From positions 30,318,001 to 30,382,000 of the forward strand of contig NC_088797.1 in NCBI RefSeq assembly GCF_011386835.1: a DNA stretch of 64,000 nucleotides, written 5' to 3'. The notes below the pieces were generated by a model. The model worked only from the letters and a program-made list of their open reading frames with translations. It was not told the origin of the DNA and searched no databases. The translations under genes were made by a program, and so were the position numbers. Of this stretch, positions 1 through 64,000 are shown in pieces. Within the stretch, counting starts at the first letter, position 1. Every line of letters starts with the position of its first letter. This DNA comes from Chrysemys picta bellii. Lineage: Eukaryota.

Positions 1-177
1 TCACCCGCACAGGGAGGTCACAGGGTGCTGTATTGGGTTGCAGTGGGTCATTCCCTTGGGCTGCCATGTTGCATGGTGTCACCCTGCTGCATTAGGTGCT
101 GGCTGGGGTGGGATCCCATTCCCTGCTGAGCTGACACCCCCAACTTTACCTCCGCCCATCACCCCTGTCCCCCTCAC

Positions 178-2302
178 CTTTCAGGGTCTCTGTTAAGATG
201 GCCAGCACCTCCTCCTCCATCAGCCCCAGGAGGGGCAAGGGCACCTGTGATGGGACGGGGTGGCTTTACCACTGGAGGCTTTCAGGTCTGGGAGGGAGGC
301 AGGGCCGGCTCCAGGCACCAGGCACCCAAGCACATGCTTGGGGTGGCACCTGATAAGGGGCGGCGGGGGGAATGCGGCGCGGCATTCCGCAGGGGGGGGG
401 CGCTCCGGAGGCGCGGCGCTGGGGGGGCGGGCTCCGGTTGCGCGGGGCTCGGCGAGGGGGTGGCGCGAGCGCGGCGCTGGAAGGGGGTTCCAGCGGCGCT
501 CGGCGGGGGGTGGGGGCGGGCTCCGGCAGCGCTCGGCGGGGGGCGTCGCGGGGCTCGGCGCTCGGGGGGGTTCTGGCGGTGCTCGGCGGGGGGGCGGCGT
601 GGCGCTCGGCTGGGGGCGGGGGCGGTGCGGCACTCGACGGGGGGGCTGGGGGGGCGGCGCTTTTTTTGCTGCTTGGGGCAGCAAAAAAGCTAGAGCCGGC
701 CCTGGAGGGAGGTATCCCCTCCTCCCTGGCCGTGGAGTGGGGGAGCTTAGTGTCCAGGAGGTGATTCCCTGCAGCCCTGACCCTCCCTGGGGGGATTTCT
801 GAGCACTCATCCACATGATGAGAGCCTCAGTTCTCAGTGGTGCCCTGAGACTGGGGGAGGGCACTGTGAGGAGGTCCTTTCCCCATTGACATAGGACCCA
901 CGTGGGGCATTAGCCTTGTGTGTGTTCCCTGTGGGTGGGTGGAGGGAGCTCAGGGGATCATGAGAGATGCCTAGACTGGGGTTCCCCATGAGGGCCCCAA
1001 ACTGGAGCATCAGAGGTGATGGGGGACTGACTCAGGGGGAGGGAGCCCCATAAGAGGGCAGCAGGAGGGGCTGGGGTGATCAAGGCCGGAAGACAGGCCA
1101 CCATGGGGGGTTAGGGAGATTGTGCGGGACACTCTAGGGGCTCAGGGTAGAGGTATTGAGAGGTAGTCAGAGGAGGCTGGGGGCAGGTGCACTAGTGGGT
1201 CAGGGCTCAGGTCAGATGGACGGGGGCTGGCAGGAAGTTCAGGTCTGGGTAGGGCGGGAGCATACCATCGGAAGGGGGAGAAAGGCCCCATAAACCATGG
1301 GGGGGGGGCAGACTCACAGCTGCTTTGCAGTCCCGCTCGTGTTTCCTCAGCCGGTGCCTGTAAGATTGATTCTGGACCAGTGATGATGCGCAGAGAGCGT
1401 GAGATGGGAACAAACAGTGTCATGCACACCCTGACTGCCTGGAACCTCCCAATGCCCCCTGCCACCCACCCCCACCTTGAACCCCACTGTGATTGCCTGG
1501 GACCACCCTATGCCCCCTGCTCCCCACATCCACCCAGCACCCCCACCCTGACTGTCTGGGACCATCCTACACCCCCTGCCGCCCACCCCCACCCTGCACT
1601 CCATCCTGACTGCCTGGGACCATCCAATGCCCCCCATCCCGCACCCAGCACCCCATCCTGACTGCCTGGGACCAACCAATGCCCCCTGCTCCCCACCCCC
1701 ACCCTGCATCCACCCTGACTCCCTGAGACCACTCAATGCCCTGCCCCCACCCCTGCTCCCTAGCTATCCCCACCCTAGCTATCCTGGGCTTCCTCCCCAG
1801 CAGAGAAAGCTGAGAGGTGAAGGGCAAGAGGCCTGGGGGAGGGCCAGGCCAGGCTGTTTCCAGGCTCTCTGCGTTAAGCTTAGCTTCCCCATCCTACCAG
1901 GGGCTCTGTAATGCTGGATTCCAGTGGACTCACTGGCTTGCTTGGAGCAGATCCCCCCAGCCATGTCACTCCCAAGGAGCAAAGGCTCTGCCAGGAGTCT
2001 GAACTCGCTGGGACTGGCTGTGGAGCCTCAGAGGGTGCTGGAGCCCAGAGGCCCAGTCCTGGGCGCAGAGCCGCTGGACTTGCCCTGGTGAAATGCTGAG
2101 CCCAGGGTCTGACAAATAATAGGGCTCCTCCCAAAGGGACGGTAAGAGTATCTACAGATCCGAGATGAGGGGGTCTGGCTGTACCCACCTGTGTTAGCTG
2201 GTCCACGTGGTAACCCCGCTGGTGTGCCAGTCTCCAGTGGCTGATGCGACTCCCTATGGTCCATACAGTGCTGCCCATGCCTGAGGGGGCAGAGTGACTG
2301 AG
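178..2302 (-). CDS. CATSPERZ: CatSper-zeta (TEX40)-like gene, two internal coding exons; gene continues out of the window to the left
   Basis: Exon 244-178 (cag|GTG...AAA G|gtgag) encodes VPLPLLGLMEEEVLAILTETLK. Exon ~2302-2189 (aag|CTC...CAG|gtgggt) ends RISHWRLAHQRGYHVDQLTQ. Joined in phase 0, they resemble recalled human TEX40 ...HMPHRAYWAEQQSR|LPLPLMELMENEALEILTKALRS. Position and strand downstream of KCNK4 match human. The acceptor at 2302 and a further candidate exon (2838-2772) are tentative. Confidence 0.7.
300..704. mobile_element. hAT-type MITE
   Basis: TIRs CAGGGCCGGCTC(C/T)AG at both ends; perfect 8-bp TSD GAGGGAGG (292-299, 705-712); GC-rich internal tandem repeats. Confidence 0.9.
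1420..1790. repeat. Degenerate C-rich minisatellite
   Basis: Recurrent GACTGCCTGGGACC...AATGCCCCC units. Confidence 0.7.
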
Positions 2303-3207
2303 CTTGAGGTAGCCGGGGGGGAGGGGAGGGCTCAGTCTATAACCCCCACCCACCACAGATCCAAAAGCACACAGGTATCCCTCGCCTGGTGCTGAGATGC
2401 AGCCACCTCTGGGGTGGAGAGCGGGGGCTGTTTACACTGGGATTCCTCCCCCCATGACTCACCTGAGAGGGTGGTGCGTGACTCCTGCTGGGCGAGATGG
2501 GCTGAGGTCTCTAAGGCTTCAGCAGCAGGCCCAGGTTCCTGGTGGGAGGAATCCCTTTAGAGCAATTGGGGGCAGCCCAGATGCCCCCTAACTCCATCCC
2601 CAGGCCTTCCCCTCCTCCTGTGGCTTTGCACCCCTGGCATCTAAGAGGCGGCTTCCTTTCCCACCCCCTCCCCCACAGGCAGCCCCTTCCTTGGAGTTGG
2701 GGAGGGGAGTGTGCAGGGCAGATGCCCAGATCCCACTGCCCCCCAGCCCTCCATCCCCCAGTCACTCCTACCTCCTGACAGGCACTGTCTGGTTCTTCTG
2801 GGTAATCATGGGGTGGAGGGGAGGTGCCCCTGGATGACCTGCGGTGGGAAGGGCATCCTGGTGAGAGGAGAGTATCCCCCGCCCCTCTCCAGATCAGATC
2901 AATGGGCCCGCCTGTCTTCCCCTCTCCCTGCCCAGGAGCAGACCTGTGGGCCCATCCAATCCGGTATCTCCCTCCCCCAGCTCCAGGCCAGACTGTGTTC
3001 CTATGTGGGGGGTGACTGGAGCCCTGGAGTGGAAATTCCTTTAGCACGGAACAGCTAAAAGCTTCTGTGAGGGGGGTGGATTCCATTAGGGGCATGAGAG
3101 CAGAGTCCCCTGGGGGGCATGGAGATGGTGGGGGGATGGAATGGGGAAAGCAGCATCCCTGAGGCAGGTAGGGAACTGGGATGGAGAGGCTGCTGCTGCC
3201 CCACAGG

Positions 3208-3430
3208 CAGGGCCGGCTCCAGGGTTTTGGCTGCCCCAAGTGGCGCAAAAAAAAAAAAAAAAAAGCCGCGATCGTGATCTGCGGCGGCAATTCGGCGGGA
3301 GGCCCTTCGCTCCGAGTGGGAGTGAGGGACCGTCCGCTGAATTGCCACCGAATAGCTGGATGTGCCGCCCCTCTCCGGAGTGGCCACCCCAAGCACCTGC
3401 TTGGCAAGCTGGTGCCTGGAGCCGGCCCTG
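3208..3430. mobile_element. hAT-type MITE, same family as 300-704, opposite orientation
   Basis: TIRs CAGGGCCGGCTCCAG / CTGGAGCCGGCCCTG; perfect 8-bp TSD CCCACAGG (3200-3207, 3431-3438). Confidence 0.9.
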
Positions 3431-4309
3431 CCCACAGGGCAGATCAACCCCCACCCAATGAGGCTGAGCTGTCTGCCCCCCTCCCCAAGGGTCCCTGACT
3501 CCTGGGCATGACACAGTCTAGTTGTGACCCCCCTGACCCAGCCATGTCCCCCAAGGACAATTTTCCCATGGATCCAGTGTTACATATTAACCCCCCTTCC
3601 CCAACTCTGTCCCTCCACCCCCAGTCACTAGAGGTGGAGAGGCCCAGATGCCAACCCCACCACTCCACTCTTACCCCTCAGCAGCGTCCATCATCTGTTC
3701 CCCCTGCTCCAGCGCTTTCTCCTGCAACAACAGAGTGGCTTAAAACAGACTCAGCTGCAACCCTTTCAGTGACACCCCAGAGAACCCCAGTCCCTGTCCC
3801 AACACTGTGGTGACCCCCCAGGAACCCCAGTCTCTGTTCCCCACTCTGCAGTGACACCTGCCAGCACCCCACATCGGTATTGGCAACATACAGGGATACC
3901 CAGTATTAGCCTGCTCCTAATATGGGGATGACATTGTAGAGGATTGGGCACCTCCGAGCCACTAACTAAGACCACTCGTCCCCCCTCCGCACACCCCAGT
4001 CCCATCCCCTACCTCCTGGGCAGTGCTGGGGTCAGGGGAGAGGCTCCACGCAGACCTGCAGAGAGAGGCAGGGCTTAGCAGGAGCATCACGGATTTACCG
4101 GGGTGCACTGTGCTGGCGAGCATGTCCAGGAATGCCCTGCGGGCGTGCCAGGCCATGGGGTTAGGGTGAGCACCCCTACTCCAGCATGCCTAGGCAGGGT
4201 CCTGTGCTCTCCAGCGCCCCATGTGTCTCTGTATCTCCTCCTCCTTTCCCCTCCAGAGCCTCGCTCTCTGCCCCCTGGCCTGGGCAGCCAGATTCTTAAT
4301 CCAGCGACC

Positions 4310-4810
4310 TAGGAACATAGGGCTGGAAGGAACCTTCTGGGCTACTGAGTCTGGGTCCTGCTCTTGCAGCCAACCTGTTACAGGATCCTGGTTGGAAACT
4401 TACCCAGCTCCATCCTCAGGCCGGTTGGGGTGTTTGCCCACCACTCCTCCTACTGGGAGGCTGCTCCAGACCATCCCTCCTCTGCTGGGCACAAACCTTC
4501 TTCTCACATTCAGCCTCAGTGGATTCCTGGCCAGGTTATCCCCCATTTGTTCTTACGCCAACATTCATCGCTCATAAACCCCACTGTGATCATCCAGTCT
4601 GACCTCTGGCATCACGGGCCATAGGGCTGCCCTGAACTAATTCCCATTTGAACTGGGGCAAATCTGGACTTTGGTGGCCCTTTGCTAGACTGAAGAACCT
4701 TCTGTTATCATGTCTGTTCTCCAGGCAGGTGCCTAGAGACTGGGAGCAAGTTACCTCTTCACCTTCTCTTGGTTAAATTACAGCAACTGAGTCCTATAGT
4801 CTCTCTGTAC
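4310..4810 (-). mobile_element. Decayed CR1 LINE 3' fragment
   Basis: The reverse strand gives a degenerate ORF2 tail (RLNVRRRF...WSSLP) and a CTATGTTCCT-type 3' end; locally lower GC. Confidence 0.65.
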
Positions 4811-6821
4811 AGCATTGTACCGGTAAGGCATCAGGATAAGGCATTATTACCTGACAGCTGCCCCTGAGCCTACATGGAAACATTCCTCCAGATTAAGGCA
4901 GGGTGTAAATTTTAAATGGATTAACTATTCCTGATTAACTGCATATGTGGATGCTCTTGGACCAGGAGCAGAGTGCCTTGTTCCAGATTAGTTTAATCTG
5001 GATTAGGATAATTTGGGCTAAGGCACCCTGATTCTGAAATTAGGGTGTCCACACATGGAGTTAGGAATCATTAATCAGGAATAGCTCCTGAGTAGACAAG
5101 ACTTTGGTGCCCAGGTGCAGCCCTGCGGGGCTCCCAGGTTCGCTCCAGGGCTCTGTTCCTAGGGACAGTTCTTGTTGGTGCTTCCATCCCCAGCCAGAGA
5201 GAGCCGCAGCCATCCCGTCCCCCCTGCCCTGGAGGGGAAAGTAACCCTTTTCTGCCCATGGGATGGCAATCTCAAGGGCATGGGGAAACTGAGTCATACC
5301 TATTGTTCTTACAAATATGGCAGCAATTCCCACATTTTCCACAGGGTGATATCACACCCCCACCCTGGGTTTAGTCCAGTATCCTCCCCCACCCCAGCTA
5401 ACCATGCAGCCCTGTACCCCATGCCTTTGGGGTGATATTCCCAGCATCCTCTGCTCTCACCATCTGCGCAATTCCATCTCGCCATCCAATTCCATTCCTG
5501 CCTTGCCCTGCAATGCACCAGGAAGTGATTAATGGGGTGCCTCTCTCTCACAGCTCCTTTGCTGGAAGGGGGTTATCCAGAGGACTGGAGCTCTCCCAGA
5601 TGCCACCCCTCTGTGAATTGGGGCCCAGCTTTCCCAGACACCCTCCTTGAAATTGAGACCCAGAGCCCCTTCCTGAATGGGGACCTCATGCCCACAGATT
5701 CCTGCCCTTGAAACCAGGACCAGTGCTCCAGATGCACCCCCCCTTGAAATCAGGATCCAGTGACCCGACAGGCCCCCCCCCGAACTGAGACATAGTGCCC
5801 CCACATGCCTTCCTTTCCCTGTTGCATCCTCCATTGCGCCCTCCCAACCAGACAGATTTTGGGGATGTCACCTCACATGTCCTGTTACCTGCTCTGTGTC
5901 CGGCTCATCTCCACTCTTCATGATGTACCAGGGAACTGGGTGAGCTCAGTGCCTGAGACGCCGGGGGAGGGGAAGTGTCAGAGCTAGCAGCCCCCACCCA
6001 ATCCCCCCCTTTTAGCCCCCCCATGCCCTTGGTACCCAATCATCCCCACCCCAGTACTCCCATTGAGCCCCCACATCCTTCATGCCTCTTGCAGCCCAGT
6101 CACCCCTCTTGACATCTGCCTATCCTCCACACATCCCTGCTAACCCACCAAACCCAGCCACACACCTCTGCCCCCCATTTACTCCTCCACTCCCCCTCTC
6201 ATCAGACCCCCACCTACTTTGTGCCCCCCATCACCCTTCCAGTATGGGGCACAAAGAGAAGCTGGAGTTTGGGGGGGTGAGAGACCACAATGACCATGCA
6301 CCCCCCCAAAAGGAAAGGATGGACTCACAGACACCCCACTCAGACCAGGACCCCGTGGTGCCCTGCGGTGAAGCCATGGCAACAGGAGAACCCTGCTGGG
6401 CAACAGTCTCCAGGCCCCCACATCCCATCCCAGGGACTCTAGAATCCCTCACTTGCCCCCAGCAGAGCTGGGGGAGGAGGAGACTCACCCCCCAAGGTCC
6501 CCAATCCCCCACACCATGCCTTGCACAGGTCCCCTGGGGGTGGAGGACCCCTGGGACGGGTGACACCCCCCACTCTGTGGCCCCACCTCCATCATGCTCC
6601 ACTTACTTCCACTCCCAGCTCCCCTTCTCCACTGCCCCCCTACCCTGGTTCCTGTTCCCCATCAAACCGCCACAGCCCCTTGCCTCTGAACCCCGCTACA
6701 CCTCTTCCATGCCCCCCCTCCTGGGCTGGTGCCTCCTGAGCCCTCCCTCCCTCAGGCACTGTGCCAGCTACCCCCACCCTGGACAGACACACAGATGCGG
6801 TGTCTCTCATTCAGATTTTGG

Positions 6822-6827
6822 TTTAAT
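6822..6827 (-). terminator. Candidate KCNK4 poly(A) signal (ATTAAA)
   Basis: ATTAAA on the minus strand, preceded by a U-rich tract, ~860 nt after the stop. No canonical AATAAA seen closer. Confidence 0.35.
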
Positions 6828-7686
6828 CTGGAAAATAAAAAACAAAACAAAAAATTGTCCATCGAACAGAGTCAAACAGGCACCTTTGTGTGTGTGGATG
6901 GGGGGGGGGAAGTGGCGACAGGACAGACAGACACACAGGGGGATCACTGGGTGGACACCCCCACTTCCTACACCACGGAGGGGGAGGGGAGGCAGCAGGG
7001 AACAGCATCGCCCCTTATTTGGCTCAATAAACTCCCCCTAGTTGATTTGGGAGGGGTCAACCCCCAGGAGTTTGGGGGTTCAGAATATCATTTGGCAGTT
7101 TGATCCCTCCCCCTTTTGGGGGGGTTAAGGACCCATCCCGCAAGGCAAATGAGGCACAGATTTGGGGGGAGACAGGAGTGTCCCCCACGAGCTGCCCCCC
7201 AGACACTCCAGGGGAGGGGGATAGTCTCTGAGCTGGGGTGGTAGGTGTCTGTGTGCAGTGGGGTTCCCGGTATTGGAGGGGGTCTCCTGGTACCAAGAAG
7301 GGGATGGGAGCAAATCCCTTTTCTGGGTGTGGGTGGGGTCTGGTGCTGGGGAGGACAGTTGGCACCTTGAGGGGACCATGGAGGATGGTGTCTCTGTGCC
7401 AGGGGTGCTCAGCTGGTACCGGGGTGGGGGAGGCAGTCTCAGTGCTGGGTTGGCAGTTTGGCAGCAGGGGGGCAGTTGGCATCACAGGGGAGGGGATGTC
7501 TCCATGCTGGGTGGCCCAGTTGGTACCATGAGGGAAGGGAGGTCTGTGTTGGGGGGCCCCATTGGTACCATGGGGGACAGGTAGGCCCAGCTGACAGCCC
7601 GGGGGGCAGTCTCTATGCTGTTGGGGGCCCAGGTAGCACCATGCTGCAGGGGGGCAGTCTCCGTGCAGGTGTCGCTCCACTCCCCT

Positions 7687-10600
7687 CTAGACCGCCTCAC
7701 CCTTGTGGCGAGTGCGGCTCAGCAGGTCCATAGGCAGGCCGGGGGGCTGGCCGTGGGTGTGGCGGGTACGCAGGCGGCGGAGTTGGCGGGGGCGCTTGGC
7801 CTGCAGCCCCCCTTCAGTGGGCGCCTCGCTCTGGGTGTCGGAGCTCTCATCGATGAAGGCCAGGTTCTCCCCCATGTAGTCTATAGGGCGCAGGCCACCC
7901 CCCGCTGAGGCGGCCATGTTGCGGGCGTTGAGCTGCGCCACCTGCAGGGCGGTGCTGGGAGAGGGGAGCTCCGGGCGAGGCAAGGGAGGTGGTGGAGAAG
8001 GCGTGGCAGGTGGAAGCTCCGGGGGCATAGGGGAGGGTGGGTGTCCCTTCAGCGTCCCCACTTTCTGAAGCTTCTCAGGCAGCCCCATGCCCGTCACCCG
8101 CAGCTGGGCCGTCACATTCCCTGTCCAGCTGGCAGCCTGCGCGGTGAGGCCCCCCATCTGTAGGTTGAGAGGGGAATCAGGGACAGGCAGGGAAATCTCC
8201 CACTGATCCCACCGCATACATCACTGAGCCCCCCCACATCCCTCCACTGATTGCCTCAACATACACCCCAGCCCCCTCAGCCTGCAGGGTGAGACCCCCC
8301 CAACATCTGTGGGGAAAGTGGGGGGTCAGGGAACCCATCCAAGCCCTTCCACTGACCCCCCTCCACTTCCACCCTGACCCCCACATACTTACTCCTCCCC
8401 ACCCCATCCCTTCCCACTGACATGCCCCCTCTCCACATGAACCACTCCTCCCTTCCCCCACCCATCCACTCTGCTGGATTGGGGGGTGTCAGACTGACCC
8501 CCCCATCCACTCTCTCACCTATGGGCACGCCCTGGGGTCTGTGTACAGGATGGGGGGAGGCTCTTTTGGAGGGGGGTGCATGCTAGGGTGTGTGTGCAGG
8601 GTGGGTACATAGCCTTTGTGCACCAGGACAGGACCCGCCAGTGGGTGTATCTTGTGGGGGTGGTGTGGAGCAGTGACAGAGTCCACAGGGGGATGCAGGG
8701 GCGTGGGAGGGGTCAGATGGAGGGGTCGGTTGGGGGGTGGGGAAGACCCATCTCAGCCCATGTGTGCCGGGTCAGCACCCCCAGCAAGTTGTCAATGTGG
8801 GGGATGTGGGGTCCTTTGAGGGGTTGGAAGGGGTGGTGGTTATGAAGGGGTCTGTAGTGGGGTACCAACCCTGGCATGTGTATGCTGGGACAGTACTCGC
8901 AGCTAGTTGGGGGTGCCGTGGGGGGGTCATAGGGATGGGGTGGGGACACCACAGGGGGATGCAAAGTCTGTGGGAGGATGCAAAGGGGTGTGGGAGGGCA
9001 GGGGATAGTGGGAGTCTGTGGGGAGTTGGAGAGGTGGGGTGGGGGACAGTGAGGGGGTTAGAGTGGTGAGGGGGATAGGAGGTCTGTGGGTGACAGGAGG
9101 AGACAGTGGGGAGTCCATGGGGGGATGCAAAGGGGAGGCAGTAAGGGGGATGGAGGGGCAAGACAGTGTGGGGGTTCATACGGGGAGCTGGAGGGGTGGG
9201 GGGCAGGAGGCAGTGGGGGTTCTGTGGGGGGGTTGGAGGGGCAGGATGATGGAAAGTAGGGGGGTTAGAGAAGTGGTGGGCAGAGGAGCACAGCAGAGGA
9301 GAGTCCGTCAGGGGTCCATGAGAGGATGCAAAAGGGGGCAGTGAGTGGGTCAGAGGGGCAGGGTAGTGGGGGTTCCGTGGGAGGGTAAGGGGCAGGATGG
9401 ATGGCAAGGAGGGGATCTGAGGGATGGGGGGAAGTGAGGGGATCAGAGAGGCAGGGTGGGGGAAGTGCGGGGTACCAACCTCGGCCCGCGTGCGACGGGA
9501 CAACACCCGCAGCCAGTTGCCAATCATGGTGAGGATGGAGGCGAAGTAGGCCAGGCCCAGCAGGATCCAGAACCAGACCAGGGGCTTGTACCAGGGGTGC
9601 TTGTCCCCCATACCATCACCTGGGAGGGGAGATGCTGAGACACTGCCCCCGAAACACACAACCTCCTCACTGCACCGGCTGTGCCTTCCCTGCCCCTCTC
9701 CCCCATCACTCCATTGCCCCCAATCCTCCTGCCAGCCCCTCTCCACCCGCTTCCCTCTGCCTCTTCCCTGTCCTCCTTTCCCTGTACCAGGCCCCCCTGG
9801 CCACATAAGAATGGCCAATGGTCCATCTAGACCACTATCTTGTCTTCTGACAGTAGCCCATACCGGAGCTTCAGGGAGAGTATACAGAACTGGGCAATTT
9901 GGAGAGATCCACCTGTCTGCCCCTCCTGGCTTCTGGCAGTTGGAGGGTTAAGATCGCCCTAAGCATGGGGTACATCCATCCCTGACCATCTTAGCCAATA
10001 GCCAGCGATGGACCTATTTTCCATGAACTTATCTAATTTTTTTTTTAACCCAGTTATACTTTTGGCCTTCACAACATCTCATGAGAGGTTGACTGTGCCT
10101 TGTGTGAAGAAGTATTTCCTCTTGTTTGTATTAAACTTGCTCCCCATTAATTTCAATCAGTGACCCCCTGGTTTTTGTATTGTGTGAAAGGGTAAATAAG
10201 ACTTCTCTATTTTTCTACATCAGTCATGATTTTGTAGACCTCTATCATATCCCCCCCCTTGATTGTCTTTTTTCTAAGCTGAACAGTCCTAATATTTTTA
10301 GACTCTCCTCATATGGAAGTTATTCCATACCCTTGATCACCTCTGTTGTCCTTTTCTGAATGTTTTCCAGTTCCACTATATATCCTTTTTGAGATGGGGC
10401 AACCAGAACTGGATACAGGATTCAAGGTGTGGGCACATCATGGATTTATATAGCGGCATTATAATAATTTTCTGTCTTATTTTCTATCCTTCCTACCATT
10501 TTGTTAGCCTTTCTGACCACTGCTGCACATTGAGCTGAAGTTTTCAGACTACCCACAATAACTCCAAGATCTCATTCTTGAGTGGCAACATCTAATTTAG

Positions 10601-13600
10601 ACCTCATCATTTTGTATGTGTAGCTAGGATTATGTTTCCCAGTGTGCATTACTTTGCACTTACCAACGCTGAATTTCATCTCCCATTGTCTTGCCCACTC
10701 ATGCAGTTTCGTGAGATCCCTTTGTAACTCTTCACAGTCTGCTTTAGACTCAACTATCTTAAGTAATTTTTTATCATCTGCAAACTTTGCCATTTCACTG
10801 TTCACTCCCCTTTTCCAGATCATTAGTAAATATGTTGAATCGCACAAGTCCCAGTCCCTCGGGGGACCCCGATATTTACCTCTCTCCATTCTGAAAACTG
10901 ACCATTTATTCCTACCCTTTGTTTCCTATCTTTAAACCAGTTACTGATCCACGAGAGAGCCTTTTTTCTAATCCTATGACTACTTTTTTCTTAAGAGCCT
11001 TTAGTGAGAGACCTTGTCAAAGGCTTTCTGAAAATCCAAGTACACTATATTGACTAGATCACCCTTATCCACATGCTTGTTGACCCCCTCAAAGAATTCT
11101 TGAGTCATGAGCCACAACTTCCCTTTACAAAAGCTGTGTTGACTCTTCTCCCACAAAGTGTGTTTATCAGTGTTAACTGATAATTCCATTTTTTTTTACT
11201 ATAGTTTCTACCAATTTGCCCAACACTGAAGTTAGGCTAACTGGCCTGTAATTGCCAGGATCCCCTCTGGAGCCTTTTTTTAAAAATCGGCATTACATTA
11301 AGCTATCCTCCAGCCATCTGGCACAGAGGCTTGTTTCAGTGATGGATTACGTACTACAGTTAGTAGTTCTGCCATTTCATGTTTGAATTCCTCCAGAACT
11401 CTTGGGTGATTCCAGCTGGTCCTGGTGACTTATTACGGTTTCATTTATCAATGTGTTCTAAAATCTCTTCCACTGACACATCTGTGTAATAGCACTTCAG
11501 ATGTCTCACCCAAAAAGAATAGCTCTGATGGGGGTATCTCCCCCACATCCTCTGGAGTGAAGACTGATGCAAAGAATCCTTTTAGCGTCTCTGCAATGGC
11601 CTTGTCTTCCTTGAGTGCTCCTTTAACACCTTTGTGGTCTGGCCCCACTGCCTGTCTGACATGCTTCCTGCTTGTGATGTACTTAAAAAAAAATGCTTAG
11701 TTTTTGCGTCTTTAGCAAGTTGCTTCTCAAGTTCTTTCTTGGCCTGTCTTATTACACTTGGACCCTTAACCAGCCTGAGTTTGTTGGAACTCATTGGAAT
11801 TTGATTTCCAAAGTTTAAAGGGTACTTTTTTGCTTCTAACAGCCTCCAATATTCTGCTGTTGAGCTATGGTGGTATTCTTTTGGTCCTCGTATTGTCTTT
11901 TCTGATTTGGGGTATACATTCACTATGACCCTGTATTATGGCATTTTTAAATAGTTTCCACTGCTTGCAGGCATTTTACCCTTGTGACAGCTCCTTTTAA
12001 TTTCCATCTAACAAGTGTCCTCATTTTGTGTAGTTCCCCTTTTTAAAGTTAAATTTTACTGTAGTGGGATTTTTTGTGCGTGTATTATCTCCCTACAGAG
12101 ATGCTAAATTTAATTACATTATGGTCCCTATTACTGAGCAGTCCTGCTATAATTAGCTCTTGGACTACATCCTCTGCTCCACTTAGGACATCACACCTCA
12201 CCACCCACCTTCCCTGTCATCTGCTACTCACACCTCCCACAGTGGGACCCACCAGGGGCTCTCTCACACTAACCCTCCCACACACACTAGGCTGCTCCCT
12301 GCTCCCCTTTCCTTGTCCCCCATGAAGCCCAGCTTCCACTGAGCCCCCCCTCCTGCCCACCACCAACAGCCTCCCCCATGTAGATCCTCCCATGCCTACC
12401 TGCCACATAGTCCCCGAAGCCGATGGTAGTCAGCGTGATGACCACAAAGTAGACAGATTCCAGCAGGGTCCAGCCCTCCACTCGCTGGAACACAATGGTG
12501 GGGATGGTGACGAAAAGGATGCAGCCAATGAGGATGAAGAGCAGGGCGGAGAGAACCCGCACAATGGTGGGACTCACCTGCCATTTCTGGGAGGGAGGAG
12601 ACAGCATCAGGGGAGGACCAGGGGAAAGCCCCCTCCCCACAGACTGTGCCAGCCCCCCCCCCACACGCACACTCTGACCCCCGAGAGGGGAACCCCCACC
12701 ACCACCACACACACCAACCCCTTTGCCCCTCACATACACTAATTCCTCCCAACACACACACACTCACTCCTTTGCCCCCCTCACACAGCCCCCTGGCAGT
12801 AGAGGTGCCACCTGGCCGGGTTTTGTACTGCTTTGCCAGGTAGAAGATTTTCTGTGCTGGGTTTTTTCACTTGAGACATGCCAAAGCACTCTACAATCCA
12901 TGCCTTGTAGTTTGGACTGTGGCCCGTGTTAGGATGAGGTAAGAAAAATGATAAAAGACATCCAGGCAGTGTGCAGCGGCAGTCAACAAAGCAAACAGGA
13001 TGTTAGGAATCATTAAAAAAGGGATAGAGACTAAGACAGAGAATATCTTATAAATATAAATCCATGGTACACCCACATCTTGAATACTGCATACAGATGT
13101 GGTCTCCTCATCTCAAAAAAGATATACTGGTATTAGAAAAGGTTTAGAGAAGGGCAACGAAAATTATTAGGGGTTTGGAATGGGTCCCATACGAGGAGAG
13201 ATTAAAGACGCTAGGACTCTTTGTCTTGGAAAAGAGGAGACTAAGGGGGGGATATGATAGAGGTCTATAAAATCATGAGTGGTGCGGAGAAAGTGAATAA
13301 GGAAAAGTTATTTACTTGTTCCCATAATATTAGAACTAGGGGTCACCAAATGAAATTAATGGGCAGCAGGTTTAAAACAAATAAAAGGAAGTTCTTCTTC
13401 ACACAGCGCACAGTCAACCTGTGGAACTCCTTGCCTGAGGAGGTTGTGAAGGCTAGGATTATAACAGGGTTTAAAAGAGAACTAGATAAATTCATGGAGG
13501 TTAAGTCCATTAATGACTATTAGCCAGGATGGGTAAGGAATGGTGTCCCTAGCCTCTGTTTGTCAGAGGGTGGAGATGGATGGCAGGAGAGAGATCACTT

Positions 13601-16240
13601 GATCATTACCTGTTAGGTTCACTCCCTCTGGGGCACCTGGCATTGGCCACTGTCGGTAGGATACTGGGCTGGATGGACCTTTGGTCTGACCCAGTATGGC
13701 CATTCTTATGTTCTTATGTAAAATAACATAAAAATATACAGATTGCGTGGGGGTTGTTTGTCTGTTTTGTAAAACGGTTCTCTAATGCATTCTAGTAATA
13801 CCTATAATGGGCACTAGGACCCTTTTTCTTAACGGGGGGCGTGGCTAGTGGCCGGGCTCTGGTGGTGGTGTGACCAGTGGACCGCATTTTGTTGTTGGTT
13901 GATGGGGTGACAGCCAGGGGCTGTGATTTGTTAGGTGGCAGGGTGGCCAGAGGCTGGGTTTTCTGCACCTTGGAGGTGGCCACCCTACTCAGGAGGGGAA
14001 CTGTGCCACACAACTCTGGGGAAAGGACCCTCCCCCCACCTCCGGGAAGGGAATCCCTGGAACACACGGGGTGGGGGCAGAGAGTGTTGGGGGAGGAAAC
14101 AGACTGGGGAGCCCCCTGGGACAGGAGCCCCAAACCAAGCTGGCCCCATAAATGGGAGAGATCTAGTGCTGGGAAGCAGAGCCAGGCTCCCGGTCCCACT
14201 ATCTGACCCCTCCTCTGCAGCACCCCTGCTCTGCACAGAGCCCGGAGAGTGGGTGCAGGGGTATGTGGGGGGACTGCTGGGGGAGCACAGGAGGCTGGGA
14301 GACCAAGGAGGACAGTGGAAGCCACTGTAGCTGCTGGACATGAGGGGCTGGAGCGGGGGAACCACTGACGACCCTGGAGCTGCTGGGTACATGGGCCCTG
14401 GCTCTGTGGGGACAGGGGGACAGGGACTCAGAGGGCACTCACCAGGAAGATATCCTCCACCTTGCCGATGGCCTGGCGCAGCGAGAAGCCCAAGTGGTCG
14501 CCCACCCCAGCCAGCAGCATCCCGAAGAGCGGGATCCCAACTAGAGCGTAGAAGATGCAGAAGAGACGCCCCCCCTCTGTCTTGGGGGATGTGTTACCGA
14601 ACCCTGGCGGGGGGGAGAGCATGGAGTCAGCAGGGAGGGGGCAGAATTGATGCCCCTTAATCCTGAACTGCAGCTCCCTGCTATCGCAGCCCTGAGCAAC
14701 CCCCCACCTCTGCCCTCAATCCCTACCCGCAGCACACACACATCCCACGGGCCAGTACCGATGGTGGTGATGATGGTGCCAGCGAAGAAGAAGGCGCTGC
14801 CCATGTCCCAGTTGGTGCTGGTGCCATTGGTGCTGTTGGCTGTGGGGTCAGCACCGGCACCCATGGTGTCTCTGACATGCTGGGGGAGACGGGAAGGGGT
14901 TAATACTAGTGGTTTTGGGTTCCCCCCCATCATGCAGCTCCTGCTGTCCCCGCCCCACATCCTTACCCCCGAACTTGACTTTCCCAGTACACATTTGCCA
15001 ACCCTTTCCTGACTGCCCCATGGCTGTTGTCCCCAGACACCTGACTGCCCCCCACCCCACTTTCCCCTTCCTCTCCCCATCTCCCCCTGGAAACCCTCCA
15101 TCAGCCTCACCCCACCCCATTACCCCCCAAATCACCCCAACCTGCATCTCCTTCTGCCCCACCCCAATGACACCTGACCCCCCCCCACCCTTCCCATGCC
15201 TCCAGCACTGTCCTTCCCCATCTACCCCTTATAACCATCCCCTCCTGCCCCCCCATTGACAACTCTGATTTCGGCCAATCTCAGGAGTCCAGCCTGGCCC
15301 AAGGGTGGGGGTGAAAAGCCCCTGTGATTGGCTGCCCTTCTCCCACTTTCTCCACCTCCTGGGAAGGACAGCCAATCAGGGATGCTGCAGGAGGCAGGTG
15401 ATGCTCTCCCCCCCCACAAGAGATATCAGCTAGAGAAGTGGGAGTGGGGGGAGAGAAGGAGCAGGGGACAGGAGGGAAGTGGGGAGGAAAGGAGAAAGAG
15501 CCCAGCAGCTTAGGGCAGCCCTGCTCCCCCCTCCAGCCCTGCCCCTCCCAGACTGGGGGAGGGTGACAAGCCCCATGGAGCTGCAAGAGGAGGGGGGCAG
15601 ATGTAGGAGGCCAGGGAGGGGATTAATTTCTGGACTGGGGGGGGGACAGAATTAATTCATTAGGATTTTAGGAAAAGCTGGAGGCTCTGCACGATCCCTG
15701 AGTCAGCGAGAGCCTCTTTCTCTTTAGGAACTGGCAGCGCTGTAACTGAGGGGACTTTCAGTGGTGGCCATAGCACTTCCCATCACCCCCACCAATGCCT
15801 GCTCCCCCCTCCCCCATGCCCCACTGCTGCTCCCCTCTTTCCCCCATCCACCACACCCCGTCCCCATTCACGCCTCACACCTGCCCCCTCCATGCCCCTC
15901 TCCCATCATCTCACCAGGATGAGTGTGTCCAGCTCCTGGCTGGGCACGCAGCGGTATCTCTGCAGAAACTGCTCACGGGCGACCTGCAGTGCCTCCTGCT
16001 GGCGGCTCTCATGCGGCTGCTCCAGCAGGCGGAAGACGAAGGCGCCGCTCACCAGGTAGACCAGCACCACGGTCAGCAGGGCCAGCACCGTAGCCCGTCG
16101 CATCACGCTGCCCTGCCCACTACGGGGTGTCTGCCCCACCCCCGCCCCACTCAGGATTGACTCCTTAGACGAGTAGCAGACAGGCAGTGCCCCATGGTTC
16201 TCGGCAGGGTGGGGGGCTGTGGAGGTCAGGGGGGAGCTCA
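7687..16240 (-). CDS. KCNK4: Two-pore-domain K+ channel TRAAK (K2P4.1)
   Basis: Phase-consistent exons 16240-15915, 14879-14759, 14603-14443, 12586-12400, 9619-9480, 8157-7687. Pore signatures TTIGFG (split across two exons) and TTIGFGDY; C-terminal [15 protein letters not shown] is KCNK4-specific. The ATG matching the human start (MRRATVL) is at 16103 (422 aa); 468 aa if read from the exon-2 acceptor. Confidence 0.97.
8560..9440. repeat. G/A-rich degenerate tandem repeat in the last KCNK4 intron
   Basis: Recurrent GGGGGATGCAAA/GGGTCTGTGGG motifs; explains the Pro/His-rich tail of ORF 8772-9818. Confidence 0.65.
9804..12230 (-). mobile_element. CR1 LINE, 5'-truncated, decayed ORF2 (RT domain)
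   Basis: ORF fragments [22 protein letters not shown] and [14 protein letters not shown]; 3' end GGCCATTCTTATG at 9804-9816; AT-rich island. Confidence 0.95.
12930..13718 (+). mobile_element. CR1 LINE 3' fragment
   Basis: ORF 13254-13523 (MIEVYKIM...RTRGHQMKL...[11 protein letters not shown]); ends in the ATTCTTATGTTCTTATGT tail. Confidence 0.95.
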
Positions 16241-16269
16241 CTGCAGGGAGAAGATGGGGGTGAGTGTGG

Positions 16270-17340
16270 GGGAAGGCCACCCCAATACCACCCATACCCC
16301 AATAATCTCCAGTGCAGATATCCCCATTGCACCCTAATACCACCCACACCCCATCCCAATACACCCATAACCCAATAGCCCCCACTGCAGAGTCCCCCAT
16401 TACATCCAAATACCATCCACAGCCCCCCACCCTGATATGCCCCACCCATACCCCCACTGCATAGAGACCCCATTACACCCTAATACTACCCATAGCCCCC
16501 CACCCAATACACCCCACCCATAACCCAATAGCCCCCACTGCAGAGAGACCCCATTATACCCCAATACCACCCATAGCCCCCCCACTGCAATAAACCTCAC
16601 ATATACCCCAATAGCCCTCACTGCAGAGAGACCCCCCAATATACCCATAGCCCCCTATTCTGATACACCCTACCCATACCCCCATCCAATACGCCCCACC
16701 CATAATCCACTCACCCTCACTGCAGAGACAGCCCATTACATCCCAATACCGTCCATAGCCCTCGACCCTGATACGCCCCACCCATACCCCAATACCTCCA
16801 CTGCAGAGACCCCATTACACTCCTGATATCTCTATATACCCCATTCATACCCCCAATAACTCCCACTGCATAGAGACCCCCATTACACCTGATACCCAGA
16901 TGGTCTCCCTCTGATATCCCCCACCCATACCCTAATCGCCACTGCATATAGACCCCCAGAGGTCCCACTCCAATACGCTCCACCCATACCCCCATAACTC
17001 CTACTGCTTAGAGATCCTCATAGTCCCTACCCTGATACACCCCATCCATACCTCCAATAACCCCACTATGTAGAGACCCTCCAGTATACCCAATACTGCT
17101 CATAGCTTTCACCCTGATATGCCCCCTTTGCCCCCTCCAATAAACCCCCTTCTTAGAGAACCCCAACCCAATATGCCACACCCAGTAGCCCATAGTGCTC
17201 TGGGGCAGTGGCTCACTGGGGTGGGGGATGGGAGGAGTGTGGACAGATGTCTACCCCGCATAGTCCCTACTGCATAGAGACACCCATTACACCCACATAT
17301 CCCCAATATCCCCTATACTCCCACCCCAGTATCCCATGCA
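16270..17340. repeat. Degenerate minisatellite upstream of KCNK4 exon 2
   Basis: Recurrent CCCACTGCA(G/T)AGAGACCCCATTACACC...ATACC units. Confidence 0.85.
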
Positions 17341-18580
17341 TAGGGGGCTCTCTGTGGGGAGGGGACACAGGCAGAGTCCAGAGAAAAACACCCTCCTTCT
17401 GCCAATTCCCCATATCTCCCACTGCACAGACATCCCTCTATGCCACCTCCCACCCCCAGTGCCATGTGGTGTTCCAGGGGGTGGCTGGGGGTAGCTCACT
17501 GCAGGGGGAGACCACTCCCACAGCACCACACCCATCTTCCACCAACAACCCCCCCTACACAAAGACCCTCCATCCTCCACCTCCAAATGCCCATGGTGCT
17601 TGGCAGGGCAAGGTGAGAAGAGACACCCCTTTTTCCCACCCCCATAACATAGAGAAATCCCCGTTCCCCCCAATACCTATGCTACTCCGGGAGATGGGGT
17701 ACCTCACTGCAGGGGGAGGGGTGGGGGAATATACCCCATCCTTCCCCCCATTCCCAACCTGATACCCTCCCATCCCCCATCCCCTCTGCCGCCCCATCCA
17801 CCCCCGCTCTGCCTCAGCCCCCAGGGTCCCCATGGGAGGGGGGTAGGTTGCTCATTGCAAGGGGATGACAGGGAGTGGGAGCATCACGCGAGACCCCCCT
17901 GCCCCCCCCCAATACCTTATGGTGCTCGGCGGGAGGGCAGCGAGAAGGCGGGTTGGGAAGCTGCACTGACATCCCGGCCCTGCCCCCCTCCCCTTGGGAT
18001 CCCCCCAGCGCCGCTCGGAGCCGGAACCTCAGCCCAGTGGGTCCCCCCCTCACAGAACACCCCCCCTCAGCCGACCCCGCTCCCCCACGGACAGACGGGG
18101 TGAGCCAAGGAGCTCCGGGGGGAGGGGGGCTCCGCCACCTCGCTGCCTCCCCCGGCCGGCCCCAGCTGGGCAGCAGCGCGCAGTGCGCACCCGGCGGGGC
18201 GGCCAGGGGCTGCGGTGGATGGAGCGGGGGGGCAATGAGACGGCGCCGGGGCTGCTGCCAGGAGATGCTGTAGCTGGAGGAGCCGAGCTTAAAGGGGCAG
18301 GAGCAGCCGGGTGTGTGCTCAGCTGCCCATGGAGGTGGGGGGAAGGGCACCGGGGGGGAACCCCCATCCCGGACCACGGCCCCACAGGGGGCGGTTGTTA
18401 ACGCCGGTGGGTCGGGTGGAGGGGTTAACCCCAATCCGAGGGATCCCAGATGGGGAGGGTCTTGGGGGAGTTAACCCCAGTCCCGGGGGCCCCATACATA
18501 GGGGATACACTGTACAGCCCCCTTGCAGAGGGCGCGGGGGTCTCCCTCCCCCGCCCCGGGGGAAAGGCTGCCCCACTCAC

Positions 18581-18720
18581 CTGGGTGCCATGCAGAGCCA
18601 GACCCTACAGTAGCTGGGCTCCAGGGAGCGACGGAGGGGGGCTGAGTCTCCCGGCCCCTCCCAGTCGGGTGCGTGGGGGGGATCTGCCTGGTGCACAGCT
18701 GGCTCTGTGCCAGCCCTCCC
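18581..18720 (-). other. Candidate alternative (non-coding) first exon of KCNK4
   Basis: Strong donor CCCAG|GTGAGT at 18580 in a CpG-rich region. It is phase 1 to exon 2 but has no in-frame ATG. The 5' end is unknown. Confidence 0.45.
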
Positions 18721-18988
18721 CCACCCAACCTGTCAGCCGGAGCCCAATTAACGGGAGCCTTTCAATTAGCTCTGCCCCGCCAGACTCTGGTGCCGCCACC
18801 GCAGGTTTGGCACTGCACAGGGGCCGCCAGCCAGCGTCCGTGCCCGGCCTGCCAGCCCGGCCTCTCCCAGCAGAGGGCTGCAGGGAGCGGAGCAGGAGCG
18901 CCAGCTACAGGGGGAGCTCCCAGCTACGCCAGTCCTGGCCTCTGCCAGTAGGGGGCGTTGTACACGGCCCTCTGTCGCCCCCTGTGGT

Positions 18989-19019
<31 letters not shown>

Positions 19020-19079
19020 TGTCTCATACACAGGGTGAGGTTTGTTCTCTCCAGCATGGGGTGATAGACATACATGGTG

Positions 19080-19780
19080 CCTCTCTTACACCCCCCGTGT
19101 CACACATATCTCACACACATCCCTGTGTCTGTCTCATGCACAAACTATCTCACACACCCTATCACACACTGTAGCTTACACACTGTAACACCCCATCTCA
19201 CACACATCCCCGTGTCTGTCGCTTGTACTTGGACTGTCTCACACAGCATCACACATTGTATCTCACACACACACTGTCCCACCCCATCTCCATGTCTGTC
19301 TCCCGTACCTGGACTCTTTCACACACCACACTGTATCTCACACACAGTTTCACCCCATCTCACATGGATCCCTATGTCTATGTCTCATACACAAACTGTC
19401 TCACACACCCTGTCACACACTGTAGCTCACACACTGTCCCACCTCATGTCACATGCATCCCCGTGTCTGTCTTTCATACTTGGACTTTCTCACACGTTGT
19501 ATCACACACACACTGTTCCACCGCATCTCACACACATCCCCGTGTCTGTCTCCCGTATATGGACTCTCTCACACATTACATATTGTATCACACACACACT
19601 CTTACACCCTATCTCACACGCATCCCCATGTCTGTGTCTCATACACAAACTGTCTCACACACCCTGTCACACACTGTAGCTCACACAGTCACACCCCATC
19701 TCACACACATCCCCGGCTGTCTGACATGTCACACACTATCTCACACACACAAACACACACGTCTCTCACACATTTGACAC
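19080..19780. repeat. CA-rich minisatellite
   Basis: Recurrent CACACATCCCCGTGTCTGTCTC / CAAACTGTCTCACACACCC units; source of His/Thr-rich spurious ORFs. Confidence 0.85.
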
Positions 19781-19942
19781 ACTCCAGATAAAGCCACTGC
19801 CGCTCAGCCCAGTTGGTCCCCCAGCCCTCATCACCCTGCTCAGTGTGGGCAGTGGGGCACAGGGTTCCGGGGGAAGGGATGGATGGATGGAGTGGTACCC
19901 GCCCCAGCATCCCCCCTCCCCCTGTATCCCTCACTCACTCAC

Positions 19943-20100
19943 TAGCAGCAGCAGCAGCAACGGCTCCTCCCTGCACTGGGATCTGGCAGACAGGTGCAGC
20001 CTCCTCCCTCACTCCTCTCCCCCCCCAGGAGGGGACAGCTGCTGGCCTGCCTCCCCCCCCCCGTTGGCCCCCAGCTGCCAGGAGCCTCCCCATCTCCGCC
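19943..20100 (-). other. Candidate alternative first exon of KCNK4 supplying the A of a split ATG
   Basis: (GCT)n-A|GTGAGT donor at 19942; exon 2 starts TG, so the junction reads gctATG. Confidence 0.4.
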
Positions 20101-20670
20101 CAGCCACAGCCAGAGGGAGCCGGAGCCTCAGGCTGCAGGAGCTGCAGATTGGGGGGGGGGCTGTTAACCCTTTTGGGGGGGACAGCATGGAGGGGGACAG
20201 TGCACGGAGAGGGGACAGGCTGGTACCAGCACAGGGTACCCAGGGGGACAGAGGTGGGGACACAACCCTTTGCCATGGGATTCTGGGATGATTTTTTAGG
20301 ATAGAGGTGTTGCTGGGGATTCCCTGGGATGGTGCAACCCCCAAAGCCCCCCAACACTGCTCCCTCCCTGGCCCCAGAGGAGGGAGCAGGACTCCTAGGT
20401 TCAATTCTTAGCTGCTCCGCGTCCCCTCTCTGTGCCCGTTTCCCCCCCTGCAGAATGGGGTGGGGACACTACTGTCCCTCTGCCTGCAGATGCCTGGGTT
20501 CTGTGTGTGTGTGGGGGGGGGCTGTTGTAACACTCTCTCACCCAGAAGTGCTGGAGACCTGCACAGGAGGGGGGTGTCTCCAGCCCAGACTAGCTTGGGA
20601 GCAATGCAACTGCCAGACCCCAACGTTGGAAAGAAGCAAGTAGGAGCTGCCTGAAGCTGAGGCAAGGAAC

Positions 20671-20676
20671 TTTATT
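20671..20676 (-). terminator. Poly(A) signal of the CENPF-like gene
   Basis: AATAAA on the minus strand ~430 nt after the TGA at 21110. Confidence 0.75.
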
Positions 20677-21109
20677 GGGGCCGGGGGAGACAGAGTTACA
20701 TATAAACCCAGAGCTGGGGCGGGGGAGGGGGGAAGACTCCCTGTGCTGCACCCCCTCTCTCTGAGGAATTTCTGCTGAGCCGCTCTCGGGGGTGGGGGGA
20801 TGACTCAACATAGCAGCTCCTCCAAACTTTGGGTGGGTGGACACAACCCGCCCTTTGATTCCCTGAGCCATGAAGAGAGGGCTTAACTCCCTTCAAGCTG
20901 TGTGTGTGTCGCTGGGGAGCTCCAGGCAATATCAGGGATCTTTGTAGCCGGAGGGGACACATTTCTGCCATCCAGGCTGGAAAGAGAATGGAAAAGAATG
21001 TGAAACACAGAAATCATCATCTTGCTGCCCCAATGCAAAGATGCAGCTGCCTCTGGGGTGGAGCTCAGGGATGCATATAGGGGTTGCTCACCCAGCAGTG
21101 TAGATGCTC

Positions 21110-24100
21110 TCAGACGCTGGTGCCCATAGCAGGTTCAGCGGGATCCTCCTCCGGCTCAGCTTTGGGTGCCAGCTGGGCCAAGGGGGTGCTGCCCAGGAGC
21201 CCCCTCCGAAGGACATAGGGGCAGGAGGGGCCGGAGGGGATGTCGGCAAAACCTGTGAGTGGGGCACAGAGTGAGATTGGGGTTAACGTGTGGGGGCTGA
21301 GCTCTGCTAGGGGTGAGCCCCCATCCCAGACACCTTTGGGTCCCAATCTCTCACTCCCTGGGGGCTGGGAGCACTGCTAGGGGTCCCCCCTCCACTCTCA
21401 CTCCAGTGCCCTGCTGGGGGGAAGGGCAGCTGCCTGGGGAGGGATCAGAGCCAGAATCAGTACTGCACCCCTGCCCCGCCTTGCAGAGCTCAGAGCTGCT
21501 GAGCCAGATGGAAAATCAACTGGGCGGAGGTGGGAGGGGGGGAGAATTCCTAGCTGAGCCTGGGCACAGGGCCACTGGCTGCAGGTGGCGGGGGGTGTAC
21601 TGGACTCTCATGGAGGCACAATCTGGGATGCCTCCCCCTACTCCCCTCACACTAACCCTCCCAAATTGGGGCTTCCCCTGCCCTGTACCCCTCTGCTCTG
21701 TATCTCCCCCAGAATCCCCTCCACTTCATACCCTCCTCAGTCTGCCACTCCCCTGCCCCATACCTCCTCCCTGAACCCCTCTGCTCCATAACCTGCCCCA
21801 GGCTGCCCCTCAAATGCTGCCCATCCCATAACTCCCTGAACTGCCCCCCACACCTCAGCACCCCCAGACATGGGCAGTGCCTGCACCATGTGCCTGATCC
21901 AGCTGCCCACCACGCACCTTTCATGACGACCTCAGGCAGCCCATAGGGCTCATACTGAGTGTGGTCGAAGGCCGCCGAGATGAGCTCCCTGTGGCGCCTG
22001 CCCCGCGCCGGCCCCTCCGTCTGGGTCTGGGCATCCCGCACCACCGGCCAGGCAGTCTGGAGAACTGAGAAAGAGAGACGGGGACATAAGTTAGGGGTCT
22101 GCTACCATGACGCTCCAATGCCTGGGCCTCCAGCCATGACCCCCCTTTCTCCAATGACCCTCCCCAAATACCCGGGACTCTCTCCCCACATGATTCCCAT
22201 AACTGCCCAGACCCCTCCCCCCGACCAGCAGGCAGGTGCCACCCCTCCTCCCGAAAGGCAGTGCACCCCATTGATGCCCAGCCCCCTTCCCTTGCAGAGT
22301 CAAGGGCAAAAGCCCTGATCTCACCCCCTCCCCAATTGAGCCAAAGCTCCATGTCCCCCCCTCTTACCATAAGCAAGGTCTCCCTGGCCTCTATCCCCTA
22401 GGGGCGCTGGACGGGGGGTGGCTGAGGTCCCCTGGTGTTGTCCGTCTCCAGTGGCAGGTGTGGTACATTCCTCTCGAGCGTGGGATTGCCACAGTGCCAG
22501 CTCAGCCCGCAGGGCCCGGTTCTCCTGCAACAGACGGGACAGCACCTCCTCCAGCTGGGAAGAGACGGGGGTGCGGAAAGAGAAAGGAGACAGATCCTGT
22601 TACCCCAATGAGAGCAGGGTTCAGCCCCCAAGAACCCCAACCTGACCCTGGGGCAAAGGGGTGAGGGGGGCGCCACCGAGACCAGTTTGGTCCAAGATGG
22701 AGGACACTGATGACAGATGGCTCATGGGGAAGGTGGAGGGGGTGGGGTGGGCTGTGGCATATAAAGAGTAAGGGTGTTTTGGAAGGCGGGGGGGATAGCT
22801 ACGTGGGGGTGTGTGGGAACCCAAGTTTTGGGGGAATGGGGCAGGGGAACCCTGGGTTTGGCAGGGGAGCCCCCAGTCAGGCATTGGAGCCCTGGGACAC
22901 GAGTTGGGAGGTATGGGCAAGGAAGCCCCGGGTCAGGCAGGTCAGTCGAGGGTGCATGGGGTGGAGGGAATTGGGGAAACTGCCCTCCCCCAAGCTCACT
23001 CACCTGCTCCTGCAATCCAGCCTGGCCTGCCGGCTTCTGTAGCTCCCACAGGATATTCTGCAGCGGTGCCTGCTCACTGTGCCAGGCCTGCTTCCCCGCC
23101 GGCTCCCACATCCTGCTAACCACAGCCAACTCCAGGGGAATGGGCAGCTCCACAGGAGTGGGGGAGGCCAAACTTGGGGGGCCAGACTCTGGGGCTATGG
23201 GAGGCAGCTCAGAGGGGGTGGTGGTGAGTGCCTCTGGGACTGTGGGAGGTGGCTCAGTGGGGCTGGGCTCTGGGACTGTGGAGGGCGGCTCAGGGGGAGC
23301 GGGCTCTGGGACTGTGGGGGGCGGCTCAGCGGGCGGCTCTGGGACTGTGGGGGGCGGCTCAGCAAGGCTGGGCTCTGGGACTGTGGGGGGTGGCTCAGCG
23401 GGGCCGGGCTCTGGGACTGTGGGGGGCGGCTCAGCGGAGGGCTCTGGGACTGTGGGGGGCGGCTCAGCAAGGCTGGGCTCTGGGACTGTGGGGGGCGGCT
23501 CAGCGGAGGGCTCTGGGACTGTGGGGGGTGGCTCAGCGGGGCCGGGCTCTGGGACTGTGGGGGGCGGCTCAGCGGGGGGCTCTGGGACTGTGGGGGGCGG
23601 CTCAGCAGAGCCGGGCTCTGGGACTGTGGGGGGTGGCTCAGGCAGGCCGGGCTCTGGGACTGTGGGGGGCGGCTCAGCGGGGCCGGGCTCTGGGACTGTG
23701 GGGGGTGGCTCAGCGGGGCCGGGCTCTGGGACTGTGCGGGGAGGCTCAGGGGGACCGGTGGAAGGCGTCTCCCCACCCAGCAGCACCAGCAGCCGCCCCA
23801 CCTCAGCCTCCAGCAGCTCGCGGACCCGTCCCGCCTCCCGCAGCGCCTGGCCCAGGCGCTCCAGCTCTTGCTCCCGCTCATGCCCCTCGGTCAGCAGCTC
23901 TGCCACATGCTGGCTCTGGGCCTCACAGGCTAGTGCCAGCCGCTCCGTCTGCAACCCCAGCATCTCCTGGAGCCGCCGCAGCCGCTCCTGGGCCTGGGCC
24001 GCCTGGGCCTCTGCCTCAGCCTTGCCCAGGGCCAGGGCCTTCAACTTCCCCCGCAGCACCTGCAGCTCCCCCACCTCCTGAGCATCCCCCCCAGGCAGGC

Positions 24101-27100
24101 CGGGCCCTGGTGCCCCCCAGACCTGAGCCTCCAACTCCACAGCCAGAGCCTGCAGTTCCCCCTGCTCCCCTTTGGCCAGGCCGGGCCCCAGCGCTCCCCG
24201 CAGCTCCTGGGTCTCCTCCTTGTGCTGCATGGCAGCATCATGGGCCAGCGGCATCTCAGCCAGTGCCCGGTGCTCCCCGGTCAGGTCTCGGGTGCCTGGA
24301 CGCAGCTGCCAGCAGGTTTCCAGCAGCCCCTTGTGCAGGCTCTCAGAAGCAGCCAGGCGCCGGCGCAGCCCCAAAACCTCAGCCCTCAGGGCCTGCAGCT
24401 CTGTGGGGGGCTCCGGCTCCCGGCCCCGCTCCCCACCGGGCACCAGCCTGCCCACAGCTCGGGGATCCTGTGCTGAGGAACCTGGGGGGAAGGCAAACAG
24501 AGCAGAGAGGGAGCAGTTAGGGGGACATGGTGCCAGGGGGCACCCCTGGGCCCATGTTAGGCTGCCGCAGGGTAGAGAGAGACCCCCCCAGACCTCCCCA
24601 TGGTCCCTGAGACACACACCCAGCCCCCCTTCGTAACCCCCATACCCACAGACACCACCCCTCCTACCCCCATACACCTACTCCCCTGCAGGTCCCCCAC
24701 CCCCACCACAGCCCCGGGCTGGACCCCCAAACCCACAGGGCCAAACACCCAGCCTTGTCCACTGCCCCCCTTTCAGCATCCCCTCCTCCCCCCACCTCTG
24801 ATACCCGCTTCCTCCGGGCCCTGTCTTCCCCTCCCCGGCCTCACCCTGACCCCACTCCCTCATCTCACCTCTGACCTTCCCAGCTGCCCCTCGTTTCTCG
24901 GGTGCCCGCTCCAGCCGGGAGCTGCTGAGGCTGCGCCGGCCACAGCCTGGGGGGCGCCGCTGCTGCTCTGATCCCCCCAGGCCCTGCTGAAGATAGGTGT
25001 GTGAGTGACGTGGGCTCTGACAGGGCAGGGGCCTGGCTGGCTCAGAGGGGTGGGAAATGGGATATGAGGCACTGGCTCCATTTGCTGATTAAACAGTCCC
25101 TTCTGCCCCTTGGCACCGACACCTCTCTCACCTTGTTTGGTGGGCGGTGGGGGGGCTCAGGGATGTCCAACCGGGTAACCTGCTGCTCCAGCGCTTCCCG
25201 ATGGTGCCGCTCCAGCTTCGCCAGCTCCTGCAACAGACAGGGGGTGATATGCAACATGACAACTGCCGGAGCCCCAAGTGCGGGGTGGAGGGGATCCAAG
25301 GGGTCTCCCTGTGGTGAGTGGGGGGCTCAGCCTGGTGGGACCCCAGCCCTAGCTGAGTGCAACACAGTCCTTTCGGGTCCCCTTGTAAGGCTGTTCTGGC
25401 CTGAGAAGCACTTGGCCAGCCACAGCAGTGTGGGGCTGTTGCACACAGGGGGGATTAGTGCAGTGGGGTCAGGGGCTGAAGGGAGGGGAGGAAAGTGGCA
25501 GGGTACTATTGGGAAGGTGGGGCTGTGCTGGGTGTGGGGGAGGGACTGTGAGGTGGGGATGAGGCGCCTGGGGGAGGGGGCTGTGCCAAGTTGGGGGGAT
25601 TGTGCCGTAGAAGGGAGTAGCAGGGTGTGGGCTGTGCAGCACGGGTTCTCCCACCTGCCGGTGCTCCCTCTCCTGCTGCTCCAGGCGGCGCTGCGTGGCC
25701 CCTGCTCTCTGCCTCTGGCCCCTCAGCTCCTCCAACAGCTGCTGCACCCGCCGTTCCAGGGCACTCACCTGGGGGGGCAACAATGTGTCAGACTTGGGCA
25801 AGCCCTCCAGTGGCTCCATGGAGAACCAACAGACACCCCAAGGGCTACATCCCTCACCTAGCCCCTCCAGAGGTGCCAGTTCTGTGTATCCTGCTTGTTC
25901 ACCACAGCTGGGGAGGGGAGGATGGGATCTGCAACAGGAATATGAGTGGGGGGGATAAAGATAAAGGGGGGTGCAATCCCTCCCCCTCCCCTCTGGGGCT
26001 GCCTCATAGCACCAGGGCCAATCAGAGGGGGGGGGCTAGGAGAGCCTCAAGCTCAAAGGGGGCCTCAAATTTAGACACTTGTTAATTTTTTGGCATTTGA
26101 TAAATTTCACAACTTGTTTTTATGCGCATCCCTATCGGACCGAAATGTGACAGACTCTCTCAGCTTAGAGCTGCAGATTTAAGCAAATACGAGATGTGAT
26201 CTGGTAAAAGACATCATTTTTTTGTTAACTGATATAGATTTTGTCATATTAAAGAGTTAAAAATGTTCATAAATATTAATAAAAATGTATCGGTTCTGAT
26301 GGGACAAGATTAGACCACGTGTCATAATTTTTGATGTTTATTATGGCTAGGGGCCTCTCTGGACCTCTGAGAGGGCCCAAATAGCGCCACTGCATTCTCT
26401 GCTCTAGGCCTCCCCCCTCTGATCCCTGCAGCCCCTGTGCTCCAAGGACTAGAGCCCCACCTCGTGGCAGCAGTCAGTACTGCACCCTGCAGCAGCTCCA
26501 TGCCCCCCACCGTGTGGCAGCAGGCGGTACTGCACCCTGCAGCAGTTCCATGAGCCTCCAAGTGGCCCTTCCCACCCAGTATGAGGCTAACCCATTTTCC
26601 CTCTGGTCTCTCCCATGCTCACCTTAGTGACTGCCTGGTCCCGCTGCTCTGTGCACTGGGCCAACTCCTGCTGCACTGACTGCAGTTCCCCCCTCAACTC
26701 CCAGGCCTCCATGTCAGGGGGGCCTTGCCCCGGCCCTGCAGGGGAGAGGATAGGGGTGAGAAACGGCAATGCTGCCCTCAATGGCCTGGGGCCATTACCC
26801 TCCTGCTCTCCTCCACCATCATGAGCCATATGGGCTTCCACCACTGGCACCAAGGACGGGCTGGGCCCATAGTCCTTGAGTCTAGTTCCTCACACCCCTC
26901 CACCCCTGCACCCCTTGGCTCATCCCCAGGGCCAGCTCTAGGCACCAGCATTCCAAGCAGGTGCTTGGGGCGGCACTTCTCAAGGGGCAGCATTCTGGCC
27001 CTTTGGGGGCGGTTCTTTTCAAGGGGCGGCACTCTGGGTTTTTTTTATTTTATTTTTTTGCTTGGGGCGGCAAAAAACCTGGAGCCGGCCCAGCTCATCC

Positions 27101-29664
27101 CCCTCCCCAGCCACCACTGGACACCAGCCCCAGTTCTCTCCTGTGCAGACCCCCCCCAAACCGGACACCAGCCCCAGTGTAACCAAGTTACCCAGAATGC
27201 TTCACTCCCAGGAACTGGAGATCAGCCTGGATCTCAGGGGTGAGAACAGGGGGGTTCCCTCTAATGCCCCTCCCCTGGCCCAGTCCTTCCCAGGACCCAT
27301 CCAGATCCCCACTATAGGAAGGGCAGGGCAGGGTCAGGTTGGGGGGCTGGGTGACCTGCTCACAAGGAGAAACTGCCATAGCTAGGTTGGGCGTGAAGAG
27401 GTTAACTTCCCACCCACACACACACAGTCTCTCCCAACATCATTGGAGTTTTACCTGCATTCTCCTCTCTAGGTTCCTCCCCAGGGGATGGGATCCCCTG
27501 ACTGTTCTCTGGGGGGGCAGGGCCCCCAGGAGGGACACTGTGCCAGGCAGCCCCTCGATGCACGAGCGGCTCCTCCCCCAATGTGGAGCTGCTGGGCTGC
27601 AACTGGAGAAGGGGAGATAAGGGGGTGAGGGATACAGGCCTTTACTAAATGCACCCCAGTTGTATGGGGCAGGGGCTTCAGCTCAGGAGTGAGGGGCACA
27701 AGCAGATAGAGGCAGGGCCACCCAGAGGATTCAGGGGACCTGGGGTCTTCAGCAGCGGGAGGCCCCTGCCGCTGAATTGCCGCCGAAGACCCGGCATTTC
27801 AGCGGCGGGTCCCGGGGCGGAAGGATCCCCTGCCGCAGAGGTCTTCAGGGCACTTCAGCAGCGGGTCCCGGAGCGGAAGGACCCCCCGCCGCCAAACTGC
27901 CGCCGAAGACCCAGAGCGGAAGAAGCTCCGGGGGTCCGGGCGCCACGAGAGTTTTCCGGGGCCCCCGGAGCGAGTGAAGGACCCCGCTCCAGGGGCCCCG
28001 AAAAACTCTTGTGGGGGCCCCTGCGGGGCCTGGGGAAAATTGTCCCACTTGCCCCCCCCTCTGGGCGGCCCTGGATAGAGGTGGGAGAACCAAGGCCTGG
28101 GATACCAGGGGGCTGCAGGTTGGGATTGAGGGACACTGGCAGAGCTGGAGGTGGGGGAACTTGGGGTGGGATGGTGGGGGTTGGAGGTCGGGGTTGAGGG
28201 TCACCCTCTGTACTCACTCTCATGCTGGGTGTTCGGGGTCTGTTCTCTAGTCTGGGATTTTGCTCCCAGGTGCTCAGCTCAACTCCTGCGAGGAGACAGA
28301 CCTGGTCAGCTCTGCAGGGCCGATGACCAGCTCCCCAAGGGGTCAGACTGTCCCCCCCCCACCCCCTCCTCAACAGTCTGCAACAAGCTCTAATCCCCCA
28401 TCAGCCTGGGACAGGAATGAGCCCCCCTCCCTCCTGCCCTCCTCACCTTCATCCTGGGGGGCCCAGCAATGGAGCAGGGGGGTGCTTGACCGCAGGTTAT
28501 CCAGCTCTGCCTGGCACCTGGGGGGACCCCAGAGAGAGATTAGTGCTGCTTGCCAGGTGCCCCCTCATACCCATCCCCAGTGCCCCCCATCCCCATAGCT
28601 CCCCCAGTGCCCCTCACCCCAACACTGCTCCACTCAGCCCCATCCCCCACCCCGCACAGTGTTCCCCCCACCCCAACACCACAAATCACTCCCTTCGGTG
28701 CCCCTCATCATCCTCTGGGCACCCCCCCACACTCTTACTCTGCCCCCTGATCCTGCCACCACTATCCCAACAATGTACCTCCCAGATTCCCTCACCTTTC
28801 CCCAGGCACCACCCCCAGATCACACCATCCCTACCCCAACAATATCCCCTACTGCACTCTCACATCCCCTCACCTTCCCTTGGGCACCCCCCAATCCTGA
28901 CCTCCAGATACCCCTGGGCACTTCCTCCACCTGCTCCTGGGCAGCACCCCACTTAGTGCTGTTCCCCCTCCTGTCTCAGGCAGTGCCTCTGACACCCCCC
29001 CTTGTCCCACTGGCATCCCCATCCCCCGGCCAGTACCTCCGCAGCTCCTCCTCCAGCTCCTCAATGCGCTGGGTGGCCCGGCCCAGCTGCCCCTCCAGCT
29101 GGCTCAGTTGCGCCCCCTTTGCCTGGAGCTCCCGGCTCAGTTGCTGGCGCCCGCACTCCAGCCGCTCGCAGGCCTCGGCCAGGTCCCGCCGCTCCCGGGC
29201 CAGCAGCGCCCACGTGCCACGCTCCTCCTTGTGCTACAAGGGATGGAGTGTGAGCGTGCAAGGCCGGGGGGAGAAGCCCAAGAGTGCACAGCCCAGAGGT
29301 GGGGGCATATGGTGGGCATGGAGACACGAACTCTGCTCTGGCCCAGGGCTGGGAGAACTGGCTGGTTCAGGAGCATGGGGCATGGGCAATGGGCCTTGCA
29401 GCATGGCCACTGACTCAGCCATAACGGTGCTTGGCCTGCTGGGAGCCACGGGCTGCCCTCCCTGGGTGCCACCCCCCATCAGTGTGGGGGGCACCCATGT
29501 ACCTTCTGCCTCTGCTTGTGTAGCACGGCCTCCAGTGTGTCCAGCTGTGCCTGCTTCTGGACCCGCTCCTTGTTGGCCCACTCCAGGCGCTGCTCCAGCT
29601 CCCTCACCCCCTGCAGTGCCCGTGCCGGCAGCCCCTCCTGCCAAGCCTCGCCTGGCCAGCTCAT
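21110..29664 (-). CDS. Centromere protein F-like coiled-coil protein (short CENP-F paralogue, ~1013 aa)
   Basis: Thirteen GT-AG exons with consistent phase: 29664-29503, 29233-29037, 28517-28447, 28285-28218, 27602-27455, 26735-26623, 25768-25655, 25227-25132, 24986-24869, 24481-23004, 22554-22368, 22064-21918, 21252-21110 (3042 nt). The N-terminus MSWPGEAWQEGLPARALQGVRELEQRL resembles CENP-F MSWALEEWKEGLPTRALQKIQELEGQL. The C-terminal YEPYGLPEVVMKGFADIPSGPSCPYVLRR resembles CENP-F FEPEGLPEVVKKGFADIPTGKTSPYILRR. Confidence 0.88.
23229..23752 (-). repeat. Coding minisatellite, 15 units of 36/33 bp encoding (A/P)EPPPTVPEP(G)P
   Basis: GGGACTGTGGGGGGCGGCTCAGCGGGGCCGGGCTCT units; eleven 12-aa-type and four 11-aa units, all frame-preserving. 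Confidence 0.95.
26927..27093. mobile_element. hAT-type MITE (CAGGGCCGGCTC family)
   Basis: Slightly mutated TIRs; perfect 8-bp TSD CTCATCCC (26919-26926, 27094-27101). Confidence 0.85.
27713..28073. mobile_element. hAT-type MITE, second family
   Basis: TIRs CAGGGCC(A/G)CCCAGAGG; perfect 8-bp TSD GATAGAGG (27705-27712, 28074-28081). Confidence 0.88.
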
Positions 29665-29769
29665 GGCGCCCTCTCCCCTGCCCAAGGCTGGGCCCCTCCA
29701 GCCCCTGCTGCTTGCTCCAAGGACAGACACTGCCGGGATGCAGCAGGGATTAGCAGGGATTAGACATCA

Positions 29770-30450
29770 CAGCCCAGAGAAAGACAGAGCACTAGGGGGC
29801 GCTGGGCCGCAGGGAGCAGCAGGGGTCACTGGGCCGCAAAGAGCAGGATAGGGCTTGTCAGGGGGCACTGGGGAGCAGGCTCAGCGGGGGGCGCTGGGCC
29901 ACAGGGAGCGGGGCGAGGAGTCAGCCAAGGGCGCTGGGCCACAGGGAGTGATGCAGGCCTCAGCGGGGAGGGGAGGGGGTGCTAGGGAGCAGGGCAGGGC
30001 TTGTCAGGGGGCACTGGGCTGCAGGGAGCACTAGGCCACAGGGAGGGGGGGCCACAGGGAGGGGGGCAAGGACTCGGTAGGGTGTGCTGGGCCACATGGA
30101 GTGGAGCAGTGGCTCAGCAGGTGGTGCTGGGCTGCAGGGAGTGGCACAGGGCTTGTTGGGGGGCACTGGGCCCCAGGGAGCAGGGCAGGGATTCGACAGG
30201 GGGTGCTGGGCCCCAGGGAGCAGAGCAGGGCTCAGCAGGGAGCACTGGGCCGCTGGCCGCAGAGCAGGGCTCATTGCGGGGTGCTCGGTCACAGGGAGCA
30301 GGGTGGCGGGTGCTGGGCCATAGGGAGCGGGGGCCGGGGCAGGGCCACAGGGAGCAGGGTGGGGGATGCTGAGCCGCAGGGAGTGGGGCAGGGGTTCTGG
30401 TCCACGGGTCCCTGGGGGGCATTGAGCAGGGTGGGGGACTGGGCCACAGG
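29770..30450. repeat. GC-rich minisatellite upstream of the CENPF-like start exon
   Basis: Recurrent GGGGGCGCTGGGCCACAGGGAGCAGGG units. Confidence 0.85.
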
Positions 30451-31544
30451 AAGTGCTGTTTTTCATATGGGTGACTCCATTCCAGGCCCCCAGCCAACCC
30501 CCTCCCTTCAGCAGTTTCCCTTGCAAACAAAAAGATTTCCCTTCCCGTCCTGTCCTTCACTCTTGTGCTGTTATTGCGTGACTCCAATCAGCTGCCTCAC
30601 CCCATCCGAGAGCAGAGAATGGAACCCAGGCGTCCTGCCTCCCAGTGCCCCCTGCTTGAACCCAGCAGAACACACTCCCCAGGCGTGCTCAGAAGCAGCT
30701 AGGCCTTGTCAGCCTCCGTGCAAGCCAGCCCCAAGCAGTTATAAAGAGGAGCTGGTTTTATAGAGGCTACTGGAACCATGGGCAAGGTCAAGGAGGCTGA
30801 GGGAGCTCTGCCTGTTTGTTCAGCTAGGGCCAGAGGGCTTGGGGGCGAAGCTGGTTTTCCAAGACATCAAGGCCAGGCACACCCGTTATGACCCTCTCCT
30901 CTCTAAGAGCCAAGATAGAAGCCAGTAGTCCAGGCTTCCAGCCCCCATTGCAAGTGCTGCGTCAATCTAGGTGTCGCCAAAGTGTGTGGGGTAAACATGG
31001 AGAAAGGGGCAGGCCTTAGTCAGGCAGAGAACCCAGGTGTCTGGGGCAGGGCCTGCCTCAGAATCCAAGAAACTAGGGCAAGAGCTAGTCCTCGGTGACC
31101 TCTAACTCCTGCGCCGGGCTGAGCTGGCTCTAGCGGCACGCGGGTGGATCAGCTTATGGAGGGATTAGCGGGGGCAGGCAGGGTAACAGCACCTGCCTGC
31201 GAGGGAGGGACAGTGCCACTCCTGCAGGGCAAGGGGCAGAAGGGATTAGGATGGGCAATATAAAGGGCGGCCGAGATGGAATAAATACAGGGCAGCTCTG
31301 GGGGCAATGCCCCTCGCAGACCAACAGGCAGCTCCAGTCCCCTGGGGGGAGGGTTGCCAGGACATGGCTCTCTTCCCCACCCCAATCACCTATGCTGGGC
31401 CAACGTGGGGGCAGGTTGCTGATTAACCCCATCAGGCTGGGGGTTTAAAGTCCAAGGAGCGAGGGCAGAGATGTAGCCCAGTTGCACACAGTGCTTGTGC
31501 CAGCCAAGGAGGGGGCGGGGAAAACTACCTGCTGCAGCTCATGC

Positions 31545-31840
31545 ATTCTGTAGCAGAGCTGGGAACAGAACCCAGGAGTCCTGGCTCCCAGCCCCACCCC
31601 ACTCTAACCACTAGACCCCACTCCCCTCCAAGAGCTGGGAACAGAACTCAGGAGTCCTGGCTCCCAGCCCCACCCCACTCTAACCACTAGACCCCACTCC
31701 CCTCCAAGAGCTGGGAACAGAACTCAGGAGTCCTGGCTCCCAGTCCCCCGCACCCCTCCAGGATAGAACCCAGGAGCCCTGGCTCCCAGCCCCACCACAT
31801 TCTCCCCAAGCTGGGAACAGAACTGAGGAGTCCTGGCTTT
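31545..31840 (-). repeat. Tandem 76-bp array of tRNA-derived (MIR/SINE-head-like) units
   Basis: GGGAACAGAA recurs at 31561, 31637, 31713 (period 76) and 31813. The reverse strand reads ...TAGTGGTTAGAG...GGACTCCTGGGTTCT..., resembling A and B boxes. Confidence 0.7.
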
Positions 31841-31889
31841 CCGCACCCACAAAAGCCACACACAGAGGCTGTGCCACAAACACAAACCT

Positions 31890-31895
31890 TTTATT
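31890..31895 (-). terminator. GPR137 poly(A) signal
   Basis: AATAAA on the minus strand ~530 nt after the stop. Confidence 0.75.
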
Positions 31896-32425
31896 GAGCC
31901 TGGGGCGGAGGGACAGGACAGCACCAAAGCCTTGGGGTGGGAGGGCAGCGCTGGGGAGAGCTCTCGGAGGAGCCAGGAGCTGGCGTGCATCGGAGGGTAT
32001 GAACCGGCACCTGAGCCACAGTCTGGCACCTCACGACAGTGTGACCCCCCAGGGATGGTTCAGCTGCAGGCACGAATCCAGAGGGGGAACTCCTGACATG
32101 CAATTCTCCAGCACATTCAGCAGCAGGAGGAGGAGACAGTCCATTCTTCCTTTGACCCACGGGTGGACACTGGGATCCCTGCCCAAACTGGCCTGCACCC
32201 TCAGAGGCTGCAGCATGTGGGGTGGTGCCAAAGCCATCCCTGTGCGATCGGGAGGGGCGCTGTTTGGTTGGGGGTTGTTCAGCTGGAGGGTGCACAGAGC
32301 TGGGTCTCCTCCACTTCCTGCACTCAGAACTCATCCCTCCACATCCCCCTGCCTTCCACACTATTCAATCCTCGTGGCCCCATTTCACCAGCGTCCTCCT
32401 GTGACGCACGGGGTGGGGGGCGCAT

Positions 32426-35400
32426 CTAGGTCTGCGGGGTGGAGTAGAGGCTGTGGTGGTGGCTGGCCTGCACAGTGACCTGGGAGAAGAGCAGGGGAGT
32501 TGTGGGGGGCTGCCCCCCCAGCCAGTCCGGATCCCTCCCAGTCCGGCCAATGGCTCCATACCAGCTGCCGCTGCCCAGTCGGCCTGCCAGGCTGCAAGGC
32601 AGAGGGGGGGGGGGGTTACATGGAGTACCATCCTTCCATCCCACTCCCCAGAATAGGGTCCCCCCCATCTGCCCCACCCCTCCCCAAGCAGAGCCCCAGC
32701 AGGCATGAATCCAGAGGGGTTAGCTCCCAGCATGCAGTGCTCCAACGCTCCATTAGTGAGACCCCATTGGGGGTCAGTTCTCCTCCAGGGACCTTAAACC
32801 CAATGGAGGGAGAAGGACCCTGTGGACTCCCTCCCCACCCATTTATTCTCCCCCCAGGGGGTGTTACCTGCTGCTTCCCCTGGGGAGGGGCTCGCTCTGG
32901 TACTGCCCGGGGGACTAGAGGTCAAGGGGGGGGGTTACCTGCTTCCCTTCCTGCGGGAGGGCCCCTCGTTCTCGTATTGCCCGGGGTGGTCGAAGAAGTA
33001 AGACCGGGAGCCCCCGAGCTGCCCATTGATGATGTGGTTGGCACTCTGCCAGGGGGCGGAGGAGAGAAGAGACAGGCTATTATTGTAGAGGGAGGCCAGG
33101 TTTCTCTTCACCGCCCCCTCCCCCCTTCCCCAGGTGATTGCGACCCACCAGGCTGACCCACAGGAGAAGGGCTGTTCTGTGAGTGTGTGTGTGTGTGTGT
33201 GTGTGTAGATCCCCCCTGCCAGGCTGAGGCCTGCAACACCTTGTGGGGGTCCCCCCCTCTGCTGTAAGACTCCTGCCCCATAGAGGAAGCCATATTGCGC
33301 CAGCCCAGCTGTGCCATGAGGAGGGGGTTGGGGAATCCCTCATTGCTGGGAGGTACTCTGTGGGGGGGCCCTTCCTGACCCCAGGAGCTGCTAACTGACA
33401 TCTCAGCAGGCCACGCCCCTCCTCCCCGGCCTGGCATAACAAGTGGGCCTGCAAACCCACCCTGACTGCGAGAAGGGAGCGCAAGCTCAGAACACGTCAC
33501 AAGAGCCGGGGCCAGCAAACGCTGACAGGAAAGGAGCAAACGGAGCTGGATGCTGACGGATTTAACGCAAGGGCTGCTAATCAAGAGACGTGTCAGCCCA
33601 GAAATCAAGGGACCAAAATGGGTGTGTTGGAAATTAGGCCTAACTGGTGGACAAAATACTGAGGGGCTGGGCTTTCCTGCCCCTCACCCCCCTTCTGGGG
33701 CCCTTCAAAGAAAAGACTTTGGGGACAGGAAAAACAGGCTAATAACACCCAGGGATTGAGACAGGAGACCAGAAAAAGAGGCTGGCTGCTCCCCCATCTC
33801 CTGGGACCTCTGGATCCAGCATGATATCATTGGGCCTCTGTCATCCTGACCCTAGGAGATGCTCTTATCAGACCAGGCAAAGATGGACCCAGATGACACC
33901 TCCACCAGCTTTATTAAATACAAACACCACCTGGGAGACAGACTGTCACCCCATCCCATGCGTCCTTTTCCTCCCCCTGTTCCTCCATTATTTCTTCTCT
34001 TTCCCCTCCCTCTCCTTATGCCTCTTGTCTAATGAGCGGCTGGCTTAGCAGGCCCACACTGCAAATTTTGCAACACTGCCGTACACCTACGACCAAAGAG
34101 GCAGCTCAAAGCAGTGGCCTGAGGAGCCCGGAGCGGCTGGGGGGGTCCCTGTGCCCAGCCTGTGTTTCTCCAGCAGGGAGGCTGCAGGTGAAAGTCGGCT
34201 CCACAGAGGCCACGTTTCTCACTTGGCCGGGAGTTTTAATGTCCTATTGCGTGTTTGTCTTGTTTTGTTTTCTAGGGACCAGGGTGGGACCTTAGCAACG
34301 ACACCAGCCCAACCCTTCTGAACTAACTTCTGCTCCCCATCACGGGACAGTTATTACACCTTTACTGGCACCTCAGAGGCTGCCAGACGGGTTTTGCCCT
34401 TCCAGAAACTCCCCCCCGAGGGGAACTGGCACAAGGGCTGGGGTTACAAGTCTGCCTTTTCACATTTGAAACACTTTCACTGATTCGCCTCCTTTAGCTG
34501 TATCTGGTACCAAAGGTTCAGAGGGTGTTTAATGGGGTGGCTGCCATGGGGCTGAGCAGACCAAGGTCCCTGTACTCAAAATCCCAATTAAACCTTGGTT
34601 AGATCTGGATAGTGCCAGGGTCACGCAAACATCTTTGATTCTCTGCATCCAGTTATTCCTCCACAATTAACCCCGCAGGCCCTGCTCCACTCCCCCAATC
34701 CTGGGCTCCAGCTGCCCCACTCACCAGGTCCTGGGGAGGGCGGTGCACCCGGAAGAAGCCCACCAGTAGGGCAGTTGGCAGCAACTCCCACACAAAGAGG
34801 ATGAGGCCAAAGACCAAGTATCCTTGGTCCCCCAGGTCAGTGATCAGATCTGCCTGGAGGGGTGGGGGGAGACCGTTCAGATTCCTTTGGGGGTCTGGCC
34901 ACCAGCCCCAGGTGCCCGCTAAATTTTCACCAGCCAAAACGAGGCTCTGCCGAAGGGCTGAGGTGCTGCCCCCCCAAGAACAGAGAGCAAACAGTGGGGG
35001 AGAGATTGTGCCCAACTCCCCCAAACAGAGAGTTAGAGACACCAGTCCCCATGGAGGGGCAGCCCCCCGAGTCACCTAACCTCCCCGAACCACACCCACC
35101 CCTCCACCACATCCTGGAGCATCCCCCCAACTACCCTCCACATGCACCATACCCCCCCAGCCTTCTGGAGCCACTCACTCCCCCAGCCCCGCCATCTCCA
35201 CCCACAACACCTTGCAGGCCCCCTTGCCTCTCCATCGGTGCCAGCCCCCTCCCTGGAAGTCCCCCACTGTCTGCACTGACCTGGTCCGAAACATTGTACC
35301 AGTCGTAGTCGAAGGAGTCCAGCCGGGTGTGGGAGCTCAACGCCAGGGCCACCAGGTTGTAGCAGGCACGGCTGGCGTGCAGCAGCACCATGGTGCCACC

Positions 35401-38116
35401 CATGGCTGCTGTCTGGCACACTGTGGTGCCCTGGGGAGGGAGGGAGACAGATGCAGGCACCATTCCTGCGACTCAACCTCCCGAACCCATTCCCAAAGGA
35501 TTCCCATCAGGCCCGTGGGCCCTCCCAAACCCACCCAGGTAGCATGGTCTCTGGCCAGTGCCAGATGGCACCTCCTAGAGGGAAGCTCCATGTCCCATTC
35601 CCCCCAACCCTCCGTCCAGCCAGTCCCCCACAGGCTGGGGTCAGATCGGAGCCAGCACCCCCTAGGGGTGAAGGGCCCAGTATCCCATTCCTAACCCTCC
35701 TGAGCCAGCCAGTGCCCCGGCTCTGGGACTGGATTGGAACCAGCACCCCCTAGAGGAAAAGGATGTGTCCCACCTTGGCCTGCAGGTAGAGGCTGGTGCT
35801 TGGTGAGCCGCGAGCCACGAGGCAGAGGCAGAGCGCCAGGGTGATAGCACCCAGCACGAAGAGTGAGTCATTGATGAGGACACGGGTCAGCACCACGGCC
35901 CAGGGCTCGGCCCGCCCCAGCCGCACCACGAAAGCACAGGCCACGTTCACTGCCAGGAAGAGCAGGCTGGCGCCCAGGCAGGCCCCCCGCACGGCCAGCC
36001 TGTGGGAGAAACTGAGACTGAGGGACCAGCCTGGAGACATACTGTTCCCCTCCTGCCCTGGGGGGCAGATCTACTCTGCCAGTCCCTTCCACTCCCCGCC
36101 CCCAGCTCTGCTGCCCCGTCCTTACCCGATCTCTCTGCAGAGCATTCCCTCCCCTCCAGATCCTTCTTCCCGACTCAGTGCAGCTCTCCTACTACGTTCC
36201 CTGCCCCTCCCACTCTCCCCAGATCCCCTCCCCACCACAGTCTCCCATCCTTGCCCCTCCCCCATCTCTCCAGCTTCCCCCTCCTTCCCCCCAGCTCAAT
36301 CCCTAAGCAGCTTTGCTGCTGGGCTCAGAGGATGCTGGGGGGGCAGGGGGGGAAGGTGCCCACACAGGGAGCCAGTCCAATCCCACTCCTCCCACCAGCC
36401 TTTGTTCCAGCCCTGCCCAGGGAAGGGGGGTGGGCACAGAGCCTCTATGCCCATTAGGCCAAAGCCACCAGCACCAGGGAATGTGGGGCACAGAGCCAGG
36501 CTGGGGGTGAGATGGCCCCAATTCAGCTGAGTGACTTCTGGATTTTATCCCTGGGTCTGGAAGGGGAGTGGGGTGTAGTGGGTTCCAGTGGGGCGAGGAG
36601 GTGTCAGGACTCCTGAGTTCTATTCCCAGCTTGGGGCATGGAGGGGCTATAAGTGGGTATGGGGTAGGGGGGAGTGTGGGGGGGATACTCACAGCCCTTT
36701 GGTCATGTTCGGGTGGTACTTAGCTTTAGCCTTGAACACCACCTAAGGAAGGGGGGCAGAGTTAGGGTCACAGCCTAACGGGCACCCCTCCACCAGCACA
36801 TGCCCCTTGCAGCGTGACTGAGGAGGCAGAGTCCAAGGGAGATGAGTTGCAAAACATCAACAAACAGAACGTGCCCCCCCGCCCCCAACAAGCCAGACCC
36901 AACCACAGTCAGAGCGCACCAGAGCCAGCAGGGAATGCAGCAAAAATTGGGGGCACAGCAGTAACAGGTGCAACCCCCCATGTGCAGCCCCTCCCCCGCA
37001 AAGGGAGAGAGGCTGGGTCTCTGGGGCTTGGTCATCCCTCACAAGACTCACCACTAAGGGCAGGATTTCATTAGAGGGGAAAGGTCCCATATCTCATTCC
37101 CTACACCTCTCACCAAGCCAGTCCCCCCTGCCCCGCCCCACCCCACCCTGTCCAGGGACAGACTGGTGCAAGCGCCCCCTAGAAGGGAAAGACCATGTTT
37201 CCCATTCCTCAACCCCATAGCCAGATAGTCCCCTCCCTCCATTCCACTGCTCCTCCCCCGCACCCTAAATGCTTCCCCAACTGATTTTCTGTCCCACGTT
37301 GGAGTCCTCTCCATGGGGCAGGGACAAGGCACTCAGCATCACAGGATGCTACTTTCTGGAGTCTGGACACGCCTATGACCCCATCACTGGGGTATCTGGG
37401 CACCTCCACAAATATTTATGCAAGCAGCATATGAAGGGAGTGGGGATTAGTGGGTTAGAGAGCAGGTAGGGGGCTACTGGGTTCTGTCCTCAGCTCTGAG
37501 AGGGGAATTGGGTCTAGTGGGCTAGAGCTGGGAGTCAGGACTCCTGGGTTCTGTCCCCAGCTTTGGAAGATGAGTGGGGCTTTAGTGGTTAGAGAAAGAG
37601 TTGGGAGCCAGGACTCCTGAGTTCCCTCCCCAGCTATGGGAAGCGCCAAGCAAGGAAAAGTGAAGCCAGGTGTGCGGAAACCCAAGTTGATGGCTTTTAC
37701 TCACAGGGCTGAGCCGTGAAGCCCCCCTCACCCCACCCCACCCTGATTACCTGGGCAAAGTAGAGGTTCATGAGCGTCAAGGTGAAGAACTGGAGGCAGA
37801 CGGGGCAGCAGTAGAGCAGCCAGTAGAGGAAGGGCCCCAGCTGGTTGGCCTTGAGAGTGTTCTTGAAGTAGAAGGAGAAGAGTGTGGTGCGGAGGGTGGC
37901 CCAGAGCAGGCAAAGGAAGAGGAAGACGGTCTGATAGCTGAACTTCTTGTGCCGGTAGAGCAGCACCAGCCACAGCTGGGCATAGACTGAGAGGAAGAGC
38001 AGGGCATACAGCGCCGTGTACAGCGCTGTGAGCCCCAGCTTGACCGCCGGGGGAAAAGCTGGCGTCAGGCGCTGGGCTGGCACAATCACCGTCAGGTTGC
38101 TGGCAGCTTGCTCCAT
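32426..38116 (-). CDS. GPR137: Integral membrane protein GPR137 (397 aa)
   Basis: Exons 38116-37751, 36742-36693, 35999-35774, 35430-35281, 34853-34725, 33045-32939, 32591-32426; phase-consistent. Motifs [17 protein letters not shown] and C-terminal [11 protein letters not shown] match GPR137. Confidence 0.96.
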
Positions 38117-39099
38117 GCCCAGCTGTCTCTTTGAGGGGAGAGTGCGGGGGGGGCTCAACTAGAAGAGGGCTATGAGGGGAGGCATCCCCTGAGAGCCGGA
38201 GGAGGATATAGCAAGGCTGGTATGAAGAAAGAGAGGTGCCAGGAGGATGTGGATTGCAGCAGAGCGGGTTTGAGGTGCCAAGAGGGGGTGCCCTACTACA
38301 GCGGGAAACAGTTTATCCTGGGCTGAGGGGTTCTATTGCTGGGGGCACAGCTTGTCCTGGGGGATTTCCCTAGGGGAAATCTGTCTGTCTTGGGCTGGGA
38401 GTGCCAGTGCTATGGGGGGGCAGTGTGTCCTGGGCTGGGGGTACTGCTGCTATCGGGGGCAACAGCGTGTCCAGAGATCAATTCCCTTTCCGAAGTGCTG
38501 AGTCCAGCATGTAGGGAGGGAGAACCAGCTCCCGTGGATGTATGGGAAAGGGGGGGGTTCCAGCCCACCTAGGACACCCCCCCCCCACGACAGTTCCCCA
38601 ACAGCAGTACCGGCTGTGGGCATCACAGCCTCCCCCACAGGAAGAGGCAAAATCCTGGGGAAAGAGAGGCCAGGGGGAGCCCGGCAGGCTCAGGCTGCTT
38701 CATGGCAGAAGGGGGGGGGGGGTGGTACAGGTTAGCGGGCAATATGGAGGGCTTGGGCCCTGATTCCCAGTTGGGGGGATTCTCCTGCCGGAGGTGAGGG
38801 GAATGACCCCGACCCTAATACCCTCCCAGTTCAATGGGGGGGGGTCTTCTCTGCCCCCTCCCCAGCCTCACTAGGCACCAGGGTCCCCTCAGTTGGGGGC
38901 TCCCCTCCCGCTGCGCTGCGTCCCAGCACGAAGGTGCCCGGACTCCTGGGTCCCCCGACCCACCCCAATTAGGTATCCTCTTCAAAGGGTCCCTCAAAGT
39001 ACCCCCAATTTTGGGGTCCCTTAGCGCTCCCCCCCACTTGGGGTCTCCCTTTTCCCTCCCCCCGGTCCTCGGACGCCAAGGTCCCCTCACCCCCTCCCG

Positions 39100-39830
39100 C
39101 TAAGAGACCCCCGCCTAGAGTCCTCGGACGCCTGGGTTCCCCGGCTTCAGTCGCGGCAGCGGCGATGACAGCAGCCGGCAGCTACTAGCTGCGCAAAGCG
39201 CGTAACCTTCCCCACCCCCACGCAGGAGACGGGCCCGCCCCCCGCGCAAGCGGCGTAAGGCAAATCGTCAAGAGTCACGACCATAGAGAACGAGAAGCGA
39301 GGTCGGGGAGAGCGCCACGTCCTGCCGCCATCTTAGCTATGGGCAAATGAAGCGCCCCCACCGAGCGCGCCCTCATATCCCCCAGAGCCTCCACCCCACT
39401 GCCCTGCATCTCCCAGCGCCCCCACCCCAGTGACCCCGAACAGCCGCCCAGAACCTTTGCACCCGCCGACATGTCACTCCCCAGCCCAGTGCCCCCCACC
39501 GCCTCCGCACCCCCAGAGCCCCTCCCCCAGCACTCCCCTGTGCCCCACACCAGTGCCCCCCTCAGCGACCACACCCCAGTCGCCCCGCTGGCAGGAAGAT
39601 TGAGGGGGTGGCGTGGTTGGTGCAGGCAGCCTCATGAACCCGGGGCGGGAGACGGGGCCGGCTGAGGTCACTAGGGGGCAGGGCTTCCCCCGTGATGTAG
39701 GGGATCTGTGATTGGGCACGGCTGGTGTCAGTCCCTATTGCCCGGGTGACTGTGGCTGGGCCCGCGATCCCGGGTGTAAATAGGGGGGATTGATTGATAG
39801 CAACCCCCCCCCCCCCCGCGGGTGAGTGAG
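39100..39830. promoter_or_regulatory. CpG-island bidirectional promoter GPR137 / BAD with a YY1 motif
   Basis: CpG-dense; GCCGCCATCTT (YY1 consensus) at 39324-39334; head-to-head genes as in human; candidate BAD exon-1 donor CGG|GTGAGT at 39822. Confidence 0.75.
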
Positions 39831-40069
39831 GGAAGGGAAATCCCAGGAGCTGAGGGGGAGACGGCGGGGGCTGGAGGGGGGACGGAATACAATCCCAGGC
39901 GGGTGGGAGAGGGGAATGCTAGGTGGGGGGCGGGGCAGGGAGATCAGGCAGTCCCGGGAGTATATGTCGGGGACTCCTTTCCCCAAGTGAGGGGCCCGGG
40001 GCTATGCACCCCTTGACACCCCCCTTCTCTTGCAGCGCGGCGCCCGGGCGCCATGCCCCGTCCCTGAGC

Positions 40070-41415
40070 ATGTTTCGCATCCAGGAGTTCCCGGACGAGG
40101 TGTTCCCGGGGCGAGGGAAGGAGTCGCCTCTTCCCCCCGAGTCGCAGCGGGGACACACGTCCGGCTCCAAGCAGCCAGACACCCCCACAGCTGGTGAGAC
40201 ACCCCCCCCGCATCCGGACTGGAAAAGGCAGCCCTGGACCCAGCATGCTCGTCCCCCACCCCAGAGTATTGTCCACAATGGGGGTCACAGAACTTTGGGG
40301 GGGGGCTTCTGCCCCATGTAACACCCAGCTGGGGGGATTCCCCCTTTCCTAGCTTCCGCCCTAGGTTGGGCTCCCAGATCTTTCTGAGGGAATTCCCCAT
40401 TCCCACAAAGCCCTTCCTCCCCCCCCCAAATGCCAGGGTTTCCAGCCTTCCCCTGCGAGTGTGTGTCAGTCCCTGATCTCCAACCCCTCAATTTCCTCCT
40501 CCTGCAGAGGTGCGAAGCCGGATAGGGTCAGACCCCCCATCTCTGGAGCCAGAAGTGCAGGATGAGCCAGGTGGGGCATTCCGGGCACGCTCACGCTCAG
40601 CCCCCCCCATCCTTTGGGCTGCCATGCGTTACGGGCGGGAACTGCGCAGGATGAGTGATGAGTTTGACGTGGCGCTGCAGGTGAGATGGGTTTAGAAGGG
40701 GCAGGGGGCACATGGAGAGGGGATGACCCCCAGGGGGAGGTGAAACAGGGGGGAAGGGAGGACACAATTCCTTGGGGGGCAGTTGCACTCAAACTGCCAA
40801 CCCAATGAGCTCCCCCACTTCCAGGTCTCAAGCCGGAGACCTGTGGCTGGCATGGAGAAGGGAACCATAAGATGCTGGGGGGGAGAGAGGATTTGGGGAG
40901 GCCAAAAAGACCTCCTCACTCACCTCAGAGGAACCCCTCCAGCATCCACTGGAGGTGGGTCCGTCCTTCTCTCCCCCACACACATTAGGTGGGGTGGCAT
41001 TGCTCAGCTGTCCAGGGCCATCAGCATGCAGTGTCCATCAAAGAGGCAGCAAGCTGGCTCGCCCACACAAGGGGGGGGGGGCAGGGCAGGCATGGAGCAC
41101 TGCAGAGAGAGCTGGGAGATGGGGGGGAAAGCACCTGGGAGGGCAGTAGAGGTGGGGGGCTGCCAGAGACGCAGTCGGGGATGTTCATGGGAGGGCTTGC
41201 TATATAGGGGCAGCATTTGCAATGGGAGAAGGCACTTTCAGTGGGGGTGTCCCCACTGGGCTCTCACCATCTCCCTCCTCCTCTAGGTGCTGCCACGCCC
41301 CAAGAGTGCAGGCACAACATCCCAGCTGCACCGGGGGAACAGCTGGAAAGAAACCCTCCAGGCCTGGTTGGGACACAGACCCGCCCGTGATGCCCCCCCC
41401 AGGAGCTCCAAATGA
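40070..41415 (+). CDS. BAD: BCL2-associated agonist of cell death (141 aa)
   Basis: Exons 40070-40193, 40508-40680, 41287-41415. Motifs MFRIQEF, RSRSAPP, BH3 [12 protein letters not shown] and LPRPKSAG. Confidence 0.96.
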
Positions 41416-41660
41416 CGGCAGCTTCCCTGCTGGGGGGATGGGACCAGCCCCTTGAGGGCAAGCTCTGCAGGATGCCAGTCTCCTGGGAGGAGGGAGATGT
41501 TGGGGGGAGCTCTGTATGGGACATATTCCCCCAAACAACTCTCCCCTACCCAGCCCTCCGGGTAGGCAGCTGCCTGTCTCCCCATAGGGTGACTCCCCAC
41601 ATCTATCTCTGGAGGGAGGGGGGAAGAGCCTGAGTTTTTTACACTAGCTGGGGAAGTTGT

Positions 41661-41706
41661 AATAAAAACTGGTATTTTTTATGGCTGCCTGCATTAGTTT
41701 TTTATT
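41661..41706. terminator. Convergent poly(A) signals: BAD (+, 41661-41666) and AKR (-, 41701-41706)
   Basis: AATAAA on + and TTTATT ~35 nt further on. Confidence 0.75.
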
Positions 41707-42300
41707 GCATCTCTGTTGTGGTGGTACAGCCACCGTCACAGGTGCCCCCTTCCAAATCCTAGTCACAAACACAGACACCTACGCTCCCCACTGCCTTCCC
41801 CGCCCCAGCCACACACACCTCCCACCATTCCCTGTCCTGCAGCACCGTCCCCGCAACCATGCACGCCTGCTACTGCGCTTCCCCATGGCAGCACTGCCTC
41901 CCCCATCCACAGCACTACCCTCCAGCCACATGCACCTGCCCCCCCTTCTTCAGTACCACCCCCGACCACACATACCTACCAACCAGTCCCCCCCTGCAGT
42001 GCCCTCCGCCCCCACAGCCACACGCATCTGCCAACCTGTCCCCCTCCTGCAGCACTGCCCTCCCAACCAAGCATGCCTGCCACCCTGTCCCCTGCCTGCA
42101 GCACTGTCCCCCCCGGTCACATGTGCCTGCCACCCTGTCCCCCCCCGCAGCATCACCAACCTCTCCAGCCACATATGCCTGACACCACTCCCGAGTTCTT
42201 TCCATCATCCCTCCCCCCTGCAACAGTGCCCCCTTCCACGCATGCTTACCCCCAACAACACCCCAACCATGCCTCCCCACACACATATGCACCTTCCACT

Positions 42301-43817
42301 TTATGTCACTCCACTGGGGTCCCAGCAGTAGTGCCTGCTGCAGTCCATCGCCCCCAGCTCAGCCATATCCTCTGGCCTGAGGTCCCAGCCCCAAAGTTGG
42401 GCATTCTCGGCCAGGCGGGTGGGGCTGACAGACTTGGGGATCACCCCCACACCCTGGTGCAGGGCCCAGCGTAGAAGAACCTGGGCAGGAGTACGCCCCT
42501 GGCGCTCTGCCACCCGCCCCACCTCTGCCCGGCCCAACAGCTGCCCACAGCCCAGTGAGGCGTAGGCCTGGAGATGAATGCCATGCTGCTGGCAGAAGTC
42601 CCATAGCTCCCGCTGGGGCAGCTCTGGGTGGAACTCCACCTGCAGCACAGCCGGCGGCACCCGGCAGTGGGCCAGTAGCTCCTGCAGGTGTCCCAGGGTG
42701 TAGTTAGAAACGCCTATTGCCCGCAGGTGCCCAGCGTGATGCATCTGCTCCAGCGCCCGCCAGCTCTCCCAGCGCCGCTCCCGATTGCCCTTGTCTCCTT
42801 GGGGCTTGCCCTGTGTGCCTGGCCAGTGGATGAGATAGAGATCCAGGTAGCCACAGGCTAGCTGCTCCAGGCTACGCAGGCAGGCAGCCTCAGCTTCGGC
42901 CTTGCCCTGGTCCCGTGGACCCAGCTTGGTGGTGAGGAAGACATCAGAGCGTGCTAGGCCATGAAGGGGCAGCAGGGCCCTCAGTGCCTGCCCAATCGCT
43001 GCCTCATTGCCATAGACAGCAGCTGTGTCAAAGGAGCGGTAGCCATGGGCTAGGGCAGCTTCCACGCACTGGGACACCAGCTCAGCCCCTTGCAGGCGGA
43101 AAGTTCCCATGCCAAGCAGGGGCATTCGGGTTCCACTGTTCAGTAGCACAGTCTGCTCTGTGGGCCTACGGGAGGAATAAATGCAGGTGTTAGGGATACC
43201 ACCGCCCTCAGGGCAGCTACTGGAGAGAAGGCGTGTACATGCAAAGCCGAGCGACAACCATGCACGAGAGGGGACGCCCATGCAAGCCTGCGCCACGAGC
43301 ATCCAAGGGGATATGCGGGTGAACCTGCCCCACAAGTGCATGAAGGGAATGAGGGACTCGCCCTATAATAAATAATAGAGATATACTATCTCCTAGAACT
43401 GGAAGGGACCTTGAAACGTCATAGAGTCCAGCCCCCTGCCTTCACTAGCAGGACCAAGTACTGATTTTGCCCCAGATCCCCAAGTGGCCCCCTCAAGGAT
43501 TGAACTCACAACCCTGGGTTTAGCAGGCCAACGCTCAAACCACTGAGCTATCCCTTCCCCCTAGCATGCACCGCGAGCGTGCACGAGATGTCTGTGCAGA
43601 GCTGCACCCCGCGAACGTGCGAGGTGGAGGGGATGCGCTTATTGACCCTGCACCGCCCTCCCCCCAGGGAGCCAGTGCACCCACCTCCTGAGTCCTGCTA
43701 CCCATGACCCAGGCACCACCCCGCCGGCGGCACTCCCCGTGCCCCAGGCGATCCCCGGGGCTCTGCCCCCAACACACACACACCCACTCACCCAAGCGAC
43801 ACCCCCGCCTCCTCCAT
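42301..43817 (-). CDS. Aldo-keto reductase, glyoxal-reductase/2,5-DKG-reductase-like (296 aa)
   Basis: Exon 43817-43792 (gccATGG, MEEAGVSLG, GG|gtgagt, phase 2) plus exon 43165-42301. Catalytic tetrad FDTAAVY, TTKL, LIHWP; also IGVSNY, QVEFHP and IPKS. Confidence 0.92.
43378..43554 (-). mobile_element. tRNA-head / CR1-tail SINE (tortoise Pol III/SINE type)
   Basis: The minus strand starts GGGATAGCTCAGTGGTTTGAGC (A box) and has GTTCAATCC (B box), followed by a CR1-like tail ending GTTCTAGGAGATAG. Confidence 0.8.
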
Positions 43818-43829
43818 GGCTCTAGCGCA

Positions 43830-43990
43830 ACTTCCTCCACGTGACCAGGGGGCGGAGCCGGGACCTTCCAATCCCCGTCGGGGGGCGGAGCCACGGCTGC
43901 AAGGGCCGGAATTAAAGGATTAGTCAAAGCGCACGTGAGCTGTCCGGTAGCTGGCGAGGACGGCCCGGGGGGGGGCCTGCGGTCATGCCG
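43830..43990 (-). promoter_or_regulatory. AKR proximal promoter
   Basis: Two GGGGCGGAGC GC boxes and two CACGTG E-boxes just upstream of the ATG exon; CpG-rich. Confidence 0.55.
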
Positions 43991-46699
43991 CTCCCCCTGG
44001 TGCACACATGCAACCCTGGTGCTTTGGGTACAAAACGGTGTATGTACGTACCTCACACTGCACCCCCTGTGCCTCGGGTATAAATCAAGGTGCACGGATA
44101 TACCCCATACTGCACCTGAGGCTTAGCTATACATTGTGGCGCACAGTGCGTATCCTATGGGTATAATTCAGAGGTCAGAGTTTGCTGAGACCGCTGCTAT
44201 CATGCTGGCCAATATTGCCTCTGTTTCTTTGTACTCTCTCATCTGTTTGTATTCATCTGTTCGGATTGGAAAGGGTTTGGCAGGGACTGTCTTTGTTCCG
44301 GTTGTACAATGCCTAGCACAATGGGGTCCTGGTCCATGATTGAGGTTCCTAGGTGCCACAGTAATACCAATAATGAAGGGTGAATGCATGTACCCCACAT
44401 TTCACCACTGTGTGAATCCTTGGTGCACCCATGTTACACTCCTGCATCTCAGTAATAAATTAGAGTGCATGGTGCATGCACCGACCCCACACTGCATCCC
44501 TGCACCTCAGCTATAAACCAGTGTGCACAACAGCATGCATGTACCCACACTGCATGCCTGCACCTCAAGGTGCATGCTCAGCATATGTACTATGTGCTTT
44601 TATTGCTGCATGGTCTCTACCTGCATGCCACCTGCTATGTCTCTGTTCTTAGGGGTGCACAGACACCCCATGGCAACACGTTTGTGATGTGCATTCTGCT
44701 GTGGGCATCTCCTGTGGTAGAGCTTCTGCCTTATTGGGGGCCCCTAGCACAGCACTCAGCCCCACACCTGGGGGGAATCTCCCCAGCCCCAGGACCCAAC
44801 AACAACCCTGTTACTCCCCAATCGCATGGGCAACATCTTCCCCCCACCTTACCCTGTTAGCCACCAGTCCTGACCCAGGGGAACTGCCCCTTCCCCAGCA
44901 CTGCCCCATTAACCCCTCATCTTCTGTGGAAGATCATGGAACCCCCGCCTCTTTATTTCCCCTTCCTCACTTGACCGTGGGTGAACCCCCTCCCCTGCCC
45001 AACCCTGCCCCCCGACCATGTTACCACCCCGCCTCTGGGAGAGCCCCTGCCCCTTGCTACCCTCCTTGTCCTGGTGGACCCCTCATTCCCTATTACCACC
45101 CCCCCGCGCGCTCGGGAGTCCCCTCTCCCCCCGACCACATTATCTCCCTGCCCAACCCCGGGGAACCCCCTTTCCCCCAGACCCCTTCACCCTGCCAACC
45201 CCAAGGAAGCCTCCCCTCCCGCCCGCCCCCAATTCTGCTCCCCCCGCTCTCCATGGGGCGCCAGGGCTGGACTCCCTGGTGCGGAGTCTGGATGAGCCTG
45301 CAGCGTGCAGAACCAGCCAACGACCGGCAGAGGACGCCCCGCATCGCTTCCTGGGCGCTGGTTTGGAAGCAGCAGCTTGGGGTGGGGGGCGGCGCAGGAG
45401 TAAATGAATCCAGAACCACCCCTCCCCCATGATTCCGCTCCCAGACTCCATAGTCACCCCCTGTTCCAAGGGAGACCCCCATGCATGACTCAGCTCCAGA
45501 CCCCATTACCATTACCACCTCTCAGCCCTGAGTGTCCACTCGCCCCCCTGATCCCACCTCAGACCCCAAACTCCCCACCCCAAAGAAACACTTGACCCCT
45601 AATCCCATATACGCCCCACAAGCACAAGGAGGGCACCCTCGCTTGAAGCCATAGCCCAGCACCCCCGCCCCCCAGGAAGCCTTCTTCATACCGATCCCCA
45701 CAGCGCCTTCCCCACCGGATGGGAGTCCACACCTCCCAACCCCGCCCCCACCGCATGGGAGCCCCCATAGACTCCGCATCTCCCTCACCCCCCAATGGAA
45801 CCCCCTCATCTTCCAGCCTGGTATCTCCGATCCTTTGTCCCCCTCAGCTCCCCACCCCCCTCGCTGCAACACCAGCAGATGTCAGTGCTGACCTGCCCCA
45901 TCTGCCAAATTGACCCCCCAAGCCGGATTTAGCAGAGGAATATACCTGAGCCCCCCCCCCCCCATACCGCCATAAACCTGAATGGGGACATAATCCTGCC
46001 CTCCGCCCCTCCCCTCACCGGATGAAACGCTCGGAAAACGCCCACTGAAGACGGGGACTCCCGGGACCCCTCCCTCACTGGGGTGGGACGAGGGCTAGGA
46101 GCTCCAGGTGGTTTGCAATGGGGCTGGCTAGATGAGGGAGTAGCAGGGATCAGATAAGGACACGGACTCTTCCCCCTCAGTCTTGGAGCCGCAGACAATG
46201 GGGGTGTCTGAGGACTGCGACGAGGGGAACAGCCAGACAGGATTACAGAGTAGGGGAGGGAAGGGAGTGACTGGGAGCTCCCCCCACATCCAACGCTCCC
46301 ACCACTCCCTACAGCGCCCCCGCTGGGAGAGGCGGGTCTGGAGAAGCCAGGGGCTCCCCACACAACCAGCGCTCTCACACACCCCTCCCTACAGCGCCCC
46401 CTGCTGGGAGAGGCGAATCTGGAGAAGCCAGGAGCTCCCCCAACAGCCAGCGCTCTCACCCGCTCCCTGCTGCGCCCCGTGCTGGGAGAGGAGTTGCGGG
46501 GATCACCTGGAGAACGATGGGGGGTTGAGGGCAGGTGGGGAAGCATTTGGAGGGGGAATTGGCGGCTGAGGACATATGCTGGAGAGTGTGTAGGGGGGAA
46601 CTTGGGGGGGCAGTGTCTGGAAGAGAGGGATGGGGGAGGGAGCTGGGGTCGGGGAGCAGTAGAGGCGCAGCTGGAAGATTTCCTCCTCCCTTCCAAGTG

Positions 46700-47323
46700 T
46701 CTGGCTTGCAGGCGTGGGTGCGGGGGGGGGGGTACTAGTTTTCAATGAGGCGTATGGGGACCCCCGTGCACTGAGCTGCCCCCTCCATCTCGGTTCCGGC
46801 GGCAGGGTGAGGGTGTGCTGCTGTTTTGCAGTGGGGGTCCCCTCCCCAGGGCACTCCCCCCTCCCGGCACTGCTGGCCGTGTTAGGAGCCCCCCCGCCCC
46901 CCATTGCAGTCTGCGCACGGTGCCCTCCCCAGCCATCCATCCCTCGCCAGGGTGGAGCATGAAGCTGCCAGCGGGAGCATCCTCAGCCTGTCCCCGGCAG
47001 CCGGGCTCGCTCCGCCGTTTTGCTGGTGCCCGCAGCCTGGCGGCAGAGGGGTCCCCGGCCCCCCCAGATCGGGGGGCAGCTCGGCTGGGGGGCTCTGCAG
47101 GAAGGGGCGGAGGCACAGGCTGTGGAGGGGATCGTGCAGACCCCCCACTCCTTTCCCAGCTGCAGATGGACCAGTGACTCCAGGAGCAGCCCTGTGCCCC
47201 CTCGAACGCCAGCTAACGGGGGTCCGCTCCTTTGCTCCCCACAGATCTGAGCAGCGGCGAGGGGAGCGTGTGTGCAGCCCGCCCCAGAGGGGAGGTGGTG
47301 CTGCGACCTGATCCCACAGCCCG
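46700..47323 (+). promoter_or_regulatory. CpG-rich promoter / candidate non-coding first exon of the exchanger gene
   Basis: CpG enrichment; donor CCG|GTAAGG at 47324; matching acceptor TTGCAG|G at 51008, 28 nt before the ATG. Confidence 0.5.
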
Positions 47324-48459
47324 GTAAGGGGGAGCTCGGGGAGAGGGGGTTGGGGGGGGAGCTGCCCCCCATGGATCTGAGCGGGGTGTGTGTGGACGCT
47401 GCCTTGAGGGGGGAGGGAAGCGACCAGTCCCCCCGCCCTGACTGATGCCCAGGGAAGACCCCCCCCCGGGGGTTCTGGATGGGGGGGTGGGGGAATCCTG
47501 CCTCTTTTACCTCTTTAATCCGCCGGAATTTATTTGCAGCTCCCCCCAATTGAGGAAAGTTGCATAGAGAGAAAAAGGGGGGATTTGGGAGAGGTAAATT
47601 TGGGGTGGTGGTGGAGGGAGCTGTTCTGCATGTGTCCAATTCTGCATTCCTGGGCTGTCTTGCTGGAGCGGGAGGAGGAGGACCCAGACACCAGGGTAGC
47701 CACATGGGGGAGAGCTGGGAGGAGGGGGAAGGGATGGGGCGGGGAGAGATTGCTGGGATGTGTTGTGTATGTCTTGGAATGGGGGGTTGGGGGCACAGGA
47801 GACCTGGCCCCAAGACAGGGGCGGGGGGTTGGGGAGATGGCATTGGGCTACAGGGGCCTGACTCTGGCTTTTGTGGATTTAAAAAAAATCTTGCAAACAG
47901 CATGGGGCTGCCCCTCCCCCACCCTATAGAACTGCCCCCCAAAGCTGATGCTTCCCCCACCAAACTTCACCCTCCAACCTTGGGGAGCTCCCCCTAACCG
48001 CCACAGAACCCCCACCTGGGGCTCTTCCCCCTCTACAGAGTCATCCCTCCATCTCCCCCAACATGGGGCACTGAGTCTCTGCTCTGGGACTCACTGCCCC
48101 CCACATTGGTGTCAGCTTGCCCCTGGGGCTCTCCCCTCCCCCAGCTCTCCAAGAAATTCTGCTGCCTGACACAGCTTGGGCTCAGCTGCCTTCTGTTTGA
48201 TGGGGGAGGTGAGCTCCTCCATCGGAGGCAGGGTAATTGCCCCCCTCCCAGTACTGGGGTGGCCTGGGGTCATGCATGAGCACGGGACAGCAAACGGAAA
48301 ACACCTTGCACTGGGGGGATGGGGGCATGCGGGCAGTGCTTTGTGTGGGCGGACAGGAGGGGATGCATGTGCAACACTTTCCATGGAGGATGTATGTGCA
48401 ACACACAACAATATGGTGCATGTATCTACCCAGTCCTGCATGTACAGGGACACTGTGCC

Positions 48460-48790
48460 TGTACTAATGGTGCACACCCATGCATGGGGTCACACACTGA
48501 CAATCCACACTCACCCACAGCCAGTACCCACCTGGAGCAGTGCCTTGCAGGTTCACCCATGGCCGCTGTGCACCCACAGCAATGCCTTGCACACTCACCC
48601 ATGGCTCTTGCACACCTGGAGCAGCACCTTGCATGCTCATCCATGGTCCCTGGAGCAGTGCCTTGCATGCTCATGCATGGCCCTCATGCACCCAGAGCAA
48701 TGCCTCACACCTGCACCCCTGGCCCCCGTGCACCCAAAGCAGTGCCTTGCATACTCTTCCAGAGTCCTGTTCACACTCTGGTGAGACCCC
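48460..48790. repeat. Degenerate minisatellite
   Basis: Recurrent GCAGTGCCTTGCA...CCCATGG units. Confidence 0.75.
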
Positions 48791-51036
48791 CTGCCAGAGT
48801 TCAGGATGGAGGCACCTGGGGTGGTCTGAGGTGAAGTTCACGTGCCCCACAGCCAGCCCCGCCCTGCCCACCTCTGCAATCCTAGCCCCCAGGTCTGTGG
48901 AAGATGGTCCAGTGCATATTCACCAGCACAATCTTTGCATGCTCACCCCTCTACAAGTGAAACCCTGCCACACTCCCATGAGTGCCTCCTTGCACACCCT
49001 ACTGTTCCTTAGTGCACCCCTCGCAGAATGTTACTGTGGGGAGAACTGCAACCCCTTCCCACCATGTGCTGTTTCGCAGGACTGCAGCCTGCTTGGCAAA
49101 GGGCATCCTCCCCTCATGGGGAGGAGGCTTCTACCTCCAAACTGAGAGAGAGGAGAGTTGCAGGTGTAAAGTGTTCCCAGGGGGAGATCACTGTTATAGC
49201 TCCGCCTGGCACAGGCTGCGGGGACAGGAAGGCAGCTCAGGGAATGGGGGGACTCTGGGGATGGGATGGGGGACTGCAAGGGGCACAAACTCCCTGGGGA
49301 CAGGGTGGGGGGAATGGAAGTCAAGGAAGAACATGAGCTTCTGGGACATTCGGTAGGGTAGGGAGTGGCTGGGATGGAGGGCTCCTCCAGGCACTGGCCC
49401 CCAGCCCCATGTCTGGGGAGTTCCCAGTTGGTGCTGATGCACGGAGGTGTTTGTGTGTGTGTGGTTGTGGGGGTGAGGCGCCAGCACAGGGGAGGAGTGT
49501 GAGCTGAGGTGAGTTTGGGGGGAATGGAGGGAGCCAGCATGGGGGGGTGCTTGAGCTGTGGGCACCCACCAGGATGGAGGAGGGAGTGCCCACACCAAAC
49601 TTTACTCCCTGAGCAAATTATTGGGGACTCCTAAAAACCCATTAAACTCAGCACAGGAAGGGTCAACCCCTGCAGTATCTCCAGCCCCAAGACCAGGGAG
49701 TCACCCCCCCACACACACATGGACACAGGCCGAGTGAGGTGCTGGAGTGGGGGCAGACACCACATTCACAATCTCTGCCAGGACCTGGTTGGAGGGGCAC
49801 TGGGTGTGGGTCTGAGCTCCCCACACTAAGCTGGCTGAGGGGGTCACTCCTGACTGCTCCCCCTGACCCTGCCATGGGGTCAATCCTGCTGCCCCATGGT
49901 GGGGAGGTTAGAGCCCCTTAATGCAGCCTGATGGGGCTGCTGGTGCCCAGCAGGGCTTGGAGAGGGCACGAGGGGCCCCCCTCCCCGCAGTACCCATCTG
50001 GGGCAAGCACCAGCCCTATGGTGCTCAGCTGGGTCCAAGCCTCATTCATGTCTGACTGGTGCTGTCTCTCGGCCCATTGGGCACAGATGGGTCCTGTGAA
50101 TCAGCTACCAGCGCTGCCTTGAAGCACTGGCATGGGTCATGGGGCACAGAGTCAGAGAACCCAGGAGTCCTGGCTCCTAGCATTCTCCTCTCCCTCTCCT
50201 CCCTCCCCCACTGAAAGAGCAGAGAGGACTGAGAACCAGGACTCCTGGGCAGGGCTGCCGAGAGCGGGTTCGGGCCCTGGTAAAAAAAATTTTTTGGGCC
50301 CCCCAGCAAGGGCGGACTGGCTAAACAGAGCCAACGAGGGTGGGAGAAGCCAGGCCCAGAATTTTTTCGGGCCCCCCCAGCAAGGGCGGACCAGCTAAAC
50401 AGGGCTGACGAGAGGGTTGGGAAGCCGGGCTCCGGGCCCCCTTCCGGACCGCCAGGCCCCAATAATTTGTACCGGCTTCCACCCCCCCTCGTCGGCCTGA
50501 GTTCCATTTCCAGCTCTGGGAGGGGAGTTGGTCCAGTAGCTCAGGACTCCTGCATTCTTAACCAACCCCCTGTCTCCTGGAGGGGAAGGGATGCAGTGGG
50601 CAATGGCGGTTGAGCTGCGATGCCATCTGTTTTGCAGCCTCACCTGTTAAAAGGGTCAGGGTAGGTATTGCCATGGTGGTGGAACTGAGGGAAAGATGGG
50701 GAGGAATACACCCTGGGGGAAGTGTAATTAGGAGACCCTCATGGCTCCTTATGGATGGATGCTGTGGCCCCGGGACTGTCTGTGCCGCTCAGAACACCCA
50801 CCAGTTCTTCCTAGCCGTTCCCCTACTTCATGAGGGAGTGGGCACCCCGTTCTACCCCCAGATCCCCCCAATCTCACAAGGGAGCAGCCCCAACCATCAC
50901 CTTCCAGCCCACAAGGAAGGGAATGACCTCCCAGCCCTTCTCCCCACCAGCACCACTAGGTACCATGTGTCCTCCTCATTCCTCACTATGCCCCCTCCTC
51001 TCTTGCAGGTTCTGCCTGCCCACCCCCACTTCCACC

Positions 51037-54000
51037 ATGCCTCTCCTGTCCCACCTTGGGGCCTCTACCATCTTCCTCCTCCTGGCCTTGAGCCTCCCGC
51101 TGCACCAGGCCAAGGTGGAGGAGGGTCTGGGAGGCCCATCCCAGGGAGCATCATCGCTGGATGGGGCTAATGTCAGCACCTTGTGCCAGGAGGCCTCAGA
51201 GTGCCAGGAGGGGGTGATCCTGCCCGTGTGGCTACCCCAGAACCCCTCGGTGGGTGACAAGGTGGCCCGGGCCATCGTCTACTTTGTGGCGATGATCTAC
51301 ATGTTCCTGGGCATGTCCATCATTGCCGACCGCTTCATGGCCTCCATCGAGGTTATCACCTCGCAGGAGAAGGAGATCACCGTGAAGAAGGCCAATGGTG
51401 AGACCAGCACCACCACCATCCGCATCTGGAACGAGACCGTCTCCAACCTGACGCTCATGGCGCTGGGCTCCTCGGCGCCTGAGATCATGCTCTCCATCAT
51501 TGAGATCGTGGGCCACGGCTTCGAGGCAGGCGAGATGGGGCCCAGCACCATCGTGGGCAGCGCCGCCTTCAACATGTTCGTCATCATTGCCGTGTGCGTG
51601 CATGTGGTGCCCGAGGGCGAGACGCGCAGGATCAAGCATCTGCGCGTCTTCTTTGTCACGGCCGCCTGGAGCATCTTCGCCTACATCTGGCTCTACCTCA
51701 TCCTGGCCTGCTTCTCCCCTGGTGAGGTGGAGGTGTGGGAAGGCCTGCTCACCTTCCTCTTCTTCCCCATCTGTGTGGTGCAGGCCTGGCTGGCTGACCG
51801 CCGCCTCCTCTTCTACAAGTACGTGCAGAAGAAGTACCGCGCCGACAAGGCCCGGGGCCTGATCATTGAGACGGAAGGCGACACAGCCCTCCCCAAGCTG
51901 GAGGTGGAGCTGGACAGCACCCAGGCCAATGGGGTGGGTGAGGCAGGCAAGGACGGGGATGAGGAGGCCCGCCGTGACATGGCGCGCACCCTGAGAGACC
52001 TGCGGCAGAAGCACCCAGAGAAGGACATGGAGCAGCTGATTGAGATGGCCAACTACCACGTGCTGGTGCAGCAGCAAAAGAGCCGGGCCTTCTACCGCAT
52101 CCAGGCTACCCGCATGATGATCGGAGCAGGCAACATCCTGAAGAAGCATGCGGCCGACCAGGCACGCAAGGCGCTGAGTCTGCCGGAAGTGCGCCCTGAG
52201 GATGACGACTCACTCACCAGGGTGACTTTTGAGCCAGCGCTCTACCAGTGCTTTGAGAACTGTGGCGCCGTGGTGCTGACGGTGGAGCGGCGCGGTGGCA
52301 ACGTAGCTCGCACGGCCGTGCGTGTGGATTTCCGCACCGAGGACGGCACAGCCAATGCTGGCTCGGACTACGAGTATGCCGAGGGCACGCTGCTCTTTAA
52401 GCCGGGCGAGACACAGCGTGAGATCCGCGTGGGCATCATCGACGATGACATCTTCGAGGAGGACGAGTACTTCCGTGTGCACCTCAGCAACGTGCGGGCC
52501 GCCTGGGCTGAGCCGGGGGCTGAGCCGCCCCCCAAGGCCTGCCTGGGCCCTGCCACTACTGCCACCGTCACCATCTTCGACGACGATCATGCCGGCATCT
52601 TCACCTTTGAGGGCGCCTCAGTGCGGGTCAGCGAGAGTGTGGGGGCCGTGCGGGTGCGGGTGCTGCGCACCTCAGGGGCCCGGGGCCGGGTGGCCCTGCC
52701 CTACCGCACCATGGAGGGTACCGCAAAGGCTGGTGAGGACTATGAGGAGGCCGAGGGCAAGGTGGAGTTCCTCAACGACGAGATCACGTGAGAGACATGG
52801 ACGGGGGAGATGGGGGGAGTGCCAAAGGGGAGCAGGTACAAGTGGGCAAGGGCAGGGACAGCAAGGTGAGGAAGAACAGGGTGTGCGTGACAAGGATCAG
52901 GCGGTGGGGCTGTGGGGGAGCCATTGGGGGGAGGGGACAGCTGCTTAGGGGGCAATCAGGGTGCTGGGTAGCAGGGAGAAGGACACCTGATGTGTTTGTG
53001 AGAGGGGCAATGGCCAGGGAAAGACAGGTCAAGGACAAGTTGTGTGTGGGGGGGGGATCAGAGGAGCAGGTATCTGGGGGGAACGAGGGATAACAGGAGG
53101 GCCATGGTTTGGGACTGAGGGGCACCGGCAGAGCTGGAGGGCAGAGCCCAAGGCTGGGATAGCAGGGGGCTGCACATCAGAATGGAGGGGCACTGGCAGG
53201 GGGCTGAATGAGGCAATTGTTGGAGCAGCCATTCTCCCCAGTGCTGAGTCTGGAGCCCATGTGGGGTGGGCGAGCATCTGCACTTCAGCAGACCTGGGGG
53301 CAGGGGACATTTGCTGCAGCCACCTTGCAGCTCCAGATACCAGGGGTTCAACCCCAACCACCTTGGGCAATTGGTAAAGGGAAAGCAGGGGGCACCGAGT
53401 CCCCGCCCCCACACTGTACATGGGCTCCCCTCCTCCATCCCTTACCCCCTAGCCCACTCCCCAATTCAATCAACTGTACCGAAAATGAAACTAATTTCAG
53501 AGAAGGATACATTCCCCCCCTCGCCCCTCCCGGTGTCTCCATGGCAACAGTGAGCTTTTCCCCCCTAGACATAAGCCCAGACAAGGGGTTGCGGGAGCCC
53601 TGAGTCTCCTGTTCACCAGTGTAACGAAGGGGGGGGCGGGCATGCGTGTGATGGTGGTGAACCAGTGAGTGAGAGCAGATGGGAGAGCGGTCATGCCCCC
53701 CAGGCGGGAGCAGAGCCCAGCACACCAGTTCTTGAGCGCGGTGCGTGCGAATCAATGGGGCACAGCCATGGGCTCCCCCAGGAGCTTGCCGGCCTGTAGT
53801 TGGGTAGCTCAGGCCAAGGGTACAGGATGGGGAGGTATTAGGGCTCTGTATTGGGGGGTCAGTGATAGTGGAGATCAGGGGGAACATTAGGGCCAGGCAG
53901 GGCATATGGGGAGGGCACAGGCTGTGCTGAGAATGTGAGATGCTCTGTGCTGAGATCCCTACAGCTGGCAGATAAACCTCCCTTGCTCCCCCTCTGCTCG

Positions 54001-57000
54001 TCTCCTTCCCCCCCACCCGCCACAGCTGCTCCCAGCACCGCCAGAGCGAAGGGCCCTTTGTGCTCATAATTAGAGAGCAGAACAGATGGCACGGGGTGGG
54101 GGGGCGGGGTACGGCCAGTGACTGCACTGCCAGGGCCTGATCCCCGAGTGACCAGGGGGGGGGGGGGGGTTTGCAAGGAGCCCACAGTTGGGATAGCAGG
54201 GAGCTGGGGATCAGGATTGAGGGGGACTAGCAGAGCTAGGAGGGAGCACCCAGGTATGTGAGGGCAGTGGACTGTGGGGTGGAATTAAGGGGCACTGACA
54301 GAGCTGTGTGGGGAGTTGCCCACAGCTGGAATAGCATGGGACTGGGATTGAGGGGCACCACAGAGCTGTGGGGGGAGCCCAGGGCTGGGGGAGCAAGAGG
54401 GGTGGGATCGAGGGGCACCTGCAGAGCTGGGGGGACTCTCCGGTTCACTAATGGGGTGAAGCAGCCGATTCCCCTGTGCTCTGTTAATGGCCAATGGGAT
54501 TGTGGGGCCTGGAGCCGCCTCCCCAAATGGCCCAAGCCCATTGGCTGATCCCCCTCCCTCCCCCCCCACTCAGCGCTGCAGCATCCATTAACCCCCAACC
54601 TACTGCTTGACATTTGGGGGAAGGGTGGGGAGAGATGAGGGGGGAAAGAGATCTGTGTCTGAGGGGCGGGTGACAGGTGGGCAGGGAGGTGTCGCAGTGG
54701 AGGGGCTCAGTGGGTGGTTGGGGGAAGGGAGCAGAGGGGTGGTCTTCCCAGCTGTTCCCTCTTGTAATTACCTGCCCCAAATTAGCTTTGAGTTGATGCT
54801 AGCTGGGGGGAGGGATTAGTCATGGGGGTGACAGCCTGGGCAGCGGGCTGATTGTGTAAAAGCAAAGATGGTAGCACAACCCCCTCCTTATGGGGCAAGG
54901 TCACCCCCCTGAATCAGGGGCCACAGACCCTCACCTGCTCCAGTTGGAGCAGAGAGCCCAGGATGAGTGCCCCCCACTCCTCACATGCAGCAGCCTTATC
55001 ACCCTGTGCCTCACAACCAGCACCCCCATCTCACCCTGTGCCCCACAACCAGCACCCTCAGGCCCCCAGTGCAGCACCCCCATCTCACCTTGCCTCCCAA
55101 TCTCTCCCTCCAGGAAATTCATCGAGATTAAAATAATCGATGACGAGGAATATGAGAAAAACAAGAATTTCCACCTGGAGCTGGGGCCCCCTGAACTGCT
55201 GGAGATGGGGCTGCGGCACGGTACGGGGCGGGCACAGCCCATGGTATTGGGGGGTGCGATGGGGGTGGGGCACTGGGCAGCACAGGGAGGTGGGGTGGGG
55301 GAAGCCAGCAAGTAACAGTCCCTCTGCCTCTTCTCACCACAGGTGACTCTAATGAGAACCGCCCCACTGAGGGGCAGGAGGGGGCCACCATCGCCAAGAT
55401 GGGGTGTCCCAGCCTGGGGGAACACCACAAACTTGAGGTGGTGATTGAGGAGTCCTACGAGTTCAAGGTAAGTGCCCAAGTTTGCCCCTTCCCTCCTTCC
55501 CCCATGTACTACCTGTGCCCCCTCTACCCCATCCCTCTGGCTCCCCATCAACCCCACACCACCCCTCCCCAATGTCCCAGGTGCTCCTTCCCCCAGACCC
55601 CACAGTATCCTGTGCAACCCTTCCTGCCCCCCATCCCCCACTTCAGGCACCCCGCCAGTCTCCCTCCCCATGCTGAGCTGGGCCGGAGACCAAGTCCACC
55701 AGCCTCCCCCGAGGACATCTCCCCCACTCCATACCTGCCTACCACGTGCTGTCTGCTCCAGTGCCCTATCTGGCACAGTGGAGTGGGGGGCAGGGGGATG
55801 ATCCACCAGACTAAGGGACAGTTGCATTCTTCCCCCAGGGGTCCTCGCCCCGCACCTGTGTACCTCACATGAGGCTGCCAGAGCCAGGAGGCCTTTGAGG
55901 CATGCACATGGAGCCCAGGTGTCAGGGGGCAGTTCCCTAGGTACACCACCAGCCCCCCAATATCTTCCAGATGCTCCCAGCCTCCCCCCATTGGCATCTC
56001 AGCTCTGGGCTTCACCCTGCTGTGCCCCAATATTGCCATAGCCTCCACACTGGGCCTTAGGGGCAGAGCCGTCCCTTGGGTAGGGCAAATCAGGTCACCG
56101 CTCTGGGCCCCACACTTTGGGGGGCCCCACGGGCTGATACAATTAGCCAGTGCAGTCGGTCCCACAAGACATAGGTGCAGGAACTAGGGGTGCAGGGGCT
56201 GCTGCCAATGCAGAGCAGGTCCCTCAAGCCAGTGGAGGCTGATTTGTCCCAGGCCCCGCAGCCCCTAGAGACGGCCCTGCTTAGGGGTCTGCCCCCTATC
56301 TCACCCCTCTTTATCCCCCTCAGAGTACTGTGGACAAACTGATCAAGAAAACAAACTTGGCGCTGGTTGTGGGGAGCAGCAGCTGGAGGGAGCAATTCGT
56401 CAGTGCCGTGACGGTCAGCGCTGGTACGGAGGGGTGGGGCTGGAGGAGGAGAGGCTGGGGGAGTGCACCCCACCCAGGGATGAGCGGGACTTGGGGGGTG
56501 GGACCCTACTCTCTCCTGCCCCAGGGCACAATGAGGAGGTGGGCGAGGAGCAGTGAGGGGGTACAGGGAGGCAGGGGGAGGGGGAGGAGATACAGGGGGT
56601 TACCCCACTCTTACCGCTTGCCCCCCCCCACCCAGGGAACGAGGACGAGGATGAGACGGGCGAGGAGCGGCTCCCGTCCTGCTTCGACTACATCATGCAC
56701 TTCCTGACAGTGTTCTGGAAGGTTCTCTTCGCCTTTGTGCCCCCCACTGAGTACTGGGGGGGCTGGGCCTGCTTCCTTGTCTCCATCGCCCTCATTGGGG
56801 TGCTCACTGCACTCACTGGCGACCTGGCCTCCCACTTCGGTTGCACCGTCGGCCTCAAGGACTCAGTCACTGCTGTGGTCTTCGTGGCCCTTGGCACCTC
56901 CGTGCCTGGTGAGTGGGGCAGGGGACTCCATGCAGGGGCTCCATGGGGTGAGGGGCTCTGTGCCTGGTGAGTGGGGCAGGGGACTCCACACAGGGGCTCC

Positions 57001-58609
57001 ATGGAGTGAGGGGCTCTGTGCCTGGTGAGTGGGTCAGGGGACTCCACACAGGGGCTCCATGGGGTGAGGGGCTCTGTGCCTGCTGTCATGGAGTCACAGA
57101 GTCAGGGCTAAGGGCCAAGCCTATAACCAGTCTCCTGGGAGTGACCTCTTTAGTGGGCTGGGCCCCAGGGACCCACAGTTCCACTGGGGCAGGCCCATGG
57201 CCTCCGAGACTGGGCCTTTGGCACCAGCATTCCCTGTATCTTCCTGGGGCTTCCTGCAGCAGATCCAGCCAAGCCAGCAGGAGGCTTGGACTGTTCTGCC
57301 AGGGCATATACACAGGGACACAGGCAGCCTTTTCTAAATGGAGTTCCCATCGATGAGTCACCTGGCTGCTACAGCAGCTGAAAGTGCTCGGGTTAGCACA
57401 GAAGAGGGGTTAAGCCGTAGCCTACCCTGGTCAAATTAGTGCCCTGATGGGCCAGCCAAGCTGTGCTGGACTCCAGCTCTGGTGCTCTCTCTCTCTCTCC
57501 CTCTCCCACTGGTCTGTCTTCCTGGGGTGTTAGGAGTTGATGGTTCAGTCCTTGGGCATCTGTGTCTTGCGGGATGCTTGTGGATTTGGATCGGTTTCAG
57601 CCTGTTTAATAGCCCTGTTCGTTCCACCCATCCAGCCAGGTGACACCCATATCTCATGCCTCCTGCACTGTCTTCGCAGGAGACTTGCACTTATTTGTTA
57701 CAATGCAAAGTGCAGAGGGAAACTGAGGCACGCATAGGCTTCATAAAAATAATACAGAAAATCCCCACTTTGTCACACGTGGTGAGTGGGGGAGTGCTGC
57801 ATGCGGGGGTCTCTGTTTTGGGGTGGAGTGGGGCAGTCGGGGGGGCTCTATGCTTGGTTAGCGGGAGGTGGTAGGGAATGTGGCATTGGGTGGGGTGCTG
57901 TACTAATTCCCCTCCCCATGTCACCCCCTGCATCACCCCCCACTAACTTTCCTCTTCCTCTCTGCTCACTCCTCCACTGATCTAACTGAACTCTGCCCCA
58001 CTAATCCTCCATGTCCCTAGCCCCCATGCCCCACTTAAACCCTCCCCCTGCACCCTCACTGATCCCATGTCCCCCTCCCAACCCCTCACCCCTATTAATC
58101 CCTGTCCTGCCTCCATTAACCCCTTCACCCATTAACTCTTTACCCTGTCCTCCCCCACCAGCTCCTCTCCCCCCATTAACACTTCACGTTGGCCTGTCCC
58201 CCTCCCCACTAACCTGCCCTCTTCCATTGCAGACACCTTTGCCAGTCGGGCAGCGGCAATCCAGGACCAATACGCGGATGCCTCCATCGGCAATGTGACG
58301 GGCAGTAACGCAGTCAACGTCTTCCTGGGCCTAGGGGTGGCCTGGACCATTGCGGCCGGGTACTGGGCAAGCCAGGGCCAGCGCTTTATGGTGGCGCCGG
58401 GCACGCTGGCCTTCTCCGTCACGCTTTTCACTATCTTTGCCCTGCTGAGCATCGCTGTACTGCTGTACCGGCGGCGTGCGCCTGTGGGGGGCGAGCTGGG
58501 GGGTCCCCACACCCCCAAAATCCTCACGGTCCTGCTCTTCTTCTGTTTCTGGCTCCTCTACATCCTGCTGGCTGCTCTGGAGGCTTACTGCCACATCCAG
58601 GGCTTCTGA
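51037..58609 (+). CDS. SLC8A4: Sodium/calcium exchanger, most likely NCX4 (910 aa)
   Basis: Exons 51037-52787, 55114-55220, 55343-55467, 56324-56423, 56636-56908, 58233-58609 (2733 nt). Signal peptide; alpha-1 GSSAPE and alpha-2 GTSVPD repeats; XIP region RRLLFYKYVQKKYR; CBD1 IIDDDIFEEDE and FDDDHAG; CBD2 IIDDEEYEKNK. NCX family identity is certain. The NCX4 call rests on synteny and the unsplit large exon. Confidence 0.85.
56903..57082 (+). repeat. 58-bp tandem repeat carrying copies of a splice donor
   Basis: TGCCTG(GTGAGT) at 56903, 56961 and 57019; partial copy without GT at 57077. Confidence 0.92.
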
Positions 58610-60555
58610 GGGGTGTGGGGGTGAGAGACAGACCCCCATTCTCTGGCTGGGGAGAACTGTCCTGCCCCAGTCCCTGGGAGGCCAGGCCTCTGGCTGGGAA
58701 GCACTCAACAGCTCTGGGGAAAACTCCTCACAATGCCTGGGAGGCTATGCCCCCAGCTCAGTGCTCCACGGGGGGAGGGGGGGAGAACACAACAGGTGCT
58801 GCAGGAGCAAAGGACATTCCAACCTCCCCCATCGCCTGCCCCCCTCAAACTGGGGAAGCCTCCCACACTGCAGAGTCCCCTTCCCACACCCTGGGCACCC
58901 CTCCAGCCCCCAACTCAGTTCAAAAGGGGACAAAGGACATTCCAAGTGTAGACTGCCCCCCCCAGTGCACTTTGGATTTAGCCGGGGGCAAAGGTCATTC
59001 CATCCACCCCCACCCCCGAGAGCCCTTCCTGCCCCAAGTCCCTCCCACCTGCAATCTCCCTACTTGTGCCATGGGATAGCGAGGATCCAGGAGGGGGTAA
59101 CCCTGCCTGCAGGTGGCAGGATAGTTGGGGGGGACGGGGAGGTTGTTAGCAGGGGCTGGTAGGGAATGTGGCATCTGGCACATAGCAGCAGCCCCACCCA
59201 CAGGGCTGCAAGGTCAGCACACAAATGGGGGGGCGTGGCAGGCAGGGACTGGGAGGATCAGTCTCTCTCTCATGCACTTTGTTTTTAAACCTCCCTGCTC
59301 CCAAGCACAGGGACCCTTGTGTCCCCCACCCCAAAACACCATTATTAATGAACTCTCACTAGGACAAGGGGGAAGAGACCCCCCCCATGGGGTCTCAGTG
59401 GGGTAAATAGGCTCCAACTTCAATATTGGGGTCACCCCCATTGCCCGCCAAAACAGCACAAAGTCTTGCTAATGAAAATAGCAACAAATTGGGGTCCATT
59501 CCCCCCCGTCCATTCCGTCGCCTACAGAATCCAGATTTCTATTCTTTTGATTTTATTTTATTTAAAAAGATAGAAAAGAATATTTTATTTTGTATTTAAG
59601 AACAACAACAGAGCCCCACTCTTCAGCTTCCCCCCCAGAGAACTGGGCTGTGGGGCTAACTGATGCAGCCATACCCCTCGTCCCGTGCATGGTGTCCCAT
59701 CCTGGCATCTGTTGGTCGTTAGCATCTGTGAGTCAATATATGTGTTTGCACTTGTCCATCTGTCTGTCCGTGTCTGCCTGTTGCTGGCTGGTTAAACCCA
59801 CAATGTTTCCTGCCCCTAGTAGTTCCCCCTTCCCTGTCACACTCCCATTGCCTGCATCTTTCATTTGTTAAGGGGAAGAAAAAAAACAAAACAAATAGAA
59901 ACAAAACTTTGTACTAAAAGTGTTGTGTCTTTGTGCTCCAGGGAGTGCTAATGCCAATCTAGTCCCAGGGTAGGGGGACTGGCTTGGGGGCAGGATACGG
60001 GGCCTTTCCCCCCAGTTCATCAGGTCTAAGGGCCATTTCTTTTGGCTTCAACAGGCACCAACATTCCTAGGGCTTTGCCAGAGCTCTGCGTACTGGCCCA
60101 GGGGGGACGTGCCCCTGAGCTAGGGGGACACAACCCAGGCACCAGTGTTTACCTCTGCACTACAGTGGGCTGTGAACCTGATGGGAGGGGGTGGGGGAGT
60201 CAAACAGGGAGGGACCCTCCTCTCACATTCCCAAGTGCCAGCTGGGAGTCTCAGAGCAGAAGCCATGTAGGTGGGAGGAGGTGTCATCCCCCGACAGAAC
60301 TTTCCCAGGTCCCCCCCAGCAGAGGATAGATTTAGCCCAGCCCACAGCAGGTGCACTGCACCTTGGGTTCACAGGGGAGCTGCTCTGGGGGCAGGACTCC
60401 TACCCCACCCCACCAGAGAAGAGGCTGGTCATTCCCTGGAGGCAGATTTATTGAAATTCCACATTTAAAAAAAAAAAAATTAGCCAGGAAAAAAGTTACA
60501 GTCAGGGGCATTTTACCCCCTTTCCACTCCCCCCATACAAAATAATCTGTAGAAG

Positions 60556-60561
60556 AATAAA
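60556..60561 (+). terminator. First canonical poly(A) signal after the exchanger stop
   Basis: AATAAA ~1.95 kb after the TGA at 58609. Confidence 0.55.
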
Positions 60562-61230
60562 AGGCTCTTATGTTACATCTGTCCCTGGGGAAGGAGGGAG
60601 TGTCACACCCAGCTGCCCCCCCACAAAAAACTACAAAGATACAAATCAGTAAAAAATAGGATTAAAAAAGGTTTTATATAAAAATAGCCCTTTTTATCCT
60701 GCTTTGAGGTTCCCCCAAGGATCAGCCCCAGGTCATAAGGGGGGGCACAACAGGTTACCCCCCACAATCTCATCTTTGGTGGGGGTTGTCAGGACAGGGA
60801 ACAGCCTCCACTTCACAATGAGGCAGCCCCCTGGCAGCGTCAAGCCCCCTGAATAATCTGTGGGGCAGCCTCCCCAGAGGCATCAAGGTGGGGGTCGCTG
60901 ATTAAAAAAAGTAAAAATGTATTTAAAAAGTGTGTCTTAGTGTATTTGCAGTGGCCCCACCCCATATAGCCCCCCACCCCTGCACCCCCACCTCTTAGAA
61001 CACCCCAAAGGCAGAGACTCTGCATGCCCCTCTGGCCCAGTGCATGAAGGGGGCACAGTGCCACCTCCCTCTCCCCCTGCAGCACATGCTGGTTGTAGGG
61101 GGTGTGGAGGTGCCAGGGCAACCCCCCATCTCAGCAGTGGTCTCCCCAGTGGGGTGGCTGGGGGGGGCGGGGCGCATCTCCCAGCACGGTGTTCTCCGCA
61201 GCAGGAGTGGTGCCAGGCCCCCCCGCCGCT

Positions 61231-63788
61231 TCACAGCACAGTGCTCTCATCCTCCTCCTCTTCTTGAGGGGCAGCAGGGGGGTGCCCATTTCTCACCCCC
61301 ACCTCCAGCTCAGCTTGGAGGAAGCGGCGGATCTCCTGGGGCAGGGCCTGTGCCTCCAGCTCGCACTCCCGCTCCAGCTCCTCCACCAGCTGCAGGGGAG
61401 GGGAGAGGGGTGTTGGTGGGGGACAATGGGACAGACCCCCATCCCCCACGGCTACTCTAGGGCCTGAAGCTGCACAATCACTCCTCCACCCTGCATGATG
61501 GGCCCATAGCTCCTCCCCCCACTGCAGGCATCCAGGGCTCCCTGGGGTGACCCTAGAACAGCACCTGCCCCACTCACTCCCCCCTGCTAGGGCAACTGGG
61601 CCCATGGGAGACACCCCCTGGCACTGCCACTCACCCCCCTACCACACTCACCTTGGGCTCCTCTTCCTCTATTTGCTGTAGGATCTCCTGGTGCCCGGCC
61701 ACAAGCTTCTCCTGGCGCCGCTTCTGGGCTTCCTCCAGCTGCGGAGAGGGGGAAAGAGTTTCTTAGCGGAGCAGACCAAGGGAAAGGGGTGCTGTGAGCC
61801 GGTCACTGCCCAGGGAATGAATGAGGGGCAGGACTAGCAGGAGAGCTGCCCCCAATAATGCTCAGATCTTACAGGGATCCCATATACCTGGGCAGGTCAC
61901 AAGTGGGGCAGCTGGCTGTTCTCTCCCCCCCAAATGGCTGATGTGGGGGGCAGAGCAAAGCAACGTGGGGGGCACTCACCCTACGGATGGAGTTCACTGA
62001 TTCGTTGATGTGTCTCCTGTTAATCTCTGTCAACTCCCTGCAGGGACGGAGGGGAAGAAGAGACAGACCATCAGACGGGACAGCCCCTTCCCATAAAGGG
62101 TCAACTCCAGTCCCCCAGACTGATCACGCTCAGAACTGGCTGGGACATACAGATCCCTGTGCTGCGGGGGCTGGGGTATGCCCTATCCCCCAGTGACCCA
62201 GGATTCATGTTGCCTCCCCTCCCCACCACCCCTATGTGCACTGGGGCCCACAGCCCTAGTCCTGCCACTCCTGGGGCTGGGCAGGTCACCTCCCCCAGCA
62301 TTGGGCCCACCCCTGCTAGCTCTCTCTTTTCCTGTTCCACCACTAGCCTTGCCCACCACTAATCCCTTTCCCCCCCAGTAGCTCACTCCTCTCCTCCCCC
62401 CCCCGGCCCAACACCGCTAGCTCCCACTCGCTCCTGCCACTCACACGTCTTTCTTCTGCTTCTCCCGGGATTTGGCCTCTGTGATGCTGTTGTGCCTCTT
62501 GCGGTCCAGGATTTTCTGCAGCTCCTTCTTCTCCCTGGGGAGGGGCACAGAGATCTATCAGCCCTAGGGGGAGCAGTGTACTGGGGAAACTGCCATTTCC
62601 TGTCCCCACCCCTGGTACCAACCTCTCACTTGTCTCCTTGACTCTCTTCAGCTGGGCAGCCTGGCAGTCCTGGGCAATTTCCCGCAGCCGCTGCTGGGCC
62701 TTGTGGGTGGGTGGGGACAGACGGGAGCAGTGTCAGGGCATTTGCTGTTAGATCTCTGACCCTGGCAGCTTCCCTTCCCCCAAACTCCCCTCCCAGCTAG
62801 CAATCCCGCATTGCCTCCCACCAAAGTGCGCCCCTTGCATTCCACCCCCGATACCCTCCCCTCCTAGTTCCTGGAACCCCTTCCCTAGATACCCATGTGC
62901 AGTTCCCCCCTAGCCCCCAGTTGCAGGGGATCTTTGGGAGCTGCCCTGTGCCATCCTCCGGAAGGGTACCTGTTTGAGCTGCCCCTTATTCCAATGCTCC
63001 TCTGCCCGCCCTCCTAGATACCTGTTGCAGGTGCTCCTTTTTGCGGGCTCTCTCCAGCTGGTGCTGGGTTTCCCGCAGCTGCAGCAGTCCCCGCATCTGC
63101 CCCTCCTTCAGCTCCAGCTTCTGCCGAGACACCTCTTGCTCCAGTGCCTCCAGTGAGCCGTTGGCACTGCAAGGGACAGAGAATGTCAGCATGGTGGGGG
63201 CTGTGGGTCGGGACTGAGGGACAGAGTTGGGGGGAGGAGCTCAGGGCTGAGATAACAGGGGGCTGTGGGAGAGGCAGTGGTAGGGGCTGCAGGTCAGGAC
63301 TGAGGGGCACCAGCAGAGCCATGAGGGGGACACTCACTCCTGGTGCCCACGGCGCAGGCTCCGCTCCACTTGGGAGCGGCGCCGGAGGCTGTCGCTGTGC
63401 AGCTGGTTGGCCCGGGTGCTCTGCTTCTTGTTGAGGCTGGAGATGTTCTTCATGTGCTTCTTGCGTAGCTCCTTCAGCTCCCGGTACTGCTTCTTCAGCA
63501 ACTTGATGTAGCCCTTTTGCTGCCGCAGCTCCTCCAGGGACTGGGGGGCCACCTCTGGAATAGAGGGAGGGGAGGAGGGTCTCAGCATCCCCTAATCCCT
63601 GCATACACAGGAAGCCAGTGCTGAGATGCAGCTGCCTCTGGGGAGGGGCACAGGGGGCTGGTAACAACAAAGCTGATTCCTCCCACTACCTCCAAGATGA
63701 GGAACGTGGGGTCAGTGGGAGGCAGTGTCCTATGCTCTGGTGCAGCCCTTACCTGCGAGGACGCTGGCAATGAGGTCATCCCTTTGCC
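61231..63788 (-). CDS. PLCB3: Phospholipase C beta 3, last eight coding exons (partial)
   Basis: Exons 63788-63753, 63554-63338, 63166-63022, 62699-62623, 62534-62445, 62037-61980, 61738-61652, 61389-61231; phase-consistent. Motifs [38 protein letters not shown] and LPQEIRR; PDZ-type end STVL. Confidence 0.96.
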
Positions 63789-64000
63789 CTGCAGGGGGGA
63801 GGAGGCAGTTGTTAAGGGGAGGCATGAGGAAAAACACCCCCCACCCCCATCTCTTCCAGAGCCCAAAAGGTCTATAGCTCTGAAGACTGGACTGGACCAC
63901 AGGGGTCTCTGCCATTATGCATCCCCCACATGCCACTGGGATTGGCTCCATTGCACCATTCCCCATCACAGGAGAACCCCCCATCCTCATGCAGCCTATG

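Follow-up and report, generated by a model that had tools for sequence, protein, structure and literature searches.

Is there a CatSper-zeta gene in a turtle? The subunit (CATSPERZ, or TEX40) has been called "mammalian-specific" (PMC5362262, 2017), described as mammal-only (10.1101/459487, 2018), and presented as "Unique to mammals" (PMC6679542, 2019) and as "conserved only in mammals" and "Specific to Therian Mammals" (PMC8147001, 2021), and a co-evolution screen missed it because its orthogroup looked mammal-restricted (PMC10523455). Papers reporting a non-mammalian zeta were not found in the literature searched. The original prediction, which noted that zeta was first described as mammal-restricted, proposed that two exons in a 64,000-nucleotide stretch of painted turtle (Chrysemys picta bellii) DNA, hereinafter the window, belong to a diverged reptile orthologue. 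We consider it highly probable that the locus is a spliced painted-turtle CATSPERZ orthologue, with zeta likely placing the EFCAB9 sensor under the CatSper pore.

The predicted stretch (positions 178 to 2838 of the window) covers the 3' two thirds of the gene in painted turtle and lies on the minus strand. The gene as a whole contains at least 11 exons and is located just 3' of KCNK4 on that strand. Nine coding exons, amounting to 175 codons, are inside the window, and the final coding part lies past its left edge. All nine are open with intact splice sites, and the borders of E1-E9 in the window sequence are all canonical, with consistent phases. Exon borders were compared with contigs from four runs (X1, X5, X6 and X7; putative RNA), which were aligned to window positions 1-6000. 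The features are as follows.

7687..16184 (limits approximate), minus strand: exons of KCNK4 (TRAAK-type K2P channel), upstream of zeta; ORFs with K2P pore motifs.
6329..6357, minus strand: non-coding 5'UTR exon, 3' end only; the X1 and X7 contig ends past 5952 map here uniquely, and GTGAGT follows.
5889..5952, minus strand: E1, with the ATG at 5921 (MKSGDEPDTEQ); tblastn of turtle proteins, joint 5507/5889 in X1, X5 and X7, AG/GT borders.
5461..5507, minus strand: E2, GKAGMELDGEMELRR; joints 4055/5461 and 5507/5889, borders.
4013..4055, minus strand: E3, SAWSLSPDPSTAQE; joints 3721/4013 and 4055/5461, borders.
3675..3721, minus strand: E4, EKALEQGEQMMDAAE; joints 2838/3675 and 3721/4013, borders.
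2772..2838, minus strand: E5, SSRGTSPPPHDYPEEPDSACQE; joints 2538/2772 and 2838/3675; upper limit of the predicted stretch.
2463..2538, minus strand: E6, EPGPAAEALETSAHLAQQESRTTLS; joints 2280/2463 (all four runs) and 2538/2772, borders.
2189..2280, minus strand: E7, MGSTVWTIGSRISHWRLAHQRGYHVDQLTQ, the first of the two exons originally predicted; spliced contigs, borders, family alignment, AF2 model.
1318..1371, minus strand: E8, 54 nt, in-frame, NQSYRHRLRKHERDCKAA; joints 1371/2189 and 244/1318 in X1, X5 and X7.
1357, minus strand: alternative acceptor within E8, giving an exon 14 nt shorter with the frame shifted; joint 1357/2189 in X6 only, depth 14.
178..244, minus strand: E9, 67 nt, VPLPLLGLMEEEVLAILTETLK plus 1 nt; joint 244/1318, CACAG before and GTGAGG after.
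Left of the window, minus strand: last exon E10 (DYRRHLGARHPLTH...), beginning DYRRHLGARH; loose contig end before 178.

CATSPERZ transcripts are spliced in related turtles. Specifically, eight GT..AG introns on the minus strand (CT..AC on the plus strand) are missing from the contigs of X1, X5 (both organism A) and X7 (organism C), three runs that come from three different studies. The corresponding joints are 5889/5507, 5461/4055, 4013/3721, 3675/2838, 2772/2538, 2463/2280, 2189/1371 and 1318/244. In these runs the depth of spliced contigs is 117-360, versus 2-13 for pieces of intron, and the absence of canonical introns at such depth argues that the runs are RNA. The contigs extend past 5952 into the 5'UTR exon ending at 6329, and past 178 into off-window sequence. 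By analogy, turtle zeta would be expressed in testis or sperm.

Both exons of the original prediction (2280..2189 and 244..178, minus strand) are real and have canonical AG/GT borders. E7 ends with ..HQRGYHVDQLTQ and is followed by the donor GTGGGT. The 67-nt exon, E9, shows in the ORF list of the window only as a 32-aa GTG ORF, and it is the most conserved part of the zeta family. The way in which the two exons were joined has to be changed, since the joints 2189/1371 and 1318/244 place the 54-nt E8 between them. Of the junctions expected in transcripts, the splice at 244 and the continuation from 178 onward are both present in the contigs, but the partner of 244 is 1318, not 2189. The expectation that the last exon lies to the left of the window was borne out: contigs of X1, X5 and X7 read into DYRRHLGARH (reverse complement, in phase), with which the last exon begins in the proteins of Mauremys, Chelydra, Emydura and Pelodiscus.

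Whether databases already annotate such a gene had been left as a question, and the answer is that they do, in several non-mammals. RefSeq names CATSPERZ in the turtles Pelodiscus sinensis, Emydura macquarii and Carettochelys insculpta, in the lizard Podarcis muralis and the snakes Erythrolamprus reginae and Vipera latastei, in the kiwi Apteryx mantelli and in the frog Ascaphus truei, and for the coelacanth there is an entry "testis-expressed sequence 40 protein-like" (TEX40-like). The painted-turtle model, P0002, carries no CATSPERZ name and is entered as "uncharacterized protein LOC101935587". It keeps intron sequence before E5, ends in the intron after E8 and is without E9 and E10; against the window it has 100% identity over 81 residues, including the read-through intron. 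The databases are ahead of the papers, and the painted-turtle gene is an unnamed, mis-modelled member of an already recognised family; its model should gain a name and two further exons.

The incomplete model bears on a reading in which the homology is true and the painted-turtle gene is in decay or yields mainly non-productive isoforms, its CatSper service being lost. X6, the one aligned run of organism B, has only the frame-shifting acceptor 1357, joined to 2189, and no 244/1318 joint, and four of the five runs covering most of the stretch carry the organism-B label. The form using acceptor 1357 is also found in RefSeq P0001 and in the Mauremys mutica isoform P0003, and frame-shifted zeta isoforms are annotated in both Mauremys mutica and Pelodiscus. 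The depth of X6 is, however, low here (14 versus 117-360), and the productive form is abundant in the runs of organisms A and C, whose exons are near-identical. Selection also speaks against decay, as do the open exons and intact splice sites. For E7-E9 the dN/dS ratio against Pelodiscus is 0.27 and that against Lepidochelys 0.32 (exon-by-exon sum of small counts from an ungapped alignment), and E9 alone has 6 synonymous versus 1 non-synonymous changes, again small counts. By these ratios E7-E9 are under purifying selection; the N-terminal exons evolve much faster than E7-E9 (ungapped alignment, small counts). We regard decay as improbable and retain a productive CATSPERZ gene.

It is less probable still that E7 is spliced straight to E9 in the main isoform, or in a regular in-frame one, as the original pairing of exons had it. 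Skipping E8 would keep the frame, 54 nt being 18 codons, and the direct 2189/244 join is absent among the best-supported 15 of 20 joints. E8 is nonetheless included in all high-depth contigs of X1, X5 and X7, and it is present in every full-length turtle (Mauremys, Chelydra, Pelodiscus and Emydura), lizard, alligator, fish and shark protein. It is conserved, and mammals keep its counterpart segment too. A gene with E8 as a regular exon is the model used below.

Homology to mammalian zeta was assessed by searching the exons one at a time, with full-length database proteins of related turtles as proxies for the spliced product. A mammalian profile was made from six NCBI-named CATSPERZ sequences (aardvark, tree shrew, two echidna isoforms, bilby and Gracilinanus). 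Run exon by exon, the mammalian-profile search that the original prediction had proposed gave a single match among 2055 stop-to-stop ORFs of the window, ORF 149..265 on the minus strand, which contains the 67-nt exon (E 7.2e-9). In the opposite direction, the turtle profile A1, made from five full-length proteins, matches the PDB chains 9ubw_K (E 2e-7) and 7eeb_K (E 3.6e-7), the next match being at 0.94. Against 1.84 billion representatives, the same turtle profile finds echidna CATSPERZ (E 1.8e-10) together with marsupial and eutherian CATSPERZ. When the mammalian and turtle profiles are aligned with hhalign, the probability is 98.9%, with E 1.4e-17 across 75 columns.

Single exons are less telling. 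The 22-aa E9 peptide alone has two mouse CatSper-zeta chains as its sole PDB matches, at E 0.6-0.9 among 177,635 sequences, the E7 peptide alone gives only a chance NBR1 match in PDB (E 1.2), and a Pfam scan of the exon peptides and the surrounding ORF returns no family, only a chance FitA-like match (E 0.21). The notion that a short Leu- and Glu-rich peptide matches zeta by chance and that there is no zeta gene, to which the E9 score and the missing Pfam family might lend themselves, is refuted by the profile E-values of 1e-7 to 1e-17, and the match runs on into the next exon in relatives, in agreement with gene order and splicing. In the original prediction ..HQRGYHVDQLTQ of E7 had been paired with mammalian HRAYWAEQQ; this pairing is rejected, as the alignments place HRAYWAEQQ opposite E8.

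KCNK4 was correctly predicted upstream on the same strand. The first of its exons, 16184..15909, matches KCNK4 chains with E 1.2e-17, and KCNK10 and KCNK2 score less well. In Pelodiscus (L002) and Lepidochelys (L003), an Ion_trans_2 K2P channel gene, zeta and a zf-C4/Hormone_recep gene (411 aa) lie on one strand, and the last of these is assigned by its domains as an ESRRA-like nuclear receptor. The turtle order fits the human order, which we take to be KCNK4-CATSPERZ-ESRRA. In gar, no K2P channel is found within 10 kb of zeta, which has a TGF-beta gene and two unknowns next to it; because these neighbours differ, synteny is unhelpful beyond tetrapods. Zeta synteny is conserved in therians according to PMC8147001, which says no more on gene order.

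Because profile matches are significant in both directions, gene order is conserved, transcripts are spliced and purifying selection acts on the core exons, the sequence evidence supports the turtle gene as a CatSper-zeta orthologue, diverged as originally proposed.

The predicted protein has an N-terminal half that is fast-evolving, acidic and Ser/Pro-rich, and a conserved C-terminal half with four predicted helices. Specifically, AF2 with a 48-sequence family alignment gives a model of Emydura zeta whose mean pLDDT is 79, rising above 90 for residues 61-130, and whose four helices are E7, E8, E9 and E10. Foldseek of this monomer against PDB yields nothing below E 0.3, with 9ubw_K at rank 35 (E 3.4). 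As modelled, zeta is a helical, partner-dependent protein that is not recognisable by fold alone. In the family alignment the E7 helix, W..G..IS.W[RK].AH.RGYH.DQLTQ, is kept from shark to turtle and absent in mammals, and both this alignment and hhalign match the mammalian PHRAYWAEQQNR segment to E8.

The match to mouse residues 135-185 spans an IQ-like site. In mouse, the IQ-like motif at L174-Q175 is required for EFCAB9 binding (PMC8147001). In turtle relatives the exon that lies left of the window has M-E or V-E at the aligned pair, which retains the hydrophobic residue and puts E in place of Q. The helix around the IQ-like position is conserved in the family alignment and confidently predicted by AF2. 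By homology with mouse, EFCAB9, a calmodulin-like Ca2+/pH sensor, is most likely bound by the E9-E10 helices along with ARMH2 (PMC12638846). Held by zeta, the EFCAB9 sensor would then sit on the cytosolic side of the sperm flagellar CatSper channel, beneath its pore, and from there would tune pH-dependent Ca2+ entry. The E7 helix may give an extra contact that mammals gave up. EFCAB9 binding and a channel role of turtle zeta are thus put forward by analogy with mouse.

How old, then, is zeta? The original prediction dated it to at least the amniote ancestor, which holds as a lower bound and is too cautious, given shark, gar, sturgeon, teleost, coelacanth, frog and tunicate members. The turtle profile has 67 matches at E <= 1e-3 among the 1.84 billion representatives. 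Named matches include lizards and a gecko (Sceloporus, Podarcis, Hemicordylus and Gekko; E 1e-42 to 5e-36), a crocodilian (alligator, 3e-27), the frog Ascaphus (6e-13), the coelacanth Latimeria (8e-10) and the horn shark (8e-19). Among ray-finned fishes, gar is found at E 7.5e-24, anchovy, hake, blackfish and shad at about 1e-22 to 1e-17, crucian carp and sucker at about 1e-15, sturgeon at 3e-13 and mudminnow at 7e-7. Beyond vertebrates there are the tunicates Ciona (3e-8) and Styela (3e-6) and, weakly, the soft coral Xenia and the starfish Asterias (both 4e-4). The tunicate, starfish and coral set aligns to the mammal-only profile with an hhalign probability of 97.2% and E 3.7e-11, though the set was picked with a related profile, which makes the comparison less than fully independent. 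A profile search with this invertebrate set returned only further tunicates and unnamed metagenome proteins.

On these profile scores the origin of zeta is far older than amniotes; a vertebrate-wide origin is nearly certain and a metazoan-wide origin, on weaker scores, is likely. Among the taxa with CatSper pore subunits in the supplementary list of PMC11289002 are Chrysemys picta bellii, Alosa, Lepisosteus, Latimeria, Apteryx and Carassius. These lineages and genera match those with zeta, and zeta therefore seems to occur where the channel does. We lean towards the view that zeta did not arise in mammals or therians but is an ancient CatSper-associated subunit, ranging from cnidarians and echinoderms to mammals and tracking a patchy channel, and that the mammalian form is derived, with the E7 helix lost and the following helix shortened.

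From the turtle gene, the splicing of its transcripts and the broad range of homologues it follows that the apparent restriction to mammals is an artefact of fast divergence and poor gene models. This contradicts a claim that has been repeated in papers and used for adaptive accounts. If an ancient origin is true, accounts that link zeta and its pairing with EFCAB9 to mammalian internal fertilisation or hyperactivation need revision. Non-mammalian zeta sequences are now at hand for asking whether EFCAB9-zeta gating is ancestral, and the finding points to a conserved helix lost by mammals.

Compared with mammalian CATSPERZ (mouse 7eeb_K and 9ubw_K, and echidna, bilby, aardvark and tree shrew), the turtle protein is likewise small, with a variable N-terminal half. 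Common to both are about 50 to 75 C-terminal residues with the pattern [LV]PLPL..LME.E.L.ILT..L..YR..[IL]G..H.LT..[LMV]...[IL]E.L. The turtle gene lies between genes for a KCNK4-type channel and an ESRRA-like receptor, presumably as in human. Unlike mammals, turtle has an additional conserved upstream helix (E7: W..G..IS.WR.AH.RGYH.DQLTQ), and turtle E8 exceeds the mammalian PHRAYWAEQQNR segment by four residues. Turtle has a Gly/Ser/Pro-rich C-terminal tail, whereas that of mammals is basic (KKRRNKRL). Among turtles E9 is 95-100% identical, and the sauropsid and frog RefSeq CATSPERZ proteins and the coelacanth TEX40-like protein have the same exon-by-exon layout from E7 to E10.

The transcript of the CatSper-zeta gene (CATSPERZ, hereinafter zeta) includes a 5'UTR exon upstream of its coding exons, and the coding region of KCNK4 ends ~1.3 kb above this exon. 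The features of the zeta locus are as follows.

6329-6357, minus strand: 5'UTR exon of the zeta transcript, end of exon
3208-3432 and 298-704: interspersed repeat, two inverted copies
1427-1753: tandem array within the E7-E8 intron, 58-nt unit, ~5.8 copies, 76% matches
1357, minus strand: alternative acceptor inside exon E8 (1371..1318), in a contig of run X6
388-660: GC-rich tandem array within repeat copy 298-704, 28-33-nt unit

Use of the acceptor at 1357 shortens E8 by 14 nt and shifts the reading frame. The resulting form agrees with an annotated isoform of Mauremys mutica (P0003) and with a metaclust protein (P0001).

Contig depth is very high over both copies of the interspersed repeat in all four runs placed on this region. 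Therefore, the repeat family is widely transcribed.

In Lepisosteus oculatus, no K2P channel was found within 10 kb of the zeta homologue (locus L001), and a TGF-beta family gene adjoins it. Thus, the tetrapod gene order around zeta is not retained in gar.

Four squamate RefSeq proteins (P0017, P0081, P0039, and P0074) are zeta homologues under misleading names, among them 'neurofilament medium polypeptide-like', 'cilia- and flagella-associated protein 251-like', and 'glyoxal reductase-like'. These models join zeta to long repetitive N-termini or to adjacent genes.

A RefSeq CATSPERZ is also present in the internally fertilising frog Ascaphus truei (P0031, XP_075440478.1), despite the reported absence of CatSper1-4 from amphibians (PMC11289002).

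Follow-up and report, generated by a model that had tools for sequence, protein, structure and literature searches.

A CENPF-like gene between GPR137 and KCNK4 in Chrysemys picta bellii belongs to a second, old CENP-F lineage

The window analysed here, a stretch of 64,000 nucleotides from Chrysemys picta bellii, carries GPR137, a CENPF-like gene and KCNK4 on its minus strand (Table 1). The original prediction had placed four genes on one strand, in the order GPR137, CENPF-like, KCNK4 and CATSPERZ. The first three stand in that order and all on the minus strand; the span considered (7687-38116) is bounded by the stop codon of KCNK4 and the start codon of GPR137, so that CATSPERZ falls outside it, and a Pfam search of the open reading frames in the presumed CATSPERZ region (178-2838) gave zero matches. 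The upstream neighbour we take to be GPR137 and not GPR137B or GPR137C. DNA immediately before the CENPF-like orthologues of Carettochelys (L005) and Elgaria (L001) matches its last and middle exons at 96% and 67% identity respectively, and the gene called next to the orthologue at these loci carries the Pfam domain GPR137_N. KCNK4 begins 5 kb past the stop codon of the CENPF-like gene; compared with the PDB, its first exon scores 66 bits to KCNK4, 55.6 to KCNK10 and 49 to KCNK2, its M4 exon again scores best to KCNK4 (40.9 against 34), and in Carettochelys the K2P gene next after the CENPF-like orthologue matches it at 91-92% identity.

Table 1. Genes, exons and repeats on the minus strand of the window (positions counted from its first nucleotide).
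Feature	Position	Strand	Evidence
GPR137, upstream neighbour	38116-32429	minus	Start codon 38116; last coding exon ~32429-32719; open reading frames
CENPF-like gene	29664-21110	minus	ATG 29664, stop 21110; spliced mapping of P0001 (3039 nt)
Exon 1, codons 1-54	29503-29664	minus	Pfam CENP-F_N positions 1-56, E = 6.1e-17; ends phase 0 after ...KQRQK
Exon 2, coiled-coil part of CENP-F_N	29037-29233	minus	CENP-F_N positions 57-121, E = 1e-13
Exons 3-5	28517-28447, 28285-28218, 27602-27455	minus	Exact spliced mapping of P0001
Exons 6-9, short coiled-coil	26735-26623, 25768-25655, 25227-25132, 24983-24869	minus	Spliced mapping and spliced contigs
Exon 10, 1478 nt	23004-24481	minus	651-aa open frame; 100% identical to P0001
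Tandem repeat within exon 10	23232-23758	minus	36 nt x 15 copies, 87% matches (Tandem Repeats Finder)
Exon 11	22368-22554	minus	Spliced mapping and spliced contigs
Exon 12, first half of C-terminal domain, ends ...YEPYGLPEVVMKG	21918-22064	minus	CENP-F_C_Rb_bdg positions 3-22, E = 2.6e-5
Exon 13, FADIPSGPSCPYVLRRG..., ends GTSV and stop	21110-21252	minus	CENP-F_C_Rb_bdg positions 22-42, E = 1.9e-9
KCNK4 (TRAAK), downstream neighbour	~16106 to 7690	minus	Ion_trans_2 on three exons

The CENPF-like gene is NCBI LOC122173687 of Chrysemys picta bellii, to which the window is 100% identical; 13 GT..AG exons give its 1012-residue protein (P0001) exactly, and all 12 introns are canonical. The turtle's second CENPF copy is expressed: contigs from four runs presumed to be RNA (X1-X4) join its exons as modelled, linking exons 6-9 with one another and exon 10 with exons 9 and 11, and seven of the 12 introns are seen spliced in them, each with the plus-strand CT..AC that corresponds to GT..AG on the minus strand; the range of this contig alignment did not extend to exons 3-5. 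Behind the N-terminal coiled coil, exons 3-5 encode a proline-rich, poorly conserved linker in place of the second half of CENP-F_N, while exon 10 contributes a long coiled coil and then a proline-rich region built of 12-residue units of the PPTVPEPGPAEP type, fewer copies of which are present in the Trachemys protein (P0002).

Both ends of the predicted protein are recognizably those of a CENP-F. P0001 scores 123 bits against CENP-F_N (PF10481; cut-off 37.7), with exon 1 and exon 2 each above the cut-off singly, the match extending over profile positions 1-131 of 304 only, and 69 bits against CENP-F_C_Rb_bdg (PF10490; cut-off 21), the latter domain being split over exons 12 and 13. The CENP-F_C_Rb_bdg domain overlaps the Miro-binding peptide. 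An exhaustive HMMER search of 1.84 billion representatives returned 181 matches, which the C-terminal motif divides into canonical CENPF, here called class A, with GK.SPYILRR and a CxVQ end, and a second lineage that we name class B, with GP[SA]CPYVLRRG and no CxVQ. The gene at 29664-21110 is the turtle member of this second, old lineage, and fits its signature ...YEPYGLP[ED]VV.KGFADIP.G..CP[YH][VI]LRR without a CAAX motif. Members of class B are labelled 'centromere protein F-like' in databases, those of carp bearing the UniProt name si:dkeyp-115e12.6. With CENPF (mitosin, LEK1; human 1q41) the turtle gene has in common the CENP-F_N coiled coil (the first 125 residues being about 50% identical), a 40-residue C-terminal domain with the G-F-A-D-I ... 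[IV]-L-R Miro determinants, three intron positions and, probably, a neighbouring K2P gene of the TREK/TRAAK type, KCNK4 in the one case and presumably KCNK2 in the other. It differs in being one third as long, in a lineage-specific proline repeat, in the reptilian truncation of CENP-F_N, in reading GPSCPYVLRRG where CENPF reads GK.SPYILRRT, and in lacking both the CENP-F_leu_zip repeats and the farnesylation end. CENP-F_leu_zip (PF10473) is present in gar CENPF and absent, at E <= 0.001, from the class B proteins scanned (P0001, P0021, P0048, P0065, P0076 and P0062). The turtle protein ends in GTSV, whereas C-x-[VI]-Q closes most full-length class A proteins and also that of the crinoid outgroup.

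Confinement to turtles, an outcome that was looked for as contrary to the original prediction, is not what was found, as orthologues extend from lizards to cartilaginous fishes. Class B is labelled among the HMMER matches in a newt, the axolotl, caecilians, sturgeon, bichir, five teleosts, a ray and a sawshark. The expectation that the gene should persist in fishes, amphibians and other reptiles is thereby borne out for lizards, salamanders, caecilians, sturgeon, bichir, teleosts and cartilaginous fishes, but not for gar, coelacanth or frogs, for which none of these matches is labelled as class B. Both classes occur in the axolotl (P0069 and P0048), and in caecilians and elasmobranchs both are present at the level of the group, in different species. 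The CENPF-like genes of fishes and amphibians (carp si:dkeyp-115e12.6; Rhinatrema, Erpetoichthys, Acipenser) fall into the same clade as the turtle gene, of which they are orthologues, with the same C-terminal signature and Pfam architecture, and in carp and Umbra with KCNK4 likewise as a neighbour. They are, however, longer, at 1.4-2.2 thousand residues and in one case 3.8 thousand, against about 0.75-1.0 thousand in turtles and lizards; most have a fuller or complete CENP-F_N, and the fish forms end in acidic tails where those of tetrapods end in -S/T-x-V. Searches of annotated proteins found no class B protein from mammals, birds or crocodilians. Bird assemblies often lack this GC-rich region; in mammals class B appears to have been lost.

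A maximum-likelihood tree contains two CENP-F lineages of jawed vertebrates, with the turtle gene outside the class A clade (97/98). Support is 100/99 for osteichthyan class B, 100/96 for tetrapod class B and 100/100 for reptile class B, and the class B clade mirrors the species tree. The chondrichthyan short forms group with class B at 96/71, the second figure being the SH-aLRT percentage, and an approximately unbiased (AU) test rejects their union with class A (p = 0.007), this being a group that was named after the tree had been seen. A lamprey fragment joins class A weakly (93/55), a placement outside the duplication fitting too (p = 0.22). The root is one crinoid, the sole basis of the lower age bound, in a tree that includes no amphioxus, tunicate or hagfish sequence. 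Rooted in this way, the tree sets the split between classes A and B before the crown jawed vertebrates, at least as early as the ancestor that sharks share with bony vertebrates.

In the window, in Carettochelys (L005), in carp (L003) and in Umbra (L006), the class B gene immediately precedes KCNK4 and shares its strand; no K2P gene is found within 10 kb of class B in Elgaria or Scleropages. GPR137 in turn lies upstream of class B in the window, in Carettochelys (L005) and in Elgaria (L001). The three intron positions common to class A (gar) and class B (turtle, lizard and two teleosts) fall after codon 54, after about residue 120 and inside KG|FADIP, so the turtle gene is not a retrocopy, and the common introns point to duplication at the level of DNA rather than to retroposition. 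Human 1q41-43, 14q22-32, 11q13 and 19q13 form a large and well-known set of paralogous regions, with many gene families (ESRR, TREK/TRAAK, GPR137, MARK, ACTN and LTBP) having one member per region. We take the paralogues on 1q41, 14q and 11q13 to be, in that order, ESRRG, ESRRB and ESRRA; GPR137B, GPR137C and GPR137; and MARK1, MARK3 and MARK2; CENPF and KCNK2 are presumably adjacent on 1q41. In a table of genome-wide associations, CENPF, KCNK2 and KCTD3 are the nearest genes at one 1q41 SNP (PMC8263739). A single 96-kb segment of human 11q13.1 contains BAD, KCNK4, GPR137 and ESRRA (PMC3547038). The proposal that CENPF-KCNK2 and class B-KCNK4 are sister blocks is supported by the class B-KCNK4 pair in four species, the 1q41 association and the three introns.

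An ancestral block consisting of a CENP-F gene and then a K2P gene of the TREK/TRAAK type would have been duplicated before the last common ancestor of jawed vertebrates, one copy giving rise to CENPF-KCNK2 (human 1q41) and the other to class B-KCNK4, in the region that corresponds to human 11q13.1. The likeliest setting for this block duplication is one or other of the two rounds of whole-genome duplication early in vertebrate evolution. The same block could instead have been copied to another chromosome by an old small-scale (segmental) duplication before the jawed vertebrates radiated, which we regard as unlikely but deserving of weight. A split older than the crown gnathostomes, a K2P gene of the same subfamily beside each copy and common introns are all equally expected from it, the tree holds only two CENP-F lineages and not three or four, and the position of the lamprey fragment leaves either side of the duplication possible. 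Families with one member per region would however be the pattern predicted by whole-genome duplication followed by loss, and a private copy would need to land exactly in a paralogous region.

From this duplication onwards class B would have been kept in cartilaginous fishes, ray-finned fishes, salamanders, caecilians, lizards and turtles, and on the reptile stem it would have evolved fast and shrunk from about 1.4-2.2 thousand residues to the present turtle and lizard length. Reptile class B sits on a long branch (0.78) and departs in composition from the other sequences of the tree. A comparison of Chrysemys with Carettochelys gives a dN/dS of 0.47 overall, with 0.23-0.29 for the C-terminal portion and 0.79 for the proline repeats; the overall value is high for a conserved adaptor. 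That the reptile gene is a decaying class B remnant, transcribed with a protein that is no longer functional, would agree with the loss of more than half of its length together with the second half of CENP-F_N, with the overall and repeat values of dN/dS, and with annotated models that differ in length and name. We nevertheless think it quite improbable, given an open frame with both ends in at least 15 turtle and at least eight lizard species, a 17-residue C-terminal motif that is identical across the turtle-lizard split, the low C-terminal dN/dS, and the 12 canonical introns with seven seen spliced. A recent transposed or truncated duplicate of CENPF within reptiles or amniotes, towards which the short proteins, the long branch and a central-region query that matches turtles only might point, is ruled out by the tree, where the reptile genes form a separate clade and nesting them within amniote CENPF lowers the log-likelihood by 101 units (AU p = 3.8e-69), and it runs counter to the same C-terminal signature in teleosts, sturgeon, bichir, amphibians and cartilaginous fishes and to the KCNK4 neighbour in teleosts. 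Since the gene is not confined to turtles and parted from CENPF before, not after, the amniotes radiated, and given the evidence for the block, the block-duplication reading is supported. Taken together with the later history and the function discussed below, an old class B lineage derived from that duplication is in our judgement the probable explanation of the locus.

The binding of human CENPF to Miro requires a glycine, F2989, D2991 and the ILR strand (PMC10897228), the counterparts of which are kept in turtle exon 13 as G-F-A-D-I and a VLR strand. Other Miro clients, namely MTFR1/2, Trak and MYO19, insert a Phe or Leu into the ELM1 pocket and then pair a strand with GTPase1 (PMC10897228); their FADI-type motif resembles that of class B, although the sequences are unrelated elsewhere. 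By analogy with CENPF, class B would be a coiled-coil adaptor whose G-F-A-D-I ... V-L-R element would bind the mitochondrial Miro GTPases, in the turtle as elsewhere. Class B is probably no kinetochore protein, since the leucine-zipper repeat region and the farnesylation end are both missing, and the -S/T-x-V end of the tetrapod forms looks like a PDZ ligand. A possible, still tentative, extension is that class B is an adaptor dedicated to Miro rather than to the kinetochore, which would connect mitochondria with microtubules or, among tetrapods, with PDZ scaffolds, jawed vertebrates having started out with two CENP-F genes.

CENPF is usually treated as a single-copy gene of vertebrates. We found no paper that describes the class B gene or its function, and the sole mention of si:dkeyp-115e12.6 that we found is in one zebrafish list of G2/M markers (PMC12891946). 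The second CENP-F lineage reported here is at least as old as the jawed vertebrates, can be traced from rays to turtles and has a stable address beside KCNK4 in two turtles and two teleosts; it would represent a clean case of an early duplicate that many lineages have retained for over 400 million years and that was not found in mammals. Fish genes called 'cenpf', or taken as orthologues of CENPF, may consequently be the other paralogue, and call for caution. Class B may further be regarded as a natural separation-of-function variant, in which the Miro-binding peptide and the N-terminal coiled coil occur without the kinetochore-related middle and the farnesylation end. Mice without the CENPF-Miro link have been reported to be healthy (PMC10897228), and class B could help to explain the purpose of that link. 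If class B is indeed a dedicated Miro-binding adaptor, the reptile form would be its natural minimal version, consisting of the N-terminal coiled coil and the Miro-binding peptide only.

The CENPF-like gene of the window (LOC122173687) is a real, expressed member of the CENP-F family. With its longest open frame (22725-24677, minus strand) as query, P0001, the Chrysemys picta bellii protein held by NCBI as 'uncharacterized protein LOC122173687 isoform X2' (1012 residues), is 100% identical to the window, and spliced mapping reproduces this protein exactly from exons totalling 3039 nt (1013 codons including the stop), with every intron bounded by GT..AG. Exons 1 and 2 match the Pfam family CENP-F_N above cut-off over profile positions 1-56 and 57-121 respectively, while CENP-F_C_Rb_bdg is divided in halves between exons 12 and 13; P0001 entire scores 123 and 69 bits against these two families, and its Pfam scan gave no other credible family. 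Contigs from four public runs of one study, RNA by the tool's guess, were compared with positions 21100-27000. They skip seven intervals with ends CT..AC on the plus strand, equivalent to GT..AG for a minus-strand gene, and their joints within this region link exons 6 to 13 precisely as modelled. Comparison of Chrysemys with Carettochelys gives a dN/dS of 0.47 over 708 codons; the final 96 codons have 0.29 (their core 0.23) and the proline-rich repeat has 0.79. The copy number of this repeat varies among turtles (fewer in Trachemys). A pseudogene can be rejected, as the frame is open, splicing is present and the ends are constrained. Contigs of the same runs also pile up in the introns at 26025-26420 and 26813-27000, with many mismatches, loose ends and two small joints that do not have canonical splice-site ends; these pile-ups probably represent a dispersed repeat expressed from elsewhere.

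Features of the window, with positions and strand
Feature	Position	Strand	Remarks
KCNK4 (K2P channel gene)	~16106-7690	-	downstream of class B gene
CENPF-like gene (class B)	29664-21110	-	13 exons, P0001 spliced mapping
Tandem repeat, 36 nt x 15	23232-23758	-	inside exon 10, encodes 12-residue proline-rich unit
GPR137	start codon 38116, last exon end near 32429	-	upstream of class B gene
Aldo-keto reductase ORF	42301-43341	-	intronless, 346 residues, Pfam Aldo_ket_red E = 5.9e-48
Na/Ca exchanger exon	50830-52791	+	653 residues; Na_Ca_ex, Calx-beta, Na_Ca_ex_C

The window has a GC content of ~60% and contains no N runs. The original prediction set GPR137, the CENPF-like gene, KCNK4 and CATSPERZ in this order on one strand. 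The order holds for the first three of the four, while the candidate CATSPERZ falls outside the interval 7687-38116, which is bounded by the stop codon of KCNK4 and the start codon of GPR137, and a Pfam search of the ORFs at 220-3514 gave it no support. GPR137 itself is matched by no model of the Pfam copy used. Against solved structures, exon 1 of the K2P gene scores 66 bits with KCNK4 versus 55.6 with KCNK10 and 49 with KCNK2, and the M4 exon is also closest to KCNK4 (40.9 versus 34 bits); the exon at 12290-12763 fails to discriminate between the three.

The taxonomic reach of the gene depends on the part used as query. In word searches the central coiled coil, which changes too quickly to reveal how old the gene is, retrieves turtles only (17 proteins), and the N-terminus of a caecilian protein retrieves two caecilians only. 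With the N-terminal 125 residues as query, lizards are reached as well, through proteins 730-930 residues long that share 64-70% identity (Podarcis, Elgaria, Lerista, Anolis, Sceloporus, Hemicordylus and Varanus). An exhaustive HMMER search with residues 1-125 of P0001 over 1.84 billion representatives gave 181 matches, the long ones of which sort into two classes by their C-terminal motif. Class A, which is canonical CENPF, comprises proteins of 2.3-3.8 thousand residues with the motif GFADIP.G..SP[YF][IV][LI]RR and, in most full-length examples, a C-x-V-Q end; its labels include catshark, coelacanth, gar, caecilian, frog, axolotl, bird and mammals. Class B, to which the window's gene belongs, has the motif GFADIPSGP[SA]CPYVLRRG and no C-x-V-Q end. 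Look-ups of HMMER cluster members name it in salamanders (Lissotriton, Ambystoma), caecilians (Rhinatrema, Microcaecilia), sturgeon (Acipenser), bichir (Erpetoichthys), teleosts (Cyprinus, Scleropages, Umbra, Aldrovandia, Trichomycterus) and the cartilaginous fishes Hemitrygon and Pristiophorus, where the motif differs slightly (CPH[VI]LRR). Both classes occur in axolotl; they also do so in caecilians and elasmobranchs, but across different species. From annotated proteins only, we infer a putative loss of class B in mammals, birds and crocodilians. Database models of class B are named 'centromere protein F-like', 'rootletin-like', 'PAN1-like' or 'uncharacterized', and our literature search found no paper describing a second vertebrate CENP-F lineage. 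The Cyprinus entries in UniProt carry the name si:dkeyp-115e12.6, the only text match of which is a list of zebrafish G2/M markers (PMC12891946); zebrafish has a separate gene named cenpf (PMC4345935).

The relationship of the two classes was examined in a tree of 53 sequences, each contributing at most 330 residues from the N-terminus and ~97 around the C-terminal motif (432 columns kept), which was computed in IQ-TREE with the LG+C20+F+G4 model, a crinoid serving as root. Spiders were excluded for their very long branches, and amphioxus and tunicate were not among the sequences. Class A is monophyletic (97/98), with a lamprey fragment as its weak sister (93/55). Osteichthyan class B is likewise monophyletic (100/99) and comprises a ray-finned branch (99/96) and a tetrapod branch (100/96), the latter with amphibians as sister to a reptile clade of turtles and lizards (100/100) on a long branch of 0.78; the chondrichthyan short forms group with class B (96/71). 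Each paralogue thus repeats the species tree. A recent amniote duplicate is rejected by the AU test, in which joining the reptile genes to amniote CENPF costs a delta lnL of 101 (p = 3.8e-69). Joining the chondrichthyan short forms to class A, a grouping picked after the tree had been seen, is also rejected (p = 0.007). Together the tree and these tests place the duplication before crown jawed vertebrates. Placement of the lamprey outside the whole duplication is not rejected (p = 0.22); the duplication may thus fall on either side of the lamprey split and belong to either round.

Gene order provides a second line of comparison. In Carettochelys, GPR137, class B and a K2P gene follow one another on one strand, with flanking exons 91-96% identical to GPR137 and KCNK4 of the window, and in Elgaria GPR137 lies directly upstream of class B. 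The carp locus presents STX5, an RD3-like gene on the opposite strand, class B, and on the strand of the latter a K2P gene, the first exon of which scores 48.8 bits with KCNK4 versus 30.9 with KCNK2. In Umbra a K2P gene closest to KCNK4 (54.1/49.7 versus 44.8 bits) begins 9.5 kb past class B on the shared strand. These orders, with that of the window, show the class B-KCNK4 pair to be conserved between turtle and teleosts. Within 10 kb, no K2P exon was found downstream of class B in Elgaria or Scleropages, and no neighbouring genes were found for reedfish, stingray or gar CENPF. An RD3-family gene stands just upstream of class B, on the opposite strand, in both carp (L003:3078-4123) and arowana (L002:2107-3474); RD3-like sequence was looked for in the turtle window and not found. 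Human RD3 (1q32) and RD3L (14q32) lie within the same set of paralogous regions, classically 1q41-43, 14q22-32 and 11q13, which share ESRRG/B/A, KCNK2/10/4, GPR137B/C/137, MARK1/3/2 and ACTN2/1/3. Human CENPF presumably adjoins KCNK2 in a shared orientation. KCNK2 is closer to KCNK10, and ESRRG to ESRRB, than either pair is to its 11q13 member, which would place the class A/class B split at the older round; a literature search on KCNK/ESRR paralogy found nothing usable. A human GWAS table gives KCNK2, KCTD3 and CENPF as nearest genes of a 1q41 variant (PMC8263739), and a copy-number study describes a 96-kb segment of 11q13.1 holding BAD, KCNK4, GPR137, ESRRA and CCDC88B (PMC3547038).

A retrocopy origin is rejected, the class B gene having introns. 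Three intron positions, after codon 54, after ~residue 120 and inside the motif between ...KG and FADIP, are common to gar CENPF and class B of turtle, lizard, arowana and carp; it was therefore genomic DNA that was duplicated. Whole-genome duplication is the best-supported mechanism behind the split, though not proven. The original prediction, that the CENPF-like gene is a whole-genome-duplication sister of CENPF, survives both of the tests set against it: class B extends from lizards to cartilaginous fishes, which contradicts confinement to turtles and bears out the expectation that fish, amphibians and other reptiles have kept the gene, and branching from CENPF after the amniote radiation is contradicted by the AU test.

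The C-terminus offers some indication of function. Miro binding by human CENPF maps to residues 2977-3020, which are both necessary and sufficient for it: F2989 sits in the ELM1 pocket after a vital glycine, D2991 pairs with R263, and the strand ILR 3001-3003 pairs with GTPase1 (PMC10897228; PMC4538849). The turtle motif K-G-F-A-D-I-P-S-G-P-S-C-P-Y-V-L-R-R keeps all of these determinants, and 17 residues of the motif are identical between turtles and lizards. In contrast to CENPF, every class B protein scanned is devoid of CENP-F_leu_zip repeats and none has the CxVQ farnesylation end. Reptile class B retains positions 1-131 of the 304 in CENP-F_N; ray, bichir and axolotl retain all. Fish proteins of class B end in acidic tails and those of tetrapods in -S/T-x-V (GTSV, GTGV, GSSV or SSGV; window 21110-21130 and the family members P0020-P0027, P0041, P0048 and P0055), an ending that resembles class I PDZ ligands. 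We tentatively propose, at slightly under even odds, that class B might be a dimeric coiled-coil adaptor recruited by Miro and not acting at kinetochores.

Two further genes lie beyond GPR137. The aldo-keto reductase ORF, between GPR137 and the Na/Ca exchanger (NCX) gene, is by sequence similarity of bacterial type: among solved structures it is closest to bacterial YvgN (228 bits), a Bacillus 'morphine dehydrogenase' and the prostaglandin F synthases of trypanosomatids, versus only 158-180 bits for vertebrate AKR1 enzymes. To our knowledge human 11q13 has no SLC8A gene, and for this reason the exchanger exon may represent NCX4 (slc8a4), which would be a second gene of the block that mammals lack and would extend the 14q (SLC8A3) paralogy by one member.

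What the first reader, a model, noticed from the sequence alone, without database searches (positions are those of the whole stretch)
21110..29664. A 'mini-CENP-F': second, short CENP-F family gene
Seen: a complete 13-exon, ~1013-aa ORF whose first and last exons resemble the two ends of CENP-F. By my recollection of human CENP-F, the first 54 residues align without gaps at roughly 55-60% identity. Later exons track ...ELKR|CKSEL, ...YDQASTK| and YTALEQKLKKL...CQRQ. Known: human CENP-F is ~3100 aa and treated as single-copy, and no such gene lies between GPR137 and KCNK4 in human. Inference: an intact, probably unnamed paralogue that lost about two-thirds of the rod but kept both functional ends, i.e. 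a second microtubule/kinetochore-type adaptor in reptiles.
Basis: partly seen in the sequence, partly recalled or inferred. Interest (0 to 1): 0.92.

Follow-up and report, generated by a model that had tools for sequence, protein, structure and literature searches.

The report
Ancient short CENP-F paralogue in turtle
The stretch holds a real, expressed 13-exon gene that is the turtle copy of an old, unstudied sister gene of CENP-F; it keeps only CENP-F's head and its mitochondria-docking (Miro-binding) tail, so it is more likely a mitochondria adaptor than a kinetochore protein.

Summary
A 13-exon, all GT-AG, 1013-aa ORF lies on the minus strand at 29664-21110. It equals NCBI's Chrysemys picta "uncharacterized protein LOC122173687" except for one NAGNAG glutamine. 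Spliced RNA contigs from four runs confirm all nine junctions from exon 1 to exon 10.

Pfam finds CENP-F_N (123 bits, positions 1-131 of 304) and CENP-F_C_Rb_bdg (69 bits). It finds no CENP-F_leu_zip, and the protein has no CAAX end.

This is a second CENP-F family gene, but not a reptile-made truncation of CENPF.
- Trees split the family 100/100 into CENPF proper and a "CENPF-like" clade.
- That clade runs from rays and sharks through sturgeon, teleosts (zebrafish si:dkeyp-115e12.6), coelacanth, salamanders, caecilians and squamates to turtles.
- Members are 1400-2200 aa in fish and amphibians, and 600-1100 aa in reptiles.
- None was found in birds, crocodilians, mammals or frogs.

Intron positions and phases are shared with CENPF. 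Its place (GPR137 - gene - KCNK4) mirrors CENPF-KCNK2 on human 1q41, which fits a whole-genome-duplication origin.

The conserved tail is the published 42-aa Miro-binding motif (G-F-A-D, then V-L-R twelve residues on). dN/dS is 0.4-0.6 overall and about 0.3 at both ends. Probable role: a Miro/mitochondria adaptor. This is inferred, not shown.

The parts
29503..29664 (-). Exon 1 (ATG at 29664; aa 1-54), start of the CENP-F_N domain
   Evidence: model. Pfam CENP-F_N 60.5 bits on this exon alone. Junction 29503|29233 seen in RNA contigs of X2 and X4. 59% identical to human CENP-F residues 1-54.
29037..29233 (-). Exon 2 (aa 55-120), CENP-F_N positions 57-119
   Evidence: Pfam 46.2 bits. Phase-2 donor ...ELR|R shared with dolphin CENPF. 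Junctions seen.
28447..28517 (-). Exon 3; the CENP-F_N match ends inside it (aa 131, about 28484)
   Evidence: Junction 29037|28517 in X4. An alternative acceptor 7 nt inside the exon (28510) appears in X2.
28218..28285 (-). Exon 4
   Evidence: Junctions 28447|28285 and 28218|27602 in X2 and X4.
27455..27602 (-). Exon 5
   Evidence: Junctions seen.
26623..26735 (-). Exon 6 (ends ...QRDQAVTK, the counterpart of CENPF ...YDQASTK)
25655..25768 (-). Exon 7 (VSALERRVQQLLEEL..., the counterpart of CENPF ...ALEQKLKKL...)
25132..25227 (-). Exon 8
24869..24986 (-). Exon 9, with a NAGNAG acceptor (24986 or 24983). The RNA contigs use 24983, which gives the 1012-aa isoform.
23004..24481 (-). Exon 10, the large rod exon (492 codons)
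   Evidence: Junction 24869|24481 in X2, X3 and X4. It sits after the same phase-1 intron that precedes the giant exon of CENPF.
23802..24095 (-). Central coiled-coil block (aa 491-588, ...GKAEAEAQA...QTERLA...). It is conserved in the CENPF-like clade only.
   Evidence: An HMM built from reptile sequences hits axolotl (7e-17), sturgeon, reedfish, coelacanth and carp. It hits 0 of 142 CENPF-proper proteins.
23232..23758 (-). In-frame 36-nt tandem array, about 15 copies (PTVPEP(G/S)xAEPP). Proline-rich, variable in copy number among turtles, absent in lizards.
   Evidence: TRF, alignment, dN/dS about 0.9-1.0.
22368..22554 (-). Exon 11
   Evidence: canonical splice sites. Same exon in Natator and Carettochelys. 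Not covered by read laying.
21918..22064 (-). Exon 12 (ends ...YEPYGLPEVVMK), first half of the CENP-F_C_Rb_bdg / Miro-binding peptide
   Evidence: Pfam 22.8 bits. The phase-1 intron after VVMK is shared with dolphin CENPF, arowana and gecko.
21110..21252 (-). Exon 13 with the stop codon (protein ends ...GTSV). It holds GFADIPSGPSCPYVLRR (about 21252-21203), which is the Miro ELF-pocket motif plus the beta-strand.
   Evidence: Pfam 34.3 bits. Motif residues compared with PMC10897228.
32429..35448 (-). Upstream neighbour GPR137 (exons; context only)
   Evidence: tblastn of gecko GPR137 ORFs. Pfam GPR137_N is found on the neighbour in the gecko, Natator and Carettochelys loci.
15909..16103 (-). 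Downstream neighbour KCNK4 (TRAAK), first coding exon (context only)
   Evidence: Best PDB matches are KCNK4 (60 bits), ahead of KCNK10 (52.7) and KCNK2 (45.5).

Best explanation
The locus is the painted-turtle orthologue of an ancient vertebrate paralogue of CENPF, here called the 'CENPF-like' or class B clade. Zebrafish si:dkeyp-115e12.6 belongs to it.

Origin. The paralogue arose by duplication of a whole genomic segment before sharks and bony vertebrates split, most simply in the 2R genome duplications. It sits beside KCNK4 as CENPF sits beside KCNK2. It was later lost, or at least is not annotated, in mammals, birds, crocodilians and frogs. In reptiles its rod shrank to 600-1100 aa.

Product. 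The turtle gene is intact, spliced and expressed as modelled. It encodes a mostly coiled-coil protein with three conserved modules:
1. The first ~130 residues of the CENP-F N-terminal domain.
2. A clade-specific central coiled-coil block.
3. A C-terminal peptide about 45 aa from the end. It matches residue for residue the CENP-F peptide that docks into the ELF pocket of the mitochondrial GTPase Miro: Gly-Phe-Ala-Asp, then Val-Leu-Arg at the same 12-residue spacing.

Likely mechanism (inferred). The tail docks the protein on Miro at the mitochondrial outer membrane. The coiled-coil head couples it to whatever the CENP-F head binds, microtubules being the best-documented candidate. It lacks the parts of CENP-F that serve kinetochore and nuclear-envelope work: the leucine-zipper repeats, the kinetochore-targeting region and the farnesylated CAAX end.

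Shown: gene structure, expression, family placement, age, synteny in reptiles, purifying selection, motif conservation. Inferred: Miro binding, microtubule binding, cellular role.
For: Gene model and expression:
- 13 GT-AG exons and a 1013-aa ORF.
- It equals NCBI LOC122173687.
- Nine junctions are confirmed by spliced contigs, including one 1232-nt contig that runs from exon 10 to exon 2.

Domains:
- CENP-F_N 123.3 bits and CENP-F_C_Rb_bdg 69 bits, with no leu_zip.
- CENPF proper from a bird, coelacanth and shark has all three domains.

Phylogeny:
- Class A and class B form one bipartition at 100/100 in two trees.
- Class B follows the species tree from ray and sawshark to turtles.
- Coelacanth, axolotl, the caecilian Geotrypetes, arowana and four turtle species carry both genes.

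Shared intron positions and phases:
- 0,2,1,0,1,0,0,0,0,1, then a giant exon.
- A phase-1 intron lies inside VV(K/M)K|GFADIP in dolphin CENPF, arowana, gecko and turtle.

Synteny:
- GPR137 - gene - K2P channel in the window, a gecko and two more turtles.
- The channel is KCNK4.
- Human CENPF lies next to KCNK2 and near ESRRG (gene order in PMC6503150).

Miro motif:
- CENPF 2977-3020 is necessary and sufficient for Miro binding. F2989 enters the pocket, D2991 makes a salt bridge, the preceding Gly is vital, and ILR 3001-3003 forms a trans beta-strand (PMC10897228; PMC4538849).
- The turtle has G966-F967-A-D969 and V979-L-R981.
- The motif is invariant in all 28 class B sequences aligned.

Selection:
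- Whole-gene dN/dS is 0.41-0.62, with bootstrap intervals that exclude 1.
- It is about 0.3 at both ends and about 1 in the proline repeats.
Against: - No binding was tested. No Miro sequence could be obtained, so no complex prediction was run.
- Reptile proteins match only positions 1-131 of the 304-position CENP-F_N model. By my recollection the microtubule-binding region of CENP-F was mapped to a longer N-terminal fragment, so microtubule binding may be weakened or lost.
- dN/dS of 0.4-0.6 is rather relaxed for an essential adaptor.
- Synteny with KCNK4 and GPR137 was shown only in reptiles. The one fish locus read (arowana) has an RD3-family gene as its neighbour within 10 kb.
- Absence in birds, crocodilians, mammals and frogs rests on annotated or predicted proteins only. 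GC-rich regions such as this one are often missing from bird assemblies.
- The 2R origin is inferred from paralogous neighbours and the age of the split, not from a formal paralogon analysis.
Confidence: 0.72

Rival explanations
1. One reading: a second microtubule/kinetochore adaptor that does CENP-F-like mitotic work in reptiles.
For: It shares the CENP-F N-terminal domain and the C-terminal Pfam domain. The CENP-F head binds microtubules (cited in PMC4538849). Orthology tables map zebrafish si:dkeyp-115e12.6 to CENPF, and so it is placed in G2/M marker lists (PMC12891946). That is a mapping, not an expression result.
Against: There are no CENP-F_leu_zip repeats. Nothing aligns to CENPF between residue ~135 and ~935. 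There is no CAAX box. The conserved tail is the Miro-docking peptide. Turtles keep a full-length CENPF for the mitotic role.
Confidence: 0.12
2. A decaying relic. The gene is transcribed but drifting towards loss in reptiles, as already happened in mammals and archosaurs. The conserved ends are only the slowest-decaying parts.
For: The rod shrank from about 2000 aa to 600-1100 aa in reptiles. One N-terminal exon was lost. The central proline repeats evolve at dN/dS of about 1. Whole-gene dN/dS is 0.4-0.6. Several turtle gene models in the databases are truncated.
Against: The ORF is intact, with the same 13 exons, in Chrysemys, Natator and Carettochelys, whose split is deep within turtles. A related intact ORF is present in a gecko. 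The bootstrap intervals of dN/dS exclude 1, and both ends are at about 0.3. The C-terminal 45 residues are nearly invariant from ray to turtle. The transcript is correctly spliced.
Confidence: 0.08
3. An Rb-binding protein, taking the Pfam name of the C-terminal domain literally. On this reading it is a nuclear cell-cycle regulator acting through pocket proteins.
For: Pfam names PF10490 'Rb-binding domain of kinetochore protein Cenp-F/LEK1', and the turtle protein scores 69 bits against it.
Against: The 40 residues that match PF10490 are the same residues mapped as the necessary-and-sufficient Miro-binding peptide. In CENPF the sequence continues for ~125-135 residues after this peptide. In class B only about 45 mostly acidic residues follow it.
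Confidence: 0.05

Closest known systems
CENP-F / mitosin / LEK1 (CENPF proper, class A)
   Same: The first ~130 residues are about 50% identical (59% over the first 54 residues against human). It has the same C-terminal Miro-binding peptide. Intron positions and phases are the same across the N-terminal ten introns and inside the C-terminal peptide. Both have a long coiled-coil rod encoded largely by one giant exon.
   Different: It is one third of the length. It has no CENP-F_leu_zip repeats and no alignable kinetochore-targeting region. There is no ~125-135-aa tail after the Miro peptide and no CAAX farnesylation signal; the protein ends in GTSV. It forms a separate clade at 100/100 support and sits at a separate locus beside KCNK4.
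Vertebrate 'centromere protein F-like' genes (zebrafish si:dkeyp-115e12.6; annotated in Erpetoichthys, Acipenser, Latimeria, Rhinatrema, Anolis, Varanus and others)
   Same: Orthologous clade. It shares the C-terminal signature YEPYGLPEVVMKGFADIPSGPxCPYVLRRGLLG about 45 aa from the end, the central GKAEAEAQA...QTERLA block and the exon pattern.
   Different: The turtle protein is about half the length of the fish and amphibian members. It matches only 131 of the 304 positions of CENP-F_N, where ray and axolotl match the full domain. It has lost one N-terminal exon. It has gained a turtle-specific proline-rich 36-nt tandem array.
Miro clients with an ELF-pocket motif (CENPF, TRAK1/2, MYO19, MTFR1/2/1L, VPS13D, Parkin; PMC10897228)
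   Same: It carries the FADI core with the preceding Gly, the Asp two residues after Phe, and a downstream (I/V)LR strand at the CENPF spacing. The motif lies in a non-coiled, conserved terminal segment.
   Different: Binding is untested for any class B protein. No study names it as a Miro client; the paper's FADI motif search covered the mitochondrial proteome of MitoCarta only.

Membership tests
CENP-F family (Pfam architecture) | CENP-F N-terminal domain (PF10481) | tested here: met
   123.3 bits against a cut-off of 37.7, but only model positions 1-131 of 304. Single exons 1 and 2 each pass on their own.
CENP-F family (Pfam architecture) | C-terminal PF10490 domain (named 'Rb-binding'; it coincides with the Miro-binding peptide) | tested here: met
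   69 bits against a cut-off of 21, residues 947-986.
CENPF proper (orthologue of human CENPF) | Tandem CENP-F_leu_zip repeats (PF10473) | tested here: not met
   No hit at E<=0.001 in the turtle, gecko, axolotl, arowana or ray proteins. Present twice in bird, coelacanth and shark CENPF.
CENPF proper (orthologue of human CENPF) | C-terminal CAAX farnesylation box, about 125-135 aa after the GFADIP motif | tested here: not met
   The turtle protein ends in GTSV, 47 residues after the motif starts. Class A proteins end in C-x-V-Q.
CENPF proper (orthologue of human CENPF) | Groups within the CENPF clade in a tree | tested here: not met
   It falls in the other clade; the bipartition has 100/100 support.
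CENPF proper (orthologue of human CENPF) | Kinetochore-targeting (Bub1-binding) and Nde1/Nup133-binding regions | tested here: inconclusive
   BLASTP finds no alignment to dolphin, bird or coelacanth CENPF outside residues 1-135 and 933-986. No dedicated profile for these regions was available.
CENPF-like clade (class B; si:dkeyp-115e12.6 orthologues) | Clade membership and the C-terminal signature about 45 aa from the end | tested here: met
CENPF-like clade (class B; si:dkeyp-115e12.6 orthologues) | Central conserved coiled-coil block that is absent from CENPF proper | tested here: met
   Turtle aa 491-588. The HMM hits 34 long class B proteins and 0 of 142 class A proteins.
CENPF-like clade (class B; si:dkeyp-115e12.6 orthologues) | Conserved position between GPR137 and KCNK4 | tested here: inconclusive
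   Met in Chrysemys, Natator, Carettochelys and a gecko. Not seen within 10 kb in arowana. The ray and caecilian loci gave no neighbours.
Miro ELF-pocket clients | Conserved Phe/Leu in a conserved loop, often with an adjacent acidic residue and a downstream trans beta-strand (criteria of PMC10897228) | tested here: met
   G966-F967-A-D969 ... V979-L-R981, at the same spacing as human F2989/D2991/ILR3001-3003. Invariant across class B.
Miro ELF-pocket clients | Physical binding to Miro1/2 and Miro-dependent mitochondrial recruitment | not testable with these tools

The most novel reading that the evidence does not exclude
Class B may be a dedicated Miro-to-cytoskeleton linker that most non-mammalian vertebrates still use. 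Its Miro peptide is more strictly conserved than that of CENPF itself. On this reading the mitochondrial function of CENP-F in mammals is the leftover of a job once shared with, or mainly done by, this sister gene. That would explain why abolishing CENP-F-Miro binding in mice gave healthy animals (as reported in PMC10897228). It would also make the zebrafish gene si:dkeyp-115e12.6 the right place to find the physiological role of this interaction.
Probability: 0.3. Interest if true: 0.7.

Novelty: new member of a known kind. Interest (0 to 1): 0.5.

Why it matters
CENP-F is treated in the literature as a single-copy, multi-purpose giant that serves the kinetochore, nuclear envelope, microtubules and mitochondria. 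This locus shows that most jawed vertebrates outside mammals and archosaurs carry a second family member. That member amounts to a natural separation-of-function version: head plus Miro-docking tail, without the mitotic modules. Its tail is almost frozen from rays to turtles.

No paper in the searched library studies it. It is an obvious, testable candidate Miro client.

It is also a practical warning. In many fish it is auto-named 'centromere protein F'. Its zebrafish member is used as the CENPF stand-in in a G2/M marker list.

Tried and rejected
- Deep synteny. The arowana locus shows only an RD3-family neighbour within 10 kb. The ray and caecilian loci returned no DNA or neighbours. The stickleback, Pelodiscus and Chrysemys products were not on record. 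Linkage to KCNK4 outside reptiles therefore stays open.
- The bird CENPF locus for exon comparison was not on record, so dolphin was used instead.
- Searches of this scan's earlier notes for CENPF or KCNK2 elsewhere in the genome gave nothing. The presence of full-length CENPF was shown in four other turtle species, not in Chrysemys itself.
- I considered and rejected an extra exon in the repeat-rich stretch 27700-28150, where 'GLRRQF' peptides resemble CENPF 'PIRRDF'. RNA contigs join 28218 directly to 27602, and that stretch behaves as a dispersed repeat.
- A Logan-derived fragment (P0018) was checked as a possible archosaur copy. It is closest to squamate sequences.
- No structure or complex prediction was run. 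The protein is mostly coiled coil or proline repeat, and the one informative partner (Miro) could not be supplied.
- Literature searches for a CENP-F ohnologue or paralogue, 'CENPF-like' and the zebrafish gene name found no study of this gene.
Full report
WHAT IS THERE

Reading the minus strand between 29800 and 21000, I assembled 13 exons by script:
- E1 29664-29503
- E2 29233-29037
- E3 28517-28447
- E4 28285-28218
- E5 27602-27455
- E6 26735-26623
- E7 25768-25655
- E8 25227-25132
- E9 24986-24869
- E10 24481-23004
- E11 22554-22368
- E12 22064-21918
- E13 21252-21110

All introns are GT-AG, the phases are consistent, and the ORF is 1013 aa with a single terminal stop.

A database search with the large exon returned the same protein as Chrysemys picta bellii 'uncharacterized protein LOC122173687 isoform X2' (1012 aa). 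It differs from my model by one Gln at the CAG|CAG acceptor of exon 9.

IS IT EXPRESSED AND SPLICED AS MODELLED?

Contigs of four runs of one study were laid on 23750-29749. They show joints with CT..AC ends on the + strand (GT..AG on the gene's strand) at every predicted junction from E1/E2 to E9/E10. One 1232-nt contig runs from exon 10 to exon 2.
- The contigs use acceptor 24983, which gives the 1012-aa form.
- One run shows a minor acceptor 7 nt inside exon 3.
- One contig retains intron 1.

The runs are only guessed to be RNA, but intron-less GT-AG joints say so. They rest on canonical splice sites and on an identical structure in Natator, Carettochelys, a gecko and an arowana. The word share is also about 0.25 in the same study's runs, against 0.97 in DNA runs. 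Other runs of the same species label hold none of the words, so expression is probably not ubiquitous.

FAMILY

Pfam on the whole protein:
- CENP-F_N: 123.3 bits, model positions 1-131 of 304.
- CENP-F_C_Rb_bdg: 69 bits, residues 947-986.
- Nothing else of note.

CENPF from a buzzard, coelacanth and catshark has a full-length N domain, two CENP-F_leu_zip repeats and the C domain. BLASTP of the turtle protein against CENPF aligns only residues 1-135 and about 933-986. The first 54 residues are 59% identical to human CENP-F without gaps.

NOT A REPTILE NOVELTY

An exhaustive profile-free search and two word-indexed searches, with names from cluster look-ups, show two classes.

Class A is CENPF proper:
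- 2400-3800 aa.
- The GFADIP motif lies ~125-135 aa from the C-terminus.
- It ends in a CAAX box (C-x-V-Q).

Class B:
- 600-2230 aa.
- The motif lies 35-47 aa from the C-terminus.
- It has no CAAX box.
- It carries the signature (A/V)(F/Y)D-x-T-x-YEPYGLPEVVMKGFADIPSGPxCPYVLRRGLLG.

Class B includes a stingray, a sawshark, sturgeon, paddlefish, reedfish, gar, bowfin and many teleosts. In teleosts it is often auto-named 'centromere protein F', or 'si:dkeyp-115e12.6' after zebrafish. It also includes coelacanth, axolotl, a newt, two caecilians, many squamates and about 15 turtles, among them a side-necked turtle.

Maximum-likelihood trees on the concatenated N- and C-terminal blocks separate A from B at 100/100 (bootstrap/SH-aLRT). 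Each clade roughly follows the species tree.

Both genes occur together in coelacanth, axolotl, Geotrypetes and arowana. They also occur together in the turtles Chelonia, Gopherus, Mauremys and Emydura, on contigs of different size.

No class B protein from birds, crocodilians, mammals or frogs turned up. Class A from all of these did. A nameless fragment that might have been archosaurian is squamate-like.

MODE OF ORIGIN

Mapping proteins on their loci gives the same intron positions and phases in dolphin CENPF and arowana class B. The pattern is 0,2,1,0,1,0,0,0,0,1, then a giant exon. Both also have a phase-1 intron inside VV(K/M)K|GFADIP. Turtles have the same series minus one phase-0 intron. 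The two genes are therefore genomic duplicates, not retrocopies.

In the window, the gecko, Natator and Carettochelys the order is GPR137 - gene - K2P channel, all on one strand. The channel's first exon matches KCNK4 best, then KCNK10, then KCNK2.

Human CENPF lies directly beside KCNK2, a few genes from ESRRG. A 1q41 deletion lists the genes in the order SMYD2, PTPN14, CENPF, KCNK2, KCTD3, USH2A, ESRRG (PMC6503150). From general knowledge, not tested here, human 11q13 reads GPR137-KCNK4-CATSPERZ-ESRRA. Earlier notes of this scan place a CatSper-zeta candidate at the start of this window.

Paralogous neighbours plus a split older than the shark/bony-vertebrate divergence fit an origin in the vertebrate genome duplications. 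This is an inference. Fish synteny could not be confirmed.

SELECTION

Codon alignments were threaded from exact protein-to-locus maps. Nei-Gojobori estimates with 300 bootstraps:

| Comparison | dN/dS | 95% interval |
|---|---|---|
| Chrysemys-Natator, whole gene | 0.62 | 0.49-0.82 |
| Chrysemys-Carettochelys, whole gene | 0.46 | 0.38-0.55 |
| Chrysemys-gecko, whole gene | 0.40 | 0.31-0.50 |

- In the Chrysemys-Carettochelys comparison the first 135 and last 83 codons are at about 0.3. In the closer Chrysemys-Natator pair they are at 0.75 and 0.46, with intervals that include 1.
- The proline repeats are at 0.9-1.0.
- Synonymous divergence (0.13) is close to intron divergence (0.11) for Chrysemys-Natator.

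The gene is therefore constrained: moderately overall and clearly at its ends.

A third conserved module lies in exon 10 at aa 491-588. An HMM built from reptile sequences hits it in class B from axolotl, sturgeon, reedfish, coelacanth and carp. The same HMM hits none of 142 class A proteins.

The 36-nt tandem array (about 15 copies, 23232-23758) encodes PTVPEP-type repeats. These vary in number among turtles and are missing in lizards.

WHAT IT PROBABLY DOES

The residues that match Pfam's 'Rb-binding' model are the same residues that Kanfer et al. and Covill-Cooke et al. mapped as the necessary-and-sufficient Miro-binding peptide of CENP-F (2977-3020). In that peptide:
- F2989 inserts into the ELF pocket of Miro's first EF-hand domain.
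- D2991 pairs with Miro R263.
- The preceding glycine is vital.
- ILR 3001-3003 adds a strand to the GTPase-1 sheet (PMC4538849; PMC10897228).

The turtle protein has G966-F967-A-D969 and V979-L-R981 at identical spacing. These positions do not vary in any class B sequence aligned. By the eye of the alignment, the peptide is more uniform in class B than in class A.

The most economical mechanism is Miro-dependent docking on mitochondria through the tail. The coiled-coil body and the CENP-F-type head would supply the second contact. Microtubules are the documented partner of the CENP-F head. However, reptiles keep only the first 131 model positions, so that half of the model is weaker.

Sarcopterygian class B proteins also end in (S/T)-x-V: GSSV, SSGV, GTSV, GTGV. 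This is a PDZ-ligand-like end, which another first-stage note had flagged. I did not test it.

The kinetochore reading is unlikely, because every module that serves that role in CENP-F is missing and turtles retain CENPF itself.

NOVELTY AND VERDICT

The gene is predicted in public annotation, and in many species it is already called 'centromere protein F-like'. I found no paper that treats it as a distinct gene. Its only mention is as the CENPF stand-in in a zebrafish G2/M marker list.

I file it as a new (uncharacterised) member of a known kind. Interest is moderate. The attractive point is a natural 'head plus Miro tail' version of CENP-F that can be tested directly in zebrafish.

Noticed in passing
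window 27700-28150 (intron 4): There are two or more direct copies of an ~80-nt unit (GGGTCTTCGGCGGCA..TT..GCGGC...GCTGCTGAAG). RNA-contig depth here is very high (up to 335), with many loose ends and odd joints. It behaves as a dispersed, transcribed repeat (SINE-like), not as an exon. Its translation mimics the CENPF 'PIRRDF' stretch by chance.
   Followed up: partly
window 28510 / 28517 and 24983 / 24986: Two alternative acceptors are seen. One contig (run X2) joins exon 2 to 28510, which is 7 nt inside exon 3 and shifts the frame. Exon 9 has a NAGNAG acceptor, and the RNA contigs use the downstream AG (24983).
   Followed up: partly
window 29206-29524: One 320-nt contig in run X4 runs unspliced across intron 1 (intron retention or pre-mRNA).
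   Followed up: no
window 26080-26330 (intron 6) and 26455-26552: A sharply AT-rich insert sits in an otherwise 60-65% GC locus, and some contigs cover it. Next to it is a 50-nt unit repeated twice. It is probably a transposon remnant.
   Followed up: no
window 15909-16103 (-) and 32429-35448 (-): The first coding exon of KCNK4 (TRAAK-like, [10 protein letters not shown]...) and the exons of GPR137 flank the gene on the same strand. The order is conserved in a gecko and two other turtles.
   Followed up: yes
proteins P0227-P0316; PMC12891946: In many teleosts the class B gene is auto-named plain 'centromere protein F'. The zebrafish member, si:dkeyp-115e12.6, stands in a G2/M marker list, evidently as the CENPF orthologue. 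This is a likely orthology mix-up that could distort cell-cycle scoring in fish single-cell data.
   Followed up: partly
C-termini of class B proteins; window 21113-21124: Coelacanth, salamander, caecilian, lizard and turtle class B proteins end in (S/T)-x-V (GSSV, SSGV, GTGV, GTSV). Ray-finned fish end in acidic residues (..EETD..ELEP). The class-I PDZ-ligand-like end is conserved across sarcopterygians.
   Followed up: partly
L002:2107-3474: In arowana the nearest called neighbour of class B is an RD3-family gene. From memory, human RD3 lies on 1q32, not far from CENPF, which may be another trace of the paralogon.
   Followed up: no
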